DNA from: a phage | Direction: 5' to 3' (one strand) | Sequence record: OZ346187.1 | Length of the DNA: 64,000 nt | Shown: piece after piece, positions 1 to 64,000 of the stretch | How positions within the stretch are numbered: the stretch's first letter is position 1 | Layout of the letters: the number at the start of each line of letters is the position of its first letter | Notes under the pieces: model-generated | Seen by the model: the letters and a program-made list of their open reading frames with translations, nothing else | Told to the model about the DNA's origin: nothing | Database searches by the model: none | Made by a program: the position numbers and the translations under genes

Positions 1-13
1 GGCAGTTGTCCAG

Positions 14-232
14 TTGCCAGACCCAGAGTGCCGTGATTCTGATGTTGACTATTACGGATTTAGACAAATTACCGATGTGCATGTTTACCACAACGGTGAA
101 GAGGTGGACTTCCACCAACTGCCAAACGATTTGCGACACTCAATTTACAAACGTGCAGCCCGTGAACTAGAGTCCTATCTGGATGCAGCGACGACAGCAG
201 CTGCATTTGCTGAAGAAGTGGGAGGTTTCTGA
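14..232 (+). CDS. hypothetical protein (may be the 3' part of a gene starting upstream of the window)
   Basis: ORF-track ORF at window edge, same strand as downstream early genes; no recognisable motif. Confidence 0.3.
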   Translation: MPDPECRDSDVDYYGFRQITDVHVYHNGEEVDFHQLPNDLRHSIYKRAARELESYLDAATTAAAFAEEVGGF

Positions 233-627
233 TGATTACAGGTGTGAAGGTTATCCAATACCACTTAACCAAATTGGAAGATGCTGAAAAAGAGCTTGCA
301 GAAGTTCTGAATAGTGGATATACTTTGCTATCATGCGCCTGCTCAGACACCTACGCTGTGTGGACACTTATCCGGAAGGAGGAGCCTGCAGGGATCTTGG
401 TGCCAAACCCTAAGATTATCAGTGAAGTGGATGACTGCTCTCAGGACGGCCTGTCAGAAGGCTGGGAAGTATGGGAAGGTGGTGAAAACCCTGCACCAGG
501 TAAGTGGGTAAAATACAAACTACGTAGCGGTGCACAGCACGCTGGATACTCTGATAACCTGGACTGGAGTCATTCTTCACCGGAATCATTGGTAAGTGCA
601 TATGATATCGTTGCTTTTCAGGAATAA
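232..627 (+). CDS. hypothetical protein
   Basis: ORF-track ORF, tightly packed with neighbours; no recognisable motif. Confidence 0.45.
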   Translation: MITGVKVIQYHLTKLEDAEKELAEVLNSGYTLLSCACSDTYAVWTLIRKEEPAGILVPNPKIISEVDDCSQDGLSEGWEVWEGGENPAPGKWVKYKLRSGAQHAGYSDNLDWSHSSPESLVSAYDIVAFQE

Positions 628-639
628 GGAGAGAGTGTT

Positions 640-1122
640 ATGTCAGATTTTATGTGGAAAGTAGGTTATGCCTCTCCTGAAATGTGCGAGGCTTGCTTTG
701 TAAAAATAGGCCGCGAGGATATTGACAAAGTGATCTTTAAGTTTCGTGATGTATCTGTGATCGGCAACCGAGTGCTTAAGCACTTAAAGAATCTGAAGCT
801 CACCAAAAAGAAGTTCTTCGGACTTTTCGAAGAGAAAGTTGATGCTTGGACCCATTGCATTCAGGAAGCTAAATCTCACTACAGTGCTATCGTTACCCCA
901 GAACGGGTAGCCAAGATGGAAGGATTCATCAACAGCACAGAGTTTGAGTGCCTAAAGGCTGCCCTTAATAGTTATCCAAAGTGCCTCAAACACCTTGACA
1001 AGTATGTAGAAAAGGATGGGGAAATGTACCTAACCCTGGACGCATATTATGAGATGCAAGAAATTTTAAATTTAGATTTGACATTGGTATCCACCGAGTA
1101 TACAATAGGTATCCGGGTTTAA
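640..1122 (+). CDS. hypothetical protein
   Basis: ORF with ATG and upstream GGAGAGAG RBS-like sequence; followed by hairpin terminator. Confidence 0.5.
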   Translation: MSDFMWKVGYASPEMCEACFVKIGREDIDKVIFKFRDVSVIGNRVLKHLKNLKLTKKKFFGLFEEKVDAWTHCIQEAKSHYSAIVTPERVAKMEGFINSTEFECLKAALNSYPKCLKHLDKYVEKDGEMYLTLDAYYEMQEILNLDLTLVSTEYTIGIRV

Positions 1123-1128
1123 CACTAG

Positions 1129-1155
1129 GCCCTGCCCGAAAGGGTGGGGCTTTTT
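1129..1155 (+). terminator. rho-independent terminator hairpin GCCCTGCCC-GAAA-GGGTGGGGC followed by TTTTT (copy 1 of 2)
   Basis: GC stem, GAAA tetraloop, T-run; near-identical copy at 12508-12535. Confidence 0.6.
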
Positions 1156-1173
1156 GCATTAGGAGACAGCAAA

Positions 1174-1938
1174 TTGAAATTCATCTACAAAGAACACTAC
1201 CACAAAGGTGTTGTGTGGAGTCTATTTGACGGGTCTGGTGGTGCAGTTATTGACTGGGCAAAAGCTGGGTACCTGTGCCTGTGCTTTAATGCAGAAGGTG
1301 CTGACCACGGCAGTTATGCAGAGGTGATAACCGATCATCCTAACATTCACTATGTGGATTATTGGATTGACCCATGGTTCCCTCAGGAAACTTTTTGCAT
1401 GTATCCAGCTCCAGACTTTATTCTTGCATTTCCTCCGTGCACGCATTTAGCGGTATCAGGTGCTGCACATTTTAAGAAAAAGCTGGCTAAGGATCCTTTG
1501 ATCCAAATTAATGCTGTAAAGGATGCTCGGGTTGCGGAAGAGTTGGGAGAGATTTACGATTGCCCGTGGCATGTAGAGAATCCTGTAGGGGTTATGTCCA
1601 CACTGTGGCGAAAACCTGATTACCGTTTTCATCCTTCGGATTATGGTGGGTATTTACCGGAGGATGATGTAAACCCCTGGTTTCCTGAATTTATAGCTCC
1701 ACGTGATGCCTACCCAAAAATAACTTGCGGCTGGATAGGCAATGGATTTATAATCCCGGCCACAAAACCTGTCCCGCAAATAGTTGACGCGGTTAGCGGG
1801 TATTCCATGCAACACGCCAAGCTGGGTGGAAAGAGTGCAAGAACGAAGATGATCCGAAGCCTCACGCCACGTGGCTGGGCAAAAGCCGTATTCTTAGCAA
1901 ACGAGCCTGTAGTAAGGAGCAGAATTAATGGGAAGTAA
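1174..1938 (+). CDS. divergent C5-cytosine methyltransferase-like protein
   Basis: Motifs in canonical order: FDGSGG (motif I FxGxGG), FPPCTHLAVSG (motif IV PC-), WHVENPVG (motif VI ENV); probable TTG start after AGGAGA RBS (ORF-track start 1144 lies inside the terminator hairpin). Confidence 0.45.
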   Translation: MKFIYKEHYHKGVVWSLFDGSGGAVIDWAKAGYLCLCFNAEGADHGSYAEVITDHPNIHYVDYWIDPWFPQETFCMYPAPDFILAFPPCTHLAVSGAAHFKKKLAKDPLIQINAVKDARVAEELGEIYDCPWHVENPVGVMSTLWRKPDYRFHPSDYGGYLPEDDVNPWFPEFIAPRDAYPKITCGWIGNGFIIPATKPVPQIVDAVSGYSMQHAKLGGKSARTKMIRSLTPRGWAKAVFLANEPVVRSRINGK

Positions 1939-4006
1939 ATTTATGGCATCTGCATACAACCGTTTCGGTGAGCCAAACCCGAAAGCAATTAAGTATAAAA
2001 GTGGGGGAAGTGTGAAACGAGACTATCGTGATGAAAAAGAGGTTGAAACTGTAGAGACTGTTTTAGAAAATACTAAAATCGTCCCTGTCCCACAACAAAA
2101 TATCGGTCTGATGGCTGCACAATATTTTGGTGTGCGATCAGCATTGTCCCAAGAAGACGGTGTGACAGTCACTGCAACATATTTCCCATATTACGACCGA
2201 TACGGAAATCTGTCCGGTTTCAAAAAGCGTGACTGGACTATTCCTAAAGAACAAAGGGGCCACTTCTCCGTTGTTGGCATAGTAAAGGCCAACTCCCAGA
2301 TGTTTGGTCAAAAGCTGTGTGCATCTTCCAACAACCGTAAGCAGATTAACGTTTGTGAGGGAGAAGGTGATGTTATTGCAGCATGGCAGGCTGCATATCA
2401 GATACAAGTAAAAGGGATTCTCACCAACGCTAAAGCCCCGGCAAAGGTGAAGCAGTGGGCTAAAGAGGTCCAGGACGGGATCGACGCAGTTATCAACGGT
2501 GGTGATCTGGCAGGAAAACCCTGCCTGCCTTTTGTTGGAATTAACTGTGGATGTGCAAACGCAGTAGATACTTTTGCAAACAATGAGAAGTTTATCCGTA
2601 GCTATGGAACAGTTGTGCTGGCAATGGATAACGATGCAGCTAACGAGGTAGAGAAGCAAAAACACGTCATTAAAGGTGTTGAGGCCACGCACAATATCGC
2701 AGCATTTTTGATGGCTGATAACGTTTACCACGTAGAATACCCTGGTGAAGTAAATGACCCTGACGGGGTAAAAGATATCCGTGACATGCTGAAGGCTAAA
2801 AAGCTGGAAGATATTGTCAACATGTTCCGGCACCCTGTTAAATATGTGCCTGATGCTGTGTCGGATTTAGAAGACTTCTCTATCGAGTCTTTGCGGAAAA
2901 AGACTTCCAACGGGGTAGATATCAGCGCAGAGTTCCCAAAACTGCAAAAAATGCTAAAAGGCTTGCACAAAGGGACACTCGTAATGCTTACAGGGCCATC
3001 AGGGGGCGGTAAAACAACTGTAGCTAAAAAACTGGAACATTGTATTGCAAGATACCTAATGGACCCGACATGCCCGAAGGCTGATGACTATGAAGAGGAT
3101 GATCGTCTATGTATGATCCATCTTGAGGAGGACCCAGAGGAAGCAATTAACTCCTTGTATGCAAACCAGTTAGGGTTTGATGTTAAAGAGTTTGTTGAAG
3201 ATCCTAGCCAGTTTTTAACTGATCAAGAACACGCAGAGATTCACCAATCATGGGCAAAAGCTGGAAAAATCAAAGTGTTCAAACATTTCGGATCTATTCC
3301 GGTGGACGAGTTGATTACCAAGCTTAAGCAAATGGTTTGCCTGTACCATTGCCGTTATATTGTGCTGGATCACCTATCCATGGTAATTTCAGGGCTTAAT
3401 GTTAAGGATGAGCGAAAAGAACTGGACATGGCTATGACTCAGCTGGCTGCGTTTTGTAAGCAGTTTAACGTGTTTATCTTGGTGATCGCTCACCTCAAAC
3501 GTACAGAGATTGTGCCTCCTAAGGACAAGGATGGTAACCCGTTACCTTTCTGGTATCCTGTGCGAAAAGAGAATTTGCGAGGATCGGCGGGGCTTGAACA
3601 GTTGAGTTGGGTAGTCATAGGTGTCGAGGCCGAAGAAATGGTGGATCGTTCTCGTGGACGTGTCCGTCTGGTAGGTCTTAAAAACCGTCCAGCAAAAACT
3701 CTAGGTATTGCTGACACTTTGGTTATGGACCCGCACACAGGTAAGTTCCATGATGCCAGTAATTGGTACTGGGACAAAGAAATGCAAATGTTTACAGACG
3801 GAGAAGGTGGGGAGGTTGTTTGGAGACCTCAGGCTATGTTTGAGGATCAGGAGCATGCAGTTGTAGAAACACCTATGGGCAAGGTTGTGGCTGATAAGGT
3901 TGTAACTCCTACTGTTAAGCCTGTTGACACGCAGGAAGACCTCCAGTACGATGATCCATCCTCTGACCCGGTCCCTGGTTTTGAGGATGATGAAACGCCT
4001 TTTTAA
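1928..4006 (+). CDS. DNA primase-helicase (TOPRIM + DnaB-like helicase)
   Basis: TOPRIM-like NVCEGEGD; Walker A LTGPSGGGKTT; DnaB-like CRYIVLDHLSM; acidic C-terminal tail ending DDETPF. Confidence 0.8.
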   Translation: MGSKFMASAYNRFGEPNPKAIKYKSGGSVKRDYRDEKEVETVETVLENTKIVPVPQQNIGLMAAQYFGVRSALSQEDGVTVTATYFPYYDRYGNLSGFKKRDWTIPKEQRGHFSVVGIVKANSQMFGQKLCASSNNRKQINVCEGEGDVIAAWQAAYQIQVKGILTNAKAPAKVKQWAKEVQDGIDAVINGGDLAGKPCLPFVGINCGCANAVDTFANNEKFIRSYGTVVLAMDNDAANEVEKQKHVIKGVEATHNIAAFLMADNVYHVEYPGEVNDPDGVKDIRDMLKAKKLEDIVNMFRHPVKYVPDAVSDLEDFSIESLRKKTSNGVDISAEFPKLQKMLKGLHKGTLVMLTGPSGGGKTTVAKKLEHCIARYLMDPTCPKADDYEEDDRLCMIHLEEDPEEAINSLYANQLGFDVKEFVEDPSQFLTDQEHAEIHQSWAKAGKIKVFKHFGSIPVDELITKLKQMVCLYHCRYIVLDHLSMVISGLNVKDERKELDMAMTQLAAFCKQFNVFILVIAHLKRTEIVPPKDKDGNPLPFWYPVRKENLRGSAGLEQLSWVVIGVEAEEMVDRSRGRVRLVGLKNRPAKTLGIADTLVMDPHTGKFHDASNWYWDKEMQMFTDGEGGEVVWRPQAMFEDQEHAVVETPMGKVVADKVVTPTVKPVDTQEDLQYDDPSSDPVPGFEDDETPF

Positions 4007-4068
4007 TGTTTAACAAAGAGTGGGAGGGGTAGTACAACCGCCTCCCCTTTAAGGAGAACGTTTATACT

Positions 4069-7000
4069 ATGAGTATGTGGAATTTTGACTTTGAGGCCTC
4101 AGGTCTTCTGGACGAGGAAGATCTTTACTACCATTGTGGCCTGTTTAAAGAGTTGAATAAAAATAATTTTATGTTGTTTTTGCCTATCAATGATAGATCT
4201 CATTACAGTGAAGAGGAGGTTGAAAAAGCAAAACAATTTATGCTGGCAAAGCAAGATATCTATCCTAGCTGCTCTGTCCGTATTGCGGATTTCAGCCAGC
4301 TTGAATGGTGGTTAACCGGGAACTCCGATTGGTCACCCACATCATTAAGTTGTCACAACTGTTTTAGTTATGACTTTATCTTGATGGAGAAGCTGTCTGG
4401 TATTCATTTTGATATGTTCCGTGATCCCAAGTGTATGGGGACAATCAATAATCATCAGGTGAACCTGTTCGACACTCTGCCAATGAGTCGTATACTATGG
4501 CCCGACAGACCGTTACCTAAAGGATGCCCTGATTCTGTATACAATCCTGTTACAAAACGTATGCAGCAGGTAGGTCCTCATGGCCTAATGGCGTGGGGGT
4601 ACGCTTTAGGAAACCAGAAGGTTAAAATTGATGACTGGAGAAATTTACCTCTGTGGAAGTATGTTGATCGTGTATTCGAGGACGTTATCATCCAGGAGCT
4701 GCTCTGGAAAGAGCTGGTAGCGGAATCAAAAGGTGTATTCTACGGCAAATCTGACATGCAGAACTTTATGTACGATCCAGCCAAAGAGAAGCCGAAAGGG
4801 TTCAAGAAGATTACCTGGAAGAATGCATTACGCCGAGGCATGCTGCAGCACTTCCTGATGGAGCTGCAGGCCCGTCAGGGTGTATACTTCGACATAGATG
4901 GAGCTATTGCTTTACGTGACCGTTGCGATGCGTGGATGAAAGAAATCGCTGATCGTGTTGAACCACAACTACCTTTAAAAGAGCTGTCAATGTCTCAGCG
5001 GCCCAAGTTCCCTGAAAAGCCGTTTAACCAAGACGGGACAATCTCTAATAATGGTTGGAAATGGTTAAAAGATAAGCTTGGCTATCCTGTAGACATGAGT
5101 GCTTTAGAGTTCAAAGCCCCGCCTAAGCGAGCATTTACCTCTACAGGAGATGTCAGCAAGATGGGGATAAAATGGTGTGAAGAGATGGGCTGCAAAGACC
5201 CCGATAAGATGGCTGATTTCTTGAGAGGCTATATTAAGGGCACCTCCACACCACAACCCTTACCTAAAGAGCTGATGGATCAGGCAATAAGTGATCTGCA
5301 GCAGAAGCGAATGCCTGACTGCAAGATACCTATGAAAATCAGCAATCAGGACGACATCAAGCGATACCTAATCAGTGCTGGTTGGCTCCCAACAATGTGG
5401 AGAACTAAAGATGTAACTAAAGACAGCAAGAAGAAAGCTTTACCTGATGCAGATGTTGATGCACGAGTATATGCATATATGGACGAGCTTTTGGAGTCAG
5501 AGTATTGTGACCTAATTATCAACTTCTGGAACAAAACTGATGCTAAGTTCCAGACAACCGTGCACAAGTTCCGAAGCTTTCCTAACTCCGAAAGGATTAA
5601 AAAGGAAGTATTCGGGAAAATACGTAGAAAAGCCAGGGCACTTATTACTTCTCCGCAACTGAAAGATACGTTTGGACACCTATGCCCAAATCTTGAAAAA
5701 TTGAACGGAGAGATGGCTAAAGATATCGTCTTGTGGTTATCATTGCGAAACCGCAGATCGGTCCTTGATCCAATCAAGGAGGATAAGGTTGATACTGGTC
5801 TTCTTAATCACCCACGTTTGAAGATTGACCATAAGCTTCCTGCTAAAAGCTCTGGATTAACAAACACTTCCAGACAGAAACACAGTATTTGTGCAAACAT
5901 GCCTAAACCATCTCCTAAAGTGGTTATGGGTAAAGAGATGCGTAGTCTGTGGGGTGTTCCTCCGGGATACTTTGAGATCGGTATTGACGGGTCCAACTTA
6001 GAGCAGCTTATCGGGGCTTGGGGTGCCTTTGAGTTCGACAACGGCCTGTATTATGATGTTGTAAGTAATGGCGATGCACACTGTTATTCAGGAGATACAC
6101 AAATTCTCACGGAGAAAGGGTGGGTGAGGTTTGAAGATCTTGATCCGGGAACACAAGTGTTCCAGTACGATCACAACACCTCGTCAATGAACCTTGTTAC
6201 TCCATTAAATTACGTTAAGCGTAGTTATTGTGGGGATATGTATCATTTCCACAACAGTAGTGTGGATTTTATGGTTACAGATCAACACAGGATGCTGACT
6301 GTGGATCACAGAAGCAATAAATTGTTTGAAGATTTGGCAAAAGACCTGAAAGCAGGTAAAGGGTCTAATTCAGGAAGAAGGTTTATCCATGCGGCAGAGT
6401 TTTATGGGAATACAACCTTATCTCCTGCCCAGGTTAATTTGCTTATTGCTATTCACGATGATGGGCACTTGCATACAAATAAGGACGGCAGCATCGTGTG
6501 CAGGATTCAGGTCGGAAAGGGAAGAAAAGTTGCAACGCTTTTAGATACTTTTTCTGCTCTAAGCCTTAGTTATGTAGAGCAGAGCGGGAAAACCACAAAA
6601 GGGGGCTTACTGGCGAGAAGGTTCCAATTCCACGTTCCGTCCTGGGTATTTGAGTTTTTGGACAACAATAAGGATTTCACCTATAACCTGATGAACCTTG
6701 ATAAAGAATCTAAAAACCTGTTTATAGCTTCTTTATCTAACTGGGACGGGTGGGTATCTTCCGAAGGTGGAAAGGTTGCTTACTACTCCCAGGCCGAGTG
6801 CAGGAAGAAATCTGTAGAGGTGGTGTCTGCGCTGGCTACTCAGTGTGGTTTACGGAATAATACGGTGGCGATTCACAAAAAAGGTCGTGCCGTGCAGCAC
6901 AGAATCACAATTGGTAGCAAACAGAGAGCAGGGTTGCTGACACTATCTAAAGAGTCTGTCGAGGTGAGCGGTTCTTTGGTTTATTGCGTTACCGTCCCTT

Positions 7001-7401
7001 CTGGAGCAATCATTGTGAGAAGGAATGGTAAAGTGGCAGTGTGCGGTAACTGTAATAACGCCAAAGCTTACTCTTCTGTAGCAGGCAAGGAGATTTCCCG
7101 TAACGATGGTAAACCTATCACGTATGGGGTTATGTATGGGGCACAAAAAGATAAAGTTGCAGATATGCTGGACATCTCCCCAGAGTTGGGACAAAGGGTA
7201 ATCGATGCACTCTGGGATGCCAACCCAGGTCTTAAGGGGCGCAAAGAGGATCTGGAGAAATTCTGGGAAGCAACAGGTAAGAAGTTTATCTACTCTTTTG
7301 ATGGTCATGCTATCTGGACCCGATCTAAACACTCTTTACTTAATGCATACCAACAAAATGGCGGTGCATCGTTGTGTGACTTAGTTGGAATACTCATGCA
7401 C
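4069..7401 (+). CDS. DNA polymerase, family A, exon 1 (contains an in-frame intein; ORF reads through to a stop at 7467 inside the intron)
   Basis: 3'-5' exo motifs FDFEASGL (Exo I) and CHNCFSYDF (Exo II); motif B-like RNDGKPITYGVMYGAQ; ORF ends ...GILMH just before the expected HDE of motif C. Confidence 0.85.
6082..7050 (+). mobile_element. intein with LAGLIDADG homing-endonuclease domain inside DNA polymerase
   Basis: Starts CYSGDTQILTEKG (intein block A), TDQHRML (block B TxxH), LAGLIDADG-like LLIAIHDDGH and LFIASLSNWDGW, ends ...VAVCGN followed by Cys (+1). Confidence 0.65.
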
Positions 7402-7737
7402 CACCAGATGGTGAAGCGTGGGTGGTACGATGAAGGTGTTCGTCGTATTATTTATTACCATAAATAACATTGTGGCTTCATAGAGTAATCTATGTCGAAT
7501 AACCTCTTTAACTGCGGGAAGCCTAAACCTTATGGCAAGGTAATCCGCAACGAAGCGCTCAAAAGAGCGAACGCTCAGAGGCCATTCCGAAAGGAAGTAG
7601 ACCAGCAAGTGCGGTCGAAATGGGAGGATTCCTGTGGTTGCTTATCATAGGAATATGAGATGGTCCGATCCTACGTGAAAACGTATGGCTATGCACGTAA
7701 TGGTGCGGGGTAGCTTAACGACCTACCTGAACTATTG
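7402..7737 (+). mobile_element. group I intron without ORF, interrupting DNA polymerase at motif C (boundaries approximate)
   Basis: P-like AACTGCGGGAAG, Q-like AATCCGCAAC, R-like CTCAGAGGCCA, S-like AGATGGTCCGATCC; joining exons gives ...ILMH-DEYQLQV. Confidence 0.6.
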
Positions 7738-8091
7738 GATGAGTACCAACTTCAAGTGCCTGACACACCGAAGTATAAGACTGTGTACACCTTCGACACA
7801 ATTGAAGAACTGGAAGCATTTAAGGCAGAGCAGGAAGCCAAACTTCATGTGTTCGACGGTCATAAGTACAAAAAGGCACGCAAGGATGAGGACGGAAACG
7901 AAGTGGTTGACAGAGACGGAAACACGGTGTACGATCCTATCCTGAACGATGACGGAAAGCTTGAACTTATCTGGAGCCCTGTGGGTGAAATGGTGGTACA
8001 TTGCTTCTGGCAAGCTTCTAAAATGATGGGAGTCCCGTTCCAGATCACAGGTGAATACTTGTGTGGTCGTAATTGGGGTGATTGTCACTAA
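7738..8091 (+). CDS. DNA polymerase, family A, exon 2 (C-terminal part)
   Basis: Begins DEYQLQV (completes motif C HDE) and ends GRNWGDCH, the conserved C-terminal His of family-A polymerases. Confidence 0.7.
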   Translation, partial: DEYQLQVPDTPKYKTVYTFDTIEELEAFKAEQEAKLHVFDGHKYKKARKDEDGNEVVDRDGNTVYDPILNDDGKLELIWSPVGEMVVHCFWQASKMMGVPFQITGEYLCGRNWGDCH

Positions 8092-8140
8092 TGTAAACTA
8101 TCAACACATGGAAGTGTTGTTGAGCAAAGAGGAGACTTTT

Positions 8141-8425
8141 ATGGTAGTAGAACCAACAAAAACATTTACATCCATGACTATCCCTGTTATTATGCAGGTG
8201 GAGTGTGTTCAGGTATCTCAAGTGTGGCCTGGCACCAAAATCCCAACAGGGCCTGATTTCTTTCAGGTTGGGAAAGTGTACAATGTCTGGAAGGCACCAG
8301 ATTGTTACCCTTTCATTAAAGATGACCGTGGGATGCTGTGGTATCTTGGAAATGACTTGACACTGCACCTTGGGAATGCTATTATTGCAGTATTCAGACT
8401 TAACAAGAAGGAGACCGATCAATGA
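8141..8425 (+). CDS. hypothetical protein
   Basis: ORF-track 8051-8425; ATG at 8141 preceded by AGAGGAGA RBS. Confidence 0.45.
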   Translation: MVVEPTKTFTSMTIPVIMQVECVQVSQVWPGTKIPTGPDFFQVGKVYNVWKAPDCYPFIKDDRGMLWYLGNDLTLHLGNAIIAVFRLNKKETDQ

Positions 8426-8649
8426 CGACTTTGGTTAAAGCCACCTTTGTAGAAGAAAAGATGACAGACATGTCATTCTTTAAAGAAGGAAAGACCTACG
8501 AGGTTTATTCCGATAAAGCTCGTGCAAACAAAATGATTAAAGACGAGGAAGGGGTTGACTGGTATATCTCTCACCTGGCAAACGGTGAGTATCATATCTA
8601 CGGAACCACTTTGCTTGCCAAGTTTGTAGTTGTTGAAGAGGACCTATGA
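8422..8649 (+). CDS. hypothetical protein
   Basis: ORF overlapping neighbours by 4 nt (ATGA coupling). Confidence 0.45.
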   Translation: MTTLVKATFVEEKMTDMSFFKEGKTYEVYSDKARANKMIKDEEGVDWYISHLANGEYHIYGTTLLAKFVVVEEDL

Positions 8650-8840
8650 AAGTAAAGTATCTTGCTGAAGGTATGAATAGGTATTTTACCCTTGGTGAAG
8701 AATATTGGCCCTTTACAAACAACGGCGATGTCTACGTGAAAGATAATTTCGGCACGCCGTGGTTTCTGCACTCTAATGGGCTGGGATACTCCATTTACTG
8801 CGGTGCAGTGAACAACACAACTCTTGCAGAGTTCGTTTAG
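8646..8840 (+). CDS. hypothetical protein
   Basis: ORF, ATGA-type overlap with upstream gene. Confidence 0.45.
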   Translation: MKVKYLAEGMNRYFTLGEEYWPFTNNGDVYVKDNFGTPWFLHSNGLGYSIYCGAVNNTTLAEFV

Positions 8841-8850
8841 AGGAGGTAGG

Positions 8851-9222
8851 ATGTTAGTAAAAGGTACCCACACAGTCAAACAACGTATTGAAGTTGAGAT
8901 TGATGATTGTGAGCTGAAGCATATTTTACGGTCATGCTCCAACGTTTTGCTCCTTAGTATTCTTCAGGAGCGAGCGGAGAACGAGTTCTTAAATGCATTG
9001 GCAGGCCGTCCCGGTGACTTCTGTGTGCGTAAGCGTGGTGACAACAAGTCGTGGTTGTGGGAGATCGATGCCGACTGGGATTACCACAAAAATGAGGGTA
9101 TAGATGAGCCTATTCGTGAACTGACGGACAAAGAGATTCAGATGTACAATGAAGTTTGTCATTGGGCAACACGCCAACAAATTTACCTAGACCCTGTGTG
9201 GCTGATTGAAAATAGTCGTTGA
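8851..9222 (+). CDS. hypothetical protein
   Basis: ATG at 8851 preceded by AGGAGG RBS. Confidence 0.45.
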   Translation: MLVKGTHTVKQRIEVEIDDCELKHILRSCSNVLLLSILQERAENEFLNALAGRPGDFCVRKRGDNKSWLWEIDADWDYHKNEGIDEPIRELTDKEIQMYNEVCHWATRQQIYLDPVWLIENSR

Positions 9223-9247
9223 CAAGAAGTAAGGTTAGATGTAAGAT
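9219..9247 (+). promoter_or_regulatory. sigma70-like promoter TTGACA-17-TAAGAT
   Basis: -35 TTGACA and -10 TAAGAT with 17-nt spacer, upstream of ORF 9299. Confidence 0.55.
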
Positions 9248-9298
9248 ACTCCTCACAAACAGAGTATTGATTGTTAAATAATTAAGGAGACCTCTAAG

Positions 9299-9526
9299 AT
9301 GAAAATCATGTTGAAACCAGAATGCGTTGCAAACGACCGAGCTTTTAAAGATTGCACACTTGGCGCTACTTATGAAGCAGAGTTTTGTGAGAACCCTTTG
9401 GTAAAAGCCCTTTTGGAAGAAGTACTTTATCACAAGAAGAGCTTGATGAGCTGGAAAACTCAGCACAGTGCCTTACCTTTAAAGATGATGAAGGAGACTC
9501 TGTCTGGTGCACTGTTAACGAAGTAG
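9299..9526 (+). CDS. hypothetical protein
   Basis: ORF with AGGAGA RBS. Confidence 0.5.
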   Translation: MKIMLKPECVANDRAFKDCTLGATYEAEFCENPLVKALLEEVLYHKKSLMSWKTQHSALPLKMMKETLSGALLTK

Positions 9527-9552
9527 TTTTTGTAAAAACTGAACATTAATAC

Positions 9553-9590
9553 TTGACAACAGCGATAGGACCTAATACAATGGTCCTATC
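9553..9590 (+). promoter_or_regulatory. sigma70-like promoter TTGACA-17-TACAAT with overlapping inverted repeat GATAGGACC/GGTCCTATC (candidate operator)
   Basis: Consensus -35 and near-consensus -10; perfect 9-bp inverted repeat brackets the -10. Confidence 0.6.
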
Positions 9591-9612
9591 AAAACGAAAG
9601 GGGACCACAGCA

Positions 9613-9873
9613 ATGACCAAACAATATCAACGAATTAAAGCCAAGGTTAAGCCAGACTATCTAGAGAAGGACTCTGCTTTTCGGGACTGCACAGCTGACA
9701 AAGTTTACACAGGGGCCGTCCTGTTGAACGATAAACTTGAAGTAGATGTGCTGGGTAAAGAGGCCGTTATCGAGGATGACAACGGTGACTGTGTTTTCTG
9801 CACCACACGAGAGCTAGAAGTCTTAGAATATTTCGGTGAAATCTTCAACTCCTTAGACGACGAGGAAGCGTGA
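9613..9873 (+). CDS. hypothetical protein
   Basis: ORF-track 9553-9873; start moved to ATG 9613 downstream of promoter, with AAGGGGA RBS. Confidence 0.5.
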   Translation: MTKQYQRIKAKVKPDYLEKDSAFRDCTADKVYTGAVLLNDKLEVDVLGKEAVIEDDNGDCVFCTTRELEVLEYFGEIFNSLDDEEA

Positions 9874-10262
9874 TGAAAAATATTTGGGATATCGATATCT
9901 TTGAAGCCTCTAAGCTTGACGGTGCTGATGGAGTGATTATGGTGTCTGATGGCAAGGCAACACTAACTTCCGGAGATATCATCTATGCCTTGGACGAGCT
10001 GGCGCTTCTGAAATCTACCGGTAACACTTTGGAGGAGCGTCTTCAAGGATTCGCTTTCAAAGAAGGTACAAATACAGCCATGATGTGCACCACACGGACA
10101 GTTCAGGTTGGTAACGGTGTCTATATGATTATTGCTGTGTGTCCTAAATTCAGCAACGTCAACAAAGATGATGCTGACGCGGTCAACGATGTGGTTGTTC
10201 TCTTCGTGGGTGACGCTATGGCAGATCTGATGAATGCAGGAGAAGCAGCAAATGAAGACTGA
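9870..10262 (+). CDS. hypothetical protein
   Basis: ORF, ATGA overlap with upstream gene. Confidence 0.5.
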   Translation: MMKNIWDIDIFEASKLDGADGVIMVSDGKATLTSGDIIYALDELALLKSTGNTLEERLQGFAFKEGTNTAMMCTTRTVQVGNGVYMIIAVCPKFSNVNKDDADAVNDVVVLFVGDAMADLMNAGEAANED

Positions 10263-10554
10263 AAACATCACCCCAGCAGGGTTCTTAAAAGTATACCGTG
10301 AACTGCTATATACTACAGAGGACAGTGTTCTAGAGTATCCAGAATATCTTTTGCTGTATAAGTATCTGCAGGAGGCTGGTGAAAATCTGCCAGTTAGTGC
10401 AGAAGGTGGTCCAAACTGGATATACAGCGCATGGAGAAAGGTTGACATTCTCCCAGACCCAGGTAAAGATATGGTAGTTTGGCAGCTTATCAACAACATC
10501 GGGATTCCAATCTTTGATGAAGCTGTTAAAATCTATTTTGAACTTGACGATTAA
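10252..10554 (+). CDS. hypothetical protein
   Basis: ORF-track 10234-10554; ATG at 10252 after GCAGGAGAAG RBS. Confidence 0.45.
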   Translation: MKTENITPAGFLKVYRELLYTTEDSVLEYPEYLLLYKYLQEAGENLPVSAEGGPNWIYSAWRKVDILPDPGKDMVVWQLINNIGIPIFDEAVKIYFELDD

Positions 10555-10571
10555 TATCAGGAGACCTTAAG

Positions 10572-10817
10572 ATGACTGAAGCAGTTGCTCGCGCAGGACA
10601 GAAAGTACGTTGTGTTGAAGTAGGTTTTGGTGGCAAAGGGTGTCAAAACTTGACTCAAGGCAAGGAATATGCTGTTATCTCTGGTGGTGGCGACGAAAGT
10701 ATTGTGTTCGAGGGCCACATCCTGGATGCTGAAAACTTTGAAATCTTTGACGACGATGGGGATCCGATCACCTGCCTGCTGGACGGGAATTGGGGAACTT
10801 TCGAAGTGATTGGCTAA
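10572..10817 (+). CDS. hypothetical protein
   Basis: ORF with AGGAGA RBS. Confidence 0.5.
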   Translation: MTEAVARAGQKVRCVEVGFGGKGCQNLTQGKEYAVISGGGDESIVFEGHILDAENFEIFDDDGDPITCLLDGNWGTFEVIG

Positions 10818-10827
10818 CAAATACCTA

Positions 10828-10856
10828 TTGTAATTTACAGAAGGGGATGCTAAAAT
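10828..10856 (+). promoter_or_regulatory. sigma70-like promoter TTGTAA-17-TAAAAT
   Basis: -35/-10 hexamers with 17-nt spacer upstream of ORF 10901. Confidence 0.5.
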
Positions 10857-10900
10857 AGTGTCTCCTTCTATGTTGTTCAAATAAAATCGGAGATTCCATA

Positions 10901-11269
10901 ATGGAACAAATGAACGATCAAGAGTCGGTTGCGATGAACGAGCAAGAACAACCTCAAGAATTTTTCTTAGGGTTAAGTAAAGATCAAGTGTCTCTTTTGC
11001 TAGTGCTTTCTTCTTTCATGGGAAGACTTCAGGAGCTCACACAACAACCGGAGGCTGAACAATTATTTCAGGCTCTGCGTGAAGAAGAAAAATATCGTCG
11101 TTTGGACTATGCCTTAGGTTGGGTAGCTCAACAACGAGATATGCTGATGGCCCTCTCTGGGACCACAAGTTTTGCAATGGGCCTGTTGGCTCAAGTTCAG
11201 GACAAATTAATTCAAGCAGGGTTTGCACACACGGCAAACACTAACGAAGAACAAGGAGACAAAGAATGA
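10901..11269 (+). CDS. hypothetical protein
   Basis: ORF with GGAG RBS; no recognisable motif. Confidence 0.5.
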   Translation: MEQMNDQESVAMNEQEQPQEFFLGLSKDQVSLLLVLSSFMGRLQELTQQPEAEQLFQALREEEKYRRLDYALGWVAQQRDMLMALSGTTSFAMGLLAQVQDKLIQAGFAHTANTNEEQGDKE

Positions 11270-12492
11270 GCGTTATTCAACAATTCGCTAACCCGATGAA
11301 TCCGCGTGAAACTGTTTTACTGGCTCACGGCATGATTAAACGCGTCAGCATCAAGCCTATCAAAGGTGCTGATCCTACAACAGGTATTAAAACCACTGTG
11401 TGGCAAGGTAAGAAAATTGAATCCAGCCACACCATCTCTTTACTGATTTCTGAACTGGATTCCTCTGATAACCTACTTCAAGGTGGTGAAGAAGTTTGGA
11501 TCAGTATGGGCGATAAGCTGCTTAAACCGGGTCATCAAGACTCTGTCTCTGTTAAAATTGATGACAAGTGGGAAACCGTAACGCCAGGATGGATCGTAAA
11601 TATCCCTTTGAAGGCAAACGAGCATAACGGTAAGACCTACTACAAAGGCTCACTGGCTAAGATGGTTAAGCTGGGTGCAGGAGAGGCTCCAGCAGCGACT
11701 CAGCAGCAAAAACAGCAACAAGGTGCACAATCACAAGGCCAGAAGCAGAAACCTCAGCAGAATGCCAATCAGGACGTTTTACGCATCTATGGTGATGTGA
11801 CTCAGATTGTTGGCAACGTGGTTACTGTAAATGACCACAAGATTGGCGAAGGTGCTATGGTTGTAACTGATGAGCAGCTTAAAGACCTGGTGGTAGGTGG
11901 TCGTGTTGCAGCCATTGTTGACAAAGACACTGGAAACATTATCAGTGGTTTCAAGGCCTATCCTCCTAAGGCAGAGAACGGCACTCAAGGCTCCGGTGGC
12001 AAGCGTAAATCCTCTTACGACCCTATCGGTGTGGAAACGGGGCATAGCATCAATGCGTTGCAGATCATCCTGGATCGCGGGTTTAAGGTAGACGACCCAC
12101 TGGGCGTGGCTAAAACACTGCACGTAGTCACCATTGAGCTTAAGAAAGAGTATGCTCAAGCCACCAACCGAACTGAAGATGAAGTAGGTGCCAGTGTCGG
12201 TAATGCGGTGTTGAACGCTTGTCGCCGTATTGACAAGAAAACGAAAGTTGATGATTTTGCAGCGGCAATTACTGCAGAAGCAAAAGATGTCTTGACTAAT
12301 CTGGCTGAGCCGTTGTACGATTGGATCAAGAACGGTGCTGGGTCAACTGACCATCAAGAACCTCAGGCTGCCAAACAGGAAGCAGCTCCACAGCAAAACA
12401 CTGTAGACGCTCCTCCTGTAAATGATGGGGAAGATGACCCGATGGATCAGAATCCAGCACAGTACGCCTTTGATGATGACATCCCTTTTTAA
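11266..12492 (+). CDS. putative ssDNA-binding protein with SSB-type acidic C-terminal tip
   Basis: C-terminus ...AQYAFDDDIPF matches the E. coli SSB tail (DFDDDIPF); Gln-rich low-complexity linker QQQKQQQGAQSQGQKQKPQQ. Confidence 0.5.
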   Translation: MSVIQQFANPMNPRETVLLAHGMIKRVSIKPIKGADPTTGIKTTVWQGKKIESSHTISLLISELDSSDNLLQGGEEVWISMGDKLLKPGHQDSVSVKIDDKWETVTPGWIVNIPLKANEHNGKTYYKGSLAKMVKLGAGEAPAATQQQKQQQGAQSQGQKQKPQQNANQDVLRIYGDVTQIVGNVVTVNDHKIGEGAMVVTDEQLKDLVVGGRVAAIVDKDTGNIISGFKAYPPKAENGTQGSGGKRKSSYDPIGVETGHSINALQIILDRGFKVDDPLGVAKTLHVVTIELKKEYAQATNRTEDEVGASVGNAVLNACRRIDKKTKVDDFAAAITAEAKDVLTNLAEPLYDWIKNGAGSTDHQEPQAAKQEAAPQQNTVDAPPVNDGEDDPMDQNPAQYAFDDDIPF

Positions 12493-12507
12493 CAATTAGT
12501 TAACATA

Positions 12508-12535
12508 GCCCTGCCCGAAAGGGTGGGGCATTTTT
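12508..12535 (+). terminator. rho-independent terminator hairpin GCCCTGCCC-GAAA-GGGTGGGGC + T-run (copy 2 of 2)
   Basis: Same hairpin as at 1129-1155, directly downstream of the SSB-like gene. Confidence 0.6.
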
Positions 12536-12554
12536 GTATAAGGAGATCTGAAAA

Positions 12555-12971
12555 ATGACATTAGAAGATATCATTGTTAAACCTGAGAACTATGACCAAT
12601 ACAACCTGTCAACTCAATCTGTAGACCTTGGATGCGCCACAGTTAGTGCGTGGCTGGTTAATGGAAAAGAGCTGGACAAGTGCTTAGAAGCTCACATGTC
12701 TGTTAACAAGTTTCTGGATGAAAATACTCACTGGCTTGAGGGTGCTGGAGTATATGCTTCATGGTTGGAGAGCATGGGCTTTGACTATCAATCTGATGAA
12801 GGGTGGTGGAGCTATCTGGCTATCTGTCCAGAAACACTGCAATGCTTCATGAAATACTCTGAAGATCTTGAGTACCGAGCGGTGGTTGATAGTGCTATTG
12901 CCCGTTATAGCCGTAAACCTTTTTCCCATGACATTAAAACTGTGGAAGAATTTGTTGAAGTTTTCTGTTGA
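12555..12971 (+). CDS. hypothetical protein
   Basis: ORF with AGGAGA RBS. Confidence 0.5.
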   Translation: MTLEDIIVKPENYDQYNLSTQSVDLGCATVSAWLVNGKELDKCLEAHMSVNKFLDENTHWLEGAGVYASWLESMGFDYQSDEGWWSYLAICPETLQCFMKYSEDLEYRAVVDSAIARYSRKPFSHDIKTVEEFVEVFC

Positions 12972-12999
12972 CACAGGTTGAAAGGTGTGCAATTATAAC
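12968..12999 (+). promoter_or_regulatory. sigma70-like promoter (TTGACA -35; -10 around AATTATAAC)
   Basis: Consensus -35; A/T-rich -10 candidates at 17-20 nt. Confidence 0.45.
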
Positions 13000-13067
13000 T
13001 TCATAAAACGGGAGGACGCGATGAACGAAGAAAACTGGGATGTATAACTAACAGGAGACCACTGCCC

Positions 13068-13265
13068 ATGATTTATCGAATCCGTGTAAGAGAAGATGCA
13101 CCAGGCTGTTACTTTGACTGGCGTGGGTGGTGGTTTCTCCACCCAATGGATGGACTCACAGATAGAATGCTGGATGCTGCCCTTTATACAGATACCGACA
13201 TAGAATATAATCTCTATCTGAAGGACGGTATAGATAACGGTCTATTTGAAGCAATTCCTGTGTAA
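13068..13265 (+). CDS. hypothetical protein
   Basis: ORF with AGGAGA RBS. Confidence 0.45.
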   Translation: MIYRIRVREDAPGCYFDWRGWWFLHPMDGLTDRMLDAALYTDTDIEYNLYLKDGIDNGLFEAIPV

Positions 13266-13333
13266 GAGACTGTGATAGCCATGTTTTATGATCTTCCTGT
13301 AGCACCACCACCTGTTGAACCTGGAGAACTAAG

Positions 13334-13753
13334 ATGATCTATGAAATGCCAAAACTGATTCGTGACGATGCCCAAAACCACACCATTATTATGGGTAAAC
13401 GCATGAATATCCTTTGCCGTAACGATTTCTGTGGTGTAGAATACGTTGCAGACTACTTCGGTGAGAATGGTAAACACCCTGTTCAGTTCTTCCTTGACCA
13501 TGAGGATAACATTATCTGGGAGTTTGAAACTGAAGATATCCGCAACCTCTTCATCTTCCTCGGTGTCAAGGTTAAGGCCAATTTCGCGGAAGGTGAGTGC
13601 GACGATTGTGGATTTTATGAGGTGACAGACTTCTATCTCCCGAGTGGCAAGAACATTTACTATGAGAGTCACTTCGGAAACACCAACATGCCTCAAAGCT
13701 GGGAAGAATTTTTCAGTATCGTAGAAGAGGAGCTGGCATACCGTGATTATTGA
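13334..13753 (+). CDS. hypothetical protein (Cys-rich)
   Basis: ORF with GGAGAA RBS. Confidence 0.5.
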   Translation: MIYEMPKLIRDDAQNHTIIMGKRMNILCRNDFCGVEYVADYFGENGKHPVQFFLDHEDNIIWEFETEDIRNLFIFLGVKVKANFAEGECDDCGFYEVTDFYLPSGKNIYYESHFGNTNMPQSWEEFFSIVEEELAYRDY

Positions 13754-14201
13754 TACTGTAAAGGGAGATTTAATCTCCCTTTTTAAGAGCGGTGCTGGTC
13801 ACCTAATCCACGGTTGTAACTGCTTCCACACAATGGGTAAGGGCATAGCAAAACAGATTGCCCGTGAGTTTCCTCAAGCATTGTCAGCCGACAAAGAGAC
13901 CAGACACGGTTGCCTAAGTAAACTGGGTGCGTTCTCCCGATGGGAGCACTTATCTCCGAGAGGTATTGTCTACGGAATCAATCTGTATACTCAGTTCTAC
14001 CCAGGGCCTAATGCTGAATATTTCTCAATCCTGAAAGGCTTTGAGCTAGTCAATGAGGTATTCGAGGGATCGACTTTACCATTCTACATCCCTAAGATCG
14101 GATGCGGCATAGGCGGTTTGAAGTGGGAGCACGTAGAGGACGTTATTAACCTCGCCACTTTTGATATAGATATTATCGTGGTGGAGTACAAAGAGTGTTG
14201 A
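13743..14201 (+). CDS. macro-domain protein (ADP-ribose binding/hydrolase-like)
   Basis: LIHGCNCFHTMGKGIAKQIA and IPKIGCGIGGL resemble the two glycine-rich macro-domain signature loops. Confidence 0.55.
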   Translation: MIIDTVKGDLISLFKSGAGHLIHGCNCFHTMGKGIAKQIAREFPQALSADKETRHGCLSKLGAFSRWEHLSPRGIVYGINLYTQFYPGPNAEYFSILKGFELVNEVFEGSTLPFYIPKIGCGIGGLKWEHVEDVINLATFDIDIIVVEYKEC

Positions 14202-14226
14202 CAGCTGACTTTTGAGATGGTATAGT
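14198..14226 (+). promoter_or_regulatory. sigma70-like promoter TTGACA-17-TATAGT
   Basis: Consensus -35 and good -10 upstream of ORF 14258. Confidence 0.55.
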
Positions 14227-14257
14227 CACCACAACGATTGAGAGAGGGAGCACCACT

Positions 14258-14458
14258 ATGGAGACTAAAATCTTAATTCTGGCTGTGATAGATACGACCG
14301 AAGGGGCCGTGTTCGAATCTGCAGGAGGGTATTTCTACCTGCCCTACGGAAAAATAACTTCCGAACCGAGTAAAGATTCAATCCTTAAAGTGTTCCCTTG
14401 TGCTTTCTGGCTGGAGATTCTGGTAGAAGATTGCAGAGGATTGGGGAGAGAATTATGA
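14258..14458 (+). CDS. hypothetical protein
   Basis: ORF with GAGAGGGAG RBS. Confidence 0.4.
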   Translation: METKILILAVIDTTEGAVFESAGGYFYLPYGKITSEPSKDSILKVFPCAFWLEILVEDCRGLGREL

Positions 14459-14649
14459 GAAACAAGAAAGAGCTTTACTCTGGCGAGTGGATCAACGATC
14501 AACAGGTCGGAGAGGTAACCTGCTTCCGGTGTTTTACTCGGTACAATCTTAAAACTGCACCAAAAAGTGTTCCAAAGACTGACGGTTATTACATAAAAGA
14601 ACCTCATTGCCCAAAATGTAAATGCCGATTGTACTGGAGCAATCTATAA
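14455..14649 (+). CDS. small zinc-ribbon protein
   Basis: CFRC...CPKCKC pattern; ATG at 14455 after GGGGAGAG RBS. Confidence 0.45.
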   Translation: MRNKKELYSGEWINDQQVGEVTCFRCFTRYNLKTAPKSVPKTDGYYIKEPHCPKCKCRLYWSNL

Positions 14650-14653
14650 GAGG

Positions 14654-14681
14654 TTGACATCTGAAAACTGCAGTGTATAGT
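14654..14681 (+). promoter_or_regulatory. sigma70-like promoter TTGACA-16-TATAGT
   Basis: Consensus -35 and good -10 upstream of ORF 14713. Confidence 0.5.
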
Positions 14682-14712
14682 ATACACATAAACTAACAGA
14701 GAGCGATGTATT

Positions 14713-14904
14713 ATGGTAATTTTTAACCGGGATGGTATCATAGTTAGACAGCACCCGTTCCTTGAATACTATCAAATTGAGCAATGGTGCTACGGGGATT
14801 GCAGTCACTCCTATGGGCAAAGTTGGGGATATCGTACAGTTTTTGAATCAACAGACCTTGACAAAGTAAGACAGAAAGTTTTAGAACTTATTAACAACAA
14901 GTGA
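14713..14904 (+). CDS. hypothetical protein
   Basis: ORF-track ORF. Confidence 0.45.
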   Translation: MVIFNRDGIIVRQHPFLEYYQIEQWCYGDCSHSYGQSWGYRTVFESTDLDKVRQKVLELINNK

Positions 14905-14913
14905 GTATGATAT

Positions 14914-15246
14914 ATGGTAACATTAGAAAGACGTAAAGCTATCGCCGCCACACTGGCAGACATCTTTTGGGATTGCAACTTAAAAGATACCAGAAATTGT
15001 GGCGCATCTGTAGATGTATTATTCCCACGGCCCACCATTGTTGCAATGGGAAACCTGTTAAACGTAGTGTACGGAGCATGGGACAAAGAAGGTGGATTCT
15101 ATATCTGGCAACCTGACTACAGAGCCTGGAAAGAGGTAAGGGGTGCGGTTGACTTTGGGCCTGCAAGTGCTAAGATGGATGGCTGGGAAATTTATGTTGG
15201 AAACGACATGAAGCTGAAAGGCGAGATTGTTTACTGGTTACCTTAA
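14914..15246 (+). CDS. hypothetical protein
   Basis: ORF-track ORF. Confidence 0.5.
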   Translation: MVTLERRKAIAATLADIFWDCNLKDTRNCGASVDVLFPRPTIVAMGNLLNVVYGAWDKEGGFYIWQPDYRAWKEVRGAVDFGPASAKMDGWEIYVGNDMKLKGEIVYWLP

Positions 15247-15266
15247 GAGAATGCAGGAGATAAAGT

Positions 15267-15512
15267 ATGAACAAAGGGTGGACATTTGTAGACGGCGTTG
15301 AAAACATGCCTCTAGGAAAGTATATTGTAGCCATGGCAGATGAGAATGGCAAGGTTGATTTCGGAGCTTGCGAGGTTGTTCTTGCAGGATCTGGTGACTA
15401 TGCTCACAAAACTGGGATAATTAACGGTCATTTCTACTTTGATTACAACCCTGTTGTGGCGTATATGGCTATGCCAGAGTTCGAGCTCCCAAAGGAGGGT
15501 GCGGATGTTTAA
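15267..15512 (+). CDS. hypothetical protein
   Basis: ORF with AGGAGA RBS. Confidence 0.5.
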   Translation: MNKGWTFVDGVENMPLGKYIVAMADENGKVDFGACEVVLAGSGDYAHKTGIINGHFYFDYNPVVAYMAMPEFELPKEGADV

Positions 15513-15702
15513 GCTTAAATCTGCATGGAACATCGCTGTGGGGGACGAGATCCGCATCCCAGGTGGAAAGACCATTATGAAGATATCTCGTATCGAGTAC
15601 GAAGGTGATCGTGTATTTCATATCTTTGCAGAAGATGGTCGAGAAATTTATATACAGGCAGGCTCTCACATCTATATTCGTAAGAAAGGGGACGACAAAT
15701 GA
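15505..15702 (+). CDS. hypothetical protein
   Basis: ORF-track 15439-15702; ATG 15505 after AGGAGGG RBS. Confidence 0.45.
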   Translation: MFKLKSAWNIAVGDEIRIPGGKTIMKISRIEYEGDRVFHIFAEDGREIYIQAGSHIYIRKKGDDK

Positions 15703-16028
15703 CAGAGATCATCATTTCAACTGCAGGGTATGTGTTCCTGACAATCATTGCACTGACCATTTTGGTGGTGGTATATGGAATTGTTATTCTCCCTATTCTT
15801 GAGACAATTAGTTTGTGTCGGTGTTGGAGAAAGGCTTACGGTCCACAGCCGTGGAAGGACTGGCCCCACCTGGTGCACATAGCGTTCTCTTATGCTTATG
15901 ATCACGCCAGCAGTGCATGCATAACCGGGTATCACGCCCACAACTGGAGCTGGGAAGGGTTGAGGAAATGGAATGTTACAAAGACCATACCTCTGCGCAT
16001 GTACAAACCTAAAAACAAAGACAGCTGA
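15699..16028 (+). CDS. putative membrane protein
   Basis: Hydrophobic N-terminal segment YVFLTIIALTILVVVYGIVILPIL. Confidence 0.45.
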   Translation: MTEIIISTAGYVFLTIIALTILVVVYGIVILPILETISLCRCWRKAYGPQPWKDWPHLVHIAFSYAYDHASSACITGYHAHNWSWEGLRKWNVTKTIPLRMYKPKNKDS

Positions 16029-16057
16029 TACTTGAAAATCCCTGGCATATCAAGTGT

Positions 16058-16092
16058 AAGGAGGATTTCTAAAATGGATTTCCTCCTTTTGA
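16058..16092 (+). terminator. putative rho-independent terminator (AAGGAGGA ... TCCTCCTT + TTTT)
   Basis: 8-bp GC-rich stem followed by T-run at the end of the rightward gene block. Confidence 0.45.
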
Positions 16093-16344
16093 TATTTCAC
16101 CGGGCCAGATATTTTAAAATTCTTAGAAAATCAGGTCTTTGAAATGAAAAACAGATCGAGTACCGAAAGAGGATGTACAAATTTTCTGATAATAATGGAC
16201 TTATTGTTATAAAAGGTCAGAGGTAAGCTGGGAAAGTTCTGGTAGAAGGGTGAGAGTATGTGCGGAAAAATCTGGAATAGTGACTTAAAGTACGGTGCGA
16301 ACGATAAGGAATTGAGCAGCACATCTTATCGTGCCTGTATTTTG

Positions 16345-16730
16345 TGTGGATGAATGAGAATACCTATCATTGTGAGAACCATTATCATTACGGGCAATTT
16401 AACAGTACCGATTATGCGCACCACTGGCGATACATACAGGGATTGATAACATGGGTTACTGTTTACGCACATAACAATTGTATTTCTTACTATTTGTGTG
16501 GGCGTTTAGACGTTGACGGTCAGAAGTCTGCAGGTTAATATCTAATCTATTGGCTGCTAACTATATCCCACACAAATAGTAAGAAATACAATTGTTATGT
16601 GCGTAAACAGTAACCCATGTTATCAATCCCTGTATGCATGCCAGTGGTGCGCATAATGGGTATTATGTTAAATTGCCCGTAATGATAATGGTTCTCACAA
16701 TGATAGGTATTCTCATTCATCCACACAAAA
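16345..16730. repeat. long near-perfect inverted repeat (~160-bp arms 16345-16504 and 16569-16730, ~65-bp spacer)
   Basis: Arms are reverse complements; ORF-track ORFs 16344-16538(+) and 16595-16786(-) translate the same peptide (NENTYHCENHYHYGQFN) from both arms. Confidence 0.85.
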
Positions 16731-16959
16731 TAGATTGCAAATGTTGTGCCACTGTGTGAACGGCCTGGCCTATTAATTTGCCTCACTGCCTTGATATTTG
16801 AGAATTATTATAAGAATGAGAAGTATTCCCATTTCGTCCGCCTGGCAGCACTCCTGTAGGTCCTGCAAGGACTCTAGCTGAAAGCTAGACCCTTCGGGCC
16901 TCCCTGCAGGTCAGGTCAAAATCGTGGTAGAATTGGGCCTGTTCAGATATTTCTGGCTG

Positions 16960-17520
16960 ACTCTTCAGGTCTGTGTGGGAAAAGCCAACCTCTCCGGCGG
17001 GGCATGGGGTCATGACGGGAAAATTGCAGGTCAATTAAAAAATTTACGTGGTGTATGAAGCGCTCTTCAGGTAAGGCAGGTATTATGGGATGAAACCCTC
17101 TTCAGGCAATGATATTTGTGGGTGTGATATTTGCTGGAAAGCCAGATATGACGGGACTCCCGGCGGGGCAGGGGTAGTACAGACAGGGAAAATATGGAGG
17201 ATGTGGTTGGGTAAATTGATCAGGCAGGTAGAGTATGGAATATGTTACAGGTATGTTAAATAGGGAGGCTGAATATCTGTAGGATTTGTGTGTAAAATCA
17301 AAGACTTAAGTGGTGTTGTGGTATTTTCTATAAATAATTCAAGTTTAATAGGTAATATTTGTCTCTATTCGCTTTGTGTGGTAAACAGATTCAGATGAGA
17401 TTGGTTTACAAGTGTATACATAATATACAAATTAAAGATACAAGAAACCCCCCTCCCCCTTCGGCTACCATTCACCTTTTCCTCTGACTGGTACTTAAAC
17501 ACTTATTCAGACTCTTCAGG
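16960..17520. repeat. dispersed direct repeats: 4x CTCTTCAGG and 2x CTCC(C)GGCGGGGCA-GGGT...GGGAAAAT
   Basis: CTCTTCAGG near 16962, 17062, 17098, 17512; longer repeat at ~16992-17024 and ~17157-17193. Confidence 0.6.
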
Positions 17521-17870
17521 TTATCACCCATATATCATATGGCAGTGACTGGTGTCCTCCGGCCCCTCTTTCGTCACCCGTCCGCTTCGCCATGCTAATG
17601 CCATAGCCAATGGTTCGGTTGTTCACCCTGTTCACTCAGGTGTATCTCCATACCCCTTCAAACCGAAGAGAACAGAAAACCCGAATTACTCGGTAAAAGA
17701 AAAGAGAAGAACTTAATTTTATCAGGATAGGCAAGAATGTCAAGGCATGACTGCTCACTAAACAAGCAAACAGTCATGTGTGGAAGGTAAGTGATTGTGG
17801 TGGTAGGAAATTTAGTTGAAAGATGTGTTATAGGTGCTTCCAGCACTTTAGCCGGGCAGCTAATTGTGTG

Positions 17871-18086
17871 TCAGTCCAGCGGTTCATCCTCTACTTCACT
17901 GAAATCAATGTTCATGGTCTCTTCCCAACCATCGATCTCAGCACAAGAGTGGAGTTCTTTAGGGTTTACTCCCAAAGCCTCAGCAACAGAGTCTATATTT
18001 AACACCTCTGGCAGGTATGATTCATCGAATTCAAGGTAAATCAGGCCACGAGTGTTGTCAGCTCCACCAAATATCTCTATCTTCAT
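17871..18086 (-). CDS. hypothetical protein (acidic)
   Basis: ORF-track ORF, last gene of the leftward block. Confidence 0.4.
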   Translation of the reverse strand: MKIEIFGGADNTRGLIYLEFDESYLPEVLNIDSVAEALGVNPKELHSCAEIDGWEETMNIDFSEVEDEPLD

Positions 18087-18207
18087 GAAATCTCCTCTGG
18101 AAATGAGAGTGTGAACAGGGTTTTATACGTTCTAATGCACAGGAATTATACACGTTTGCCTCTTCAGGCCATGCTTTAGCATGAGGAACCTGTGTGGGCT
18201 CGGTGCT

Positions 18208-18420
18208 TCATAGTCTACCACCTCTGAACTCTTCGTGCTCAGGCATAATAGAGAACCAGATATCTACGATGTCCTCCCACGTCAGGTCATCAGCCTCAGG
18301 ATCTGTCTGGGACGAAGATGAAGAGTCCTCAGAATCTAAGTTTTCCTCTTTAACTGGCTCATCCAAGGGACATATGGTCACTCCTTCGGATGTCTCTTCA
18401 GATGCATGTGTGTTGATCAT
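18208..18420 (-). CDS. hypothetical protein (acidic)
   Basis: ORF-track ORF. Confidence 0.4.
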   Translation of the reverse strand: MINTHASEETSEGVTICPLDEPVKEENLDSEDSSSSSQTDPEADDLTWEDIVDIWFSIMPEHEEFRGGRL

Positions 18421-18727
18421 GTTCCCCCCGTGAGTATTCCGGCAACAGCCGCTATGGAAGTAATGATCATCAGGATCACCACTAAAACTTCAGACAATGT
18501 TCTCATTGTGTATTCCATATTCTCCAAACTGTGTGTGGATACTATCACGGGAGCGGTAATGTGTCAACAGCAACGCCGCGAGGGTTTGGTTAAAATCCGA
18601 GCGTATGGTGATTTGGGTCAAAACGGACGTGCGTTCTCGCTACGCTCGAAATATGGAGTTGTTTGTAGGGAGCTCTTAAACGCTCTGTAATGAGATTAAC
18701 TGCCCAAGGTATGCAATCGTGCACCAG

Positions 18728-18756
18728 ATAAAGAAAAGGACGCCACAGAGCGTCCT
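18728..18756 (-). terminator. putative terminator hairpin AGGACGC-N6-GCGTCCT + T-rich tail
   Basis: Perfect 7-bp stem downstream of ORF 18781-19092. Confidence 0.5.
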
Positions 18757-18780
18757 AGGTGTCTTAAATTTGATATTTTG

Positions 18781-19092
18781 CTATACCCACGAGGGCTTAT
18801 CAAGGTTGGAGTAGCTGAAAGGTGTCAAAAGGTGACTGTCAAAATCTCTCAAACTATCCAAATCTTTTTCCTCGTCCTGACACCATCTGTGCCTACATTT
18901 GTTGTTGTAGTGCATGGAATGCATAGCGTTCTGCAACTTAACAGGCACAAGTGATTCAGGAGTAGATAGTATTGTTGGGTATGCCAGAACCACCTCAAAC
19001 AGTGGAAACACATCGAAACTAAAGTCTACCTCTGCAGAGGTTGATGGCATGTAGGAGTATTTAGCCGCCTTTGTAGACATAATCCACCTCAC
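18781..19092 (-). CDS. hypothetical protein
   Basis: ORF-track ORF. Confidence 0.45.
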   Translation of the reverse strand: MRWIMSTKAAKYSYMPSTSAEVDFSFDVFPLFEVVLAYPTILSTPESLVPVKLQNAMHSMHYNNKCRHRWCQDEEKDLDSLRDFDSHLLTPFSYSNLDKPSWV

Positions 19093-19415
19093 ACAGGTTT
19101 GATAATACCTTCACCGAATAGCTCTTCGTATCTAATCTTGTCCGGATCCCACTCTTGGATAATTTCGAAGACAATATCCAACCCAGGGATAATCACTTCT
19201 CCAGTGTCAAGTTTGGCAAGAACAAAACCAGAAGGCTGAATGGTTTCCCAGTTGCGCCGATTGGAATAGAAGACCTCGAAAATATCGCCGACCTTTATCT
19301 GTTGATCAAGATGTTCAAGATTCTCTTTCATATAGACGCAGCGGATTTTTCGTGCAGGCCATAGACCACCTGCATCACGTTCATTTAGCTCTTTTACAGT
19401 AATCGGTATACCCAT
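19089..19415 (-). CDS. hypothetical protein
   Basis: ORF, 4-nt overlap with downstream gene. Confidence 0.5.
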   Translation of the reverse strand: MGIPITVKELNERDAGGLWPARKIRCVYMKENLEHLDQQIKVGDIFEVFYSNRRNWETIQPSGFVLAKLDTGEVIIPGLDIVFEIIQEWDPDKIRYEELFGEGIIKPV

Positions 19416-19435
19416 CTCAAATCTCCTTCATAGAT

Positions 19436-19466
19436 AGTAAAAAGAGGGGCCCAAGCCCCCCTCTTT
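19436..19466 (-). terminator. rho-independent terminator (GGGGC-CCAA-GCCCC core stem, T-run on minus strand)
   Basis: GC stem-loop flanked by A-run/T-run between ORFs 19471 and 19415. Confidence 0.55.
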
Positions 19467-19470
19467 GTCA

Positions 19471-19776
19471 TTATTCTACAGAGCGTTTGAACAGAATGTC
19501 TGCCTCAGACATGTGCTCAACCTCTTCTTCGATTTTAGCGCGACGTTTTTCAGCCTCATAGCGAATATCGAACTCGGTAGCCACCAGAGATTTGATGAAT
19601 TTAGGAGAATACAGGTGATCCTGCTTCTCAACGAGAATGATATCCTTAATGGCATCTTTCAGATCTTTAATCTGAAGTTGGAGTTCTACCAGTTCTTCGA
19701 TTGTTTTGCGAAGGCGATCACGCTCTGCAGTGTCAGAAGGAAGAGAGGTGAACAGTTCAACTTTAGATTTAGCCAT
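19471..19776 (-). CDS. hypothetical protein (predicted coiled-coil)
   Basis: ORF with AGGAGA RBS; heptad-like charged pattern. Confidence 0.5.
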   Translation of the reverse strand: MAKSKVELFTSLPSDTAERDRLRKTIEELVELQLQIKDLKDAIKDIILVEKQDHLYSPKFIKSLVATEFDIRYEAEKRRAKIEEEVEHMSEADILFKRSVE

Positions 19777-19804
19777 AGTAAGAGTCTCCTTATGTTGTTT
19801 TAAA

Positions 19805-20056
19805 TTAACGTTCTACAAAAATACCGTTCAGTTCAATAACCAGGAATTTCTGGTCTTCACTATCGTCTCGTGCCAGCACCTCACAGACGTATCGGTCATC
19901 CCCATCATCATCGCAGTAAAATACAAGACTGAGGACTTTATCATGGTAAACCTTCGCAACTACCGCCTCGTAAGTATTGCCGATTGTGAATCCAAGATAA
20001 TCTCCGATGCATTTGACAACAACATGGTCTCCAGCATTTAAGTCAATCTTCGTCAT
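19805..20056 (-). CDS. hypothetical protein
   Basis: ORF-track 19805-20122; internal ATG at 20056 with RBS is the more likely start. Confidence 0.5.
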   Translation of the reverse strand: MTKIDLNAGDHVVVKCIGDYLGFTIGNTYEAVVAKVYHDKVLSLVFYCDDDGDDRYVCEVLARDDSEDQKFLVIELNGIFVER

Positions 20057-20211
20057 TACTGCGCTCCTTGGGTAATAATACTGTATGTAAAACTTTAACC
20101 AGAGATGTGAATAACGCCCCAAAACACACCGATAGCGCTAAAACAGACAAGGCCATCATTAAAGCTTCAGTAAAATCAGTCATTCCTCACCTCTTGTTAG
20201 TCACTATACTA

Positions 20212-20475
20212 TCATTTATCCTTGTCGTCAAGAACTTTTTTAAATCTTTCAGGGATATCTCCCGTTCTTAGATAGTTCATGACCTCGCAAGGTTCCCACT
20301 TGAATTTCTTACAGAGCAGGGCGGCTGAGATTGTTTCATTGCGAAAAGAAAGGATATTAATATCCCACTCTGAGAACCCCAACTTCCGAAGGGTAGCTAC
20401 AGAAATCCTCACCGCAACCCAGCAGCAAAAACATGCAACAAACGCCACTGCTACAACCCACATCAGGATGTTCAT
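20212..20475 (-). CDS. putative membrane protein
   Basis: N-terminal hydrophobic helix MNILMWVVAVAFVACFCCWVAV. Confidence 0.45.
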   Translation of the reverse strand: MNILMWVVAVAFVACFCCWVAVRISVATLRKLGFSEWDINILSFRNETISAALLCKKFKWEPCEVMNYLRTGDIPERFKKVLDDKDK

Positions 20476-20564
20476 ATAAGCACCTTACTGAAATACAAGA
20501 CACAGTGTTAAGGTTACTGACCAGCAAATAATTAACAGTGCCGTTGCAACCTTGGCAAGATTTA

Positions 20565-20852
20565 TCATAGTGCCTCTAAGATTTCATATCCTTCGGGTCG
20601 GAATACAAGCCACTCCGTGGCTCCGTTTGGTCGATACGCTTTATACAGAACAACCTGGTCTCGGCACATGCACATGGCTACATAGTTTTCATCCACACCT
20701 GCAGCCTGCATTGCATCTTCTTCTCCGGCAACTGCTTTGCTTACAACTTCCTTGGTAGGCAGGTGTGCGATCAGCTCGTCACCATCATTAATTCCAAAAT
20801 GGCTGAGTTCGCCGTTGGTATCTTTAATCTTAATCTTAACCAGATCTTTCAT
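20565..20852 (-). CDS. hypothetical small acidic protein
   Basis: ORF-track ORF; MK-start, acidic composition. Confidence 0.5.
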   Translation of the reverse strand: MKDLVKIKIKDTNGELSHFGINDGDELIAHLPTKEVVSKAVAGEEDAMQAAGVDENYVAMCMCRDQVVLYKAYRPNGATEWLVFRPEGYEILEAL

Positions 20853-21181
20853 TAGTCTTCCCCCAGGTTCAAAGGTCCTAAGATTTCATATGCCAGATTA
20901 GAAGTTACAAGAGGGTCTTCTGCGTCTTTAGTATTATACCACCCGTGAATAACCAGAGTCCCACTTTGTTTCATGTCCAACTGGAACTCTTCTGCCGTTT
21001 CCTCATCCAGCTCCAAGATTTCCATAAGGTATTTGATGTTAGGGAGGTATGCAGCTGTTACAGTCCCCTCTACCAGACCTTCAGGCCAACCTACATCTGG
21101 ATGACAAGTAGGAACCAGATTGGTCAGCTTAATGGTGTACGCTTTTTCTGCACGAGCCTTCAGTAACGGGTCAATCTTCAT
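20852..21181 (-). CDS. hypothetical protein
   Basis: ORF-track ORF. Confidence 0.5.
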   Translation of the reverse strand: MKIDPLLKARAEKAYTIKLTNLVPTCHPDVGWPEGLVEGTVTAAYLPNIKYLMEILELDEETAEEFQLDMKQSGTLVIHGWYNTKDAEDPLVTSNLAYEILGPLNLGED

Positions 21182-21531
21182 TATTCGTCCTCCTCTTCGG
21201 TACCTGCTTCCAGTAATAAGTTAAGAATATCTTCTGCACAAGGCTCATAGAACTCTTGGCCTTCATTATCGATGATTTTGTAGTCATCTCCGCGAATAAT
21301 CAGAGGATCACTCTCAAAATTATCGAGACCTTTAACAACGACAACACGATCGATTGCCATCATTGTAAGAACTTTATCGACATCTTCCTCTGCTACACCA
21401 TACTGCAGCAGAATGTCTTTGGTAGGAGGAACAGCATCCACCACAACACCGTTACCAAAACCTTCCGGTAAGTTAGCTAAAATATCTTCCGGAACCACAC
21501 TAACATCAAAACCAGTAATTTCTACTTTCAT
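21181..21531 (-). CDS. hypothetical acidic protein
   Basis: ORF; starts MKVEITG, acidic C-terminus. Confidence 0.5.
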   Translation of the reverse strand: MKVEITGFDVSVVPEDILANLPEGFGNGVVVDAVPPTKDILLQYGVAEEDVDKVLTMMAIDRVVVVKGLDNFESDPLIIRGDDYKIIDNEGQEFYEPCAEDILNLLLEAGTEEEDE

Positions 21532-21792
21532 TTACAGCACCTCTTCGTCAACTACTTCATAAAAATGGCCTGGGATTGCAATAGCGTTCTCACCTTCACC
21601 TACAAACACAGTTCCGTCAAGAATCAACATCATAAGAGTTTCTGGAATATCCTCTTCCTGAACGTTGCCAAAACCTTTAATCAGCTCGTAGGTTGGAAGA
21701 TTTACCTCTAAGATGTCACCATCTTTAGAGCGGAAATCAACACCATCCTGAATCTCTGCCATTTCAAGGTTTTTCAGTTTAATCTTCATCAA
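21532..21792 (-). CDS. hypothetical small acidic protein
   Basis: ORF; starts MMKIKLK, ends VVDEEVL. Confidence 0.5.
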   Translation of the reverse strand: MMKIKLKNLEMAEIQDGVDFRSKDGDILEVNLPTYELIKGFGNVQEEDIPETLMMLILDGTVFVGEGENAIAIPGHFYEVVDEEVL

Positions 21793-21868
21793 TCAGTCTC
21801 CCGTCTTGTTAAGATGAAGGTATTATTTCACACAGGGTTGGCGTTGTCAACACCTGTGTGCAAGAAAA

Positions 21869-22264
21869 TTACTGAAACAGTGCGGATAAATTACCTTCTG
21901 GTGGGAACTTATCTGCCAAAAACGGTGTTAGCACAGTAGCCTTCTGAAGATCTGGGGTCCACTCGTTGTTCAGAACATCCCAGTAGTACGCAATGTTGCT
22001 GTGTGGGTGCCGCATTACGAACTTTTTCCCTTCGTAGTCATCTGAAACCTCTACAGAAGAAATAACAACAGAATCTTCAAGGGTTTCTTCATAGAAAGAT
22101 CCACCTTCAAATTTCCAACGAGATGCAAGAGCTCCTGCCTTGAACGCTGCAGATAACGGACTGTCTGCAAGAACATACATTTCTTGCACTCTGTCGCTGC
22201 GATCTTTGCTTCTTACGTTGTATACAGTATCTGAGCTATACTCAACACGGTATAGGCTTACCAT
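21869..22264 (-). CDS. hypothetical protein (paralog of 24071-24469)
   Basis: Shares HP.S...YW...W.P pattern with ORF 24071-24469. Confidence 0.5.
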   Translation of the reverse strand: MVSLYRVEYSSDTVYNVRSKDRSDRVQEMYVLADSPLSAAFKAGALASRWKFEGGSFYEETLEDSVVISSVEVSDDYEGKKFVMRHPHSNIAYYWDVLNNEWTPDLQKATVLTPFLADKFPPEGNLSALFQ

Positions 22265-22623
22265 TACCGCACCTCCTCAATAACTTCCACATCTGAGCCC
22301 ACCACAAATGCAAAAGGACAGGTTTCATGAAAGACATCCGGATCGCCGCCAAGCTTGCTAACAATCTCTCCACCACTAATAAACACAAGCTCACCGATAT
22401 TCATCAGATTGCTGAAATAGTACCCATAATGATTAAAGAATGCAGCAGGGTCAGGTAGACTAGTAGCCTCAAGCACTACATCAGTTGAGGTTACTTTCTT
22501 ATCATAACCTCTCGCCTTTTGAGATGCAAGATCTGCAGAATCCTCAGGCGACCGGAGATGCACAGGAATTGTTTCACCAATAAAGCGTACTTTCATATTA
22601 TCACCCAACAACCATAGCTTCAA
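22264..22623 (-). CDS. hypothetical protein
   Basis: ORF-track ORF. Confidence 0.5.
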   Translation of the reverse strand: MKLWLLGDNMKVRFIGETIPVHLRSPEDSADLASQKARGYDKKVTSTDVVLEATSLPDPAAFFNHYGYYFSNLMNIGELVFISGGEIVSKLGGDPDVFHETCPFAFVVGSDVEVIEEVR

Positions 22624-22864
22624 AAGGGGTCATGAACGAATAAACGGCATCATCATCTGCTTCAGGGAATGCTCCCAAAGACTTCATGTCTGAGCCCTTG
22701 ACAAATACAAGGTTTTGATCAAAAGCTTCTTGAGGATCAATCCGATACATATTTCGTAGAATATCGCCTACCTCCTCATCAAGAGGTGAGTATGCTGTGC
22801 ACGTTTTTCCGATCAAGCTTTGAGAATCAGGGTATCCACCTGAAGTTTTAAAATAAACAATCAT
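22601..22864 (-). CDS. hypothetical protein
   Basis: ORF-track ORF. Confidence 0.45.
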   Translation of the reverse strand: MIVYFKTSGGYPDSQSLIGKTCTAYSPLDEEVGDILRNMYRIDPQEAFDQNLVFVKGSDMKSLGAFPEADDDAVYSFMTPFEAMVVG

Positions 22865-22955
22865 ATAGTATCACCTCTGGTAAGAGATTGGGATTCCTTT
22901 CCCACAAATAATTACAAACCTTCCTTATCGAGGAAGTATGCTAATCCAAGCAGGA

Positions 22956-23225
22956 TTATTCCTCTACAATCTCATACACATCCGGAGTTACAATCAACTC
23001 TTCTCCGTTACCCGGTGCAACAAACACCACCATGCCTTCAGGTGTGTGCTTTTTAGCCATCTCGATAACATCTTCTCGCAGAGCTGGCTCCATCAGATCA
23101 AAACCTTCACCCAGGGCATCACGAACCACCTTCATATAGTCAACTGGTTGTGCTTCGACAATCATACCTTCAACCAGTCCACAGTTTTTGTCTGCCAGCT
23201 CAGTTTTGAATAATTTAATTTTCAT
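22956..23225 (-). CDS. hypothetical small acidic protein
   Basis: Starts MKIKLFK, ends EIVEE. Confidence 0.5.
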   Translation of the reverse strand: MKIKLFKTELADKNCGLVEGMIVEAQPVDYMKVVRDALGEGFDLMEPALREDVIEMAKKHTPEGMVVFVAPGNGEELIVTPDVYEIVEE

Positions 23226-23362
23226 TTAGAGGTCTCCTCAATTATTTGATATTAATAGCCGTAACCTAACACATTAACTACAACTGCGATTGCAAACATA
23301 ATTTCAAAGCATGCAATCTCTACATTTGGAACTAATTTCTTGATCACACCCATTGTAGCACC

Positions 23363-23680
23363 TCATTCTCTAAAGTCAATCTTTACTTTGCCTTTCCCCT
23401 TACCTTTCTTTCCACCGCATTTAGCCAGTTGACGTGCTGCAACATCTACCATACGGTCAGTTGCCTCGTAAGCATCACTGCCTTTAGCTTTGGCAATAAC
23501 TTCTTTTCCAGAATTGTCAAAAATGAACGCCATAACTTCCTGGTGATCATTTTCAACTTTTACACTCACACGTGCATAGTTGGCAGAGGGATGCAAACGC
23601 TCCAGCTTAGACATTTTGTGGGAAATGAAAGACACCATACCTTCAGTGATTTCTACGTTGCCAGTGATTTCAATTTGCAT
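23363..23680 (-). CDS. hpf: ribosome hibernation promoting factor / RaiA-family protein
   Basis: MQIEITGNVEITEGM...VSVKVEND...AKAKGSDAYEATDRMVDVAARQLAK aligns by eye with E. coli HPF (MQLNITGNNVEITEAL...ASAEGQDMYAAIDGLIDKLARQL). Confidence 0.7.
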   Translation of the reverse strand: MQIEITGNVEITEGMVSFISHKMSKLERLHPSANYARVSVKVENDHQEVMAFIFDNSGKEVIAKAKGSDAYEATDRMVDVAARQLAKCGGKKGKGKGKVKIDFRE

Positions 23681-23762
23681 AACGTGTTCCTTTTAAAGAA
23701 GAGGGAACCAAACCCTCTTTGAAAACAATGATACTAAATCTGAAGCGTTGTGTCAACAGTTT

Positions 23763-24053
23763 TTACAGATTGTTGTCGATAGTTTTTAAAATATCCACAG
23801 CAAGATCTGCCATTTTTCGAACATACTCTGCAAACTCAACAGGATCCTTGATCAAAGAATTCACAGGGTCGTACCCTAGAGCGTTCAAAATGGCTGCAGC
23901 ATCTACAACCTTCTCATCATTTGCGAAGATCTCTCCATCAAACTTGTAGGTCCATTTTGAGTCAATCTTGGCAGGGAATGATTGGTCAACGCTTGTTACA
24001 CCATCCTTTTTAAACGCTCCGGTGTTATCAGTGTCTAGAACTAAATCCATCAT
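23763..24053 (-). CDS. hypothetical protein
   Basis: ORF-track ORF. Confidence 0.5.
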   Translation of the reverse strand: MMDLVLDTDNTGAFKKDGVTSVDQSFPAKIDSKWTYKFDGEIFANDEKVVDAAAILNALGYDPVNSLIKDPVEFAEYVRKMADLAVDILKTIDNNL

Positions 24054-24070
24054 GTTAGTACCTCACCGTT

Positions 24071-24469
24071 TCAGTTTAGCTTTTCTTCAACAACCCCATA
24101 GCTCGGGACAGAGTCAAGAGCTTTCTGGTTTAAAAGTGGTGTAGCAGAATCTGCAAACGGTGTCCAAGTTTTTGTTCTGGCATTCCAGTAATGCTTCACT
24201 CTGGAATCTGGATGCACTATAACAAAAACTTTTTCACTTGTCAACACATTAATTTCTTCTACACCCTTGCTGATAATTTCTCCGTCATAGCCACCAGTCT
24301 GGTATCCTTCGTACCAGGTTCTTGCATATGCATAGCCAGCCTGCCAGCATGCAGCCTCCTCCGAGGTGGAGACTACGTAGAAGTCTTTCTCAAATTCTGG
24401 GATACGCCCTTGCTTTACGCTCCAAGCTCCGCGAATTTTCATTGTAACTTTGAACAGTTTATTTTTCAC
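24071..24469 (-). CDS. hypothetical protein (paralog of 21869-22264)
   Basis: Shared motif pattern with ORF 21869-22264. Confidence 0.5.
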   Translation of the reverse strand: MKNKLFKVTMKIRGAWSVKQGRIPEFEKDFYVVSTSEEAACWQAGYAYARTWYEGYQTGGYDGEIISKGVEEINVLTSEKVFVIVHPDSRVKHYWNARTKTWTPFADSATPLLNQKALDSVPSYGVVEEKLN

Positions 24470-24481
24470 AACGGTTACCCA

Positions 24482-24736
24482 TCACAGCTCTACAATCTCT
24501 GCATCTGACCCTGCCCCAAAGGCATAATAGGATTCTTCCCCGAAATAATATTCCGGTGCACCAGCAGCGATCAGGTCTGATCCCAAGATAAACACCACGT
24601 TGTGGCCTACATAACTGTGATGTTGCCGCACAGGATCATCCCACGGCAACCCTTCAAAGTATACCGCAGGAACGACCTTTCCCTTCAGGAAGGATTGTCC
24701 CAAGTAGACGTTAGAATCAAGAATTTTAACCTTCAT
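24482..24736 (-). CDS. small acidic protein, MKVK-family paralog
   Basis: MKVKILD start, GSDLIAAGA motif, acidic C-terminus EIVEL. Confidence 0.5.
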   Translation of the reverse strand: MKVKILDSNVYLGQSFLKGKVVPAVYFEGLPWDDPVRQHHSYVGHNVVFILGSDLIAAGAPEYYFGEESYYAFGAGSDAEIVEL

Positions 24737-24953
24737 TCTCGTCCTCCACTATCTCTACATCCTCACCAAGGGCAAAGTTGTAGGTCCACTGGCTGTCAAA
24801 GCAGTCCTGAGATGCACCAGCGGAAATAAGATCTGCACCTTTTATTTTTAAAAGGTCAGGATAATCTTCGTTAGGGATAGCGGTAAACACTTTCCCCACT
24901 AAGGGCTCCTGACCAATATAGAAGCTTGAATCTAAAACTTTAACTTTCATCAA
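24726..24953 (-). CDS. small acidic protein, MKVK-family paralog
   Basis: MMKVKVLD start, KGADLISAGA motif, EIVEDENEG tail. Confidence 0.5.
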   Translation of the reverse strand: MMKVKVLDSSFYIGQEPLVGKVFTAIPNEDYPDLLKIKGADLISAGASQDCFDSQWTYNFALGEDVEIVEDENEG

Positions 24954-25237
24954 CGGTCTCCCTCAGGCGGTTGTGGGACGTAAACACTGTTACGAATATC
25001 GTCAGCAGTGTAGTAATAAGTGGTTCCAACCCTATCTCGGGCTGCAATGTACTCTGCTATACCAATAAGTGCCATTGATTTGGTGGCGTATCTTCCCCAC
25101 TCGTTAGCTCCCCAGTAGAATTTAGACCAGTAGGGAATAATACCGAACAAATATACCTTTTGACGAACTTCCCAGTAAGTGCCTTTTCCGACAAGTTTAA
25201 ACTCTACTTCACTACTGTTAATCTTTTTCATTATCAA
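24950..25237 (-). CDS. hypothetical protein
   Basis: ORF-track ORF. Confidence 0.5.
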   Translation of the reverse strand: MIMKKINSSEVEFKLVGKGTYWEVRQKVYLFGIIPYWSKFYWGANEWGRYATKSMALIGIAEYIAARDRVGTTYYYTADDIRNSVYVPQPPEGDR

Positions 25238-25530
25238 TCTCCCTCTACCGTGGTCGGATTGTCAGTAAGAAATTGAGCATTGGCTGGAGGCACGCCTGAC
25301 ATTTTCCACACAACCATAAGTTTGTAACCAGGAACTCTATTAAGTGCAGATCGAGTAGAGTTTGTGCACGTATACTTTCGCTTTCCAAACCCGTTCTCCA
25401 TCATAATCCAGTACCCAGTATCTTTGTCACCAGGTATCGGTAGACCACCTTCATCAACCCACTGAATGGACCACGGCACGATGGCTACAGCTTTATATTT
25501 AAACTTTTTAAACCACTCAAAAAGTTTCAT
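25234..25530 (-). CDS. hypothetical protein
   Basis: ORF-track ORF. Confidence 0.5.
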   Translation of the reverse strand: MKLFEWFKKFKYKAVAIVPWSIQWVDEGGLPIPGDKDTGYWIMMENGFGKRKYTCTNSTRSALNRVPGYKLMVVWKMSGVPPANAQFLTDNPTTVEGD

Positions 25531-25625
25531 AATTCAGCCTCGCATAGACATAATCACTATAAACAGGCAAACAATGAATCCGAATGCCACGCCACCCATA
25601 AACGTTAATATTGATGCAATCATAG

Positions 25626-25811
25626 TCAATCAGCCTCGCTTGGCAACTCTTCTACCTTAACATGCCGAAAAGTGTTACCGTAATGGTTGATCCATGACAT
25701 CAGCTCGCTTTCTTGCTCTTCCTCTGGGATGAACTCTCGAATGCTGACAAGTTTTAAGAAAACCCAATCACAATCTGCACCCATTCTACCAGACAGGCAA
25801 TAGTGCTTCAT
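25626..25811 (-). CDS. hypothetical protein
   Basis: ORF-track ORF. Confidence 0.4.
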   Translation of the reverse strand: MKHYCLSGRMGADCDWVFLKLVSIREFIPEEEQESELMSWINHYGNTFRHVKVEELPSEAD

Positions 25812-25829
25812 AAAACCCCCCCACCTGGT

Positions 25830-26024
25830 TTAGAATATTGCTTCTTCCATTGCACCTGAGAGCAACAAAGAGGTGATCTGGCTAACATTCATCTCAGACT
25901 CTACTTCCTCCCCTTTGAAAGGTTCGCGGCAGAATAGGACTGTTTCAGGACTTTTACTTCGAACAATATAATACAAATCATTCAATGTGTTGTAGTAATA
26001 AGTGTTAAAACGTAAGTTTTTCAT
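25830..26024 (-). CDS. hypothetical protein
   Basis: ORF-track ORF. Confidence 0.4.
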   Translation of the reverse strand: MKNLRFNTYYYNTLNDLYYIVRSKSPETVLFCREPFKGEEVESEMNVSQITSLLLSGAMEEAIF

Positions 26025-26308
26025 TTTCTAGTCCCCTTCTTAGATTTTTGTGTAGAAACGCTTTCTGCAATACGAGACAAACGTTCTTCTGAAGCCTTGC
26101 CTATTCCAGGTTTTTTGAGTGGGTTATCTTTATGACCACAATCCAATTGGATATTGGATACCTCTCCAACCTTGTAAGTCAATTCTAGCAAAAGGTTGTC
26201 GTCCTTGTCAAATGTTCTTACGATAAATTTTTTATCGTTCTCCTGAACTTCGTATCGGGTACCCGCAGTATACAACATGGTGCCATCCGCATAGGATATC
26301 CAGATCAT
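26021..26308 (-). CDS. hypothetical protein
   Basis: ORF-track ORF. Confidence 0.45.
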   Translation of the reverse strand: MIWISYADGTMLYTAGTRYEVQENDKKFIVRTFDKDDNLLLELTYKVGEVSNIQLDCGHKDNPLKKPGIGKASEERLSRIAESVSTQKSKKGTRK

Positions 26309-26652
26309 TGAACCTCCTTCTGCTGCAACAGCATTAACTCTTTGTTGGAGATTTTTACTGCTGTTTTTATTGTTCCATCTTCACGAAACCACGACCAGAA
26401 CTCTACAGTGTCCCCACTGTCAAGCAAAGCATACCCGTGGTAGAAGTCTTTGTCCTTAGACAGTTTCTCATCTATGTCTGCATCGACACATTCGTGATCC
26501 ATAGCATTTTGCCTGAATGCATCGGTTATACCAATGCACGCCTTGCTCTCAAGACTGGTATATCCGATATCTTTTAATTCAGTTTCCCAAGTCCAGTACC
26601 CTATAAAAGCTAAAACAGCTACCCACATTAATAACGTTTTAATCTTTGGCAT
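26305..26652 (-). CDS. putative secreted or membrane-anchored protein
   Basis: N-terminal hydrophobic segment LLMWVAVLAFIGYWTW. Confidence 0.45.
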   Translation of the reverse strand: MPKIKTLLMWVAVLAFIGYWTWETELKDIGYTSLESKACIGITDAFRQNAMDHECVDADIDEKLSKDKDFYHGYALLDSGDTVEFWSWFREDGTIKTAVKISNKELMLLQQKEVQ

Positions 26653-26714
26653 TCTCTCTACCTCTTTCTTAGTTTATTTCACTATGGCACATCCTTTGTG
26701 CCATATCTCAACCA

Positions 26715-27176
26715 CTACTTAAATAGTAGTCCAAAATAGTGCAAAATTAACAGAAGTTGAACTACACCTAGTGCAACGGCGAGTATGTTAATCTTAGAAT
26801 CGAAAAACTTCTTAACTTTTACTCTAAAAGGTTCCTTAATGTCCTTTACGATCCTATTTATAGATGATTTCATATCCCTGATTACCATCCTAAACATTAG
26901 AGACGGATCTTCCTTCTCTGTAATAGAATCGAAAACATACTCTCTTCGGTCATAAGGACCTCCAGATCTGCGTATTAACCTCTCCACAGAGACCTCGTAC
27001 GACACACCTGTAACGTAATCATCTATGATAAGTAGTGACGGGTCTTTATCGTCCAAGGGTATTAAAGTTATCTTTCCAGATTTTGTTAAAATTTCTCCTT
27101 TTTCAAGCAAGGTGTACCAATGCTCTCTACCAAGATTGTTGAGGCACGTTTTTACATATTTAACAAACATCGTCAC
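26715..27176 (-). CDS. putative C-terminally membrane-anchored protein
   Basis: C-terminal hydrophobic helix ILAVALGVVQLLLILHYFGLLF. Confidence 0.45.
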   Translation of the reverse strand: MTMFVKYVKTCLNNLGREHWYTLLEKGEILTKSGKITLIPLDDKDPSLLIIDDYVTGVSYEVSVERLIRRSGGPYDRREYVFDSITEKEDPSLMFRMVIRDMKSSINRIVKDIKEPFRVKVKKFFDSKINILAVALGVVQLLLILHYFGLLFK

Positions 27177-27376
27177 CCCTCATAGCACGTCTGATATAAC
27201 CACTCTATGAAATCTTGATACCATTCGCCCTCTGAGCGCTCCGTAGGCCAATAATCTTCACCCTCTCGTGCATTAAAATCTGAGTATTCAACTTTCCACT
27301 CCTTTACCAGCTCGTGGAGAAGGTTTTCAGCCTGCTCTAAAGATTTATTTTTTGCCATTGCTGTCTCCTTTTTCAA
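27173..27376 (-). CDS. hypothetical protein
   Basis: ORF-track ORF. Confidence 0.4.
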   Translation of the reverse strand: MKKETAMAKNKSLEQAENLLHELVKEWKVEYSDFNAREGEDYWPTERSEGEWYQDFIEWLYQTCYEG

Positions 27377-27577
27377 GATAGTTATACATCAGAACTGCAC
27401 CACCTAAGATGGCTACCAGTAACAATATCCCAGATAGCATCTCAATAAACATGGCTTGAAACACTGGAAGGTCTCCCTAAATTAACGCACCATTTTAAAT
27501 ACATGCTCTTTTCCCATAAAGGTGCCTGGCTAAGATCTGCGTAGAACGCAATCTCTTTAAGAACAGTATAGATAGTT

Positions 27578-27805
27578 TTAGGTGCGGTCTCCATCCCTAC
27601 TCTCCTTCCTGATATTCTTGTAGTAATCAACTAGGCACATTATTACGATGAAGATAACAACAGGCCAAAAAGGTGCAGCAGTGATGATGGTGATAAAATC
27701 ATCAAACTTCACCCTTCGTCTGGACACGATGCATACACCTGTCAAGAATACCGCTGTTATAACGGACATTACCAGGTAACCTATTAGCACAACATTTATA
27801 CTCAT
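27578..27805 (-). CDS. putative small membrane protein
   Basis: ORF-track 27578-27895; internal ATG at 27805 gives a protein with two hydrophobic helices. Confidence 0.4.
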   Translation of the reverse strand: MSINVVLIGYLVMSVITAVFLTGVCIVSRRRVKFDDFITIITAAPFWPVVIFIVIMCLVDYYKNIRKESRDGDRT

Positions 27806-27836
27806 TGGTCCTCCCCTTTGTAGGTTAAATTGTATA

Positions 27837-28370
27837 CTACAAATGGTCGCTGAGGGTGTCAAGAAAATTATCCCGTTCTTTCTCAGAGTTTTCATGTGTG
27901 TAGCTGAAAAACATATCGAGAATAACCTTATTGATATATTCCAGCTCCTCTGTGTTCAGATGCTTAGCAGGATCTACAATGACATCCCAAATATCATACA
28001 GACCACACTCATGATACCCATAACGCCACTCAATTGTCAAGCTGAGCGGCAAATCTTTACCGTCACAAACAACCTTCCATCTACATATGTTGGTATCTGG
28101 TCGTACCTGTGCACGGTACACCTGTACAAAATCCAATTTGAATTTGAGGTACTCGTCATACAATTTAAGCACAAAGCTCTCGATTTGTGGAGACACTTTT
28201 GCAGCAAACTGTGCGTATTTGTACTTGCACTGGATGATCTTTCTGCGTTTTGCAGTTAAATTTTTTGCCGCCAGTTGTTCTTCAGTGTATCTCCACCTAC
28301 GATCAACAAACGCAACAGGGTCTTTGTCCCCATAGAGGTCTTCCCAGTTAATCAGAAGCATACCTGTCAC
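27837..28370 (-). CDS. hypothetical protein
   Basis: ORF-track ORF. Confidence 0.5.
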   Translation of the reverse strand: MTGMLLINWEDLYGDKDPVAFVDRRWRYTEEQLAAKNLTAKRRKIIQCKYKYAQFAAKVSPQIESFVLKLYDEYLKFKLDFVQVYRAQVRPDTNICRWKVVCDGKDLPLSLTIEWRYGYHECGLYDIWDVIVDPAKHLNTEELEYINKVILDMFFSYTHENSEKERDNFLDTLSDHL

Positions 28371-28600
28371 TCCTCCACAACTTCAAGGCCTTTACCGCCT
28401 CGCTCTGGCAGATTACTTAAAGATAGGTAATACATATAATCAGGAGAGATCCTGCCAGACTCTGCACCTGCAGCTAGTAAATCCTTCCCTTTAACCAGGA
28501 CAACATTCTCGTTTGCAGATAGCCGTTTTGCTTCCACAATTTTACCAACACAGTCAACCAAGGAAGGGTACCCTAAATCTGTAAGAAATTTAACTTTCAT
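28367..28600 (-). CDS. small acidic protein, MKVK-family paralog
   Basis: MKVKFLTD start, KGKDLLAAGA motif, ends LEVVEE. Confidence 0.5.
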   Translation of the reverse strand: MKVKFLTDLGYPSLVDCVGKIVEAKRLSANENVVLVKGKDLLAAGAESGRISPDYMYYLSLSNLPERGGKGLEVVEE

Positions 28601-28637
28601 GCTACCTCCTACCTACCATCCCTGGTAAGATAAATTA

Positions 28638-29036
28638 TTACTGAACAGAGCGCGGTGCTGGGAAGGATAACTCTTCTAAAGAGAAGATTTCATTTCCTAC
28701 CACCCAAGTTGCTGGGTCATCTGGATCAACAGGTTGGATAATCATTACCTCATCAGCCTCGCACACACGTTTCCCACCCATAGTAGCGTCAGCCACTAAC
28801 ATACGCGGCTCTTCAGAAATGCACAGGTAGCCACCTCGGCCCACTGTTCCTTCCACGGGATCCTGCCCTTTGACCACAATGAATACCTTCTCTCCTGTGG
28901 CGATATTACTTTTCACACTAACAGTTTGACCAACTTTAGATGTACCGATCTTGGTGGCTTCAAACATTAAATCCCGAATTACTGTTGCATAGTTGCCGGA
29001 CACTTTCTTACCTTCTTTAGTAATCTCAATCTTCAT
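28638..29036 (-). CDS. hypothetical protein
   Basis: ORF-track ORF. Confidence 0.5.
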   Translation of the reverse strand: MKIEITKEGKKVSGNYATVIRDLMFEATKIGTSKVGQTVSVKSNIATGEKVFIVVKGQDPVEGTVGRGGYLCISEEPRMLVADATMGGKRVCEADEVMIIQPVDPDDPATWVVGNEIFSLEELSFPAPRSVQ

Positions 29037-29272
29037 AATCTAGGCTCCTTAAATGAATCTATGTAATCAATTAAATCCCAAGCATCGCGATGGGCTGTCA
29101 GAGGGTATACTTCTCCGAGAGGGATCATAGCAATAAGTCTATCAAAAACCCAGTCTGGACGCAACATTTTATGGTGATATTCCCACTCACCTTCCACAGA
29201 TTTTTTCTGAGTTATCAGGATCTCTGTGTAGTGTTTCTCCTGTCTTGAGTAGATTGAAAATGACTTGTACAT
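29033..29272 (-). CDS. hypothetical protein
   Basis: ORF-track 29033-29308; internal ATG more likely. Confidence 0.4.
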   Translation of the reverse strand: MYKSFSIYSRQEKHYTEILITQKKSVEGEWEYHHKMLRPDWVFDRLIAMIPLGEVYPLTAHRDAWDLIDYIDSFKEPRL

Positions 29273-29308
29273 AAATGACCCCCTCTTGTTGAAAACAACA
29301 ATACACAA

Positions 29309-29593
29309 CTACCAGGTTACTGTCAAGTAGGCAACCGTATTATTTTTCTCTGGGGAGATGCCAACAACATCTACCTGCAGACCTCCTGCCCTTAAATCTC
29401 CAACAATGTGAGGGAAGTAATCTGAGAGATGCGAGGGTAGATTTATCGAAAATCCGCACCCCAGAAAGCCTGCTAACGCTTTATTTTGTATCTCCCCCAC
29501 AATCGCATCATAAATGGAGTTAAGCTCGTCAGGGAGCGTTACAGGACGTTTTAGCGCTAACTGGTGTAATTTGTCCTTAGCACTCATTTTCAT
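29309..29593 (-). CDS. hypothetical protein
   Basis: ORF-track 29309-29623; ATG at 29593 overlaps the stop of the upstream methyltransferase gene. Confidence 0.45.
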   Translation of the reverse strand: MKMSAKDKLHQLALKRPVTLPDELNSIYDAIVGEIQNKALAGFLGCGFSINLPSHLSDYFPHIVGDLRAGGLQVDVVGISPEKNNTVAYLTVTW

Positions 29594-30123
29594 TTCAGGT
29601 CTACCTCTGGAGGTGCCAACCACATAAACGGCGGCAAGTCTAAACGGTTTTTCTTATCCCACACAAAATATGCATATGCTTGCCCGTCAGTTCTGCCGTT
29701 TGATTGAAATGATGGACGCTTAGATATTGTGATCACAGTAGTAGGTGCATTATCAAGCCACCATTCAAATCTGGCTTTGCTTTCCAGAAAATTAAGACGC
29801 AAAAGCATAATAACTACGTCAGCATCTTTCAACGCCTTGTCTACAAACTCACGAGCCAGGCTGTATGGTGGGTTGGTGATAATACAGTCAACATGGTTGT
29901 ATTCTGTATTCAGATAGTCAACACCTTCTTGTATTTCTCCCCATGCAGATCCTAACGGCATACGGGAGTAGAACACACCTGAGGCACTATTCCTGCAAGG
30001 CTCTAAGTAGGTCCAGTCTTCTGGGAACGGAATAAGGTCATACAGCCCTTCTGCACACCACTCCGGTGTCACATACTCATCGTAGGCGTTACGTTGTTCA
30101 TCAGGTTTTCGAGCACAAGTCAT
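29590..30123 (-). CDS. DNA N6-adenine (or N4-cytosine) methyltransferase, small phage Dam-like
   Basis: Catalytic motif IITNPPYS (NPPY) with conserved acidic residue upstream. Confidence 0.65.
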   Translation of the reverse strand: MTCARKPDEQRNAYDEYVTPEWCAEGLYDLIPFPEDWTYLEPCRNSASGVFYSRMPLGSAWGEIQEGVDYLNTEYNHVDCIITNPPYSLAREFVDKALKDADVVIMLLRLNFLESKARFEWWLDNAPTTVITISKRPSFQSNGRTDGQAYAYFVWDKKNRLDLPPFMWLAPPEVDLK

Positions 30124-30140
30124 GCAAATCTCCAGATCAT

Positions 30141-30164
30141 AAAAGCCCTCCGAAGAGGGCTTTA
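30141..30164 (-). terminator. rho-independent terminator GCCCTC-CGAA-GAGGGC flanked by A/T runs
   Basis: Perfect 6-bp GC stem + tetraloop between ClpP-like gene and methyltransferase. Confidence 0.6.
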
Positions 30165-30174
30165 GAATTAATGT

Positions 30175-31224
30175 TTAAGCTTCTTCGACAATTCCTGCAC
30201 CCAGGATTTTTTCATTGAGCTCTTTTGCTGTTTTAATAATATTGTCCACCAGACGCTTGCGAGTCTTATCTTTTACCTTAACCTCTTCACCGCCGTTTAG
30301 GGTTGTCTTCAATTGGGACAAAATGTCTTGAAGTTCAACGACAGAGAATCGCTGCAGATCTTCTGAGGTAATCTCACCTAAGGCAATCTTAACGGTCTCA
30401 CCACTTTCCATCTGCAGGTTCAGGAACACAGTGTGAACATCACCTTTCGAACCACCAGCTTTTGCAGATTCAACAGCATGAACTAACTCATCTAAAGAGG
30501 TACACTGGTGAATCTCCGGGAGACCTGCTTCACCTAACACACCTTCTTCATCACCTTTTGCCAGAAGCTTTTTCGGTTTTTGTCCGTTCTGGATGCGTTG
30601 TATGTTACCTTCATCCAGAATGATAGCTCCAGTTCGAGCTGCCAGCTCCTCTCCGTCCAACCACACTTCACCACCAGCTGTGATGGATGCGATCTCATCT
30701 TCTGTCAGCACCCAACCGTAGTATTTTTCGATCAGGCGTTCGAAACGCTTTTTCCAGTAGCTGACCTGAGTATTCATGTTCACACCGTTACCATAAGTGC
30801 CACCTTGATAGTAGTGGAACATAAATTCTGTGTCCGGAGCCACAGTACGTTCTTTGCAACCCAGCCATAAGATTGTTCCCGCAGAGCAGCACATCCCTTC
30901 CGCATGTGCAACAACGCTTGCCTGAGACTCGCGGAATGCCTGCAGATAAGCCATCGCAATGTGCACGCAACCACCAGGGCTGTTAATGATCACTCGAATG
31001 CTTTCTTCAGGCTGAGCCATACGGATCGTCTGCAGGCGAGACATATGATCCTGCAGGTCTTCCAAATCGTCGATATAAAGAACGTGGTCAACAACAGGTG
31101 TTGGGTAGCTGTATGTCTCCATAATACCACCCGGCATACCGAACATTTTATTACTCATAGGTTCGAAACCGTTCTGTTTTTCTTTCATGCCGTGTACCAT
31201 GGTGCTGCGAGGTGTTAAATTCAT
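30175..31224 (-). CDS. ClpP-family serine peptidase-like protein with C-terminal extension
   Basis: INSPGG and GMCCSAG (active-site Ser context) resemble the ClpP/S14 fold. Confidence 0.6.
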   Translation of the reverse strand: MNLTPRSTMVHGMKEKQNGFEPMSNKMFGMPGGIMETYSYPTPVVDHVLYIDDLEDLQDHMSRLQTIRMAQPEESIRVIINSPGGCVHIAMAYLQAFRESQASVVAHAEGMCCSAGTILWLGCKERTVAPDTEFMFHYYQGGTYGNGVNMNTQVSYWKKRFERLIEKYYGWVLTEDEIASITAGGEVWLDGEELAARTGAIILDEGNIQRIQNGQKPKKLLAKGDEEGVLGEAGLPEIHQCTSLDELVHAVESAKAGGSKGDVHTVFLNLQMESGETVKIALGEITSEDLQRFSVVELQDILSQLKTTLNGGEEVKVKDKTRKRLVDNIIKTAKELNEKILGAGIVEEA

Positions 31225-31284
31225 GAGAAATCCTTAATATTGGAAGTTGAAAGCTATTTATTTAAACCTGATTCACATTTACCT

Positions 31285-31596
31285 TTATTTAGCAATCACT
31301 AGTGAATACTTACGATTGTCAGAAGCATCACAGCTCAATGATTGCCAGTCTACCACATACCACGTATCATTGTCAACAATTACTTTATCGCCTGTTCTGT
31401 AGCAGGTACTGCTTTCAATAATCCGAGACTCGATAAAGAATCTGTGTCGGCGCTCACGTAGCAACGCTAAGTTGATTATATTACCACCGCTGTCCTTGAT
31501 CCACACATTCTTGGATCCTTTATTTGCCAAAATTGTCTCGCCGTTGTAGACAAACAGGCAGTATATTTTATTCAGTTTCTCTTGTATTGTAGCCAT
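31285..31596 (-). CDS. hypothetical protein
   Basis: ORF-track ORF. Confidence 0.45.
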   Translation of the reverse strand: MATIQEKLNKIYCLFVYNGETILANKGSKNVWIKDSGGNIINLALLRERRHRFFIESRIIESSTCYRTGDKVIVDNDTWYVVDWQSLSCDASDNRKYSLVIAK

Positions 31597-31624
31597 ACTG
31601 TCCTTCTCTCTGTTTTGTCCGATA

Positions 31625-31653
31625 ATAATATCTAAAGCTTACCTATTTGTCAA
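31625..31653 (-). promoter_or_regulatory. sigma70-like promoter on minus strand (TTGACA-17-TATTAT)
   Basis: Reverse complement of 31625-31653 gives TTGACA ... TATTAT upstream of ORF 31596. Confidence 0.5.
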
Positions 31654-31697
31654 CAACTGTTTTAGATATTTAAGGGTGGAATAACCACCCTTCTGTA

Positions 31698-32486
31698 TTA
31701 CTCGGAAACAGGGGTCCAAATATGGTTTGCACGATCCTCAATAAGATTGAGTGCGATCTGACGACCCAACCCGGAACGAACGACATCGTCTGGACTATCA
31801 AAGCTGATCATTCCAACCTCAGGATCTGGATGACGAGTAAAGAAATCCGTCACCCATGCAAGGCCAGATTTACCAGGGATGTCACGTTGGCTATTATCAC
31901 CCATAATTACAAGGGTGGCCTGATCAGAGATCCTTGTGATAATTGACAACATTTCTTCAGGGTTAGTTTGCTGTGCCTCGTCAATCAGGACAAAGCATCG
32001 CTCATCGAAACTACGACCACGAATGCTTTCAACTTCACAAATCTCGATACGACTGTTCTGACCGTCTCCCAGCATTGCGGCAAAAGCACCTTTGCCAACA
32101 CGACGACAAATCGTGTCCATCATGCTTCGAAGATAGGGCCACAGTTTCTGCATTGCATTTCCGGGTTTAAATCCTGAAGTCTTTCCTGTCTGGACGTAAG
32201 GACGTGCAACAATGATCTTATCAATCTCGTTCTTACGCAGAAGATCACCTGCATATGCAGATGCCATAAATGTCTTACCGGATCCAAACACACCGTTTAC
32301 AATAATAATCTTACGTGACCCCAGATAATCAAGATACTTTTGCTGCTTCTTATTCATTGGTCGGAGAGCTGGAGCGGTGTGCTCTCTTTCGTCAGCAAAT
32401 TTCTCAGCAGCCTTACGCAGGCGATCAGATTTGCGAGCCTCTCTAGCTTCATCACGCATGCGTTTTGTTTCTTTAGCTCGACCCAT
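31698..32486 (-). CDS. phoH: PhoH-like ATPase
   Basis: Walker A GVFGSGKTF and PhoH-like downstream motifs. Confidence 0.8.
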   Translation of the reverse strand: MGRAKETKRMRDEAREARKSDRLRKAAEKFADEREHTAPALRPMNKKQQKYLDYLGSRKIIIVNGVFGSGKTFMASAYAGDLLRKNEIDKIIVARPYVQTGKTSGFKPGNAMQKLWPYLRSMMDTICRRVGKGAFAAMLGDGQNSRIEICEVESIRGRSFDERCFVLIDEAQQTNPEEMLSIITRISDQATLVIMGDNSQRDIPGKSGLAWVTDFFTRHPDPEVGMISFDSPDDVVRSGLGRQIALNLIEDRANHIWTPVSE

Positions 32487-32524
32487 GTTGGGACTCCTTT
32501 CAGATTGAGATGTGCCAAGTACTT

Positions 32525-32875
32525 TTACTGCAACAGTTTTTCAATAGCCGCTTCCATGCTGCTTGCAACAGCCTGAACTCGGATATTCATCTCTTCTTGG
32601 TGGATCAGCTCCTTAAGCTCTTTAATGGTAAATTCTTTAGAGAAACCTTCCACCATAATCTTGTGCAAGGCTTCTTGCGTGTCTACTTGCAAGAACTTTT
32701 CCAGTTTGTTGGCAGAGGCTTCTAAATCAGCCCGAATACGAGGGTCATCTGTGCGATTCAGCATTAGGCGTAAGCCATCAAGATTAGTAGAAATAGCATC
32801 TGCATGTTGAGTAACTAACCGTGGCAAAATGAGGTCTACAAACTTATTAGCCAAATCGATACGTTCTTGTGTCAC
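32525..32875 (-). CDS. hypothetical protein
   Basis: ORF-track ORF. Confidence 0.45.
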   Translation of the reverse strand: MTQERIDLANKFVDLILPRLVTQHADAISTNLDGLRLMLNRTDDPRIRADLEASANKLEKFLQVDTQEALHKIMVEGFSKEFTIKELKELIHQEEMNIRVQAVASSMEAAIEKLLQ

Positions 32876-33015
32876 TGTTGCACCCCCTCTTCATCTTCAT
32901 GATGTTTCTTTTCACGCTTGTGTTTTTTCTTAAGCTCAAGCGCAATCTCTTTTCTTGTACGCCTTCTTCAAGGCTTTTTTAGCCATTTGGCACCTCCTCT
33001 GCTTTCATTACGCTA

Positions 33016-33045
33016 ATTATAACCAACTTAACAAAACTTTGTCAA
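33016..33045 (-). promoter_or_regulatory. sigma70-like promoter on minus strand (TTGACA-18-TATAAT)
   Basis: Reverse complement gives consensus -35 and -10 upstream of ORF 32875. Confidence 0.55.
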
Positions 33046-33048
33046 CAA

Positions 33049-33522
33049 TTAGTCAACCTGAACCCAACCACCTGCTGCCTTTTTAAACATTCTTTGGTTA
33101 TCACTACCTCTGAAGGGTTTTTTGGTTGGGTTATCTTTTTCGTACTTACCATCCATAATGTAATCGACACTATCTTTAATGTAATCGGGAACCTCTTCAA
33201 ACAAATACCCTGTGTACACCCAGATAGTTTTTGTGTTGCCGAAGTGTTCACGGATAGCGCTAATGATCGAGTACATACCCTCAATATTGTAAGGCGCTAA
33301 AGGTTCGCCACCGCATAATGTAACGCCAGTAATGTGTTTCGGCTCTATAGAGTGAAGTATACTCTCAATAGTGTCATTTGTTAACGGTTCCCCTTTAGCT
33401 GGTGACCAAACACTTTTGTTTTGGCAACCGACGCAGTGATGTGGGCAACCAGAACAGAACACCGTTGTCCTAATGCCTGGGCCGTCAACCATGCTACACT
33501 CTATAATATTAACAACATTCAT
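33049..33522 (-). CDS. nrdG: anaerobic ribonucleotide reductase activating protein (radical SAM)
   Basis: CSGCPHHCVGC radical-SAM cysteine cluster; adjacent to nrdD. Confidence 0.8.
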   Translation of the reverse strand: MNVVNIIECSMVDGPGIRTTVFCSGCPHHCVGCQNKSVWSPAKGEPLTNDTIESILHSIEPKHITGVTLCGGEPLAPYNIEGMYSIISAIREHFGNTKTIWVYTGYLFEEVPDYIKDSVDYIMDGKYEKDNPTKKPFRGSDNQRMFKKAAGGWVQVD

Positions 33523-33755
33523 TCCTTATCCTCTTTTAGGTAAGGATATTCAGGCCCACAATAAGCTCTATCCAAGAAAACAGCTTCTTCCCCTCTGGAA
33601 TCAGTAGATCTATAATACCCATCACCATGGTAACTAACGAACCAGTGGCACCCATCATCGCTTTCTACTGTTGTGGCTCTGTCCGAATGAAAGATAATTT
33701 CGTAATCCTTACCGAATGTAAACCATCTGTTAGCTTTTACACAGACACCTATCAT
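33519..33755 (-). CDS. hypothetical protein
   Basis: ORF-track ORF. Confidence 0.45.
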   Translation of the reverse strand: MIGVCVKANRWFTFGKDYEIIFHSDRATTVESDDGCHWFVSYHGDGYYRSTDSRGEEAVFLDRAYCGPEYPYLKEDKE

Positions 33756-34086
33756 AAGGAACCTCTCTTCTGTGGTGTGCTTCTATTCAAGATAAACCTA
33801 TAAAAGTCCATTTGATGAAGCCGTATAACTTTTTATACTTACGCTTCAGTGCTAACAATTTTATCTTGATTTTCTTGATAGATTCCCGCATTTCGACCCC
33901 TTATGCTTATAAGTACTCCGCATCGCATTCAGGGCAATGCCAAATAAAATCGTCCAGTGCCTTGCACCAACGAAGATTGCAACGACAACCACACTTGCAA
34001 ATTTTATAAATACCTTTAGACATACTGTACCCCCCAGCTCACTGTGTGTCAATAATATGCCACATCCTTGTGGCTTTTGTCAAGTA

Positions 34087-35349
34087 TCAGCAACTACAAC
34101 TTCCATAGTGCTTAACTCGCTCGATAACTTCCGCTTGCTTACCTTTATTGTAAGGACGGGAGTTAGGACTGGAAAGGTATCCAGACACACGTCGAATTAC
34201 ACTGATCGTTCCCTCTTCATGGTTTCCACACTCTGGGCATACAAAGCCTTTAGCTGTTGCACTGAACTCACCAGAGAAACCACACTTGAGACATTTATCC
34301 ACAGGTTGGTTAATACCAAAATACATAATATGTTTATACCCGAAGTCAACAAGAGCCTCTAAAGCATCCAGGTTGTTTTTCAGGTTAGGTGTCTCTACGT
34401 ATCCAATGTTGCCACCAGAGGAGATCATAGCAAAACCTTCCTCATACTCCCACTTATCAAAAGGAGAGCTATTTATCCACACTGGCTGATGGAAACTGTT
34501 GGTGAGATATTCATGCTCGTGCTTTAACACTTCTGGATATTCACGATCCAGACAGGTTGCAGCTTTATAGCATAGACTCTCAGAAGGAGTGCCGTACAAG
34601 CTAAATGCTAGTCTACTTTCCTTCTTGTATCGCTCACAAGCATCTCTCATGTGCTGAAGGATTCCAAGAGCTAAAGCCTTGTCACCTTCTCTGCCCAAAA
34701 TCTGACAGGTTTCATACACACCAATATACCCAATACTGATGGAAGCGTACCCGTCATAGAAGAGTTTATCAATACTTTCTTCGGGATCCAGGCGAGCAAG
34801 AGCGCCTTCACACCACATGATGGGGTTCTGCCCTGCCTTTGTTCCTTTTAGACGGTTAACCCTTACAAGGTGAGCCTCGTATGCAAGATCCAAGTATTCG
34901 TCAAGAACTGCAAAGAAATCAACACATTCCGTCTTAGCTTTTGCCGCAATCATTGGCAGGTTAAGGCTAACAACACCCAAGTTGAATCTGCCGAGGTATT
35001 TCTCCTCACCTGTTTCCAAGTCATTGTATTTGCTAAGAAAACTCCGGCAACCCATACTCGTTACTTTGCCATCTGTCGAGCCTGTCACTTTACGATTTAG
35101 TGGAACAGAAACAAAGTCAGGATAAATCCGCTCTGCAGAGCATTCCAGAGCTAATCGTTTCAAATCATAGTTAGGATCTCCGGGGTTCATGTTGACACCC
35201 TCTTCTAGGAAGAACAGCACTTTAGGGAACACAGGTGTGATACGTTCTTCACCAAGACCCATTTTGTGGACTTTCAAGTAATTTTTGGTAATCATTCTAC
35301 CAAAGACCGAGGTATCCAGTCCTAAACTTAATGTGATGAATGGAGTCTG
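34087..35349 (-). CDS. nrdD: anaerobic ribonucleotide reductase NrdD, exon 2
   Basis: Glycyl-radical motif RRVSGYL; strong similarity to the T4 NrdD C-terminal half; exon begins QTPFITLSLG upstream of ORF-track start 35295. Confidence 0.85.
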   Translation of the reverse strand, partial: QTPFITLSLGLDTSVFGRMITKNYLKVHKMGLGEERITPVFPKVLFFLEEGVNMNPGDPNYDLKRLALECSAERIYPDFVSVPLNRKVTGSTDGKVTSMGCRSFLSKYNDLETGEEKYLGRFNLGVVSLNLPMIAAKAKTECVDFFAVLDEYLDLAYEAHLVRVNRLKGTKAGQNPIMWCEGALARLDPEESIDKLFYDGYASISIGYIGVYETCQILGREGDKALALGILQHMRDACERYKKESRLAFSLYGTPSESLCYKAATCLDREYPEVLKHEHEYLTNSFHQPVWINSSPFDKWEYEEGFAMISSGGNIGYVETPNLKNNLDALEALVDFGYKHIMYFGINQPVDKCLKCGFSGEFSATAKGFVCPECGNHEEGTISVIRRVSGYLSSPNSRPYNKGKQAEVIERVKHYGSCSC

Positions 35350-36146
35350 CTGTCTCCTCCCTGTGTTTCCACAGGGCCAGACTATCTATTACTCTACTTC
35401 AATAAGATAATAACCCTTTATTGTGAGATGCTTACCTTCGGCATTTCCTTCGATAGCCCTGTGAACGTTACCTACGTTCAAATTTAAGGCTTTTGCACAG
35501 GCGTAGAGTGAAGGATATTCACCCACCAAGATTTTCCCTTTGTATGCCTGCACTTTCCTATAGCACTTACCTGGACAAAGTCCTGTTCGGAAAGCATGTC
35601 TCTTATTATCTTCCGGCAAAACCCACTCTAGGTTAGACGGATGATCATTCAATGTATTGCCATCTTTATGATTCACTTCCCAGTTTTCAGGGTCTTCTGG
35701 GACATCTGGCAAACAATACAAGGCAACAACCCTTGAGGTTTGGATTCGAATCTTTTTACCTTTGTGGTTGAAAGAGTACATATAACGGCGTTTAACATGC
35801 TTATTACCTTTTCCATAACCTCCCCACAATATTGGGTGCAGCATTCCACGTTTTCCGTATACGTTTCCAACTTCATCAATCACATAGTTTGATTCTTCAC
35901 CATTAAGAATGATCTTTTTCATAGAGCCTCTCCATTTCGAAGTTAGTATTTCAACTAACCCCTACACTACTTGGTTCAGAAATGTTTGTCAAGCATCTCT
36001 GCCTTTCGTTAGTCGTTACAACCGTTCCAACTCCTGTAAGAACTAGTCACGGGATTGGCATAGCTTTCGCCTTAGCGTTCCCCGTTAGCCGGATTTACCG
36101 ACCCCTCTTATGAGGTTAGGAGAGTTTTACAACGGCCAGTTTGTTA
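35350..36146 (-). mobile_element. group I intron in nrdD carrying an HNH homing-endonuclease ORF
   Basis: 5' exon ends GGU, intron starts UAA; ACGGGGAAC and CAAUCCCGUG elements as in the T4 td/nrdD introns; S-like UAGAUAGUCUGG at the ORF stop; intron ends in G before CAG. Confidence 0.8.
35389..35922 (-). CDS. HNH homing endonuclease (intron-encoded)
   Basis: EVNHKDGNTLNDHPSNLEWV...NKRHA HNH motif; lies entirely inside the nrdD intron. Confidence 0.75.
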   Translation of the reverse strand: MKKIILNGEESNYVIDEVGNVYGKRGMLHPILWGGYGKGNKHVKRRYMYSFNHKGKKIRIQTSRVVALYCLPDVPEDPENWEVNHKDGNTLNDHPSNLEWVLPEDNKRHAFRTGLCPGKCYRKVQAYKGKILVGEYPSLYACAKALNLNVGNVHRAIEGNAEGKHLTIKGYYLIEVE

Positions 36147-37007
36147 ACCGTTGACAGAAGTTAACGTATTGATTTGATAGAGCAAAGTCTGCATGCTGTC
36201 AAATACGTCTTTATCTGTCATTTGCATTGCAACAGTCTCAGCATCTGGCAACCAATGTTCCTGGCAAAATTTAAGGTTCTTCTCATAAGTCGCCTCAGCA
36301 TACTGTGCCAAATAATGGTCAATATGGCTCATAGTCTGACCCCCATATTGAGCACTAGCTACTGCACTAGAGATTTGGCTAAGGATTGTTGTTGCAACCC
36401 CTATTGACTTCGGCTTACTGACATGGGCGTTACCAATGTTGAATCCGTTTTCCAACATATCTGGATAATTTACCAAACAACAGTTTGTTAACGGACTGAT
36501 CAAGTAGTCAAGATCATGCACATGGATGAAGCCTTTATTGTGCTCTTCTGAGACACGGTCTGGCAGGATCTGTGTTGATGCAAGGTGTTTGCTAAGGATG
36601 CCTGCAAGCAGGTCACGATGAGTGTGTACATGATTGGTAGGCTTATTTGCGTTTTCTTTTGTAAATTCATCACAAGTTCGATCCAAGAAGCCACTAATAT
36701 CTGCAAGCAGTTTTCCACCTGCCTCTCTGTTATTATCTCTTGTCTGTCTATACTGGATGTATTCTCTGGCTGCACATTTTAAACCCATATCCATAAGAGC
36801 ATCTTCAACAAGGATATGGATATTTTTTACAGAGATCGTGCACTGGTCGGTTGGTAGATTGTTAGCAACAACTTCATTAACCGCACAAGCGATCCGGTAA
36901 GCTTCTTCTTCAGTATGTCCAGACTCAAGTAAGGCGGACTCTGCCGCCTTGATCACCTTAATTCCGTTATAGACCTCTTCTCTACCGTCCCGTTTTACAA
37001 CTTTCAC
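36147..37007 (-). CDS. nrdD: anaerobic ribonucleotide reductase NrdD, exon 1
   Basis: GFIHVHDLDY, TNCCLVNYPDMLENGF, KSIGVATTILSQ match T4 NrdD; ends ...TLTSVNG at the splice site. Confidence 0.85.
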
Positions 37008-37282
37008 TTTTTCTCTCCAAAACCATTCTTAACAAAAGAGATGAAATCGTCGGCACCGCCTATATGGACACTTTCAAGATTGCTTTCTAAGAAGATCTGC
37101 GGCAACGTTCTGGGGACAATTGGACTACACTTCTCAATAAGCTCTTCTTTTGTGTAGCCCTCGCCAAGTGTCTTATATACAAAAGGCAGACCTTTGCTGA
37201 TTGCAAATTCTTTTGCTCTGACACAGTGTGGGCAGTTATCCTTACCGTAAATGATGATGAAAAAAGATTTTTCGCAGCTCAT
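37004..37282 (-). CDS. glutaredoxin/thioredoxin-like redoxin for RNR
   Basis: CPHC active site near N-terminus; adjacent to nrdB. Confidence 0.7.
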   Translation of the reverse strand: MSCEKSFFIIIYGKDNCPHCVRAKEFAISKGLPFVYKTLGEGYTKEELIEKCSPIVPRTLPQIFLESNLESVHIGGADDFISFVKNGFGEKK

Positions 37283-37285
37283 ATA

Positions 37286-38374
37286 TTAAAACTCCCAAAT
37301 TTCTTCTTCAGCGTCGTTAACAGTTGTGTTGACGCGGTAGTCAGTGTTCGACATTTCTTGGTTCGCCGTCTGTTGCAATGAAGGTTTCATCCACACCTGC
37401 ATAAACGGTAGCGGGTCCTTTGTTGGCGGCACAAAGTCTTTGTCGATGTCGTAGTAATCATAAATCGGTGAGCAGTTATAGTCAACCCATTCTTTAAGCA
37501 ACGGTGAGTTAAGACCTATAATCGCTCTTCCTTCGCTGAAAATATAGTCACTCCAACCGTACTCTTTGGTTCGCACTTCATCAAGAATCTCTTTTAACTC
37601 CCCTTTTATCTCAAGGAAGCTTTTCTCCCATGCGGGATCATTAAGCAGGATATCAATGATGGCAAAATCACCTTTCGAATGTAGCATTTCGTCAAGCATG
37701 ATTTTTTGAACAAGCTGCGCCACCTGAACAAAGATACCCTGTTCAGCTACTGCGAAAGTGCATGCAAAACTTGCAATAAACTCAATACTTTCCAGAGCTA
37801 AAAGTGCAAAAAGCGCTCTAAGAATGCATTTCCGCACAACATCTTCTTCAACACTAGAAGGATCCAGTCGGTATTTTGCACCAATAACCTCAAGCTCTTG
37901 CATGTATTTGACAATAACGCCGGATCTGCTCAGAACGTTTTGGTTTTCCTGAATCTCTTCTATAATCTCACGGGCATTGGGGAGGCATTGTCTAACAATC
38001 TCTGAGTAAGTTAGTGCGTGAAGAACTTCAATCTCCGACTGTTTCATCAATAGAGTGAAAAGCTCACTATTAGTGATGAATGGTGAAAAGAGGCAGATGA
38101 TCGATCTTGCCGCAACGCTATCAGCCTCCCATTGCCACATCAAGGTCTGAACCATCACATCATAAGTTGACTTTGAGCATGTTACAAAATCTGAAATAGA
38201 TTGCGACAAATCCACTTCATCCTCTGCCCAGTCTTGTTCTTTTTGTTTTTTGTACAGTTCGAACAGTTGTGGATATTTTTTGTTGATAGAGTCGTACATA
38301 CCCATTTGCTGTCCCAGAAACAGCGGATAGTCACCAGTTTTATGAGCGGTGTTCTCAGCATTAAATACAGCCAT
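37286..38374 (-). CDS. nrdB: ribonucleotide reductase class Ia small subunit
   Basis: Ferritin-like di-iron pattern, C-terminal ...EEEIWEF; ORF-track start 38434 trimmed to ATG 38374 after nrdA stop and hairpin. Confidence 0.9.
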   Translation of the reverse strand: MAVFNAENTAHKTGDYPLFLGQQMGMYDSINKKYPQLFELYKKQKEQDWAEDEVDLSQSISDFVTCSKSTYDVMVQTLMWQWEADSVAARSIICLFSPFITNSELFTLLMKQSEIEVLHALTYSEIVRQCLPNAREIIEEIQENQNVLSRSGVIVKYMQELEVIGAKYRLDPSSVEEDVVRKCILRALFALLALESIEFIASFACTFAVAEQGIFVQVAQLVQKIMLDEMLHSKGDFAIIDILLNDPAWEKSFLEIKGELKEILDEVRTKEYGWSDYIFSEGRAIIGLNSPLLKEWVDYNCSPIYDYYDIDKDFVPPTKDPLPFMQVWMKPSLQQTANQEMSNTDYRVNTTVNDAEEEIWEF

Positions 38375-38391
38375 TATTCTACCTCTAAAAT

Positions 38392-38405
38392 GGGGCCGAA
38401 GCCCC
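38392..38405 (-). promoter_or_regulatory. intergenic hairpin GGGGC-CGAA-GCCCC between nrdA and nrdB
   Basis: Perfect 5-bp GC stem with tetraloop in the 38-nt nrdA-nrdB spacer. Confidence 0.45.
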
Positions 38406-38412
38406 TTTAAAA

Positions 38413-40728
38413 TTATAGTGCACAGCTTTCGCAATACGGATCTTCAACTGAACTATCTGCAATCAAAGGATAGTTCTTTCTGGTTTCATCTTCAGCCTGT
38501 TTCTTGGCATGAAGTTCCTCTGCCAAGGAGTCACCCGCACCAACCCTAGAGTTTAAATAATACCATGTCTTCATTCCGAATTTAGTGGCACGGATAAGGT
38601 ACCCTAGCTGCTCCTTCATTGAAATTTTACCATCTTTCAACTTGGTGTAGTCTATGTATAAATCCGCGCTGATTGCCTGACCTGTGAATTTTTGAATCAC
38701 AGCATACATATCGATCATGTCGTTAGTATCAACGTCCCAAGCCGAAGTGTAATACTCTTTCAACTCATCATAGTCAGGAACGATAAACAGCACCTGCCCT
38801 TGTGGCGACTTTTTAAAGATAATGTGCTCACGGACAGGATAAACCCCGTTAGTGGTGTTTGTTGCCAGCGAAGAGCTTTCATTAGGCATATATGCTTCAA
38901 GAACGCTATTACGTAGCCCACCATTTTCAACGATTTCTTTACGTAACCCTTCCCAATCCTGTTTAAGAGAAGGATCTTTCACCACGCTATCGACCTCTTT
39001 GTTATAGGTGTCGATTGGTAACCAACCTTCTGGATATTTTGTTTTATGCATCCACTCGCAGACACCACGCTCTTTTGCCAACCGTAAACTTGCCTTATGC
39101 AAGCTGTAGCTGTGAAGTTCTGCAAGATCGTGAACGAGCTGTTTACTTTCAGGAGACCCGTAAGTAACCTTGTGGCTGGCAATAAAATGTGCAACATTGG
39201 TAAGGCCAACCCCGATGGATCTGCGTTTTTTAACTGTGCTTTCCATATTTTCATACGGATATGTCATGATTTCCATAACATTGTCAATCATAAGCACCGT
39301 ATAGTATGCAACATCCTCATACTCCTCTGGAGTAACCCTCCCAGCTACAAGAGATGACAGGAAGCACAATGCAACCTCTCCATCATCAGCATCGTACTTG
39401 AAGATATTACGCATATCTGAATAGCCTTTTGTCGGGAGGGCTATTTCTGCACACAGGTTGCTTGAATAGATCACATCTTTAAAAGGTGTATGTCTATTCA
39501 TCTCATCTGTCCAGTATACGTACAGCCTTCCCACCTCAGTGCGCTGCGTGATCAGTTCAACAGCAAGATCTCTAGCTCGGATCCATGTTTTAGGAATACT
39601 GTCATCTTTAGCAATACGATCAACCTCTGCATCAAACTCCTCTATAGACATGGTGAAGATACCCTCATGCAGTTGAGGCGCGTGCTTATAAGAAACAAGC
39701 ATCCAATCTAAATTCTTAGCCACACGGTTGATAAACGACCTATTAATACCGATGGAGTAGTCCATGGTGTTGATTCTTTTTGAAGCAACAGTCATAGGGT
39801 TTCTCAAACGGATTAGCTCATCAATCTGCGGGTCCAGTGCAAGGAATGATACTGTTGCAGAACCACCACGTGATTGTTGTCTGTTCTCCTTAACCCCAGC
39901 ATCAATACCTCGATAATATGGAATCTTACCCATATGTTTAATAGTGTTACCACGAACACCATCGCCTGCAGATCTTGAGGATAAGTAGTAGCCGATACCT
40001 GCTTGGTTAACCGTCATTGTGTACGCAACTTCACGTGCCACACCAATAGATTTTGCTGTATCGTCAGCTTTTATTACACAACAAGATGCATACCCTGTCT
40101 TACCTGTGCGCAGCCCGTTTAAGTACGGTGTCGGGGCATTGATCTTTAAGTCGGACAGGTAAGTGTATAATTTTACAACATCGTTGATACGACGTTCTTT
40201 CGGCATATTCTTCATGACAGCCATTGCTATCCCCATAAACATCATCTGGGGAGATTCAAACAAGGTGTCTTTAAGAGTATCCTTGATCCCGTATTTGTCG
40301 CGAAACTGTTTAAGGACTGCATAGCCATAACCGAGATCTTTACTGTGATCAATAACAGTGCCTAAAGTGTTTAACTCGGTAAAGCTATAACCCATATCCT
40401 CCCAATACCCTTTCTCAACCATGTCGTTGTAAAATGATGGTAAGGAAGGGATCTTTGTAAACCCTCCAAAAGCCTCTTTATAAATCTGACCAATAAGAAC
40501 ACGACCAGCCATACGGGAATGTGCTTCGTCTTTACGGCTAACACAGGAGTCTATGATAGCTTGGTTAACTTCTTTGGTTGTACATCCATCATACAGTCGT
40601 TTGTATGCATCCAGTGCAATGTGTGACCAATTGCCGTTACCGTCGTCACCGAAAATAGCTGCCTTATTTAAACGTTCTGGATCGAATGCCACTTCACATC
40701 CGTTGCTTTTAATTACCTTGGTGATCAA
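38413..40728 (-). CDS. nrdA: ribonucleotide reductase class Ia large subunit
   Basis: ATP-cone N-terminus, active-site NLCAEIALPT, C-terminal Cys pair CESC. Confidence 0.92.
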   Translation of the reverse strand: MITKVIKSNGCEVAFDPERLNKAAIFGDDGNGNWSHIALDAYKRLYDGCTTKEVNQAIIDSCVSRKDEAHSRMAGRVLIGQIYKEAFGGFTKIPSLPSFYNDMVEKGYWEDMGYSFTELNTLGTVIDHSKDLGYGYAVLKQFRDKYGIKDTLKDTLFESPQMMFMGIAMAVMKNMPKERRINDVVKLYTYLSDLKINAPTPYLNGLRTGKTGYASCCVIKADDTAKSIGVAREVAYTMTVNQAGIGYYLSSRSAGDGVRGNTIKHMGKIPYYRGIDAGVKENRQQSRGGSATVSFLALDPQIDELIRLRNPMTVASKRINTMDYSIGINRSFINRVAKNLDWMLVSYKHAPQLHEGIFTMSIEEFDAEVDRIAKDDSIPKTWIRARDLAVELITQRTEVGRLYVYWTDEMNRHTPFKDVIYSSNLCAEIALPTKGYSDMRNIFKYDADDGEVALCFLSSLVAGRVTPEEYEDVAYYTVLMIDNVMEIMTYPYENMESTVKKRRSIGVGLTNVAHFIASHKVTYGSPESKQLVHDLAELHSYSLHKASLRLAKERGVCEWMHKTKYPEGWLPIDTYNKEVDSVVKDPSLKQDWEGLRKEIVENGGLRNSVLEAYMPNESSSLATNTTNGVYPVREHIIFKKSPQGQVLFIVPDYDELKEYYTSAWDVDTNDMIDMYAVIQKFTGQAISADLYIDYTKLKDGKISMKEQLGYLIRATKFGMKTWYYLNSRVGAGDSLAEELHAKKQAEDETRKNYPLIADSSVEDPYCESCAL

Positions 40729-40955
40729 TTTGCTTCCTCCACTTCATTAACGTATTTATCAAGGCAGGTATCAGTATCTTGCTGGATAAAGGTATCCTCT
40801 TCTACAGAGATATTTATAATTTTACCTGTATACTCGTCATAATAAACATCATCATACATTTTAATATCGTTTGTCAGGCCGTTGAACCAAAGCCAACCAA
40901 CATACTCTGCCCGACTTGCAAAACCAAGATCCTTCCACTTGGAGTTATGACTCAT
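40725..40955 (-). CDS. hypothetical protein
   Basis: ORF-track 40725-41033; internal ATG preferred. Confidence 0.4.
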   Translation of the reverse strand: MSHNSKWKDLGFASRAEYVGWLWFNGLTNDIKMYDDVYYDEYTGKIINISVEEDTFIQQDTDTCLDKYVNEVEEAN

Positions 40956-40965
40956 CTTCACCACC

Positions 40966-41466
40966 TTAGCTTTCAATACCGAATAATTTTTCCAGGCGAT
41001 GCAGATCTTCAAAATTAAAAGGTTCATCAACAATATGAATATCTTCAGCCTTTTCAGATTGTTTTGTATACTTTCTTACATTAACACGATCCTCTACAGG
41101 GATATCATACGGAAGATCTTGAACAAGCATTGCCTCACCGGGTGCTTTATCTACATCTAAAATATCTACACCGTTATACATTTGCGGGTATCTAAAGTCT
41201 GCACGCATGACACCAGCAAATACATCTGCCTTTCGATAATGTGTTGGCTTATTTTTGCATCGAACGTTTTTTCCACGAAGAACATCAATACTTTTTAAAT
41301 CAAACCCTACGGCAAAGAGTGCAGCTCGGAGACCGTTTCGTGTGCGAACGTTAAACCCGGGAACGGTAGATAGGAAATCCAAAGTAACTGAAATAAATGT
41401 CTTTTTAGGAATCATAACATTACTCATATCTGTCTCCATTTCTGGCCCACTAACAAAGTGAGCCAT
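40966..41466 (-). CDS. hypothetical protein
   Basis: ORF downstream of a minus-strand promoter; no recognisable motif. Confidence 0.45.
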   Translation of the reverse strand: MAHFVSGPEMETDMSNVMIPKKTFISVTLDFLSTVPGFNVRTRNGLRAALFAVGFDLKSIDVLRGKNVRCKNKPTHYRKADVFAGVMRADFRYPQMYNGVDILDVDKAPGEAMLVQDLPYDIPVEDRVNVRKYTKQSEKAEDIHIVDEPFNFEDLHRLEKLFGIES

Positions 41467-41496
41467 TATTATAGATTATCTAATACTATTAGTCAA
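41467..41496 (-). promoter_or_regulatory. sigma70-like promoter on minus strand (TTGACT-18-TATAAT)
   Basis: Reverse complement gives TTGACT ... TATAAT upstream of ORF 41466. Confidence 0.5.
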
Positions 41497-41499
41497 CAC

Positions 41500-41524
41500 A
41501 AAAATTACCTATCGCTGTGATAGG
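41500..41524 (-). terminator. putative terminator hairpin CCTATC-N5-GATAGG + T-rich tail
   Basis: 6-bp inverted repeat immediately downstream of the thyX stop. Confidence 0.45.
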
Positions 41525-41525
41525 A

Positions 41526-42509
41526 TTAACCTTTCACGAAGTGGTTATTAAGCAGTTGTCTGTGCTGAACCCACCCACAAAAGTTGGCAGACCAGAATTT
41601 ACCATCACGATCTTGATGGGTTACACCTTCCTGCCAAGTACTGATGTCTTGTGTGATTTCACATGAAGACAGGTAGTAGTTTAAACGTTCCATTGCGTTA
41701 TCGTGATCCATAGGTGTCGCCTGGTGCTCGTAAGGGCTTGCATGAATACGATCCCCACCAATCAATTTTTTAGCCACACTGTCTGCCTTTTCAAACGTGC
41801 TGTCAATATTTCGATAAGATACTTGTGCACAGCAACTAGCACTGATAGACAGAGCTTCTTTAGTATCGAGAATGCAAAGCTTTCCTTCTGTGTCACGTAC
41901 AGCGTAGTTAAACTCTCCGTCCAAATAAACGTGCTCTACATATGGGGTGTGCCATTGACCCGGTTTAAGGATTTCAGGAGTGCTATTCCCAAGAGCCTCC
42001 CACATACAATTAGCCAACATCTGAATCGTAGGATCCGCATCGTGCCAGCAACGGAGGTGGAAAAAATTATTCCACTCGGTGCTTGTTACAACTGTTTTCA
42101 TGCGCTGGAATGGCTCCACTAAGCGGTTACATACTTGCTTATGGTAACCAGCAAGGGCGAACTTCTCTGCATGCCAAGCGGCGTTTTTTGCAGCTTCTTT
42201 CCAAAACTCTTCAGGAGTTAGCTCCATGTCAGTGTACTCTACACGGATCTTTTGATCGTGTTCCCCACCATCTTCCATTCCTCGCTTATTTACACCGAAG
42301 CGAACTGGCATTGCCGGATTCTCCACAATCTGTTGCAGCATCTTGCCGACAGGTACTGCACGGGAAGACATGGCGTTTCGGCTGAACACTCGGTGCGTCA
42401 TAAGCTCTGAGTGAATAATTCGAGGATACTCTAGTTCAAAAGTGGTGATACGCTTACCTTTCTCGGAAATGCTGTCAGCAATAATCTTTGCAGTGCACAG
42501 TTTTAGCAT
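41526..42509 (-). CDS. thyX: flavin-dependent thymidylate synthase
   Basis: ThyX-like signature THRVFSRNAMSSRA (RHR-x7-S-type motif). Confidence 0.6.
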   Translation of the reverse strand: MLKLCTAKIIADSISEKGKRITTFELEYPRIIHSELMTHRVFSRNAMSSRAVPVGKMLQQIVENPAMPVRFGVNKRGMEDGGEHDQKIRVEYTDMELTPEEFWKEAAKNAAWHAEKFALAGYHKQVCNRLVEPFQRMKTVVTSTEWNNFFHLRCWHDADPTIQMLANCMWEALGNSTPEILKPGQWHTPYVEHVYLDGEFNYAVRDTEGKLCILDTKEALSISASCCAQVSYRNIDSTFEKADSVAKKLIGGDRIHASPYEHQATPMDHDNAMERLNYYLSSCEITQDISTWQEGVTHQDRDGKFWSANFCGWVQHRQLLNNHFVKG

Positions 42510-42709
42510 TATTTAGCTCTCCTTGTTTTAATTTTGGAAATTTCGTCTGGGTTTATGTTGGCCTTAAATGCAAGGTATCTGTTGAACATGTCAGAGCACA
42601 TATCTTGGGTGATCCTAGAGGCATACACTAGCTTACCTCCTAGATCATACACCTCTAGCCAGTCACCGTATCTGACTACAGGATCGCCACCTTTAGAACA
42701 TCTGCCCAT
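42509..42709 (-). CDS. hypothetical protein
   Basis: ORF-track ORF. Confidence 0.4.
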   Translation of the reverse strand: MGRCSKGGDPVVRYGDWLEVYDLGGKLVYASRITQDMCSDMFNRYLAFKANINPDEISKIKTRRAK

Positions 42710-42710
42710 T

Positions 42711-43304
42711 TCAAATACCTTCTAAAAATTTTCCTATTTTATACCAGCTATTAGCGGTATAGTCAACACTGACCTTTAACTCCTCGAATTGCTCATAAGG
42801 CGTATCTTTTAGGATTTTAATAACTTCAGGTCGTGAAGCGAATTGGTTCAGGTATTCATGCCTGTCGTCAATTATAACATCTACAGCCACATTCCCTTTG
42901 AAATGTGTGGCGTAGAAGCCGTGGCCCTGGGTGTGATCGTCCAGATCCATAAAATCACTGGTCCAACGCTTTAAGAACCTTGATTTAGATGCAAGGTGAC
43001 CTTTCTTGCATACCGAGATAAATGCAAGCTTGTGACCACGAGCCACCAAATCTTTCATAACCTCAATAGCCCCCTCTTCAGGCTTAAGGAAGTCGTAGAG
43101 GAACGGATCACTCCAGAAATCAAAAGGTCCTATGATGTTTTCTTTGGGACGATCAGGCCAATACTTTGACAGATCGTAGTACATTAGCCCATTAGAAGGT
43201 TTAGCTACTGTCTTACTGGCTGGACCATACAAACGCTCCAACCACTCCCACCATGCTGTTCCTGAATCTACCAGTGTCAGATCTACATCAATTCCGATTA
43301 ACAT
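42711..43304 (-). CDS. HAD-family phosphatase, likely 5'-deoxynucleotidase
   Basis: HAD motif I IGIDVDLTL (DxDxT). Confidence 0.5.
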   Translation of the reverse strand: MLIGIDVDLTLVDSGTAWWEWLERLYGPASKTVAKPSNGLMYYDLSKYWPDRPKENIIGPFDFWSDPFLYDFLKPEEGAIEVMKDLVARGHKLAFISVCKKGHLASKSRFLKRWTSDFMDLDDHTQGHGFYATHFKGNVAVDVIIDDRHEYLNQFASRPEVIKILKDTPYEQFEELKVSVDYTANSWYKIGKFLEGI

Positions 43305-43912
43305 TCTTCTTGGGCCTCTTTAGCATCAATATACTTGCACACAATCTCCGATGCACACTCCCAAGGTGCACCTTCAGGGTTTACAACATCAAACTCAACC
43401 CCTTTTATTCCGTTCTTTTCCAGACTTAGATAGGTTCTGGAATCATTTCCCCAGTCATATCCTACACGGTGAATACGGAACAACAACAGATCTCCACCTG
43501 TGCTGTATGCGTACTCGCTAAGGCATGCCAGCTCCTCTTTGAATCCCCCATCGGAGTAAACAATAACCCCTTTACCTTCAGGGAAATCTTTCTTCAAAGA
43601 TGCGACTGAGGCTTTACCGAAAGCATCTTCACCAAAGATAGGTTTAATCAGATTTTCACTACAATGGATCATCCATTCTCGCGGAGAAACATGCTTGCCG
43701 TCTATCATTAAGAAAGGGCAAGGCTCTTCTTTGTAGTGGCGGTCATAAAGTGCATTCCAGAGTTGAGGAGTTACACCAGCTGCCTTAATTGCCACACTGA
43801 AGAGCATTTCCTTAACCTCACGGTGGTGTGAGTTAGGAATAGCTTCCAACAAGAGATCTGCAATGTGATCCTTACCACTGCTGGGTGGGGCGTTAAGAAC
43901 AATAATATCCAT
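43298..43912 (-). CDS. deoxynucleoside monophosphate kinase
   Basis: P-loop LNAPPSSGKD near N-terminus, resembling T4 gp1 dNMP kinase. Confidence 0.6.
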   Translation of the reverse strand: MDIIVLNAPPSSGKDHIADLLLEAIPNSHHREVKEMLFSVAIKAAGVTPQLWNALYDRHYKEEPCPFLMIDGKHVSPREWMIHCSENLIKPIFGEDAFGKASVASLKKDFPEGKGVIVYSDGGFKEELACLSEYAYSTGGDLLLFRIHRVGYDWGNDSRTYLSLEKNGIKGVEFDVVNPEGAPWECASEIVCKYIDAKEAQEEC

Positions 43913-44115
43913 TAAAAACCTCCGTGGTATTCTTCAACTGCATCAATAATACTTTTACACTTATCTACCAGCTCGTTAGCCACTACAGCATCGTCTTCCC
44001 AAACAGCCTCCTCAATCTGATCAAGCAATGATCGCATCTTACTCATCATTTCTGGGATAAAGTTTTCTGAAAAGCTGTCTGGAATTGTTAACTCTAGTGT
44101 CATTTCGGTCTCCAA
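43912..44115 (-). CDS. hypothetical acidic protein
   Basis: ORF-track ORF. Confidence 0.4.
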   Translation of the reverse strand: METEMTLELTIPDSFSENFIPEMMSKMRSLLDQIEEAVWEDDAVVANELVDKCKSIIDAVEEYHGGF

Positions 44116-44130
44116 TCATACTATGCGTTA

Positions 44131-44589
44131 TTAGAAGTTTGTTTTTACACGTCCCTTCTCATCAACCTCGTTGTTAGCTAAAAGCGTTACAAAGTCTGTG
44201 AAACGAACATGAAGAACCCTTTTCTTATCAAGGTATCCTAAAGCCACCCCTGAGAAATTTAGCATCAAAGGGGCTAAAGAAGCTCTGGCACTGAAATGCT
44301 GTTGTTCTACCCTTCCAACACCCTTAGTGTAGGATGGGTTAAGATTGTAAGTTCTGAATCCCAGTTTTGTTGGAGCTTTAGAATTAAAAACGACTTTATA
44401 GCGTTTCTTACTCAACTTATGCTCCAGGATAAGCATTCCCTTATCACCTTTGATAAGTTGAAAATCTGTAAAGTGCTCTTTTAAGACGAAAGGTAGTGCC
44501 AGTCCCATCGCCTGTCCTCTTTGTACCGCTGTCTCACCAAAAGCTTTTGCATCAGTAAGTTCTTTGGTCAAGTCTATGCTTTTGATCAT
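44131..44589 (-). CDS. hypothetical protein
   Basis: ORF-track ORF. Confidence 0.45.
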   Translation of the reverse strand: MIKSIDLTKELTDAKAFGETAVQRGQAMGLALPFVLKEHFTDFQLIKGDKGMLILEHKLSKKRYKVVFNSKAPTKLGFRTYNLNPSYTKGVGRVEQQHFSARASLAPLMLNFSGVALGYLDKKRVLHVRFTDFVTLLANNEVDEKGRVKTNF

Positions 44590-45400
44590 ACCTGGTCTCC
44601 AAAATGTATTGTAGTTCTTTCTTACCTATACTCTTCATTCCAGCAGTCTTACCTGCTTCTTCTTGAAAAGAAGAATAGCATTCAGCAAACACTCTGTCAA
44701 CACCGTTAACTAAAGATTTTATGAAATATGTTGATTCTTCAGATTTTGGGTCATCATCCCCCAATACTTTTCCAGCATTATACCCAACACGTCTTACACA
44801 GAAGTCGTAGTCATCTGGTGTGCTAAAAGAAAATAACTTATTCTCTCCAATCTCTACAGGATCCCTATTGCACGCCTTTTTCTCCCAAATTTGGAAAACA
44901 CATGGCACGTCATAAGGTTTGCCATTAAGTAAAAACGAATTCTTAGGGCACCTTTCGCTGTAGACAAGGTGCATCGACATGTCCAGTTTGTTTGCAAAAA
45001 ATATTTTTTCAAATGTCCGTGGCAAGATGAAGGCTATAGCCCCTCCAAGCTCTAGCAATGATGCACAATGGTTAAAGAATTTGCAAGCTAAGGATGAATT
45101 CTTGCCAAATGGTGGGTTACCTATGAAGACATCTGCCTTGGGATGCACCTCCAAGAAGTTTGCCTGAATGCACGGTGTTGGTCCTTCAAATTCAGGATCT
45201 GGTACTAAATCGTACGACAGTATCTCTGAAAATAGTTTTGAAAAAGAACCCCTTCCAGCAGAAGGCTCAACGTATGCACAATTCCCATACTTATCTTTTA
45301 CTTTACCAACAAGATATTCTGCATACTCAGGGTTTGTGTAGTATTTGTCGTTGGACTCTTTCTTGCTCAAAGTGCCTCCAAAAGGAAAAGGGAGGCGCAA
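44552..45400 (-). CDS. DNA N6-adenine methyltransferase (start codon uncertain)
   Basis: AdoMet motif VEPSAGRGSF and catalytic motif IGNPPFG (NPPF). Confidence 0.65.
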   Translation of the reverse strand: MRLPFPFGGTLSKKESNDKYYTNPEYAEYLVGKVKDKYGNCAYVEPSAGRGSFSKLFSEILSYDLVPDPEFEGPTPCIQANFLEVHPKADVFIGNPPFGKNSSLACKFFNHCASLLELGGAIAFILPRTFEKIFFANKLDMSMHLVYSERCPKNSFLLNGKPYDVPCVFQIWEKKACNRDPVEIGENKLFSFSTPDDYDFCVRRVGYNAGKVLGDDDPKSEESTYFIKSLVNGVDRVFAECYSSFQEEAGKTAGMKSIGKKELQYILETRYDQKHRLDQRTY

Positions 45401-45407
45401 GCCTCCC
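45381..45407 (-). terminator. rho-independent terminator GGGAGGC-GCAA-GCCTCCC + T-run (minus strand)
   Basis: Perfect 7-bp stem and T-rich tail downstream of the exonuclease gene. Confidence 0.55.
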
Positions 45408-45415
45408 TATAATTG

Positions 45416-46399
45416 TTAGATTATCTGAATCAGGGTATTTTTCATTTCTTCTCTGGTGCGGATGTTGTTACGGTCACGAACAACAGATCCACAACCTTCG
45501 CAGCGGTATGTTTTAAATGCACTCAGTTGAGTATACGCCAAAGCTTCTTCCTCGTGAAGGTGTTCTCCACCACAGCGTGGGCAACGAACTTTTGGCTCCT
45601 CATCCTGGTAGTACAATGACATGTTGGGGTGCTGCTTAGCAAACGGGCGAGCCAGCAAATACAGGCCTTCCAGAGATAGGATATCGCCAACATTGTACTC
45701 CCGCATCTGTTTAAACGCCTCAAGATCACCGTGAACACACTTGATCCACATTTCAAATGTGTGGTCAATCAGTTTCTGTCGGGCAAGTTGGAAGTATTTG
45801 CATGCATACTCCAAAGTGTTTGCATTCAAACGGAATGCCTTCTTGATCATTTTAAGGGTGTCAACCTCTTTGTAGGGGCTTGTTGGAGGCAATCCGTGAA
45901 ATGCAAATCGTTGGTTGGCCCACCCACAGTCAAAACCTGAATTGTGGGCTACTGCGACATCACATTTATCCAGATAATACCACAAATCCTGAATCAATTC
46001 GAGATCATTGTGAATATCCTCATCCCACATTTTGTAATCAGGAAGAGCGCAGTCAACCACACTAGGACTGTCTAACCACTTACCTGCGAAAGTTAGCATG
46101 TAGGGCATAATTTCAATACCGCAGGTTTGAATGTTGGTCTTATAGTGCCCAAAGAACCAGCCGTTTGTTGGAGATGTCTCTGTATCATACACCCAAACTT
46201 TAGCACCTTTGTGCTCTTCAAGGAAGCGCTCCGTTGCTTCTCCTACAATCTCTGACATATTCTCTTGTGCACGTTTAAGCTGTAGTCGGATCCAGCTCTC
46301 ACGTGACTCACGGCCTAAAAATTCACGAGCAATTTGTCTATTAGTGTATCCCTGTTGCTTTAGTGTTAAAATTTGCTCAAGAGTTAACTTTGTCATCAT
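45416..46399 (-). CDS. DEDD-family 3'-5' exonuclease (DnaQ-like) with N-terminal HTH-like region
   Basis: Exo I VWVYDTETS, Exo II VAHNSGFD, Exo III YNVGDI. Confidence 0.6.
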   Translation of the reverse strand: MMTKLTLEQILTLKQQGYTNRQIAREFLGRESRESWIRLQLKRAQENMSEIVGEATERFLEEHKGAKVWVYDTETSPTNGWFFGHYKTNIQTCGIEIMPYMLTFAGKWLDSPSVVDCALPDYKMWDEDIHNDLELIQDLWYYLDKCDVAVAHNSGFDCGWANQRFAFHGLPPTSPYKEVDTLKMIKKAFRLNANTLEYACKYFQLARQKLIDHTFEMWIKCVHGDLEAFKQMREYNVGDILSLEGLYLLARPFAKQHPNMSLYYQDEEPKVRCPRCGGEHLHEEEALAYTQLSAFKTYRCEGCGSVVRDRNNIRTREEMKNTLIQII

Positions 46400-46411
46400 C
46401 GTTAAGATTCC

Positions 46412-46633
46412 TTAGTAAAACTGAAGAATGTCTTTTAAAGCGAAGTCACGATATTCGCCCTTGTCTACATCGAAGGCACGCATCAACCACTGCTCTTCTT
46501 TATGATACTCTGTAGAGCCAAACCATAAATTAGGCTCAGTAACGCAGCGATCTGCAACAACACCTTTCCAGTTACGGTATTTCATCCTGATCAGGACTGA
46601 GTCGCAAGGATTGAATACCTTTTTCATCCCCAT
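46412..46633 (-). CDS. hypothetical protein
   Basis: ORF-track ORF. Confidence 0.4.
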   Translation of the reverse strand: MGMKKVFNPCDSVLIRMKYRNWKGVVADRCVTEPNLWFGSTEYHKEEQWLMRAFDVDKGEYRDFALKDILQFY

Positions 46634-47177
46634 AGAAATCTCTCTCCTCAGTTTTCTTTATAAACTCCTGCATGTAGGACTCAATAGCCTCATGCTTGGT
46701 GCACTCTGGATTAATGACAAGATTGAGATCTGATTCTGCTCGTGCAATGATCGTAGCTTTAGAGCATCTCCTCAAGAACTTTGTCATATCATCTCTGTAG
46801 TTTTTGTGGAGCGGGAAGTCGCTGTAGTCTTTCTCCAAATAGTCAGCCATCCGGCGCAACGCCTCTGATAAACTGCAATCTGTATACTCGTTACAGTATT
46901 TCATCCAGTATTTAAGCACATACCCCTCAAAGGTATTAGTGCATTGTGACAAAACACCCCTGCAACGACCAGTCAGATGGTCATGATCCAAACAAGGCTT
47001 ACGAAGTGGCTCGCACAAGATCGGATCAAGACCATCCTGCTCCTCTGACAATTCTTTTCGAAAGTTGGCTATGTCCTTAGAATCTTTTAGCCACCCGCTA
47101 TGAACGGGGGCTTTGACAGCTTTCTTTCTTATTTTACGCTTTGCGATAACCCCTCCAGATGCGCCCTGCCTATCCAA
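46572..47177 (-). CDS. endonuclease VII-family (HNH-like) nuclease
   Basis: CLDHDHLTGRCRGVL matches the T4 endonuclease VII core (DHDH-TG-RG). Confidence 0.6.
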   Translation of the reverse strand: MDRQGASGGVIAKRKIRKKAVKAPVHSGWLKDSKDIANFRKELSEEQDGLDPILCEPLRKPCLDHDHLTGRCRGVLSQCTNTFEGYVLKYWMKYCNEYTDCSLSEALRRMADYLEKDYSDFPLHKNYRDDMTKFLRRCSKATIIARAESDLNLVINPECTKHEAIESYMQEFIKKTEERDFYGDEKGIQSLRLSPDQDEIP

Positions 47178-47758
47178 TAAGCATCGGCGAGATCGGCCTT
47201 ACCTTGTACCAAATTGATCCCATCTAGGAACCCAGGTTCAGATACTTCGCAGGCCTTAACCATCAACTTTTTATCCATCGTAACAGGTTTCTTCACAGTA
47301 TGCTCTTTACCTGTCTTTTTGTCAAGCTTTTTCTTCTCCTCAAAAGCAAGTTCCTCAGGAAGATGACTACGAGCAAACTTTTTGGCAGTTGTTGGTGTCA
47401 CGGTGTGGACCTTAAACAGGCCGTCATTTTCACAATCAGCTAAAGCATCCCAAAGCATAACTTCAAGACCGTAAAACAACCCAGCCAGTTCGCGTGTGGC
47501 ATCCCCGCGTGATCCAAAGGAAAGCCCTTCCATAACCACGGTGTCAACGCCGTGCGTGTGGATGTAATATCTGACCTGTTTGCAGATCCAGTCAATACGC
47601 TCAGCAGCTGTTGCAAAAGAAACCGTCCCTGGTTTCTTCTCTTTTGCAGATGAGCTTTGAGTTCGTAACACAACCTTATGAACAGGCTTTCCATCGTCCC
47701 ATACAACGCAAGCTGTGTGTGTCAACGACTGGTCTATGGATAATAGACGCTCTCTCAT
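47129..47758 (-). CDS. RuvC-like Holliday junction resolvase
   Basis: LLSIDQSLTHTACVVWDD and TVVMEGLSFG resemble RuvC catalytic motifs. Confidence 0.55.
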   Translation of the reverse strand: MRERLLSIDQSLTHTACVVWDDGKPVHKVVLRTQSSSAKEKKPGTVSFATAAERIDWICKQVRYYIHTHGVDTVVMEGLSFGSRGDATRELAGLFYGLEVMLWDALADCENDGLFKVHTVTPTTAKKFARSHLPEELAFEEKKKLDKKTGKEHTVKKPVTMDKKLMVKACEVSEPGFLDGINLVQGKADLADAYWIGRAHLEGLSQSVK

Positions 47759-48087
47759 GCTTCCTCGTCCTCCTCTCCTTCATCAGGAGCATAAGCCTTA
47801 TCTTTGAACAAGACGAGAGAGCAAAGCTTAACATCTGTTTCCACACTGGTGAACATGCATAACCGCTCGCCCTCAATCAGCTCACAATCCTCTTTTAAAA
47901 CAGCAGACCATACACGGTCATCTGCGTAATCATCCGTGTACAGGATGTATGAAATGGTGTCATCTTCATACAACCGCCACATACCTGTGGCAACAACGAA
48001 TGTATTTTTTGTTTTAAGTGTCCCTGTTGTGTGATCATCCTCAAAAACAGCTTCCATAATTGCGTTATCTACAGCATTTTTAGTCAT
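47755..48087 (-). CDS. hypothetical acidic protein
   Basis: ORF-track ORF. Confidence 0.45.
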   Translation of the reverse strand: MTKNAVDNAIMEAVFEDDHTTGTLKTKNTFVVATGMWRLYEDDTISYILYTDDYADDRVWSAVLKEDCELIEGERLCMFTSVETDVKLCSLVLFKDKAYAPDEGEEDEEA

Positions 48088-49226
48088 CAGATTGCTCCAA
48101 CATTTCTAAGAACGTTAACAAGTTTTGTCTGGTCATTAAATGTCCGCTTCATATACAAACAGTCAAAAATTATACTCATCCATTGACCTACGGAAATTCT
48201 ACGATCAATACCATTGAAGTCAGTATACTTAACAACACCTTTCGGGAACCACTTCTTGTACTGATCAATAATAGCCACCCACATCTCCTTTGGAGTGCTG
48301 CACTGAGACAGTAGGTAGAATGCTGAGGCATCCCCGAACTTACCCTTACCGATAAGTCCTTGATACGGCTTGATGTTGTCAGCAGAGTCACCACACAGCA
48401 TTTGGTATCCGAAGAACAGCATCCCGTAACCGCCAACCTCTCCATTAGGCTTCATGAAGATGTTCCCCATACCGTTATCGATCAGCATAGGGGTTTCCCT
48501 TACAAAATCTCCCTTATCGTTTCGCATGGGATCGAACACAAGCCCCGGTAGTGTTCTTTGGTCCTTATCAATAGAGATAATAAACTTGTTGAACTTACCT
48601 GTTTTTTGGTAGTGGTTCCAACCTTCAAATTGCTGGATAGCTAACCAGTCGTCAGCCTCGATACCGTTGATCACTTGAGCATTATACTGCTTTTGGAGAT
48701 ACTGTCTTGCATCTCCAAGCAGCAGTGGTCTAAGAGTATTGTTACGGTTGGCTTTATATCTTTCCGGCATGGGAAGATCTAGTCTGAAATTACCTGTGCC
48801 TCCAAGTACCCCCACGCACCGATCTTCCGGAATACCGAGATAATTAAGGACTGCATTAGCTTTACACTTAATTGTGTGCAAGCAGTTCTCTACAGGATCA
48901 GGGGTTTGGATATCCAAGACATCGAAATCTTCTCGTGTCCACGGAATAAACTCCTTGCCAGCCTTTTTACATGCAGCTTCACGGTTGGTATTCTCAGCTT
49001 TTAACCAACCACCAACGGTGTTCTTCTGCCGCCCCCAGAACTCTGTTCGTGTTTTAAACATCTTCTTACGTCCGGAGGCTTTGTGTGTTACCTCAATTGT
49101 CCTTTTTTCACAACTTGCTGCAGCTTGATATGCAACCTGATCGAAGTCATAATAAACTATAGCGTCAGGTTCAAGAAGATCAGCTAGACAATCTATGGAC
49201 TCAATAAGTGGATATTCTCTACTCAA
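48087..49226 (-). CDS. 5'-3' exonuclease / flap endonuclease
   Basis: NGIEADDWLA matches the FEN/5'-nuclease GxEADD motif. Confidence 0.65.
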   Translation of the reverse strand: MSREYPLIESIDCLADLLEPDAIVYYDFDQVAYQAAASCEKRTIEVTHKASGRKKMFKTRTEFWGRQKNTVGGWLKAENTNREAACKKAGKEFIPWTREDFDVLDIQTPDPVENCLHTIKCKANAVLNYLGIPEDRCVGVLGGTGNFRLDLPMPERYKANRNNTLRPLLLGDARQYLQKQYNAQVINGIEADDWLAIQQFEGWNHYQKTGKFNKFIISIDKDQRTLPGLVFDPMRNDKGDFVRETPMLIDNGMGNIFMKPNGEVGGYGMLFFGYQMLCGDSADNIKPYQGLIGKGKFGDASAFYLLSQCSTPKEMWVAIIDQYKKWFPKGVVKYTDFNGIDRRISVGQWMSIIFDCLYMKRTFNDQTKLVNVLRNVGAI

Positions 49227-49527
49227 AGACCCTCCTGTTAGTTATTCTGCAAGATGGTTGGATGCTGTAATGAAATGCATCATCACTCTCTGCAATAAGT
49301 GACTCAACATCCCAATACTTTTCAAAAAGGAACGGATTAGACCCCCAGTGGTGGGTTATTTTCATCAATGAGTCTGGTAGCAGATAGCCACAGATCTTAA
49401 TTACATCACCAGGTTGAATTGTGTTTTCATAGAGGTTGCTTTCCTTCTTCAGAATAATACCTTTATGATTCTCGTTTGCATACAACTGGACAATATCTTT
49501 ATCTTCAACAATAAAAATTTTAAGCAT
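49219..49527 (-). CDS. hypothetical protein
   Basis: ORF-track ORF. Confidence 0.45.
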   Translation of the reverse strand: MLKIFIVEDKDIVQLYANENHKGIILKKESNLYENTIQPGDVIKICGYLLPDSLMKITHHWGSNPFLFEKYWDVESLIAESDDAFHYSIQPSCRITNRRVFE

Positions 49528-49560
49528 GTCTAGTTCTCCTAGTTTATAAATATCTGACTG

Positions 49561-49590
49561 ATAATATCAGATTAATAACACTTTTGTCAA
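49561..49590 (-). promoter_or_regulatory. sigma70-like promoter on minus strand (TTGACA-18-TATTAT) with palindrome CTGATATTATCAG over the -10
   Basis: Reverse complement gives consensus -35; -10 sits inside a 13-bp palindrome. Confidence 0.5.
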
Positions 49591-49883
49591 GACTTTTTAG
49601 TCTTTCTTGGAGAGCTTTTTGTTGATCTTTTCCTTTTGTGGTAGATTCCAAGTGCAGCGTTTTCTTGGGCGCACGTTTTAACAGTTCTCAGAGAAGAACT
49701 TTCAGCTTTAGGCAGGTTTAACTCCCACCAACCGAGCCAGTAAAGTTCTGATTCCGACAGCTGCTCAGATTCAGCCTTCCGATACAATGATTGCATACCT
49801 CTAATGATGTCGTCCAGAGGTGTATCGAATACAAAAGCTGTCTTATCAAATTTCTCTTTTACAGGTTTCTTAGCCATGCTCAC
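49587..49883 (-). CDS. hypothetical basic protein
   Basis: ORF-track ORF; Lys/Arg-rich C-terminus. Confidence 0.45.
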   Translation of the reverse strand: MSMAKKPVKEKFDKTAFVFDTPLDDIIRGMQSLYRKAESEQLSESELYWLGWWELNLPKAESSSLRTVKTCAQENAALGIYHKRKRSTKSSPRKTKKS

Positions 49884-50754
49884 CTCTCACACAATCATCC
49901 ACTGACTTCATAAACTCTTGCACCCAAAGTGCCCCTATTTGAGGAACTATGGCGTTACCGAAGCCTTTGTGGCGAGACAATCCCATTGGGGTGGATAGCC
50001 CATCAACCAACAAGGGAATGCCGGGTTCAGGAAGTTTACGCCATTTTCCGTCTCGGCATAGATACTGTCTTGTATGCTCCCACACCCGTAATACATCCTC
50101 ACCTGCTCCCACAGATTCCCAGGACTTAATGACTTCCTGCCAGTTGCTAAGCGTTGTTGCTTGCGCCTTTCCATCGCTTCCTGAGATCTGCACCCTACCT
50201 GAGTTACCGTAGGGGTTAACCACGTTGCTAACTGCCCCGAAGTAAAGTCGTTCGCGGCGGTGCGGGGCGTTGAGGATTGCAGCATTAAGTATGGAAGCCC
50301 CGAAGCTGTAACCAGCGTTTTCCATTTCATTCTGCATATCGTCGAGCCATCCGGATTCAATCGCTTTTGCAACCTGCTCTCCAAACATGAACTCAGGTTT
50401 AAGCTGTTTAACGAGCCGGAGGTATGTTGGTGCAAGATGTCTTGGGTCAAATTTTCCACGTTGCTTACCTGCTTGAGAGAAAGGTTGGCAGCACGGAGAT
50501 CCTGTGCATACCGACCAAGTTTCTGGAATGCCAGCAAGTTTCAAGGCCAAAGGCCATCCACCTATACCAGCGAAGAAGTGCCACTGTGTGAAACCTCTAA
50601 GATCTTCTACAGTAACCTCTGTAATAGAACGATCATCCACCTCGCCTTGAGGAAGTAGTCCTAAAGATATTAGATTCTTCAACCAAGCAACTGCATCTTT
50701 ATCATTGTCATTGTAGTATACCACACTTAATTCTCCAAATACTGATGTATCCAA
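49870..50754 (-). CDS. dcm: DNA C5-cytosine methyltransferase
   Basis: Motif I HFFAGIGG, motif IV GSPCCQPFSQAG, ENV-like FGEQV, RRER, motif X GNAIVPQ. Confidence 0.8.
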   Translation of the reverse strand: MDTSVFGELSVVYYNDNDKDAVAWLKNLISLGLLPQGEVDDRSITEVTVEDLRGFTQWHFFAGIGGWPLALKLAGIPETWSVCTGSPCCQPFSQAGKQRGKFDPRHLAPTYLRLVKQLKPEFMFGEQVAKAIESGWLDDMQNEMENAGYSFGASILNAAILNAPHRRERLYFGAVSNVVNPYGNSGRVQISGSDGKAQATTLSNWQEVIKSWESVGAGEDVLRVWEHTRQYLCRDGKWRKLPEPGIPLLVDGLSTPMGLSRHKGFGNAIVPQIGALWVQEFMKSVDDCVRGEHG

Positions 50755-51242
50755 GAAAAGTCAGTCTTCCATTCCGGAACCTTGCTAAGCTCCCGCCACT
50801 CTGCAAAGCAGTCTCGATAATAAGCCTCTGCCATGCCCTTGGTGATCTTATTCACCTTAGCCAACTGATTAACTGCCTGAGCATACTTTCCACGGATATT
50901 TGCTAACCCAGGGTGCACCGATGTGTGACAATCCGGGCACAACGCTATCAGTCCGACAAGACGGATCACTCCATCTTCGAAAGTGTAAAGTTCATGACAC
51001 TCCACTGGGTGTTTGCTGCCCTTACCGCCGCACACCTCACAAGTGTAGTTGGCTTCTCTGTAGCACTTCTTACGGATCTTATCCCACTCACTCTTCTTCA
51101 CAGCGTTTCGGAGGTTATTATACCAAGCTGTTTCTGGGATCAGTTGCACAATAAGCCTGCGTTCAGACTTCATTAAACGTCCGTCTTCCACGTGTTCTCC
51201 CTCATTCAAAGAAATGGGTGCGAGGGCAGGAACCTGCCTCAC
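50727..51242 (-). CDS. putative HNH endonuclease (free-standing)
   Basis: CEVCGG...HPVECHEL...CPDCH zinc-finger/HNH-like pattern. Confidence 0.5.
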   Translation of the reverse strand: MRQVPALAPISLNEGEHVEDGRLMKSERRLIVQLIPETAWYNNLRNAVKKSEWDKIRKKCYREANYTCEVCGGKGSKHPVECHELYTFEDGVIRLVGLIALCPDCHTSVHPGLANIRGKYAQAVNQLAKVNKITKGMAEAYYRDCFAEWRELSKVPEWKTDFSWIHQYLEN

Positions 51243-51408
51243 CTTGTTTCACAAGCTCGTAGAGCTCACCTTGGCCTGTCTCATAAAGGCAAATACGTTT
51301 ACCATTGTCCCGATATACATCGACAAGATACGCTGTTTCACCTGCAAACACGACACCACAGGCCAGACATGCTGTCATGAACAAAATTGCCAACAGAAAA
51401 TCTTTCAT
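51202..51408 (-). CDS. putative small lipoprotein
   Basis: Signal peptide with lipobox-like LAILFMTACLACG. Confidence 0.4.
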   Translation of the reverse strand: MKDFLLAILFMTACLACGVVFAGETAYLVDVYRDNGKRICLYETGQGELYELVKQGEAGSCPRTHFFE

Positions 51409-51471
51409 GGTTAAACCCTCCTAAACATTTTATGAGGTAACAATACCACGTCCGTGTGGTTATGTCAATGA

Positions 51472-51942
51472 TCAATCCAGGACAACGCCACCTGCTTTTT
51501 TAAACACATCGATCAACTTCTCGATCTTCTGTTCATGCTGACCATATCCAGCACCAGGTAGCGAAGCCCAGCGGGAACGGCATTTGTGGATAGCTTCGTG
51601 GATACGCCCTTCGTCAATGTCAGCGAGAGCCTTGCACTCACGGATCAGTTGCAACGCAATCTTGTCCTGACTGGCAGGGCCAAAATCTGGTAATCCTAGC
51701 TGCTTCATATAGTGTTTAGCGAACTTCTCCAAAACCTGGTAACGCCCAGCAGCGGAGGAGGTAAGTTTAGCATTTAGCTTAACGTAAACACCGGGATGCT
51801 TGCTGTAATCGCTGAACAGCTTGCCACCGACTATGACATCGTATCCACGATCCTTGGTAGGTTGTCTACCATTATCTGTGCCTTCCGAATATGCGATCAT
51901 ATCCAAGAAAGCTTTTCGTTGAACATTTTTATCAAGTTTCAT
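51472..51942 (-). CDS. endolysin, lambda R-like lytic transglycosylase
   Basis: QRKAFLDMIAYSEGTDNGRQPTKDRGYDVIVGG...WASLPGAGYGQ is near-collinear with lambda R. Confidence 0.85.
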   Translation of the reverse strand: MKLDKNVQRKAFLDMIAYSEGTDNGRQPTKDRGYDVIVGGKLFSDYSKHPGVYVKLNAKLTSSAAGRYQVLEKFAKHYMKQLGLPDFGPASQDKIALQLIRECKALADIDEGRIHEAIHKCRSRWASLPGAGYGQHEQKIEKLIDVFKKAGGVVLD

Positions 51943-52066
51943 TTTTCATACTCTCCAGTTTACTCATAACTAACCCGATCAACAACACTGCATAGTGTGG
52001 TTATGTAGGTGCCAATTGAAAAACCATCATTCAATTGACTACCGTTGCCTACTAAACCTTCCTACA

Positions 52067-53350
52067 TCATTCCAGCACCTCCCAAGTGTCTGGGTTAACA
52101 TTCCGGACGCAGATACCGACAGGGAATTGGTAGTTGTTGTCTTCTGTCCTTGCTTGATATTTGAAGGTGACAAACTTGCCGATCATTTCCTGCATTCTGT
52201 CATAGCTACGCTCCTCGTGCGTACCTTTCATCTTCATTTTAACAACAACACCTTCCTTGTCAACACAGATAAGAACACCTTCATCATTCTTATCTTTCTC
52301 AACGTCAATAACTTTCACCTCTGCGTCGTTGAACTTTTTCCATTTCAATGCTTCAGATGTTCGCTGACCATACTCATATTTACCGCAGAAATTACGCATG
52401 ATAGTACCTTCATATCCTTCGGACATGAATATACCAACAGATTCTTCGCAATGATCAACTGTGTACGCAAGCTCTGCGTCAACAACCTTGATATGATCAA
52501 GCATCAGAGTGGTAACGGTATCCTCTGCATCCATAAGATCCTTGCAGCGTCCAGACTCTGTTTCTGGATCCCACCACACCTTGTCGCTAGGAATATCAAA
52601 AATGTGATACTCCAGATCGTAGCTACAGTATCCACCGTAACGCAAATCATCACGAACAGGCTCAACATCGACAGGAATATCTACCTTGTTGAAGTTTTTG
52701 TATGTTGATAAGCCTGCCTTAATTGCTGCATGACGGCGTTTTTTATCTGCCTCATAGTCTTTATCGATCTCGGCCTGAATCTCTTCCTGTGTGCGCCACC
52801 GTTTAGCAAGAGACACTATTTTCTGCAAAGGAAGACCATGAATGTATAGTTCCCCATCAAGTTGTTTAATCCCAGTGGTAGAATGGAAAGAACGAAGTTG
52901 CTCTAAAAGCTTTCCTTGAATAGGGTAGGACTTATTACCACGGGAAATAAATTTAGGCTCACCATTTTGGAAAACAACAAGCAGACGAAGGCCATCTAAC
53001 TTACGCAAGATCCAGCAAGGTAATTTAAGTGCCTTGCCACGCTTCAGGTAGTCATGCACCAGCATAGGTAAAAGATCAACACCCTGCTCGCAATCTTCCA
53101 TGTTTTCAACATACCCCAGACGGACTTGTTTTTCCCACTTGCTGATAGCCTCAAGCTCGGCCTGTTGCTCAGCTGTAGTCTCGTTGGCACGACCTACGTT
53201 TTTAGGTGTGCATACCGTCTCTTTGTACTGCAATTTACCGTCAAGCTTGCCAAACTCTACGATAACCTTTTCGCCATCAGTGAATACTTTCCACTGTTGG
53301 TAGCTGCCATCTTTGTTCAGTGCGTACAGTGTTGTTTTGATTTGATGCAT
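52067..53350 (-). CDS. ATP-dependent DNA ligase
   Basis: Adenylation motif I RKLDGLR (KxDGxR). Confidence 0.7.
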   Translation of the reverse strand: MHQIKTTLYALNKDGSYQQWKVFTDGEKVIVEFGKLDGKLQYKETVCTPKNVGRANETTAEQQAELEAISKWEKQVRLGYVENMEDCEQGVDLLPMLVHDYLKRGKALKLPCWILRKLDGLRLLVVFQNGEPKFISRGNKSYPIQGKLLEQLRSFHSTTGIKQLDGELYIHGLPLQKIVSLAKRWRTQEEIQAEIDKDYEADKKRRHAAIKAGLSTYKNFNKVDIPVDVEPVRDDLRYGGYCSYDLEYHIFDIPSDKVWWDPETESGRCKDLMDAEDTVTTLMLDHIKVVDAELAYTVDHCEESVGIFMSEGYEGTIMRNFCGKYEYGQRTSEALKWKKFNDAEVKVIDVEKDKNDEGVLICVDKEGVVVKMKMKGTHEERSYDRMQEMIGKFVTFKYQARTEDNNYQFPVGICVRNVNPDTWEVLE

Positions 53351-53619
53351 TACTCGGCCTCTTCCTTAAAAATTTTAAACATCTCTTCTTTACTCATTAC
53401 CAACCAGTCTCCCATAAAGTCAACTAACCAATCTCCCTGGTACAAAACCAAGTTGCCAAACGGCTCAACAAGCTCACACATGCGACGAATATCTCTGGTC
53501 CGAACAGGTGACGATGTAAACACACCTGTATCAATCCACCGTTGCAGATCAGATACTGATGAAGAGCTTCCATCAAACTGGTGTGCTTCTACAGGTTTAG
53601 CAAGATTAAATAACGGCAT
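53350..53619 (-). CDS. hypothetical protein
   Basis: ORF-track ORF. Confidence 0.4.
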   Translation of the reverse strand: MPLFNLAKPVEAHQFDGSSSSVSDLQRWIDTGVFTSSPVRTRDIRRMCELVEPFGNLVLYQGDWLVDFMGDWLVMSKEEMFKIFKEEAE

Positions 53620-53914
53620 TGCAGTCCTCCTTCTGTAGTAGGTCTTTTATAGGATAAACAAGTAAGTGTGGATCGGAATAACGTATAGTCCTATTCTGCC
53701 ATACTATGAACTTTATTACAACCAAATTTACAATATCTTTATCACCATGTAGCCCAACACACACATTTGTCCATATTTTGTGGTTGAAGATCTTGCTATC
53801 GATGTAGATTTTAGTGTCAAACTTATCTTCCATTCTACCTATAAGTTTGATCAGCTCCTTCATCTGGTCGCCAAACACAGCATCTTTTTCAAGATCTCTG
53901 GAATGCTTGTACAT
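53606..53914 (-). CDS. hypothetical protein
   Basis: ORF-track ORF. Confidence 0.4.
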   Translation of the reverse strand: MYKHSRDLEKDAVFGDQMKELIKLIGRMEDKFDTKIYIDSKIFNHKIWTNVCVGLHGDKDIVNLVVIKFIVWQNRTIRYSDPHLLVYPIKDLLQKEDCNAVI

Positions 53915-53976
53915 AACTAACTACCTCACTGCATACTTTCCATAATAAGTAAAGCCGGGTAATCCCGGCTATGTTG

Positions 53977-54690
53977 TTAAATATACTCTGTTACATCCTT
54001 GAAGCTCGAAGGCTTCATAATCTTACCTTTACTGTCAAGGAATATAATAGCTTTATTACCGTTGTAGAACTCCTCTTTAGCAACGAAACCTTCGTAGCGA
54101 CCACCAAAACGACGCTCAAGATCTTCAATCTCTAACTCTATGAGCAATTCAGTAGACATATCTGCACTGGCACCGTGAGAATATCGTAGATGGTTGATCC
54201 GTGCAAACTTGCTGTCATTAGATTTGAGAACCTTCCGCATCATCCCACACACATCGCCGCGAAGCTGGAACAGCAAAGCTGTTGACAACTCCGCTAAGCG
54301 GTAAGCTGACGCTCTTTGCTTGGATGTGTTTTTCGCAGCGATCAGTGTATCATAGAACTCACCGATCTTGAACTTAAGACCTCGTGGATTATCAAACAGG
54401 TTTGACCACTTTTCGTGATTATCATTAACAAGATAAGCGGCATAACTTGTGACAACGTGAAGATCGCAGGCCTCTTTTAGCAGGTGATCTCCACCATCAC
54501 CTTTCTCCAGCTCTTCCAAAACCTCATTGAACTCTTCCTCAATGAAGCTAAGCTGTAATTCGAATGGTGTGTATGATTTTTTCACTTTAGCTGCCACACG
54601 GTTCCAGTTTTCCACCCAGTTGGCAGACCAAAGGTAGTTTTCAGGCTGAGACAGTTTTTCCAGGTTGTCGATCAGTTTAGTATTCAGCAT
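53977..54690 (-). CDS. hypothetical protein, possibly MazG-like NTP pyrophosphohydrolase
   Basis: Acidic helix FIEEEFNEVLEELEKGD...KEACDL resembles the MazG EExxE...D motif; weak. Confidence 0.35.
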   Translation of the reverse strand: MLNTKLIDNLEKLSQPENYLWSANWVENWNRVAAKVKKSYTPFELQLSFIEEEFNEVLEELEKGDGGDHLLKEACDLHVVTSYAAYLVNDNHEKWSNLFDNPRGLKFKIGEFYDTLIAAKNTSKQRASAYRLAELSTALLFQLRGDVCGMMRKVLKSNDSKFARINHLRYSHGASADMSTELLIELEIEDLERRFGGRYEGFVAKEEFYNGNKAIIFLDSKGKIMKPSSFKDVTEYI

Positions 54691-54703
54691 TGAAGGTCTC
54701 CTT

Positions 54704-55465
54704 TTAAAGTTCCATAAAGTTTTCTACAGTTTCAATAAATGCTTTATCAGAGAAAGCGTCAACAGCACCGTTAAACCATACAGGGATCCCGCGATCCTCA
54801 TATTGATAAAGGTCGCTACGTGAAATGCCACTTCCATCTGCACTCTGCGAGTCATACTTGTTTACAATCAGCAGTTTTGTGCCTTTACAAGTAGCAGGAA
54901 ACAATTCCCAGTTAAAATTAATAACTGTGTTAGAACAACCTACTAGGATCACCATATCATTGCTTGTGAGAGATGTCAACAGGTCATACATGTCTGTATA
55001 CTTAGGAGCAACCTCACCGAAGAACACTACATTGGGCTTAACCCAGGTATACTTGCCTGTATCTACCTCCGTGTATCCGATATTTTTAATTACATCATTA
55101 CCTTCAGCATCTTCGTAGGTGATTTCAGGCAAATACCCGTGGACATGTAAAATATCTTCATGTTTTACACCAGCACGCTCCAGCAAATCATCTACATTGG
55201 TGGTAAGGTTGATCACACGACCAGACCAGCGGGAATACCACTCAGCGATCCGAAGATGTGCAAGGTTAGGATCAACACTGCCCAGAGCTACACGACGTGC
55301 ATTGTAAAAGTCATGCACCTTATAGTAATTCTTGGCAAAGGTGTGAATGTTGCACACCTCATCGATGCTGAAATTCTCCCACATTGCAGTGCTACCAGAT
55401 CGGAAAGTGGGAATACCAGATTCAGCGCTCAAACCAGCACCGGAGATAATAATCAGTCGTCGCAT
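54704..55465 (-). CDS. Sir2-family NAD-dependent protein (sirtuin-like)
   Basis: GAGLSAESGIPTFR matches the sirtuin NAD-binding motif; HG and VVFFGE downstream; no CxxC zinc module seen. Confidence 0.7.
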   Translation of the reverse strand: MRRLIIISGAGLSAESGIPTFRSGSTAMWENFSIDEVCNIHTFAKNYYKVHDFYNARRVALGSVDPNLAHLRIAEWYSRWSGRVINLTTNVDDLLERAGVKHEDILHVHGYLPEITYEDAEGNDVIKNIGYTEVDTGKYTWVKPNVVFFGEVAPKYTDMYDLLTSLTSNDMVILVGCSNTVINFNWELFPATCKGTKLLIVNKYDSQSADGSGISRSDLYQYEDRGIPVWFNGAVDAFSDKAFIETVENFMEL

Positions 55466-55473
55466 AAGTGTCC

Positions 55474-55824
55474 TCAGTAGATGTTTTGTTTAATCTCTAT
55501 TCCAAACTTCTTGAATGAGTCAGCAGCAAGCATAAATTTACGAGCTGCCGATGGATTAGAAGTATGCACGAAAATAATCACGTTGTCAATAAGTGGTGGC
55601 TTTCCGAATACAAGTTTCTCCTCTAGCGCAGAGAAGCAGTCGTACCCTTCAAGCACTTCACCTAGATCATTGTCAAAATACCACTCAGATACGCGTCTGT
55701 AGAGCTTTCTCTTATCATTAAGAAAATCCATAAACTCAGAAGAATTCTTTAGCCACAGAGCGTCTGGGAGTCCATAATCTGACGGATCTCTAAAATCATC
55801 AAGCCACACAATCCACTTCTTCAT
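55474..55824 (-). CDS. hypothetical protein
   Basis: ORF-track ORF. Confidence 0.45.
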   Translation of the reverse strand: MKKWIVWLDDFRDPSDYGLPDALWLKNSSEFMDFLNDKRKLYRRVSEWYFDNDLGEVLEGYDCFSALEEKLVFGKPPLIDNVIIFVHTSNPSAARKFMLAADSFKKFGIEIKQNIY

Positions 55825-56756
55825 TGCATATAGTCCTCGTTGTGGAAATAGTAGTCCAGTATCTCACGACGCTCCTGCTCTAATAAGCAATTCCACACAT
55901 CTTCTGTATAGTTGCTACGAATAAATTTTACCATACCGTAAAACTCTTCGTCAACACGTTTAAAGATATCATCATCCCAAATCTTCCAAGCTTTACCCCT
56001 CATTACTGCCTTCTGTGCCAGATAGTATGGAGACTTGATCTTCAGCTGCAGATCATAAGGGTAGTAAGGCTTACGAATCATATACCCTTCACCTCTTGTT
56101 TCTGCAGCTAATTCTTTTGCATAGCTGAACGGAATTTCACGCACAGTGTTAGGACGTTTTGCACCAAGGTATTTGGCAATCCCATCTAAAGCTGCTTCTG
56201 GTAGCATTATTCCAGAATCATTATATCTGCAACCTATCAAATATGCGCCATGGTCTTCTTGAACAATATGCGGATCTGAAGGGTGACAAATTTCAAACAT
56301 GAATGTCATGTTTTCATTGCCCATAACCTTCTTGATAAGATCTAAATTACCACATTGCTCTTGGATGGTTTCCTTTGCAAGGTTACAATATGGAGAATCA
56401 AGAGACCCGGTTGTTGAGAACAATAGGTCACCTTTATGAGATGATACCACACCAAGGAATCCGTTCTTTTTCTCTACCGCAGTCACAAGCTTATTGTCAG
56501 GCAGGTTGGTGGAGTTTTCTCCCAAGTTAAACACTTTTGTGAAGGGCCATGCCACAACATTTCCTTCATTACCTACAACAATGCCTCGGCACTCCAGTAA
56601 ACGAGGGGACAAATGCCATAAATTGTTGTAAAATACTTTTCTAGCATATTTATAGATCTTTAACCCGAGATCTGGGTAATACCTACTGGTTGCAAGACCT
56701 TTGTCAACTAGGTCGTCTGCATTAAAATACTTCATTATATGTTCCTCATTTGTCAT
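55821..56756 (-). CDS. putative RNA ligase (nucleotidyltransferase KxNG)
   Basis: VEKKNGFLG fits the ligase lysine motif K-x-(D/N)-G; a DNA ligase is encoded separately. Confidence 0.5.
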   Translation of the reverse strand: MTNEEHIMKYFNADDLVDKGLATSRYYPDLGLKIYKYARKVFYNNLWHLSPRLLECRGIVVGNEGNVVAWPFTKVFNLGENSTNLPDNKLVTAVEKKNGFLGVVSSHKGDLLFSTTGSLDSPYCNLAKETIQEQCGNLDLIKKVMGNENMTFMFEICHPSDPHIVQEDHGAYLIGCRYNDSGIMLPEAALDGIAKYLGAKRPNTVREIPFSYAKELAAETRGEGYMIRKPYYPYDLQLKIKSPYYLAQKAVMRGKAWKIWDDDIFKRVDEEFYGMVKFIRSNYTEDVWNCLLEQERREILDYYFHNEDYMQ

Positions 56757-56799
56757 TTTGTCAGTCTATCCTGCCACACAAATAACTTAGTGTCAACAC

Positions 56800-56828
56800 T
56801 TGAAATTAACAAAACAGTTAGGTATACT
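56800..56828 (+). promoter_or_regulatory. sigma70-like promoter TTGAAA-17-TATACT
   Basis: -35/-10 hexamers with 17-nt spacer ~29 nt upstream of the kinase ATG. Confidence 0.5.
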
Positions 56829-56856
56829 ACCGTTGAAATTAAAACGGAGGGTCGCT

Positions 56857-57267
56857 ATGTCTAAAATGCTATATATCGTGCGTGGTCTACCAGGGTCTGG
56901 CAAATCAACACTGGCAAATGCGCTATCTTTAGAGGGTCTGTATCCACATTTTGAGAACGACATGTTCTGGTATGACGATGACGGCAATTACAACTGGGAT
57001 GCAAGTAAAGTAACACTCGCAGCAAAATGGTGCAAAGATAACGTAGAAGATATGATGCGTATGGGATACGACCGTATCGTGGTAAGTAATACGTTTACAA
57101 AAGAAAAACATGTGCAGGAATATGTTGACATGGCAATCACTCATGGGTATAGTTATACCGTGATCGTGGTTGAAAACCGCCACGGCAATAAAAGCATTCA
57201 TGATGTTCCAGACAAGGTTGTGGATCGTATGGAACGCCAGCTTAAAAACTGCATTAAACTTAAATGA
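56857..57267 (+). CDS. P-loop polynucleotide kinase-like protein
   Basis: Walker A GLPGSGKST at residues 9-17; ORF-track start 56800 trimmed to ATG 56857 after GGAGGG RBS. Confidence 0.6.
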   Translation: MSKMLYIVRGLPGSGKSTLANALSLEGLYPHFENDMFWYDDDGNYNWDASKVTLAAKWCKDNVEDMMRMGYDRIVVSNTFTKEKHVQEYVDMAITHGYSYTVIVVENRHGNKSIHDVPDKVVDRMERQLKNCIKLK

Positions 57268-57274
57268 GGAATGT

Positions 57275-57829
57275 ATGAAATACTTTGTAACAAGCGACAC
57301 ACACTTTCTCCACCAGCGGGTCATGGAGTTTGATTCATGTCAAAAACACAGATCTCAGTATGATCACAATCTTGACAGTATGAATGCGGGAATCATCACC
57401 AAGTGGAACTCTGTTGTGTCACCTGCAGACACTGTGTTCCACTTGGGAGATATTGCATGCACTAATGATAAGAATATCAACAAATTGCTCCCAGATATTC
57501 TAAATATGTTGAACGGACATATTATTCTTGTTCGTGGCAACCATGACACAAGGACGACTGTCAAAATTATGAAAGAGTTCGGTCATGAGGTTGTAGATTA
57601 TTACGAGCTTCGCCACAACAAGAATTTGATCTGTATGAGCCATTACCAGTTTGCAAAGTGGAACAGAAAGCCTCACGGATCAGTCCAACTGTTCGGTCAT
57701 GCTCACGGAACCACACAACAGTTGTTTGGCAGGCAGCTTGATGTCGGTTGGGATGTGTGGGGGAGACTCTTACCATTAGAAGAGGCATACCGTATTGCAA
57801 TGAGTTTTGATATTGACAGCAGGGAGTAA
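57275..57829 (+). CDS. calcineurin-like metallophosphoesterase
   Basis: VTSDTHF, HLGDI, RGNHD, GHAHG motifs; ORF-track start 57170 trimmed to ATG 57275. Confidence 0.6.
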   Translation: MKYFVTSDTHFLHQRVMEFDSCQKHRSQYDHNLDSMNAGIITKWNSVVSPADTVFHLGDIACTNDKNINKLLPDILNMLNGHIILVRGNHDTRTTVKIMKEFGHEVVDYYELRHNKNLICMSHYQFAKWNRKPHGSVQLFGHAHGTTQQLFGRQLDVGWDVWGRLLPLEEAYRIAMSFDIDSRE

Positions 57830-57876
57830 TCCCTGCTATTTTAAAGAAAATTGCCACACAAGGAGAATCAGGAGAT

Positions 57877-58227
57877 ATGAAAGATGGGGATAAGCTGCTA
57901 TATCTTAAAGTCCCCCTTGAAATACTATCTATGTCAAAAGTTTTGAATGACACAACTGGGGAGGTTGTTGTTCTTGACTTGTATGACAAGATCGTATACT
58001 GCTACCTGCACAACTGGTATAAGCTTGGAGGAAATTCACGCTTCACACCAAGCACAAGGAAAATTGCAGCAGATGTTGGGATAAAGAAAACAAAAGCAGC
58101 AGCGTGCGTTAAAACTTTAGAATGTGCAGGAGTGGTTGAAACATCCACACAAGGGAGAGGTAAAAGATGCACATTTTCCAAAGTTTTGCCACCAGAAGAA
58201 GTTATTCGGATGTCAACAACTGGTTAG
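57877..58227 (+). CDS. putative DNA-binding protein (winged HTH)
   Basis: STRKIAADVGIKKTKAAACVKTLECAGVVE looks like an HTH recognition helix; lies just upstream of tandem palindromic repeats. Confidence 0.45.
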   Translation: MKDGDKLLYLKVPLEILSMSKVLNDTTGEVVVLDLYDKIVYCYLHNWYKLGGNSRFTPSTRKIAADVGIKKTKAAACVKTLECAGVVETSTQGRGKRCTFSKVLPPEEVIRMSTTG

Positions 58228-58303
58228 ACCAGTAAAAACTTAAATATCTGTACTATAAGGATTCGTATGTTTTATGTTCGCCATGGAACGGATACTATTA
58301 ACT

Positions 58304-58363
58304 GTCCGTGATACGGACACATCTGCCCGTAATACGGACACTAACTGTCCGTGATACGGACAC
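58304..58363. repeat. three tandem palindromic sites GTCCGTGATACGGACAC / GCCCGTAATACGGACAC / GTCCGTGATACGGACAC at 21-22 bp spacing
   Basis: Each unit is a 6-bp inverted repeat GTCCGT..ACGGAC with 3-bp spacer; followed by a very AT-rich stretch. Confidence 0.8.
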
Positions 58364-58866
58364 ATAAAGAATATAACTAAAATAACTAAATAATAAAAAA
58401 TAAAAGATCTAGTACTTATGGTACTAAGTACATATACTTAACTTATGTAGAATATACTAGATCCTAAGTACCATGTTTTAAATTTATTACTTACTATGGG
58501 CAGTGTCGGCCCTTCATTGGCACTCGCCTACGAGGGGCGAGATGCCGGGCCTCCTTGGTGCACACAATAACAGAAGTTCATACATGCAGGTCTGTTAACA
58601 TGTGTGGGAGCGAAGCGATAGCGCAGGCCAAAGGCCGAGCACTGATGTGGGCCACCGACGAAAGCTTGCCAGCGCCGTAAGGAGTCGGTTGAGAGTCTCC
58701 CGCACGAGCTTGGATGAAGTTTATGTGTGGAAACTGACAAGAAGGCCCCTAAATCGCTCCACAGCTATATAAACTATACCAGGTAATGCAATCGCACCAG
58801 TTTGATAGAAAAGCTCGTTACAAAGCGATACAGTGAGTTTTTCTATAACTTGAAGAGGAGGCAGCT

Positions 58867-59445
58867 ATGGGTTCACGCAAAGATGACCGTGAAAAGATTG
58901 CAAAACGTTATCAGAATGAAGAACAGATGGAGAAAACTTTCAAGTGGAAGCCAGGTTTCCAGCGTAATCATTCTAACGCTCGTGATCGTAAGCATCCGGA
59001 TAAGTGGTTAACACCGCCAAATGATGGCATGCAGGTTGGGGATGAGAAGGAGCTGTCACCTGGAAAAGATGGCAACTACATTCGCACTAAGGAAGCAGGT
59101 CCAAAGGATGACAGCTATCTTGTAGATAAGGTTCTTGACGGTGTTGATGTAGGTGTTGACACTGTACGAAACCTTTTTCTTGGTTGGTATCGCACAGGGT
59201 TTTTCGACATCAAGGCTATTCGTCGTGTTTGTGATATTAAAAAGTCTGCCTACGATGATGATTCCCTACATCGCACTCTGAGACAATACTCAGAGAGGTA
59301 CGGTCATCCAGTTATCACTCTTGACGATATTAACGAAGTTATGTATCATGTAGAGGTTGTTGCAGGTAGGTTCGGTGATGCATATCTCGGTATTCTTTCT
59401 GCAAAGGATGAGGTAATGTTAAATAAGATTTACTATGAACGCTGA
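58867..59445 (+). CDS. hypothetical protein
   Basis: ORF with GAGGAGG RBS. Confidence 0.5.
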   Translation: MGSRKDDREKIAKRYQNEEQMEKTFKWKPGFQRNHSNARDRKHPDKWLTPPNDGMQVGDEKELSPGKDGNYIRTKEAGPKDDSYLVDKVLDGVDVGVDTVRNLFLGWYRTGFFDIKAIRRVCDIKKSAYDDDSLHRTLRQYSERYGHPVITLDDINEVMYHVEVVAGRFGDAYLGILSAKDEVMLNKIYYER

Positions 59446-59640
59446 GGGGCGATTAATGAACAATCCGGTAGCAAAGAACTGTAATAAATTCAACAAGTCT
59501 GCGATTCACACTGACAGGAAAAAGAGTTGGTTTCCTGACATTGACGAGGAGCTTGAGAGTTACTTTGAAGATTTAGTCACCAATGCAGATGAGGTTGCGA
59601 TTAAAGAATACGCAGACAGGAGGGATAAGGCCGGAATCTG

Positions 59641-59669
59641 TTGACAAAAATAATGTTACCTGATAAGAT
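59641..59669 (+). promoter_or_regulatory. sigma70-like promoter TTGACA-17-TAAGAT
   Basis: Consensus -35, good -10, upstream of ORF 59721. Confidence 0.55.
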
Positions 59670-59720
59670 CTGCAATATGATGTGATACAATTTTAACTTA
59701 CGAGGTCTACAGGTAATGCT

Positions 59721-59963
59721 ATGTTTAAGGTTAAGCTCGTTTTTCGTTCCATGAATGAGGATTATTTAGAAGATGAAGGTGAATTTCGTGCACTGGATGA
59801 TGCAATAGATTTTGCCAACGACTTAGCTTGTATGAATACGGGTTATGGGCTATGCTGTTGGGATGGTGGTGTTCAGATCGGTGATAGCAAGATCTTCTAC
59901 TTCTACCCTGAGCCTGATAACAAACAAATTAAGTATGTTTTATTTATTTGTGCTTTACAATGA
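59721..59963 (+). CDS. hypothetical protein
   Basis: ORF-track ORF downstream of promoter. Confidence 0.45.
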   Translation: MFKVKLVFRSMNEDYLEDEGEFRALDDAIDFANDLACMNTGYGLCCWDGGVQIGDSKIFYFYPEPDNKQIKYVLFICALQ

Positions 59964-60250
59964 GGTTGTTTTCGTGTATCATGATGAATATCCAATTTAA
60001 AGATGAATTTGATGGCTTTATCTCCGGATGCTTTGAAACAGGGTTCGGAGAAGGCTGAGTTCCCCTTAGAGGGCTTGATAGTGCACCACACTTAAAATGG
60101 TAGGGGCAGCCAGCACATGACGATGTGACCCCAGCCAACCTGTAATAAGGTCGAGCCAAAGTGCGGTAATGGGCTCTGGTAACCCACTTGTTGGGTCTTG
60201 CTGGTCCAGGACGCTGGACAAGTCGCAGGGAATACCACCCTGCGGCGAAC

Positions 60251-60296
60251 TTGACAATCAGTATTTGCTATGATAAAATCCACCTATCACGTGATA
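60251..60296 (+). promoter_or_regulatory. sigma70-like promoter TTGACA-17-TAAAAT followed by palindrome TATCACGTGATA (candidate operator)
   Basis: Consensus -35, -10 TAAAAT; perfect 12-bp palindrome at 60285-60296 between -10 and start codon. Confidence 0.55.
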
Positions 60297-60307
60297 ATGG
60301 AGGAAAC

Positions 60308-60646
60308 ATGGCGGATACAACTAAAAAGCGTCGCCGTAGAGGCAGACCTCTGAAAGAGGAGTCCAACGCCATTCAGCTAGAGAAGAACATCCTTGATATG
60401 AAGGAATCTTTTATAGCGATGGTTCCAGAAGCTCACAAAGTTTTAAGAGAGCTGATGTTGGACCCGAAAACCAAACAAAATATTCGTCAAAGCATTGCAG
60501 AGTATGTTCTTGATAAGGCAGACCGAATGCAGGAAGAATATGATGAGATGTTTGGTGAAGAGGAAGAGGTGGTAGTGGAAGAGGCTGAAAAACCAGCACC
60601 TTTTATGCCATTTACTACAGAAATACAGCCTGTTAGCAATAGCTAA
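60308..60646 (+). CDS. hypothetical protein (basic N-terminus, acidic C-terminus)
   Basis: ORF-track 60188-60646 trimmed to ATG 60308 downstream of promoter; GGAGGAAAC RBS. Confidence 0.5.
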   Translation: MADTTKKRRRRGRPLKEESNAIQLEKNILDMKESFIAMVPEAHKVLRELMLDPKTKQNIRQSIAEYVLDKADRMQEEYDEMFGEEEEVVVEEAEKPAPFMPFTTEIQPVSNS

Positions 60647-60655
60647 AATATTTTC

Positions 60656-60684
60656 TTGACAAACTTTGCTTAACAGTGTAATAT
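60656..60684 (+). promoter_or_regulatory. sigma70-like promoter TTGACA-17-TAATAT upstream of the tRNA cluster
   Basis: Consensus -35 and A/T -10 about 60 nt upstream of the first tRNA. Confidence 0.55.
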
Positions 60685-60742
60685 TGTAAACATGGTCTCC
60701 CACCTTTTCTGGCGGCTAAGGTGTAAAAGAAAGCCACCCAGT

Positions 60743-60817
60743 GCCCTGTTAGCTTAGTGGATAAAGCAGCGGCCTTCTAAGCCGTTGACACTGGTTCGAG
60801 TCCAGTACGGGGTGCCA
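60743..60817 (+). tRNA. tRNA-Arg (anticodon TCT), CCA encoded
   Basis: Cloverleaf: acceptor GCCCTGT/ACGGGGT, D-arm GCTT..AAGC, anticodon loop CTTCTAA, T-arm ACTGG-TTCGAGT-CCAGT. Confidence 0.8.
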
Positions 60818-60821
60818 AATT

Positions 60822-60908
60822 GGGGAGTTATCCCGTAGAGGTAGCGGTGTAGACTGTAAATCTATTGTCATTGCGACTCGGGTGGTTCGACTCCACCACT
60901 CCCCACCA
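60822..60908 (+). tRNA. tRNA-Tyr (anticodon GTA), long variable arm, CCA encoded
   Basis: Acceptor GGGGAGT/ACTCCCC, anticodon arm GTAGA-CTGTAAA-TCTAT (GACUGUAAAUC as in E. coli tRNA-Tyr), T-arm GGTGG-TTCGACT-CCACC. Confidence 0.8.
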
Positions 60909-61022
60909 AATTTATATTTTTAGATGCATAAATAATACAGATAATGGCATTGATATTTATCGTCGTTTATACTAGTCACTAACTGCTCGAAAATCAGTGT
61001 CATTATCAGTATAATTTATAAA

Positions 61023-61113
61023 GGAGGGTAGGGAGCAATGGTGCTCAAGCGGTCTTGAAAACCGTCCCGTTGAGGATGACTCGATGATGGTTCGATTCCA
61101 TTACTCTCCGCCA
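61023..61113 (+). tRNA. tRNA-Ser (anticodon TGA), type II, CCA encoded
   Basis: Acceptor GGAGGGT/ACTCTCC, anticodon arm GCGGT-CTTGAAA-ACCGT, long variable arm, T-arm GATGG-TTCGATT-CCATT. Confidence 0.75.
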
Positions 61114-61211
61114 CATTGTTGACCTTGTAATTAAGCGAAAGCCGGAAGCAGAACCGGATTATCAAATGTTACAGTCGTCATCGCCGACTAGCAACATGGT
61201 CAACATACTGA

Positions 61212-61310
61212 GCTAGGTAAGCCCTTTGGCAAGGGCGAGGATTTTTAATCCTGAAAATAGACGAGGTAGTCGTTGAATACATAGGTGGTTCGATTCCATC
61301 ACCTAGCACC
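61212..61310 (+). tRNA. atypical tRNA-like gene (possible tRNA-Lys TTT with ~30-nt extra arm) or tRNA pseudogene
   Basis: Perfect acceptor GCTAGGT/ACCTAGC, D-arm GCCC-TTTGGCAA-GGGC, T-arm GGTGG-TTCGATT-CCATC, but 47 nt between D and T arms; loop TTTTTAA on a 4-bp stem. Confidence 0.4.
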
Positions 61311-61315
61311 TTTTT

Positions 61316-61391
61316 GCTGATGTAGCACAATCGGTAGTGCAATTGATTTGTAATCAATAGGTTGTAGGTTCAAGTCCTGCCATCAGCACCA
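61316..61391 (+). tRNA. tRNA-Thr (anticodon TGT), CCA encoded
   Basis: Acceptor GCTGATG/CATCAGC, D-arm GCAC..GTGC, anticodon arm ATTGA-TTTGTAA-TCAAT, T-arm GTAGG-TTCAAGT-CCTGC. Confidence 0.8.
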
Positions 61392-61392
61392 A

Positions 61393-61467
61393 GGCCCTGT
61401 AGCTGGAAGGTTCAAGCAAGCGACTCATAATCGCCAGACGGTGGTTCAATTCCACCCAGGGCCACCA
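61393..61467 (+). tRNA. tRNA-Met or Ile2 (anticodon CAT), elongator-type, CCA encoded
   Basis: Acceptor GGCCCTG/CAGGGCC with G1-C72 pair, anticodon loop CTCATAA, T-arm GGTGG-TTCAATT-CCACC. Confidence 0.75.
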
Positions 61468-61478
61468 AATAGTAAATA

Positions 61479-61555
61479 CTCCGCGTAGCTCAGCTTGGTA
61501 GAGCGCCTGATTTGGGATCAGGAGGTCGAGTGTTCGAATCACTCCGTGGAGACCA
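61479..61555 (+). tRNA. tRNA-Pro (anticodon TGG), CCA encoded
   Basis: Acceptor CTCCGCG/CGTGGAG, D-arm GCTC-AGCTTGGTA-GAGC, anticodon arm CCTGA-TTTGGGA-TCAGG, T-arm GAGTG-TTCGAAT-CACTC. Confidence 0.8.
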
Positions 61556-61601
61556 CTTTCAGTTATACTTTAAACATATATAAACAAAAGGAACCTTTAA
61601 A

Positions 61602-61871
61602 ATGTATACACTTAAAATTGTAGAGCGTGTAAATCCAACTCATACCGTAGATTTTCGTGACGATTTCAATCCTCTGGCTGTAAATCTTCGAGAGTCATAT
61701 CATGAACTCAGCTGCGATGCAGTGGTGGTCTTTTTTGAAGACAACTCTGAAGGGGCGGTAGCTTGTGTTGTTGATAGTGAGCAGAAGTTTTATATTTACA
61801 GAGATGTAGATGCATACTTGATGAATGAAAATGCAGTTACTGTTAGAATCATCCACCGAGTGCCTCGATAA
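61602..61871 (+). CDS. hypothetical protein
   Basis: ORF after tRNA cluster with AAAGGAAC RBS-like sequence; followed by terminator. Confidence 0.5.
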   Translation: MYTLKIVERVNPTHTVDFRDDFNPLAVNLRESYHELSCDAVVVFFEDNSEGAVACVVDSEQKFYIYRDVDAYLMNENAVTVRIIHRVPR

Positions 61872-61928
61872 GTATTAGTCTCCTTTTAGTTAGTTTCGAT
61901 CTATTTAGGTTACTCAATTTTAACCCGC

Positions 61929-61959
61929 CCCGTTAGCTGTATAGCTGCGGGGTTTTTTC
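61929..61959 (+). terminator. rho-independent terminator (CCCCG..AGCT-GTAT-AGCT..CGGGG + TTTTTT)
   Basis: GC-rich hairpin followed by six Ts. Confidence 0.6.
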
Positions 61960-61976
61960 GTTTCTGGAGCCTTAAA

Positions 61977-62375
61977 ATGATTTCAGTTTTAACATGGCTG
62001 AGCAGGTATAAAGGGATCATAAAAGGTTTAGTTTTTGCAGCTGCGATAGGTACAGCTTATCTTGGGGCCGTGTATTGGTTTAACTCTAAGCTTAATGATG
62101 CCTACCAAGAAGGTGTGTCAGCAACAGAGTTAAAGTGGGAACGGATCCTTGATCAGCAACAAAAGCAGGCCGACAAAATTAAAATGGGCCACGCAGAGGA
62201 GGTTAAAAACCTTGAAAAATCCCTTTCTGATCTGCAGGATAAATTAAATATAGCTGAGAAGGCAGGTAAAGAAAAGCAGATTATCTACCTCCAGTCACCT
62301 GAAGGCAAGAAGTCAACACTTCCTGATCAGCTTATAGATATTTATAATGAGAGTATCAATCAGGAGGATCAATGA
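61977..62375 (+). CDS. putative i-spanin (Rz-like)
   Basis: N-terminal TM helix LVFAAAIGTAYLGAVYWF then charged coiled-coil; overlaps downstream lipoprotein gene. Confidence 0.5.
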   Translation: MISVLTWLSRYKGIIKGLVFAAAIGTAYLGAVYWFNSKLNDAYQEGVSATELKWERILDQQQKQADKIKMGHAEEVKNLEKSLSDLQDKLNIAEKAGKEKQIIYLQSPEGKKSTLPDQLIDIYNESINQEDQ

Positions 62376-62659
62376 GAGTTGCTACACTGTTTATTGTGTG
62401 CTTGTTATTATGTGGGTGTGCAACCAGCGTTGAGAGAGAATACAAGATTGACCCTCCTGATGTAGGAAGGTTGATTGTTAAACCCCCGGAAGGTGCCATG
62501 AAACCACCTGCTAAAGCTATGCCTTTGAAGAAAGGTGCGCCAGATGCAGTGAATTCTGGCATTATGAGGGATAATAATCTGTCTTGTAGCAATGATAGAG
62601 CTAAATTGATCATTTTGCAAGACTATATTAGAACACTTTTTCCAAAGGAGAGAGGTTAA
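62372..62659 (+). CDS. putative o-spanin (Rz1-like lipoprotein)
   Basis: Lipobox-type signal MRVATLFIVCLLLCGCAT; Pro-rich; 4-nt overlap with the i-spanin candidate. Confidence 0.5.
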   Translation: MRVATLFIVCLLLCGCATSVEREYKIDPPDVGRLIVKPPEGAMKPPAKAMPLKKGAPDAVNSGIMRDNNLSCSNDRAKLIILQDYIRTLFPKERG

Positions 62660-63084
62660 TGTCTAAGATTTACGGACCGTGTTCTGAAAAGCAGAAGATG
62701 ATCCTAGAAAACGATGCAGATATTTTGGTAATCGGCGGTGCCGCAGGGTCTGGCAAGTCGTTCCTCTTGCAATTGATGCCACTTAAAATTATTGATGACC
62801 CCCACAGCTCTGTGGTTATGTTCCGAAGAACAACCCCACAGTTGGAAGGTGAGGGTGGATTATGGCCTAAAGCAGTAGCTATTTATAGTGATCTGCCTGA
62901 AAACATTAAGCCAAAGTTTAGAGAGAAGGATCATAAGTTCATTTTTCCACGGTTTGATCCGAACACTGGCAAGTGGGATAGAAGCAAAAAGGGAGCTGTT
63001 GTAAAATACTGCCACATGGAGTATGTACAAGATAAGCTTAACCATCAGGGGCTTGAGTACACCATGGTTTGCTTCGATGAGGGT
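62659..63084 (+). CDS. terL: terminase large subunit, exon 1 (N-terminal ATPase; interrupted by intron)
   Basis: Walker A VIGGAAGSGKS; Walker B MVCFDEG immediately before the stop at the intron start. Confidence 0.7.
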
Positions 63085-63134
63085 TAATTTGTAGCTCTCG
63101 TAAAACCTCCCTAATTGCGGGGAAATCTTTATTA

Positions 63135-63163
63135 TTGACACCACCAACCTGTCATGGTAACAT
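63135..63163 (+). promoter_or_regulatory. promoter-like TTGACA-17-TAACAT inside the terL intron, upstream of the endonuclease ORF
   Basis: Consensus -35 and plausible -10; overlaps palindrome TGTCATGGTAACATGACA. Confidence 0.35.
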
Positions 63164-63302
63164 GACAGAGGCTTCGAAGAGAGATCGAAGGTATGGTAAC
63201 AGTGTGTTAATTTAGATAATCCGCAGCGAAGCATCCGAGAGGATGAACGTTCAACGACTAGTCGAAAGACGTAGAATCAAGCGATTCGAAACGGGAGGGT
63301 GA

Positions 63303-63893
63303 ATGTGTAATACTAAGAAATGTATGGATTGCCAAAGAGTTCTACCTATTGATGATTTCTTTTTATCATCTAAGAGCAAGGATGGATACTCAGGTACATG
63401 CAAGGAATGCTATATGTACTACAGGAAGGGTGGATCTCGTAAAAACAAAAATATGGTTAAGAGAGATGATGCAGCATTGTTTATTCAAGACTTGCTGAAG
63501 AAAGGTGAACTTTTTGAATGCAAATCTTGTCATGAAAGTATGCTCGCTGATAGTTTTTACACAAAACGTGACTATGGTAAAGTATATCTGGTTACGAACA
63601 GGTGTAAGATGTGTGAAAAGTTTTATCAGATTGAGAAGAAATTTAACATAACAAAAGATGAATACTATCGTCTACTCTCAGATCAAGATCATAAGTGTGC
63701 CATTTGTAGAATATCCCTTGATGAGTATAGGACGCAAGGGTATAGAGATTTCTTTTGTGTTGATCATGACCATAAAACTGGTGCTGTAAGAGGGTTGCTT
63801 TGTGATAAATGCAACAGAGCTTTAGGTTTCTTCCAAGAGGATGAGGAAACTATTCTTAGAGCGGCAGAGTATTTACACATTCATAAGATATAG
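63303..63893 (+). CDS. endonuclease VII-family (HNH-like) homing endonuclease, intron-encoded
   Basis: FCVDHDHKTGAVRGLLCDKCNRALG matches the endonuclease VII core; several CxxC pairs; inside the terL intron. Confidence 0.7.
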   Translation: MCNTKKCMDCQRVLPIDDFFLSSKSKDGYSGTCKECYMYYRKGGSRKNKNMVKRDDAALFIQDLLKKGELFECKSCHESMLADSFYTKRDYGKVYLVTNRCKMCEKFYQIEKKFNITKDEYYRLLSDQDHKCAICRISLDEYRTQGYRDFFCVDHDHKTGAVRGLLCDKCNRALGFFQEDEETILRAAEYLHIHKI

Positions 63894-64000
63894 TCTGGTC
63901 TGCATGGAGACATGCAGCTGCCTGAAAATGGCGGGGCAAGACTAGCGACCTTGCCCGAACATAAACGACACAATTCGAATGGGAGCAGATAGACTACCTG

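Follow-up and report, generated by a model that had tools for sequence, protein, structure and literature searches.

The window analysed here, a stretch of 64,000 nucleotides from sequence record OZ346187.1, belongs to a Vequintavirus (an rV5-like E. coli myovirus) and carries four methyltransferase genes, referred to as A, B, C and D. These probably act as orphan enzymes that mask the phage genome site-specifically at short motifs, and they do so at a cost. Encoded among replication and nucleotide-metabolism genes, they would mark newly made phage DNA as follows: the Dam-like A would place m6A on GATC, which host Dam does not do on phage DNA; B, or a Mod-like gene outside the window, would place m6A on GTAC; and D, a core gene, together with C, which lies on a rare 870-bp cassette, would make 5-methylcytosine. 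Since such marks protect only against nucleases reading the same motifs, the result would be site-specific masking and not general armour. The cost would lie in the toxicity of methyltransferase activity to the host and in its being sensed by retron defence systems.

Methyltransferase genes of the window

The window showed 97-99% identity to pangalan, CarlMeissner and about 120 other Vequintavirus records, in which the same four genes are named in the annotations. Four orphan methyltransferases are largely known biology, already annotated in close relatives. The earlier note had claimed four methyltransferase ORFs, and this was confirmed, each being intact, located on the strand given below and carrying the motif ascribed to it; the range 29590-50754 that it gave for all four was incorrect, as D (1174-1938) falls outside. 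A regular-expression search covering every ORF of 80 aa or more in the window gave no further (D/N/S)PP(Y/F/W/H) or PPC(Q/T) candidate, the sole other match being a spurious GPCS. In relatives, a further methyltransferase gene, the fifth, terminates 88 bp upstream of window position 1, and a single genome can contain up to five such genes. The product of this fifth gene is a confident PF01555 adenine/N4-cytosine DNA methyltransferase similar to the Mod subunits of type III systems.

A, B and D are core genes, situated within replication and nucleotide-metabolism modules. A is at least 99% identical in 109 records, and B and D are conserved at 90% identity or more in 121 and 117 records, respectively. 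By-eye comparison with Bas51 (WalterGehring, MZ501111) revealed differences of 1, 2 and 1 residues in proteins A, B and D, respectively; Bas51 does not have C.

GATC methylation

Gene A (29590..30123, minus strand), which adjoins a ClpP-like protease gene, encodes a putative Dam-like GATC N6-adenine DNA methyltransferase of 177 aa. The only strong family match was to PHROG 799 (phrog_799, E=8e-67), which comprises 5783 representatives at E<=1e-3, and the scores lay below the curated cut-offs of PF05869 Dam (19.2 vs. 28.1 bits), PF13651 (20.1 vs. 26.4) and TIGR01712 (16.1 vs. 97). Its motifs follow the gamma order, with EYVTP (aa 16-20, an FxTP-like motif X) preceding EPCRNSASG (aa 41-49, motif I) and NPPY (aa 84-87, motif IV; 29863..29874, minus strand), immediately before which stands T83. 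Motif I is degenerate with respect to the EPSAGRG of B.

Protein A and bas51_0176 of Bas51 are identical at 176 of 177 residues, the sole difference being V174A. The reported retron-escape mutations are D69G, D79G and T83P (PMC12548924). Among the Bas51 methyltransferases only bas51_0176 has D69, D79 and T83; the three substitutions fit this protein alone and, therefore, A is the orthologue of the mutated enzyme. Nanopore sequencing of wild-type Bas51 detected methylated adenines at GATC (1405), GTAC (509) and other positions (576) (PMC12548924, S4 table), while the corresponding values for the T83P mutant were 35, 511 and 349 (PMC12548924). We counted 703 GATC and 258 GTAC sites in the Bas51 genome (1406 and 516 adenines), that is, roughly 961 sites per 140.7 kb. 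Since 1405 of the 1406 GATC adenines and 509 of the 516 GTAC adenines are methylated, both motifs are about 100% methylated in Bas51. Host Dam leaves phage GATC nearly unmethylated (35/1406 adenines in T83P), so the phage supplies its own enzyme. The GATC enzyme is dispensable, has toxic effects on E. coli and activates the retrons Asa1 and Squ1 (PMC12548924), so that it is both a shield and a liability. The assignment of A to the N6-adenine type on the basis of NPPY is borne out by its orthologue, whose GATC methylation is abolished by T83P. By this orthology, A would place m6A on essentially every GATC of the window phage, as has been shown in the near-identical Bas51.

In phage P1, Dam serves packaging and GATC sites cluster at pac. 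Methylation in Vequintavirus could likewise serve mainly the phage's own DNA transactions, namely the marking of replicated DNA, the avoidance of MutHLS at unmethylated GATC, packaging or late-gene control. The placement of A, B and D as core genes in replication and nucleotide-metabolism modules, the strict conservation of A in those 109 records and the need for a phage enzyme where host Dam is so ineffective are all in keeping with such a role. However, we consider it quite unlikely as the main one, given that no significant P1 pac-like GATC cluster was found (the best, 5 sites within 150 bp, would be expected 2.5 times by chance) and that Bas51 T83P, with A inactive and GATC methylation lost, plates like the wild type on K-12 without the retron (PMC12548924).

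GTAC methylation

Site-specific masking would extend to a second motif, GTAC. Its m6A in Bas51 is unaffected by T83P (509 adenines before and 511 after), so the enzyme is other than A (PMC12548924), and practically all GTAC sites of Bas51 carry m6A made by this second phage enzyme. Our preferred candidate is B, the alternative being the fifth, type III Mod-like gene, which lies shortly before the window. Type III Mod enzymes usually read asymmetric sites.

B (44552..45370, minus strand) is predicted to be a 272-aa amino-methyltransferase of gamma order. Its ORF, 44552-45400(-), is open up to TTG 45400. A good ribosome-binding site (GGAGG 7 nt upstream) favours TTG 45370 as the start, in agreement with the annotation of relatives. 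It matched phrog_5172 (E=4e-129) and, more distantly, phrog_799 (E=2.6e-13). The motifs invariant across 31 sequences are, in gamma order, D18..T22 (consensus DQFYT, motif X), EPSAGxG (motif I) and GNPPFG (motif IV), with NPPF at aa 95-98 (45107..45118, minus strand). Like A, B fell short of all curated Pfam and NCBIfam cut-offs, including those of Eco57I PF07669 (15.5 vs. 25.3 bits) and N6_Mtase PF02384, and it had no NCBIfam match. A 152-aa ORF (44131..44589, minus strand; phrog_9938, E=5e-89) shares 38 nt with the 3' end of B, and the metagenomic B homologue P0259 is extended at its N-terminus by a segment weakly matching phrog_9938 (E=0.0054).

B had been described as an N6-adenine-type DNA enzyme. 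NPPF and the gamma order agree with the type, and the sequence is compatible with DNA as well as RNA as the substrate. It is rather unlikely that B is a METTL5-like RNA m6A methyltransferase acting on rRNA or tRNA, with GTAC methylation coming from the Mod-like enzyme outside the window, although several observations point that way. Among solved structures, the profile of the B family best matched Ta1320 (1.8e-4) and METTL5 (0.024), ahead of M.TaqI (0.6); several homologues are named 'predicted RNA methylase' by JGI and one matches RrnaAD; and the Mod-like gene is, as indicated above, a confident DNA methyltransferase. Against it, B has a C-terminal domain of roughly 150 aa beyond the METTL5-like core, its family shows similarity to phrog_799, which comprises phage DNA methyltransferases, and M.Hpy99XII, the known GTAC m6A enzyme of H. 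pylori, is a gamma-class type IIP enzyme. Moreover, bacterial homologues of B form two-gene modules, with a conserved, co-oriented partner of 200-230 aa immediately downstream in 23 of 80 loci, and one homologue locus adjoins a type I RM system. The partner has invariant E16, K20, D42 and K58 and gave no Pfam or PDB match. Homologue and partner resemble a type II restriction-modification pair, in which the partner would be the putative nuclease. None of the 80 bacterial relatives came from a Helicobacter locus. We therefore retain B as the candidate GTAC enzyme.

Predicted cytosine-C5 methyltransferases C and D

C (49870..50724, minus strand; 284 aa) is probably a genuine C5-cytosine DNA methyltransferase, as judged from its conserved catalytic residues and predicted fold. 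Its ORF, 49870-50754(-), is open up to TTG 50754, with GTG 50724 as the likely start. It matched PF00145 with E=3e-20 and 73.3 bits (cut-off 22), only profile positions 62-163 being aligned. Across 121 sequences of the family, C89, Q90, E126, Q127 and V128 are invariant, as are the SAM-loop glycines; motif IV is SPCCQ in C (50485..50499, minus strand) and SPPCQ in the family consensus, with invariant Cys89. Foldseek gave M.HhaI as the best match of the predicted structure (E=2.5e-8, probability 1.00), and the DNA cytosine C5-carboxymethyltransferase 8yf3 was among the top fold matches. The core of the model had pLDDT 80-90, and the target-recognition region was below 50 at aa 179-228 and 241-266. 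The family is large (4916 cluster representatives) and includes enzymes of K1ind-, Dhillonvirus-, epsilon15- and Klebsiella T1-like phages.

C had been called a canonical Dcm-type C5 enzyme; the C5 methyltransferase part holds, but canonical it is not, since motifs II-III stand before motif I, the order being II-III-I-IV-VI-VIII-TRD-X. The N-terminal block (50614..50718, minus strand), with a motif II-like YYNDNDK.A and a motif III-like VDDRSITEV, lies upstream of motif I, FAGIGG (50557..50574, minus strand). In accordance with this order, phmmer splits the alignment to M.HhaI, aa 46-76 matching HhaI 3-33 and aa 76-180 matching HhaI 69-176. When the motif-I block was moved ahead of the N-terminal block, scores rose by 16-22 bits in six of six C-family members and the alignment became contiguous from profile position 6, while the control with reversed or shuffled blocks gained only 1 to 7 bits. 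In all catalogued natural permuted C5 enzymes, it is motifs IX-X that have moved before motif I (Slaska-Kiss et al., 2018). We tentatively propose, at somewhat less than even chances, that C represents a large phage and prophage C5 family with an undescribed II-III-I-IV...X order, arisen by a local, non-circular rearrangement of the SAM-binding half. If the fold threads beta2-beta3 before beta1, this would be a new natural way to build the class I methyltransferase Rossmann sheet and would also be of use in the engineering of split or permuted C5 enzymes.

Comparison with JeffSchatz by blastn showed that C and a new 3' end of the neighbouring HNH gene form an 870-bp accessory cassette (49878..50747, minus strand), which replaces 13 bp and is flanked by window positions 49401-49877 and 50748-51400. 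Only four phage records hold C at 99% identity or more, the next best match being below 60%; it is present in 4 of about 122 relatives and absent from about 97%. Most relatives cover 88% of the query made up of window positions 44000-51500. The HNH homing-endonuclease gene (50727..51242, minus strand; phrog_5200, E=1e-71), directly upstream of C, also occurs in relatives without C.

D (1174..1938, plus strand) is a mini C5-cytosine methyltransferase-like gene with a product of 254 aa, located between a 160-aa ORF and a primase/helicase gene. The ORF is open from GTG 1144; TTG 1174, preceded by AGGAG, is the start that has a good ribosome-binding site. It matched phrog_757, 'DNA methyltransferase' (E=5e-87), a family of 3539 cluster representatives, and had no Pfam or NCBIfam match (PF00145, TIGR00675); its family profile reached only E about 0.25 against PDB, to HaeIII and DNMT3B. 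The motifs are FDGSGG (I), FPPC(T) (IV) and ENP(V) (VI), PPCT with the catalytic Cys99 lying at 1432..1443 (plus strand). Across 121 sequences, F96, P97, P98, C99, E145, N146, P147, S239, P242 and R243 are invariant; L240 and T241 are nearly so, as are R187, beside invariant D188, and F28, G30, S31 and G32 of motif I (at least 90%). No GNAV-type motif X was found; the C-terminus consists of a motif IX-like IRSLTPRG and, after it, a helix. The AF2 model had pLDDT 88.5 and pTM 0.88, and its best Foldseek matches were DNMT3A/3B catalytic domains (E=1.7e-7, TM 0.43-0.49), all 50 listed matches being DNMT3A/3B/3C. The previous reading of D as a divergent C5-like ORF is therefore upheld, with motifs I, IV and VI and a predicted C5-methyltransferase fold. 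We infer that D makes 5-methylcytosine.

We found no 5mC data for any Vequintavirus in the literature. It might be argued that C, D or both are catalytically dead or perform another C5 chemistry, such as carboxymethylation, instead of plain 5-methylcytosine formation. D has neither motif X nor a Pfam match, and its target-recognition region is very short; in C the SAM-binding motifs are rearranged and the target-recognition region is modelled at low confidence, besides the fold match to the carboxymethyltransferase 8yf3. Nevertheless, neither the catalytic Cys nor the ENV-type Glu varies among 121 homologues of each family, the SAM-loop glycines of the C family and motif I of the D family are invariant and nearly invariant, respectively, both families are large, and each ORF is intact and preceded by a good ribosome-binding site. 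Hence, such an explanation appears very unlikely, and 5-methylcytosine is the product that we would expect of both enzymes.

Orphan status and protection against restriction

No cognate restriction endonuclease gene was found adjoining any of the four genes, whose neighbours encode the ClpP-like protease, a DnaQ-like exonuclease, the 152-aa phrog_9938 protein, the HNH homing endonuclease and the primase/helicase; the profile of the bacterial partner of B gave no match in the window. With no restriction-enzyme partner, A, B, C and D are, from their gene context, orphan methyltransferases and not complete restriction-modification systems.

The earlier note had proposed extensive genome methylation serving as anti-restriction armour. 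The former is supported for GATC and GTAC by the published nanopore data on near-identical Bas51; general armour, comparable to T4-type hypermodification, is not. In the BASEL study, the genus was exceptionally susceptible to all three RM types tested, 'lacking any effective protection', the six systems being EcoKI, EcoCFT_I, EcoRI, EcoRV, EcoCFT_II and EcoP1_I (PMC8594841). The collection includes CarlMeissner, which is annotated with C, A and B. Two 4-bp motifs methylated almost completely and up to five methyltransferase genes per genome might suggest that the phage is methylated heavily enough for broad protection from host restriction, but methylation at a few short motifs leaves unrelated recognition sites exposed and C is missing from nearly all relatives; taken with the BASEL results, this makes broad protection highly improbable. 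The sites of the six systems do not overlap GATC or GTAC and, therefore, motif-specific protection, as in the masking proposed here, may still exist.

Comparison with known systems

The best structural match of the D model is the catalytic domain of DNMT3A/DNMT3B, and D shares with it an unusually small target-recognition region. D differs in its 254-aa length, its LTPRG helix end, the lack of a GN(A/V) motif X and the presence of PPCT/ENP instead of PCQ/ENV; with only 13-15% identity and TM of 0.43-0.49, the likeness in fold is no evidence for a common specificity or oligomeric state. C shares with the M.HhaI/M.HaeIII-type enzymes (PF00145) motifs I (FAGIGG), IV (PCQ-type), VI (GEQV), VIII (HRRER) and X (GNAIV), a HhaI-like predicted fold and a score above the Pfam cut-off, but differs from them, as does its entire family, in having motifs II-III ahead of motif I.

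B can be likened to M.Hpy99XII/M.HpyAXII of H. pylori by class and presumed product: the gamma motif order is the same, and their product, GTm6AC, is the second methylation of Bas51. Unlike the type IIP M.Hpy99XII, B is not accompanied by a restriction enzyme in the phage. The small phage Dam enzymes of the T1/HP1 type (PF05869; TIGR01712, phage_N6A_met) have GATC specificity and, like A, are about 170 aa long with NPPY. A matches both models weakly, over the catalytic region, and its own family is the separate phrog_799. The closest known system is bas51_0176 of Bas51, the trigger of retrons Asa1 and Squ1 (Nakamura et al., 2025, PMC12548924), which has the same D69, D79 and T83-NPPY as A and the same gene neighbours, including the ClpP-like protease, so that nothing material differs between the two.

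Methyltransferase Genes of the Window

Four ORFs with methyltransferase motifs are present in the window, as the earlier note had described, and all of them (4/4) matched PHROG families. The two N6-adenine-type genes, A (29590-30123, minus strand; 177 aa, NPPY) and B (44552-45400, minus strand; NPPF), start at ATG 30123 and TTG 45370 (272 aa), respectively, while the two C5-cytosine-type genes, C (49870-50754, minus strand; PF00145, E = 3e-20) and D (1144/1174-1938, plus strand; FDGSGG, PPCT and ENPV), start at GTG 50724 (284 aa) and TTG 1174 (254 aa). These starts are all supported by ribosome-binding sites and agree with the annotations in relatives. The PHROG families of A, C and D are annotated as DNA methyltransferase; that of B is of unknown function and is itself related to the family of A. 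A motif scan of every window ORF of at least 80 aa revealed no further methyltransferase candidates.

The 64-kb window belongs to an rV5-like E. coli myovirus of the genus Vequintavirus, and three BASEL phages with curated annotations, CarlMeissner, JeffSchatz and WalterGehring (Bas51, MZ501111.1), supplied the gene map. Positions 44000-51500 were 99.1% identical to pangalan and CarlMeissner, with about 120 further records matching at 90-99%, and positions 1-4100 showed about 98% identity to related records. It must be said that the four methyltransferase genes are already known: dozens of Vequintavirus genomes in the databases have them annotated, and one of them has been characterised experimentally. 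No discussion of methylation was found in the rV5 genome paper.

GATC Methylation by A

Escape mutants of Bas51 selected on two retrons were all mutated in "an adenine methyltransferase gene," and the mutations D69G, D79G and T83P were reconstructed (Nakamura et al., PLoS Biol 2025, PMC12548924). Among the three annotated N6 methyltransferases of Bas51, bas51_0176 alone combines D69, D79 and T83, and it differs from A in a single residue (V174A). The published nanopore data (PMC12548924, S4 table) give 1405 methylated adenines in GATC, 509 in GTAC and 576 in other contexts for the wild type, vs. 35, 511 and 349, respectively, for T83P. The Bas51 genome holds 703 GATC and 258 GTAC sites, that is, 1406 and 516 adenines, and therefore both motifs are about 99-100% methylated. 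GATC methylation in Bas51 depends on A and not on the host Dam, and A is, through its near-identical Bas51 orthologue, a characterised Dam-like enzyme. Site densities in the window are the same as in Bas51 (325 GATC and 120 GTAC per 64 kb).

A is a core gene, found at ≥99% identity in 109 records and at 60-66% in records of Cronobacter, Pectobacterium, Salmonella and Klebsiella phages. Wherever the adjoining gene is annotated, it encodes a ClpP-type protease. Bas51 deficient in A plates normally on K-12, and its A enzyme is toxic in E. coli, with an activity that triggers two retrons (PMC12548924). The ClpP-like protease gene adjoining A in the window (30175-31224, minus strand) is conserved together with A across the subfamily. 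Since Bas51 is mentioned in a 2026 preprint entitled "Phage protease enzymes activate CBASS antiphage immunity," the protease may, like A, trigger host immunity. A single-sequence PDB search with A returned only noise, and no convincing regulatory GATC cluster was found, the best one being expected by chance.

Candidates for GTAC Methylation

E. coli K-12 is not known to encode a GTAC methyltransferase, and so the enzyme behind the GTAC m6A must come from the phage. For this fully penetrant mark of the genus, two candidate enzymes can be named. The first is B (bas51_0200 in Bas51), in whose family the motifs D..T (consensus DQFYT), EPSAGxG and GNPPFG are invariant and stand in the gamma order, with a further C-terminal domain of about 150 aa behind them. 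The GTAC m6A enzyme of H. pylori is a gamma-class type IIP enzyme, which favours B, and by analogy we infer that B is fairly likely to be the GTAC m6A enzyme. The best solved relatives of the B profile were Ta1320 and METTL5, both RNA m6A enzymes, with M.TaqI behind them, so that sequence alone does not fix whether the substrate is DNA or RNA. PF26055 is precomputed on many B homologues; a single-sequence PDB search with B gave nothing.

The alternative candidate, either as the GTAC enzyme or as the source of a third m6A motif, is the Mod-like gene bas51_0070, a fifth methyltransferase gene of the relatives (441 aa, DPPF) located at 64456-65781 of MZ501111.1 (14456-15781 of locus L009) and ending 88 bp before window position 1. 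Its product matches PF01555 (E = 4e-42) and has its closest similarity to type III Mod subunits (6k0w, 1e-28; EcoP15I Mod, 2e-24), which usually read asymmetric sites.

With respect to the favoured candidate, B, its end is overlapped by 38 nt by a 152-aa ORF (44131-44589, minus strand) of phrog_9938, a family of unknown function. In addition, the N-terminal extension of P0259, a metagenomic B homologue of 395 aa, weakly matches phrog_9938 (E = 0.0054), and both observations hint at a functional link between B and this ORF.

Among the 4-bp palindromes of the window, only CTAG is more depleted than GTAC (120 GTAC observed vs. 209 expected, ratio 0.58), while GATC is not depleted (observed/expected 0.98). 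The depletion would be consistent, if weakly, with past selection by GTAC-cutting enzymes. A GTAC cluster at 28103 was marginal (0.025 such clusters expected by chance), and no convincing regulatory GTAC cluster was found.

The Bacterial Partner of B

Of 80 bacterial loci encoding B homologues, 23, from very different phyla, carry the same gene directly downstream of the B homologue and in the same orientation (among loci L014, L021 and L041-L090; for example, the Poseidonibacter ostreae ORF at 3805-4401 of L021). This gene encodes a partner of 200-230 aa. Residues E16, K20, D42 and K58 are invariant in the partner family, for which Pfam and PDB searches gave no match. Such an arrangement is what would be expected of a type II restriction-modification pair that is mobile, and one of the loci adjoins a type I system. 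Gene context and a D-x13-S-x-K signature suggest that the partner is probably an undescribed family of type II restriction endonucleases. A family profile search found no partner homologue in the window, and therefore the phage B is an orphan. A hidden restriction partner was also considered in the 152-aa ORF downstream of B, in which tblastn gave a match (E = 0.53); it was not reproduced by the family profile and was discarded as noise.

Methylation and Protection Against Restriction

The earlier note had read the four genes as extensive methylation acting as anti-restriction armour. Given the Bas51 counts, methylation is indeed extensive at two adenine motifs of 4 bp, and cytosine methylation is predicted to be likely; we found neither 5mC data nor restriction-digest evidence in the literature on rV5-like phages. 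A general armour is contradicted by published phenotypes, since in the BASEL study the Vequintavirinae were exceptionally susceptible to restriction-modification systems and seemingly lacked effective protection (PMC8594841). The collection includes CarlMeissner, annotated with C, A and B. The six restriction systems tested there do not overlap GATC or GTAC, which leaves room for motif-specific protection. The best-supported reading is that of orphan site-specific methyltransferases giving narrow masking, at a cost. Phage methyltransferases can be liabilities sensed by retrons, besides being shields. The leads that remain are the motif order of C, the assignment of GTAC methylation to an enzyme, the sites recognised by C and by D, and the bacterial partner family of B, which is unannotated.

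D, a Predicted Mini C5 Enzyme

Pfam and NCBIfam searches with D gave no match, and its family profile reached only E of about 0.25 at best against HaeIII and DNMT3B. Across 121 homologues, F96, P97, P98, C99, E145, N146, P147, S239, P242 and R243 are invariant, and L240, T241 and R187, the latter beside the invariant D188, are nearly so. The AlphaFold model is confident (pLDDT 88.5), and its top Foldseek hits are all DNMT3A/3B catalytic domains (E = 1.7e-7, TM 0.43-0.49). Taken together, the invariant residues, the model and the fold matches support D as a putative mini C5 methyltransferase. The family members listed have 219-262 aa, with a motif IX-like helix at the end and no motif X. Within the genus, D is a core gene, with 117 records at ≥90% identity, and its family is widespread, with relatives in 1504 phage records. 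A comparison of the D and C families by hhalign gave nothing significant beyond the PPC motif.

Other Features of the Window and Related Records

A stretch of small early genes, about 12 kb long, is present in CarlMeissner and pangalan but missing from the window (6054-18452 of locus L003 vs. 16134-16494 of the window). At the junction (16134-16903) there is an inverted repeat, near-perfect, whose two arms of about 165 nt (16338-16502 and 16567-16732) are separated by a 64-nt spacer. A real deletion, the physical ends of the genome or a fold-back artefact of the assembly could each account for this arrangement. An insert of about 850 bp (35296-36143), absent from CarlMeissner, divides the anaerobic ribonucleotide reductase gene nrdD into two parts (34087-35295 and 36144-37007) and encodes a 177-aa ORF (35389-35922, minus strand); Bas51 annotates a homing endonuclease there in its own split nrdD. 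In the tRNA cluster (60743-61555), ARAGORN reported a 99-nt tRNA (61212-61310, plus strand), to which it assigned an anticodon of four bases (atcc) but no amino acid, and the Bas51 counterpart of which has 97 nt and is annotated as tRNA-Lys; it is unusually long or intron-containing. Finally, about 20 "Campylobacter phage" records (MG0656xx) match these E. coli Vequintaviruses at 97-98% identity and are probably mislabelled or from contaminated lysates.

C, an Accessory C5 Methyltransferase with an Unusual Motif Order

Most relatives cover just 88% of the 44000-51500 query. C lies in an 870-bp cassette (49878-50747), in place of which JeffSchatz has 13 bp, and it was found at ≥99% identity in only four phage records, the next best being below 60%. 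C is an accessory gene, carried by CarlMeissner and pangalan and lacking in WalterGehring. The adjacent HNH gene occurs with or without C, and the idea that C is its cargo was reduced to positional linkage.

The earlier note had taken C for a canonical Dcm-type enzyme. C is a genuine C5 methyltransferase and its predicted fold matches M.HhaI, but its motifs II-III appear to stand before motif I. The Pfam alignment spans only profile positions 62-163, and phmmer splits the match to HhaI into aa 46-76 (HhaI 3-33, motif I) and aa 76-180 (HhaI 69-176, motifs IV-VIII), skipping HhaI residues 34-68 (motifs II-III). The N-terminus of the C family (YYNEWDK.AAAWLRELI...VDERSITEV), upstream of HFFAGIGGW, closely resembles motifs II-III. 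When the motif-I block was put ahead of the N-terminal block in silico, the PF00145 score rose from 73.3 to 95.8 bits and the alignment became contiguous over profile positions 6-163; the same rearrangement raised five other family members from 61.7-70.8 to 81.2-89.3 bits. Deleting the N-terminal block left the score at 73.3, and controls with the block reversed or shuffled reached only 74.5-80.2 bits; therefore, some 16-21 bits are specific to the sequence of the block. In the structural model, aa 11-86 are predicted to form a beta-alpha-beta-alpha-beta-alpha-beta succession, which is compatible with the rearrangement. This unusual order merits structural confirmation. The natural permuted C5 enzymes in REBASE all move motifs IX-X ahead of motif I (Slaska-Kiss et al., 2018), and the order of C is not among them.

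Follow-up and report, generated by a model that had tools for sequence, protein, structure and literature searches.

A ClpP-fold peptidase gene downstream of phoH in an rV5-like phage, compared with cellular ClpP and with phage head proteases

Closest described systems and the gene in its genome

Degradation of folded proteins by cellular ClpP (MEROPS S14, PF00574) requires an ATPase, and IGF loops bind the ClpP pockets. Phages encode ATPase-independent ClpP-fold enzymes, the ClpP-related head-maturation proteases (NF045542; PHROG 1684, 94, 2976, 133), some of which have C-terminal extensions or capsid fusions. In lambda gpC/Nu3, an S49 protease that uses a Ser-Lys dyad and has a nested scaffold, a ClpP-clan protease domain is followed by a helical C-terminal part; this protein and the C-terminus of the HK97 protease are the precedents for a C-terminal capsid-targeting or scaffold module. 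ClpP-fold peptidases are also carried outside head modules by virulent phages of several families, and relatives grouped in PHROG 1827 (ICP1 Gp211 and proteins of PAK_P-like, Otagovirus, Flaumdravirus, Barbavirus, T5-like and KVP40-like phages) are mostly 180-245 aa long, non-structural by genomic context and often encoded right after PhoH. A ClpP-like protease annotation in rV5-like phages dates back to the rV5 genome paper (gp122). Literature searches turned up no functional work on rV5 gp122, on ICP1 Gp211 or on proteins related to them.

We analyzed a stretch of 64,000 nucleotides (the window; record OZ346187.1) from the genome of an rV5-like E. coli phage, a Vequintavirus. The gene examined here (30175..31224, minus strand) was taken from the list of open reading frames, encodes a 349-aa protein and starts with an ATG, with an AAGGA ribosome-binding site 6 nt upstream. 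Its product corresponds to rV5 gp122 and was 100% identical to gp104 of phage APECc02 (YP_009593637.1). The window as a whole was 100% identical to APECc02 only around this gene, and elsewhere other members of Vequintavirus were closer. A previous reading of the same DNA, made from sequence only, had implied that the ClpP-like gene was new; this was overstated given its annotation since the rV5 genome paper, and the finding is a correct rediscovery of an already annotated gene.

The ClpP-like character that the sequence-only reading had recognized in the 349-aa protein was borne out by Pfam, PHROG and Foldseek, and the ClpP-type motifs GMCCS114AGT and FMFH137YYQGG are present. Pfam CLP_protease, a broad domain model, matched residues 59-168 over 112 of its 182 profile positions (E 2.3e-12, 47.6 bits against a cut-off of 20.2). 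A match to phrog_5410, named 'ATP-dependent protease', extended over residues 24-345 and profile positions 4-322 of 323 (E 7.7e-155), and phrog_1827 was also matched (E 1.3e-39). Sequence matches in the PDB were to ClpP exclusively, with E-values down to 7e-8, and an AlphaFold model compared with solved ClpP structures gave Foldseek E-values of ~1e-9 and target TM scores of 0.66-0.73 over ~170 aligned columns. The earlier suggestion of profile searches against S14 and S49 peptidases was followed with a split outcome. The S14 part was positive, through the Pfam match above its cut-off, and the S49 part was negative: the match to TIGR00706 (SppA_dom) reached only E 0.022 and 14 bits against a cut-off of 155, and the His is conserved at the ClpP position, which does not fit S49. 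The Pfam search returned no ATPase domain in the protein, and 'ATP-dependent' in the PHROG name is inherited from ClpP.

Fold, catalytic residues and comparison with cellular ClpP

Four regions were distinguished in the protein. Residues 1-42 (31099..31224, minus strand) are modeled as disordered (pLDDT <50; the first strand, E46-51, has no helix ahead of it) and contain the conserved motif N-x-[FM]-G ... Y40-P41, in which Y40 and P41 are invariant and F28 and G29 nearly so. The ClpP-fold peptidase domain follows (residues ~43-213; 30586..31098, minus strand) and was delimited by Foldseek, the secondary structure of the model and the PDB sequence matches; in the model it keeps the Gly-rich strand QGG (140-142) and a handle helix (150-169). 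Next is a linker of low model confidence (residues ~214-262, pLDDT 44-67; 30439..30585, minus strand) that varies in length and sequence in the family alignment and in Vequintavirus proteins contains a short helix (244-257). A lineage-specific C-terminal domain (residues ~263-343; 30196..30438, minus strand) consists of a beta-hairpin and three helices, with F293, E297 and R322 invariant. The extra C-terminal domain proposed earlier is thus present, as an extension of ~135 aa made up of the variable linker and the folded part. A profile search of 1.84 billion representative proteins gave no clear occurrence of the folded part outside its own family. ICP1 Gp211 has an extension similar in length, and homology to it was undetectable (hhalign E 0.33).

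The codon of the predicted nucleophile Ser114 (30883..30885, minus strand) was read after alignment to the ClpP serine (Ser97 in E. coli), and that of His137 (30814..30816, minus strand) after alignment to ClpP His122. Both residues were invariant in 18 family members and eight distant relatives. The position of the ClpP triad Asp171 is taken by Glu186 (30667..30669, minus strand) in an alignment to P. aeruginosa ClpP ('GGE-VWL' versus 'ERD-FWL'); the same position holds D or E in distant relatives and Q in other genera of the Vequintavirinae. When compared with rV5 and an IMG/VR relative, the gene had a dN/dS of 0.017-0.042, in both of its halves. Since neither Ser114 nor His137 varies and dN/dS, at about 0.02-0.04, shows purifying selection, the protein is likely an active enzyme, with a predicted catalytic set of Ser114 and His137 and with Glu186 at the Asp position. 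The PHROG 1827 relatives share the invariant Ser and His and are 27-36% identical over the protease domain, but unlike the protein studied here most of them lack the C-terminal domain.

Likeness to cellular ClpP includes the fold, the Ser/His motifs, the Gly-rich strand and the handle helix, and cellular ClpP was the top structural and PDB match. The differences lie where ATPases dock. In a sequence alignment considered with the monomer model rather than with a complex, and with the register of the E. coli ClpP sequence confirmed by the catalytic residues and by alignment to Coxiella ClpP, the docking-pocket residues Y60, Y62, F82, I90, M92, F112 and L114 of E. coli ClpP corresponded to R77, I79, E99, H107, E109, T127 and A129. 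Five of these replacements (R77, E99, H107, E109 and T127) were invariant among the phage ClpP-like family. The HMM alignment to ClpP begins at strand 1, and residues 1-42, which stand where cellular ClpP has its axial gating loop and helix A, could not be aligned to E. coli ClpP. The triad Asp is replaced by Glu or Gln, and the ~135-aa C-terminal extension is added. Scores were below the curated thresholds for both ClpP models, with 33.2 bits against 308.6 for TIGR00493 (the clpP equivalog) and 38.1 against 249 for PRK00277.

These differences bear on whether the protein could be a genuine substitute for ClpP, assembling as a tetradecamer, either by itself or in mixture with host ClpP, and letting host ClpX/ClpA redirect ATP-dependent degradation. 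The top ranking of ClpP among structural and PDB matches would be expected from such a substitute, as would the retained Gly-rich strand and handle helix. The annotation showed no Clp-type unfoldase encoded by the phage, and the phage ATPases tested included no Clp/Lon-type unfoldase, being DnaB-like, kinase-like or without a Pfam match; this too is compatible with use of the host ATPases. However, invariant polar or charged residues stand in the pocket for IGF/LGF loops, the protein has no N-terminal gating region and its score falls far short of the ClpP cut-off, so a true ClpP subunit serving host ClpX/ClpA is unlikely. The C-terminal domain, which has no ClpP counterpart, also argues against it. 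Since canonical ClpX/ClpA docking is not conserved, our comparison suggests that the database label 'ATP-dependent Clp protease subunit' is misleading for this phage peptidase.

The reading that we favor, with moderate confidence, is a catalytically competent ClpP-fold serine peptidase of a phage branch, cytoplasmic, made early or in the middle of infection and without canonical ClpX/ClpA docking. Its branch (PHROG 5410/1827) would be specific to phages and separate from both cellular ClpP and the ClpP-related head-maturation proteases. Assembly into ClpP-like rings is probable because the protein keeps the ClpP head domain together with the handle helix and the Gly-rich strand that guides substrates. 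With the ClpX/ClpA-docking pockets and N-terminal loops absent, an unfoldase-free mode or a non-canonical partner is most likely. In the first case the enzyme may act independently of an ATPase and cleave peptides, or proteins that are unstructured or specifically recruited; in the second it may work with the non-canonical partner. The lineage-specific C-terminal domain would provide recognition of the partner or of the substrate.

Transcription unit and PhoH neighborhood

Directly upstream of the protease gene lies a 103-aa ORF (rV5 gp121, PHROG 5456; 31285..31596, minus strand) that adjoins it throughout the Vequintavirinae and had zero matches in Pfam or NCBIfam. A scan located a sigma-70-type promoter (TTGACA-17-TATTAT, 11 of 12 matches; 31625..31653, minus strand) between PhoH and this ORF. 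The same site is annotated as P121 in rV5 and as a promoter in phage Gotham. At the other end, a terminator-like hairpin, AAAGCCCUC-UUCG-GAGGGCUUU followed by U (30141..30163, minus strand), begins 12 nt past the stop codon and has a folding energy of -14.7 kcal/mol (z-score -2.1); the phage Gotham annotation has an ARNold terminator at this position. By these signals, the ClpP-like gene and the 103-aa ORF form a predicted two-gene unit downstream of PhoH, bounded by the sigma-70-type promoter and the terminator hairpin. Timing of the gene is read solely from promoter type and gene position.

The conserved upstream neighbor of the unit encodes a PhoH-like P-loop ATPase of 262 aa (31698..32486, minus strand; Pfam PhoH E 3.6e-47, PDB 3b85 E 2.8e-27). 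Further upstream are NrdG (33049..33522), a split NrdD (34087..37007) and NrdB (37286..38434), all on the minus strand, and the conserved downstream neighbor is an N6-adenine DNA methyltransferase-like protein of 177 aa (29590..30123, minus strand; PHROG 799 E 8e-67). The setting beside PhoH and ribonucleotide reductase genes, with no head cluster, therefore agrees with what the sequence-only reading had described: all of these genes are on the minus strand and the head module is ~31 kb away. Members of the family were found among early or middle metabolic genes in all 11 lineages inspected. We propose that the peptidase is transcribed together with the 103-aa protein from the host-type sigma-70 promoter, within the nucleotide-metabolism arm and just downstream of PhoH, and that it would act in the cytoplasm of the infected cell in early or mid-infection, outside proheads. 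The earlier suggestion of a host-proteostasis or anti-defence protease is a plausible guess; PADLOC gave zero defence-system matches for the protease or the 103-aa protein. Should substrates be found among host proteins, defence proteins or phage regulators, they would add a new layer of host takeover.

PhoH was found directly upstream of the ClpP-like gene in the Vequintavirinae, ICP1, Otagovirus, Flaumdravirus, Barbavirus and two environmental contigs, and in two genera the two genes overlap by 8 nt. The ClpP-like enzyme thus holds a conserved place beside PhoH, whose gene is common in many phages. Relatives in PAK_P4, T5-like, KVP40-like and N4-like phages have the protease without an adjacent PhoH, and PhoH was absent within 10 kb at ~60 environmental loci encoding ClpP-like proteins of 185-200 aa. 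A broad multi-family alignment was too divergent for retrieving further loci. The 253-aa protein whose gene precedes the protease gene in the T5-like phage Roth39 was considered as a PhoH and ruled out.

The slot downstream of PhoH is occupied differently in phi92-like phages. There, an HslV-like peptidase (for example EmilieFrey bas61_0205) is encoded at the position flanked by the orthologues of PhoH and the N6-methyltransferase, and the methyltransferase-like protein of our window is 47% identical to the EmilieFrey orthologue that flanks it. The HslV-like protein resembles the ClpP-like one in its genomic slot and in having a chambered-protease core with a C-terminal tail, but it has an unrelated fold and an unrelated chemistry, those of an Ntn hydrolase with N-terminal Thr. 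Motif similarity between the two C-terminal tails was marginal (E 0.004-0.006, probability 6-9%) and we do not claim homology; longer HslV-like tails had zero similarity to the ClpP-like C-terminal domain. In phages that have no ClpP-like gene this slot holds an HslV-like one, which points to the slot as one for a chambered peptidase, independent of head genes. Replacement of a ClpP-like by an HslV-like peptidase in a sister subfamily is a natural experiment and argues for a cytoplasmic 'chambered peptidase' function.

This synteny raises the alternative that the peptidase is the proteolytic half of a phage two-component machine whose ATPase is the neighboring PhoH, perhaps directed at nucleic-acid-bound proteins or ribonucleoprotein complexes. 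In its favor are the recurrent gene order in several groups, with the 8-nt overlap in two genera, and the phi92-like arrangement in which PhoH is followed by a different protease core, itself normally dependent on an ATPase ring; the missing canonical ATPase docking site of the ClpP-like protein would fit as well. However, PhoH is a RecA/SF1-like P-loop ATPase and not an AAA+ unfoldase, and in the window a promoter separates it from the protease unit. The synteny itself may be partly inherited, because several of the phage groups share distant ancestry in their structural genes, and the relatives without an adjacent PhoH also speak against a partnership. We know of no PhoH-protease complex, and the arrangement strikes us as improbable. 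The same holds in our judgment for its general form, which is doubtful at best: that PhoH and an adjacent chambered peptidase of virulent phages, ClpP-like in rV5-, ICP1-, Otagovirus- and Barbavirus-type phages and HslV-like in phi92-type phages, constitute an unrecognized degradation module bypassing host Clp/Hsl unfoldases. If such a PhoH-peptidase module were true, phoH, a widely used and functionally obscure phage marker, would gain a concrete biochemical role.

The head module and a morphogenetic role

The packaging and head module starts with a first terminase piece at 62659..63087 on the plus strand, ~31 kb from the ClpP-like gene, and runs past the end of the window. In the closest relatives, the head module just beyond the corresponding point has its own protease of 139 aa (Pfam Peptidase_S78_2/XkdF, E 8.7e-18), encoded between the portal and capsid genes. 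The sequence-only reading had suggested that the ClpP-like protein may not be a prohead protease, and had reasoned that structural genes lying immediately outside the window could overturn this; that check came out negative, as the module there carries its own protease, and the earlier suggestion is well supported. We conclude with good support that capsid maturation is not the task of the ClpP-like protease.

In W70 and CB7, homologues of the XkdF-type protease were detected among the virion proteins, and the ClpP-like protein is not listed. The W70 table of virion proteins does not include it, and neither does the published text on rV5 among the virion proteins that it names. Prohead proteases often destroy themselves and exit the capsid, and absence from virion proteomes weighs little.

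A role as a second morphogenetic protease can be considered separately, acting on scaffold, internal or other virion proteins and using the helical C-terminal domain as a capsid-targeting or scaffold-like module. By HMM score the nearest characterized families are indeed head-maturation proteases, with E 3.9e-21 for phrog_1684 and E 2e-16 for NF045542 (Clp_rel_HeadMat), but the NF045542 score of 60.3 bits is under the cut-off of 120, and NF045540, the protease-capsid fusion, gave 51 against 475. A protease domain, linker and helical C-terminus is a layout that resembles protease-scaffold fusions, and the protein recalls them in this respect. In contrast to lambda gpC/Nu3, however, no nested scaffold start is visible in the sequence of the ClpP-like gene, which also lies outside the head module. 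An abundant virion protein of rV5, gp133, is encoded 3 kb from the protease in this arm, and the gene for its homologue is at 26715..27176 of the window; because of it gene position alone fails to exclude a structural role. Against such a role, the ClpP-like gene sits behind a sigma-70 promoter on the strand opposite to the head module and 31 kb away from it; the head module already holds an XkdF-type protease; and the virion proteomes do not list the protein. The phi92-like phages have the same head architecture and head gene set without any ClpP-like gene, with the HslV-like gene in the slot. Relatives in T5-like and KVP40-like phages are also encoded outside head modules, and these phages have head proteases of their own. 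A second morphogenetic protease is therefore quite unlikely in our estimation.

The last alternative, a catalytically dead ClpP-fold decoy, inhibitor or scaffold that might, for example, poison host ClpP rings, could draw on the Glu (Gln in sister genera) at the canonical Asp position and on the conserved hydrophobic-Gly-hydrophobic motif in the disordered N-terminus, which loosely recalls ClpP-binding IGF loops, but the invariance of Ser114, His137 and the oxyanion and Gly-rich motifs over deep divergence is unexpected for a non-enzyme and makes it highly improbable.

Identity and predicted transcription of the ClpP-like gene

The ClpP-like gene (30175..31224, minus strand; ATG start preceded by AAGGA) encodes a 349-aa protein, residues 59-168 of which matched Pfam CLP_protease (E 2.3e-12), while PHROG phrog_5410 ('ATP-dependent protease', E 7.7e-155) covered nearly its whole length. 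An AlphaFold model built on the 18-sequence family alignment (mean pLDDT 74.5) contained a ClpP-like domain, which Foldseek matched to solved ClpP structures with E about 1e-9 and a target TM of about 0.7. The reading frame, profiles and model agree with the sequence-only reading, which had also placed the gene next to PhoH and ribonucleotide reductase genes and given it an extra C-terminal domain. Both points held: PhoH (31698..32486, minus; Pfam E 3.6e-47), NrdG, a split NrdD and NrdB all share the strand of the ClpP-like gene, and a folded C-terminal domain (residues about 263-343; beta-hairpin and helices; F293, E297 and R322 invariant) is joined to the peptidase domain (about 43-213) by a variable linker (about 214-262). 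Residues 1-42 (31099..31224, minus) are predicted to be disordered, with a conserved motif (F28, G29 ... Y40, P41).

Over the 4 kb surrounding the gene, identity was 100% to Escherichia phage APECc02 and 98-99.5% to numerous further Vequintavirus (rV5-like) genomes. The right-hand part of the window found better matches in other members (97.7% to HdK5), so the window is a Vequintavirus genome, though not APECc02 throughout. The gene has been catalogued before, as rV5 ORF122: the rV5 record and the gene table of the 2013 genome paper both call it 'ClpP ATP-dependent protease subunit', and about 120 GenBank records use similar names. It carries an annotation within a phage family that is uncharacterised, and we found no functional study of it in the literature. 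About 18-20 MG0656xx GenBank records named 'Campylobacter phage' shared about 95% identity with E. coli Vequintavirus genomes over this region, which suggests that they are coliphages that were mislabelled or came into that data set as contaminants. The anaerobic ribonucleotide reductase gene nrdD (34087..37007, minus) is split into ORFs of 287 and 402 aa by an insertion carrying a 177-aa ORF (35389..35922), by appearance a putative homing endonuclease; RefSeq coordinates imply an uninterrupted nrdD in APECc02, shifted by about 857 nt.

A near-consensus sigma-70 promoter (TTGACA-17-TATTAT; 31653..31625, minus) was observed between PhoH and a conserved 103-aa ORF (PHROG 5456; 31285..31596, minus) upstream of the protease gene, and a UUCG-loop hairpin (30163..30141, minus; -14.7 kcal/mol) 12 nt past the protease stop codon. 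The same promoter is annotated in the rV5 and Gotham records and the same terminator in Gotham. This arrangement suggests that unmodified host RNA polymerase reads the two genes as one unit, which would imply early or middle expression; in the related PAK_P3, middle-phase transcription covers regions with nucleic-acid-metabolism genes (PMC4933390). The APECc02 RefSeq name of the 103-aa ORF, 'PhoH-like protein', looks wrong.

We give about an even chance to an active ClpP-fold peptidase, made early or in mid-infection, that would assemble into rings and act in the cytoplasm with no canonical ClpX/ClpA docking, its C-terminal domain, and perhaps also the co-transcribed 103-aa protein, mediating partner or substrate choice. 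A host-proteostasis or anti-defence role, which the sequence-only reading had proposed, is a plausible conjecture. The interest of the gene lies in its likely mislabelling as an ATP-dependent ClpP, its conserved PhoH linkage and a ClpP-like/HslV-like swap.

Docking features and the 'ATP-dependent' label

A genuine ClpX/ClpA-dependent ClpP substitute would share the modelled fold, but we consider it unlikely. In E. coli ClpP, Y60, Y62, F82, I90, M92, F112 and L114 build the hydrophobic IGF/LGF-loop pockets, whereas in our alignment to E. coli ClpP and solved ClpP sequences these were replaced by R77, I79, E99, H107, E109, T127 and A129, five of which are polar or charged and do not vary within the family. 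No counterpart exists for the N-terminal axial loop and helix A of ClpP, the clpP equivalog model gave 33 bits against a cut-off of 308.6, and no Clp-type unfoldase was found, either in the annotation of the phage or in the set of ATPases tested. The protein is thus probably not a true ClpP for host ClpX or ClpA, and 'ATP-dependent' is an inherited name and likely a mislabelling. A hydrophobic-Gly-hydrophobic motif (MFGM, FFGM, RFGY), conserved in the disordered N-terminus (residues about 25-42), bears a loose likeness, over three residues, to the IGF/LGF loops by which Clp ATPases dock onto ClpP.

PhoH synteny and the HslV-like swap

PhoH, followed by zero to four small ORFs and then the ClpP-like gene, was observed in every retrieved Vequintavirinae locus except one (L019). 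PhoH is the immediate upstream neighbour of the ClpP-like gene in ICP1 (L005:5214-7912), Barbavirus, Otagovirus phiPsa267 and Flaumdravirus KIL3b, the two genes overlapping by 8 nt in the last two. The pair was located at L087:2648-4013, L091:2169-3513 and L093:2180-3702 in Otagovirus, Flaumdravirus and Barbavirus, respectively, with a Dam-type methylase downstream in Barbavirus as in the window. Two large environmental contigs kept the order of PhoH and the ClpP-like gene, which was not found in PAK_P4, T5-like, KVP40-like or N4-like relatives. The pairing is conserved among virulent phages that are far apart. Structural genes link several of the PhoH-linked groups as distant relatives (PMC4309531), and part of the synteny may therefore be inherited.

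In the phi92-like phage EmilieFrey (MZ501063), a 217-aa HslV/proteasome-like peptidase (bas61_0205; L099:9132-9785, minus) was observed between orthologues of the window's flanking genes, PhoH (E 7e-9) and the N6-methyltransferase (47% identical, E 7e-45). It exceeded the Pfam Proteasome cut-off and matched PDB HslV (E 5e-8), and its N-terminal Thr was invariant in 19 relatives. A further case was found at L100:5001-5867, and on an environmental contig PhoH is followed, after two small ORFs, by an HslV-like gene. No ClpP-like gene was found anywhere in phi92-like phages (EmilieFrey). As judged by these comparisons, this is a non-orthologous swap, with two unrelated chambered-peptidase folds in one slot of sister subfamilies, which argues for a cytoplasmic peptidase function independent of head genes and keeps open a functional link with PhoH. 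A PhoH-coupled degradation module would draw on this linkage, part of which may be inherited, and we hold it to be improbable. Only annotation-level mentions of the phi92-like HslV-like gene were found in the literature (PMC12210895).

The head module and its protease

The evidence says that the ClpP-like protein is not the prohead protease, a role that the sequence-only reading had doubted. The packaging/head module is on the opposite strand at a distance of about 31 kb, starting with a first terminase piece (62659..63087, plus) and running on just past the window end. In APECc02 and HdK5, terminase and portal are followed there by a 139-aa protein, a 325-aa protein, decoration protein and lambda-E-type major capsid protein, the 139-aa protein being a separate Peptidase_S78_2/XkdF-type phage protease (E 8.7e-18). 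EmilieFrey, which lacks a ClpP-like gene, has the same head-module architecture as rV5-like phages (capsid protein 42% identical). In T5-like and KVP40-like phages, relatives of the ClpP-like gene were likewise observed among metabolic or lysis genes, and these phage groups have head proteases of their own. Homologues of the XkdF-type protease were seen by mass spectrometry in W70 and CB7 virions, and the ClpP-like protein is absent from the W70 virion table and the rV5 text (PMC11370258, PMC7344957, PMC3606486). By score, the nearest characterised families are ClpP-related head-maturation proteases (phrog_1684, 77 bits; NF045542, 60 bits, under its cut-off of 120), from which the family may have descended. 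These scores would suit a second morphogenetic protease, which we judge quite unlikely with the gene so far from the head module.

Ser114 (GMCCSAGT) and His137 (FMFHYYQGG) were invariant in the 18 family members and in eight distant relatives (from ICP1, PAK_P4, phiPsa267, Roth39, VBP32, D481 and one environmental contig). At the position of ClpP Asp171 this protein has Glu186; the distant relatives carry D or E there, and the other Vequintavirinae genera Gln. The dN/dS values (0.009-0.056 across both halves of the gene) indicate strong purifying selection on both, and an inactive decoy, which the varied third position might suggest, is very improbable.

The XkdF-type protease of APECc02 (L002:35350-35769) matches phrog_1530, a mixed PHROG, in that family's C-terminal part and is called 'DNA methyltransferase' in RefSeq, a name that looks wrong. 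The 325-aa protein between it and the decoration protein (L002:35769-36746; APECc02 gp211 homologues) is named 'scaffold' in BASEL records; it may stay in the mature capsid, since W70 virions contain it in abundance (913 spectra). A 153-aa protein (26715..27176, minus; PHROG 7821, 'virion structural protein') is the homologue of rV5 gp133, reported from mass spectrometry to be a predominant virion protein, yet its gene lies in the early/middle arm, only 3 kb away from that of the ClpP-like protein. The gene for the terminase large subunit is itself interrupted (62659..63893, plus): after a 142-aa N-terminal piece comes a 196-aa ORF resembling endonuclease VII, and the end of the window falls within the split gene.

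Follow-up and report, generated by a model that had tools for sequence, protein, structure and literature searches.

The nrdD locus and the boundaries of the insertion

The anaerobic RNR gene nrdD was located on the minus strand of the window (the whole stretch of 64,000 nt of phage DNA analyzed here, sequence record OZ346187.1), where it is interrupted by an insertion of 797 nt (36146..35350, minus strand) that harbors an open reading frame (ORF) for an HNH endonuclease. Exon 1 (37007..36147, minus strand) comprises 287 codons, encodes the ATP-cone and the N-terminal part of the NRDD domain and ends with ...TLTSVNG; exon 2 (35349..34087, minus strand) comprises 420 codons plus the stop, starts with QTPFITLSLG and encodes the C-terminal part of NRDD and the glycyl-radical domain. 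In terms of the Pfam profiles, the ATP-cone and NRDD positions 1–154 fall in exon 1, and NRDD positions 156–562 and the glycyl-radical domain in exon 2. Both exons are intact and conserved. In this region, the window is 98% identical to the Escherichia phages slur16, slur12 and FFH2, myoviruses of the rV5 type that belong to the genus Vequintavirus; among the records that match, some bear the name "Campylobacter phage".

An initial annotation, made from the sequence, had proposed that the two NrdD fragments align collinearly with T4 NrdD and that the gap between them starts with UAA after an exon-terminal GGU and ends in G. All of this was borne out. The fragments are collinear with T4 NrdD at 45% identity, with no gap in the junction region; the last codon of exon 1 is GGT (36149-36147) and is followed by an in-frame TAA, and the insertion terminates with the G at 35350. 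The minus-strand orientation of the insertion had been left unstated. Ligation of the two exons would produce an mRNA with a reading frame for a 707-aa NrdD (...TLTSVNG-QTPFITLSLG...), and the resulting coding sequence of 2124 nt equals in length the nrdD coding sequence of phage rV5 (85653..87776).

The nrdD gene of rV5 is uninterrupted, and a 300-nt query made of the joined window exons matched it contiguously with 98% identity. At the junction, rV5 has ...TCTGTCAACGGG|CAAACTCCATTCATA and the window has ...TCTGTCAACGGT (intron) CAGACTCCATTCATC; intronless nrdD DNA of the rV5 type reads ...TCTGTCAACGGGCAAACTCCATTCATA... Near the junction the two alleles differ by silent changes, with GGT, CAG and ATC in the window in place of GGG, CAA and ATA. 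Since the intronless rV5 allele matches the spliced junction, the boundaries of the intron are independently proven. Together with the equal length of the two coding sequences and the covariation described below, this agreement goes well beyond coincidence.

Regarding previous knowledge, the GenBank records of the BASEL phages MaxBurger and AlexBoehm already give nrdD as a joined coding sequence around a "putative homing endonuclease", with intron boundaries that were set by comparative genomics (PMC8594841). Most GenBank records of these phages present the locus as separate fragments of nrdD, two in number, and a protein labeled "hypothetical" or HNH. The terminase introns are the only introns mentioned in the rV5 paper, and our literature search retrieved no paper that characterizes the nrdD intron of the window or shows its splicing, cleavage or homing. 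This intron is an already annotated, uncharacterized member of a very well-known kind. The gene is better annotated as a single spliced gene for the 707-aa NrdD, a correction with little significance beyond annotation.

Distribution of intron-containing and intronless alleles

Among approximately 121 related phage records, the intron with its ORF was present in 28, at identities of at least 98.7%, and an ORF-less intron of 257 nt occupied the same nrdD site in another 14. The remaining records, around 79, were classed as intronless by subtraction, and an uninterrupted nrdD was directly seen in rV5 and others. Such a patchy distribution is the pattern of a mobile intron. Intronless, ORF-less and ORF-containing alleles at one site constitute a natural series for the gain and loss of an endonuclease gene within a ribozyme.

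More diverged homologues of the HNH ORF (46–65% identity) were found in metagenome assemblies and, wherever their neighborhood was readable, they lay at the same nrdD site. Further ORF-less versions were retrieved with a DNA pattern spanning the exon–intron boundary, so that the ORF-less forms known to persist at this site range from 257 to 279 nt. Two homologues were left out of the comparison: one that lacks the 5' half of the intron (P0007, in L057), and another (P0009) that has no nrdD fragment among its neighbors and looks free-standing.

Comparison of individual homologous introns revealed a mosaic. The ORF-containing intron of L052 and the ORF-less one of L060 are 99–100% identical from P1 to P4 and from J8/7 to the end, compared with 26–35% in P6, P7.1 and P8, while the pair L059 and L060, both ORF-less, showed the opposite pattern of identity. 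Judged from these sequences, introns that are otherwise identical have evidently exchanged their middle section, from P6 to P8, whether or not it includes the endonuclease gene. In addition, introns interrupt nrdD genes at no fewer than three other sites, of which one is that of T4 and two occur in relatives of the window phage.

Secondary structure of the intron

The structure of the intron was drawn by hand and each helix was checked; all coordinates given below refer to the minus strand. Every core element of a group I ribozyme could be drawn, namely the P3/P7 pseudoknot, P4-P6, P8, P9, J6/7 and J8/7.

The 5' strand of P1, CAACGGU (36153..36147), corresponds to the last 7 nt of exon 1 and pairs over 7 bp with GCCGUUG (36136..36130) of the internal guide sequence (36139..36130). 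At the 5' splice site, the terminal U36147 of the exon forms a U·G pair, which was invariant in nine of nine homologues. The first three nucleotides of the guide sequence, CUG (36139..36137), can pair with CAG of exon 2, forming a 3-bp P10. A chance UGGCCG/CGGCUA pairing that would compete with P1 was dropped, being unconserved in AlexBoehm. Both the exon-terminal U paired with G in P1 and a terminal omega G, at 35350, are hallmarks of group I introns that were found here.

P3 is formed by CUCUCC (36124..36119) and GGAGAG (35933..35928), the latter doubling as the Shine–Dalgarno sequence of the HNH ORF. An alternative P3, in which the 5' strand lies directly 5' of J3/4 as in the Rfam alignment of AlexBoehm, yielded only about three inconsistent base pairs. 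We kept CUCUCC/GGAGAG because it forms 6 bp in every homologue, undergoes a C-G to G-C swap among them, and has an equivalent in the intron of Bacillus phage S4-2 (UCCGAUU/GGUUGGA). Two extra hairpins, P3.1 (36115..36104) and P3.2 (36102..36088), both with compensatory changes, separate the 5' strand of P3 from J3/4. As judged by eye, this arrangement recurs in several phage introns of IMG/VR with a shared P4 motif, and it seems to be characteristic of a sub-lineage and not peculiar to the window copy.

The P4-P5-P5a-P6 domain spans 36085..36024. The elements ACGGGGAAC and CAAUCCCGUG, to which the initial annotation had drawn attention, are both present and constitute the two strands of P4 (36085..36080 and 36054..36049, ACGGGG/UCCCGU); P5/P5a carries a GAAA loop, and P6 occupies 36043..36024. 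J6/7 (GGUUGUAAC) and the 5' strand of P7 follow at 36023..36010, with the P7 strand GACUA at 36014..36010. P7 was invariant among the homologues.

Downstream of P7 there are two further hairpins, P7.1 (36001..35977), with UUGACA in its loop (35992..35987), and P7.2 (35962..35939). Subgroup IA2 is defined by two hairpins, P7.1 and P7.2, that follow P7, precede the 3' strand of P3 and are joined by G-U-A (PMC3428280), and the window intron has both hairpins and a linker ending in GUA. P8 pairs GCUCUAU (35927..35921), which overlaps the AUG of the ORF, with GUAGAGU (35397..35391), made of its last codons up to the stop, so that the ORF itself is accommodated in the P8 loop. J8/7 (AAUAGA) and the 3' strand of P7 span 35390..35380, with UAGUC at 35384..35380, and are followed by P9 (CCCUGUG-GAAA-CACAGGG, 35376..35359), where compensatory changes were also found. 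Lastly, a hairpin at the 3' splice site (35357..35342) pairs GGAG of the intron tail with CUCC, nucleotides 5–8 of exon 2, and exposes G35350 and the junction in its loop.

Covariance-model scores and covariation analysis

A covariance-model search had been suggested as a check of the group I assignment, and its outcome was mixed. The window intron matched the Rfam group I model RF00028 partially, with 23.3 bits (E = 0.0017), and did not reach the gathering score of 50 bits. Similarly, a scan of the whole window with Rfam at the gathering threshold gave no match at the nrdD insertion; that scan found a different intron at 7452-7687. The model is interrupted by the 534-nt ORF in P8, which is why the match is only partial, and the ORF together with the extra hairpins explains the shortfall below 50 bits. 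ORF-less homologues aligned across the entire RF00028 model, also below 50 bits: AlexBoehm scored 29.8, L007 27.4, L059 32.9 and L060 41.8 bits, with E-values from 3e-3 to 1e-7.

For the covariation analysis, nine distinct homologues were aligned after removal of the ORFs, and their stems were positioned manually to fit the proposed structure. Counts were made for 69 pairs in 14 helices, and 99.0% of the cells formed a standard pair, compared with 35–49% in a control in which the 3' partners were slid by 1–3 columns. Changes on both sides occurred in 33 of the 69 pairs, and none of 500 shuffles reached any of the observed measures, although these counts lean towards the structure because the alignment was fitted by hand and some helices are not homologous between forms. 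Compensatory changes were distributed over P3.1, P3.2, P5a, P6, P7.1, P7.2, P8 and P9; for P7.1 and P8, which are non-homologous between the ORF-containing and ORF-less forms, they therefore indicate that a hairpin is always present and not true covariation. Covariation is uninformative on P7, given its invariance. The outermost pair of P1 covaried between host exon and guide sequence, where C-G, U-A, A-U and U·G were all observed.

The HNH endonuclease encoded in the P8 loop

The ORF (35922..35389, minus strand) encodes a protein of 177 aa that resembles I-HmuI. It matched the Pfam family HNH_3 with 29.5 bits (cut-off 24.8), in agreement with the HNH endonuclease that had been predicted in the insertion; its NUMOD-like domain remained below the Pfam cut-off when scored alone (18.4 vs. 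27). The protein is collinear with I-HmuI (PDB 1U3E; 177 vs. 174 aa) over residues 8–160 (E = 1.8e-4). An AlphaFold model had a mean pLDDT of 88.6, and a Foldseek search of this model against the PDB returned 1U3E as the sole significant match (E = 7e-10, 188 columns), with a TM score of 0.47, a low value expected for a modular protein modeled without DNA. The architecture of I-HmuI is reproduced, with an N-terminal β-sheet DNA-binding region, an HNH domain and a C-terminal helix-turn-helix (NUMOD-like) domain. Residues N84, H85, N89, N97, N106 and H109 were invariant in ten homologues.

The original proposal, that nrdD is interrupted by a group I intron carrying the gene of an HNH homing endonuclease, is supported. 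We conclude that positions 36146..35350 very probably represent a mobile group I intron of subgroup IA2 in the nrdD gene of an rV5-like Vequintavirus and, as far as can be judged from its sequence, the intron is almost certainly functional.

Integrity of the window copy and alternatives to splicing

A single position of the core departs from the family. Position 35388, within J8/7, is a U in the window, compared with a G in the other aligned homologues, in phita32, in the T4 nrdD intron and in the Rfam consensus (AAGAUAUAGUC). This G-to-U change is private to the window copy among the homologues compared; none of the 28 database copies has it or is identical to the window over 35330-35450, where the best differ by a single base. 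U35388 could lower the efficiency of splicing, and the window copy might even be a crippled member of a true self-splicing family that makes little or no NrdD. Since nrdD of T4 is dispensable in aerobic culture, an isolate kept in the laboratory could retain such a splicing defect. We nevertheless consider a crippled copy unlikely, as joining segments often tolerate one substitution, the ORF is intact, like the remainder of the core, with an ORF product 100% identical to its slur16 counterpart, and U35388 is possibly a sequencing error.

It was also considered that the insertion does not splice at all, being an endonuclease cassette that splits nrdD into two polypeptides, as mobE does in nrdA of Aeromonas phage Aeh1, or that it has turned nrdD into a pseudogene. 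There are precedents for split RNR genes, phage CB7 has an intron-like HNH insertion that failed to splice (PMC7344957), and splicing of the window intron is itself deduced from sequence; moreover, exon 2 has an in-frame ATG 18 codons from its start, at 35295. A protein initiated at M35295 would, however, lose the conserved QTPFITLSLG, and the arrangement differs from that of Aeh1 nrdA/mobE in that a ribozyme fold is present and no start codon was found at the junction. The full fold is conserved with compensatory changes, including the pairings to both exons, ORF-less versions of 257–279 nt persist at the site, and the exons are intact and conserved. Because the fold is conserved, ORF-less versions persist and the junction has no start codon, a non-splicing split gene or pseudogene is highly improbable, and a splicing intron remains our reading of the locus.

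Comparison with the T4 nrdD (sunY) intron

The initial annotation had classified the intron as T4 nrdD-like. This label could not be maintained, as the two introns differ in insertion site and codon phase, in the family and position of the ORF, and in their core sequence. The T4 nrdD intron (1033 nt, 9848..8816 of the T4 record, L004) splits codon Y180, equivalent to Y277 of the window, after its first base, whereas the window intron follows G287 in phase 0, 32 nt downstream of the T4 site in a stretch where the alignment is free of gaps. The ORF of the T4 intron, located 3' of P9, codes for the GIY-YIG enzyme I-TevII, in contrast to the I-HmuI-like HNH ORF in the P8 loop of the window intron. 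Further, P3.1 and P3.2 have no counterpart in the T4 intron, which scored 105 bits against RF00028, compared with 23–42 bits for the window intron family. What the two introns do share is the host gene, the character of a group IA phage intron, mobility and a patchy distribution.

The idea that the sunY lineage moved into another genome draws on the common host gene, on the IA-type phage ribozyme of both introns and on short core motifs that they have in common (UAAC at the 5' end, ACGGG...CAAUCC, CGACUA and AGAUAGUCUG). The core identity between them is nevertheless approximately 51%, which is within the range of shuffled controls (mean 39%, maximum 51%). This contrasts with a second intron, inserted after ...(T/P)SMG in phita32, L007, L059, L060 and L041, whose core is 78–81% identical to that of T4 and which scored 70–75 bits against Rfam. 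It occupies a third nrdD site, which is empty in the window.

The same annotation had also seen in the window intron a lineage shared with T-even phages, which the comparisons do not support, apart from one qualification. A true homologue of the window intron was found in L041, an uncultured phage with 75.8% identity to Tequatrovirus in its NrdD; the homologue lies at the same NG|Q site and encodes a 177-aa HNH ORF with 46% identity. A lineage related to T4 thus has an intron of this family, although the nrdD intron of T4 itself is not a member of it. This homologue in a T4-like nrdD is a further point that could be read in favor of descent from sunY. Set against the different site and codon phase, the different ORF, the extra hairpins and the scores, such a descent has next to no likelihood, and we regard it as already largely refuted by the sequence comparisons. 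An intron in the same gene as that of T4 need not be the same intron, and in this clade the T4-like ribozyme sits at yet another site.

Relationship to other phage introns

The window intron is best compared with the phage introns of the I-HmuI type, with which it shares an IA2 ribozyme, P7.1 and P7.2, and an HNH endonuclease of around 175 aa. It differs from them in its host gene, which is nrdD and not a DNA polymerase gene, in its occurrence in Vequintavirinae coliphages and in a protein identity of only about 23%.

A close relative that lacks the ORF is the nrdD intron of the AlexBoehm group (BASEL collection; MZ501048, annotated as a joined coding sequence), which has the same site, architecture and virus genus. 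The 5' half of that intron is 86–90% identical to the window intron. The differences lie in its length of 257 nt, the lack of an ORF, a P8 that is a simple hairpin, a P7.1 reduced to a mini-hairpin and an unrelated central region.

Another similar intron is an unannotated one in a dnaE-like gene of Bacillus phage S4-2 (PQ069204), which contains a 42-nt match to the P4-P5 region with 90% identity. It shares the unusual order of P1, 5' strand of P3, two hairpins, J3/4 and P4, as well as an I-HmuI-like HNH ORF. Unlike the window intron, it resides in another host gene, and its ORF is located in P6 instead of P8.

Proposed mechanism of splicing and homing

From the anatomy of the sequence, the intronless and ORF-less alleles, the covariation of the fold and the endonuclease family, we infer the following scheme for splicing, cleavage, homing and regulation. 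The nrdD pre-mRNA would carry the intron, which would fold into the ribozyme through the U·G pair of P1, P3/P7, P4-P6, P7.1/P7.2, P8 and P9. Free guanosine would then attack after U36147, and the freed 3' OH of exon 1 would attack after the terminal G35350, resulting in ligated exons.

As for mobility, phage group I introns encode the nicking enzymes I-HmuI, I-HmuII, I-BasI and I-TwoI (PMC3428280, PMC2988022). The HNH enzyme of the window intron, judged by its analogy to I-HmuI, I-BasI and I-TwoI, probably nicks an intronless nrdD (that of rV5, for example) close to the site of insertion in a mixed infection, and recombinational repair would copy the intron into the nicked allele. Because its I-HmuI-type kin nick DNA, nick-initiated homing is the most likely mode of spread.

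Possible coupling of ribozyme and endonuclease gene through RNA structure

The Shine–Dalgarno sequence of the ORF, GGAGAGG, coincides with the 3' strand of P3, and the AUG and the last codons of the ORF form P8. With the Shine–Dalgarno sequence held in P3 and both start and stop in P8, folding of the ribozyme and translation of the ORF should exclude each other. This would resemble the intron endonucleases of T4, whose ribosome-binding sites are sequestered in RNA structure (PMC2988022).

More broadly, a coupling of ribozyme and endonuclease gene by RNA structure, of a kind undescribed for this family, is possible, if doubtful. TTGACA in the P7.1 loop is followed 17 nt on by TAGTGT in four of the five diverged lineages with an ORF. 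This TTGACA-N17-TAGTGT arrangement may be an internal promoter of the σ70 type, from which a transcript without the 5' strand of P3 would free the Shine–Dalgarno sequence. The proposal is speculative: a promoter scan of 35200-36400 gave no site at the threshold of the tool, and the idea is weakened because the ORF-containing intron of L041 has neither P7.1 nor TTGACA.

Finally, the hairpin at the 3' splice site, formed between the intron tail and nucleotides 4/5–8 of exon 2, occurred with five different stem sequences among the homologues. Its stem appears to co-evolve with the codons of the host gene, and the hairpin would form part of the same proposed coupling.

Base pairing across the 3' splice site of the nrdD intron

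In the window, the 3' tail of the nrdD intron base-pairs with nucleotides 4/5–8 of exon 2 (35357..35342, minus strand), so that the 3' splice site lies in the loop of a hairpin. The same hairpin was found in seven homologues, namely the ORF-containing intron of L052, the ORF-less introns of L059, L060 and AlexBoehm, the loci L053 and L056, and L041, an uncultured phage with a T4-like nrdD. Its stem covaries with the host codons, the pairings being GGAG/CUCC, GGGCA/UGCCC, GGGG/CCCC, GGCG/CGCC and GGCUG/CAGCC. We know of no named equivalent of this element.

J8/7 (35390..35385, minus strand) reads UAAUAGAUAGUC in the window copy, with a U at 35388, where all other homologues compared, T4 and the Rfam consensus carry a G (AAGAGAUAGUC or AAGAUAUAGUC). 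When 35330–35450 was compared with the 28 phage records carrying this ORF-containing intron, none was identical and the closest differed by one base. U35388 could be a variant affecting splicing efficiency or a sequencing error.

A candidate promoter in the P7.1 loop

The P7.1 loop contains TTGACA, followed 17 nt further on by TAGTGT (35992..35964, minus strand), about 65 nt 5' of the HNH ORF. Across four diverged variants with the ORF, the P7.1 stems are entirely different and TTGACA is unchanged; none of the ORF-less variants has it. L041 carries the ORF and lacks both P7.1 and TTGACA. TTGACA-N17-TAGTGT may be an internal sigma-70-type promoter. A promoter scan over 35200–36400 called no promoter at the tool's threshold, at these hexamers or elsewhere in that interval.

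Start codon and further interruptions of nrdD

In the BASEL records, nrdD begins at an internal ATG (MDMGLKC..., window 36794, minus strand), which leaves out the ATP-cone. The rV5 record supports a predicted GTG start at 37007 (minus strand), as does the Pfam ATP-cone match (residues 1–91, E = 1.7e-14). This GTG overlaps the stop codon of the glutaredoxin gene.

A second nrdD intron, inserted after ...(T/P)SMG, is present in some relatives and absent from the window. It lies at about 2561–3310 in phage phita32 (L003), 2246–2485 in L007, 9009–9284 in L059, 3947–3707 in L060 and from about 3432 downwards in L041, and scored 70–75 bits against Rfam. Although its ribozyme core is 78–81% identical to that of the T4 nrdD (sunY) intron, its insertion site is a different one, and the 169-aa ORF of the phita32 copy is of the HNH rather than the T4-style GIY-YIG type. 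In L053 (1478–2469) and L054 (827–1818), nrdD is in three pieces because a third interruption, located upstream and containing a 206-aa HNH_3 ORF, splits the ATP-cone fragment from the following NRDD fragment.

Related and additional elements

A related IA-type intron splits a dnaE-like (PHP-domain) polymerase gene at 2449–3155 of L005, the entirely unannotated record of Bacillus phage S4-2; its 154-aa, I-HmuI-like HNH ORF is located in P6.

Elsewhere in the window, the region 4069..7760 (plus strand) covers sequence of a family A DNA polymerase gene, with ORF 4069–7467 as the N-terminal part of that gene. This ORF contains a Hint/intein-like insert, the Pfam Hint_2 and DNA_pol_A matches both being weak. 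An ORF-less group I intron at 7452–7687 (plus strand) scored above the Rfam cut-off (64.7 bits), and the polymerase frame seems to pick up again downstream of it, near 7715 (...YYH|DEYQLQV). Finally, Rfam tRNA matches of 29.9 to 76.8 bits define a six-gene tRNA cluster at 60743..61552 (plus strand).
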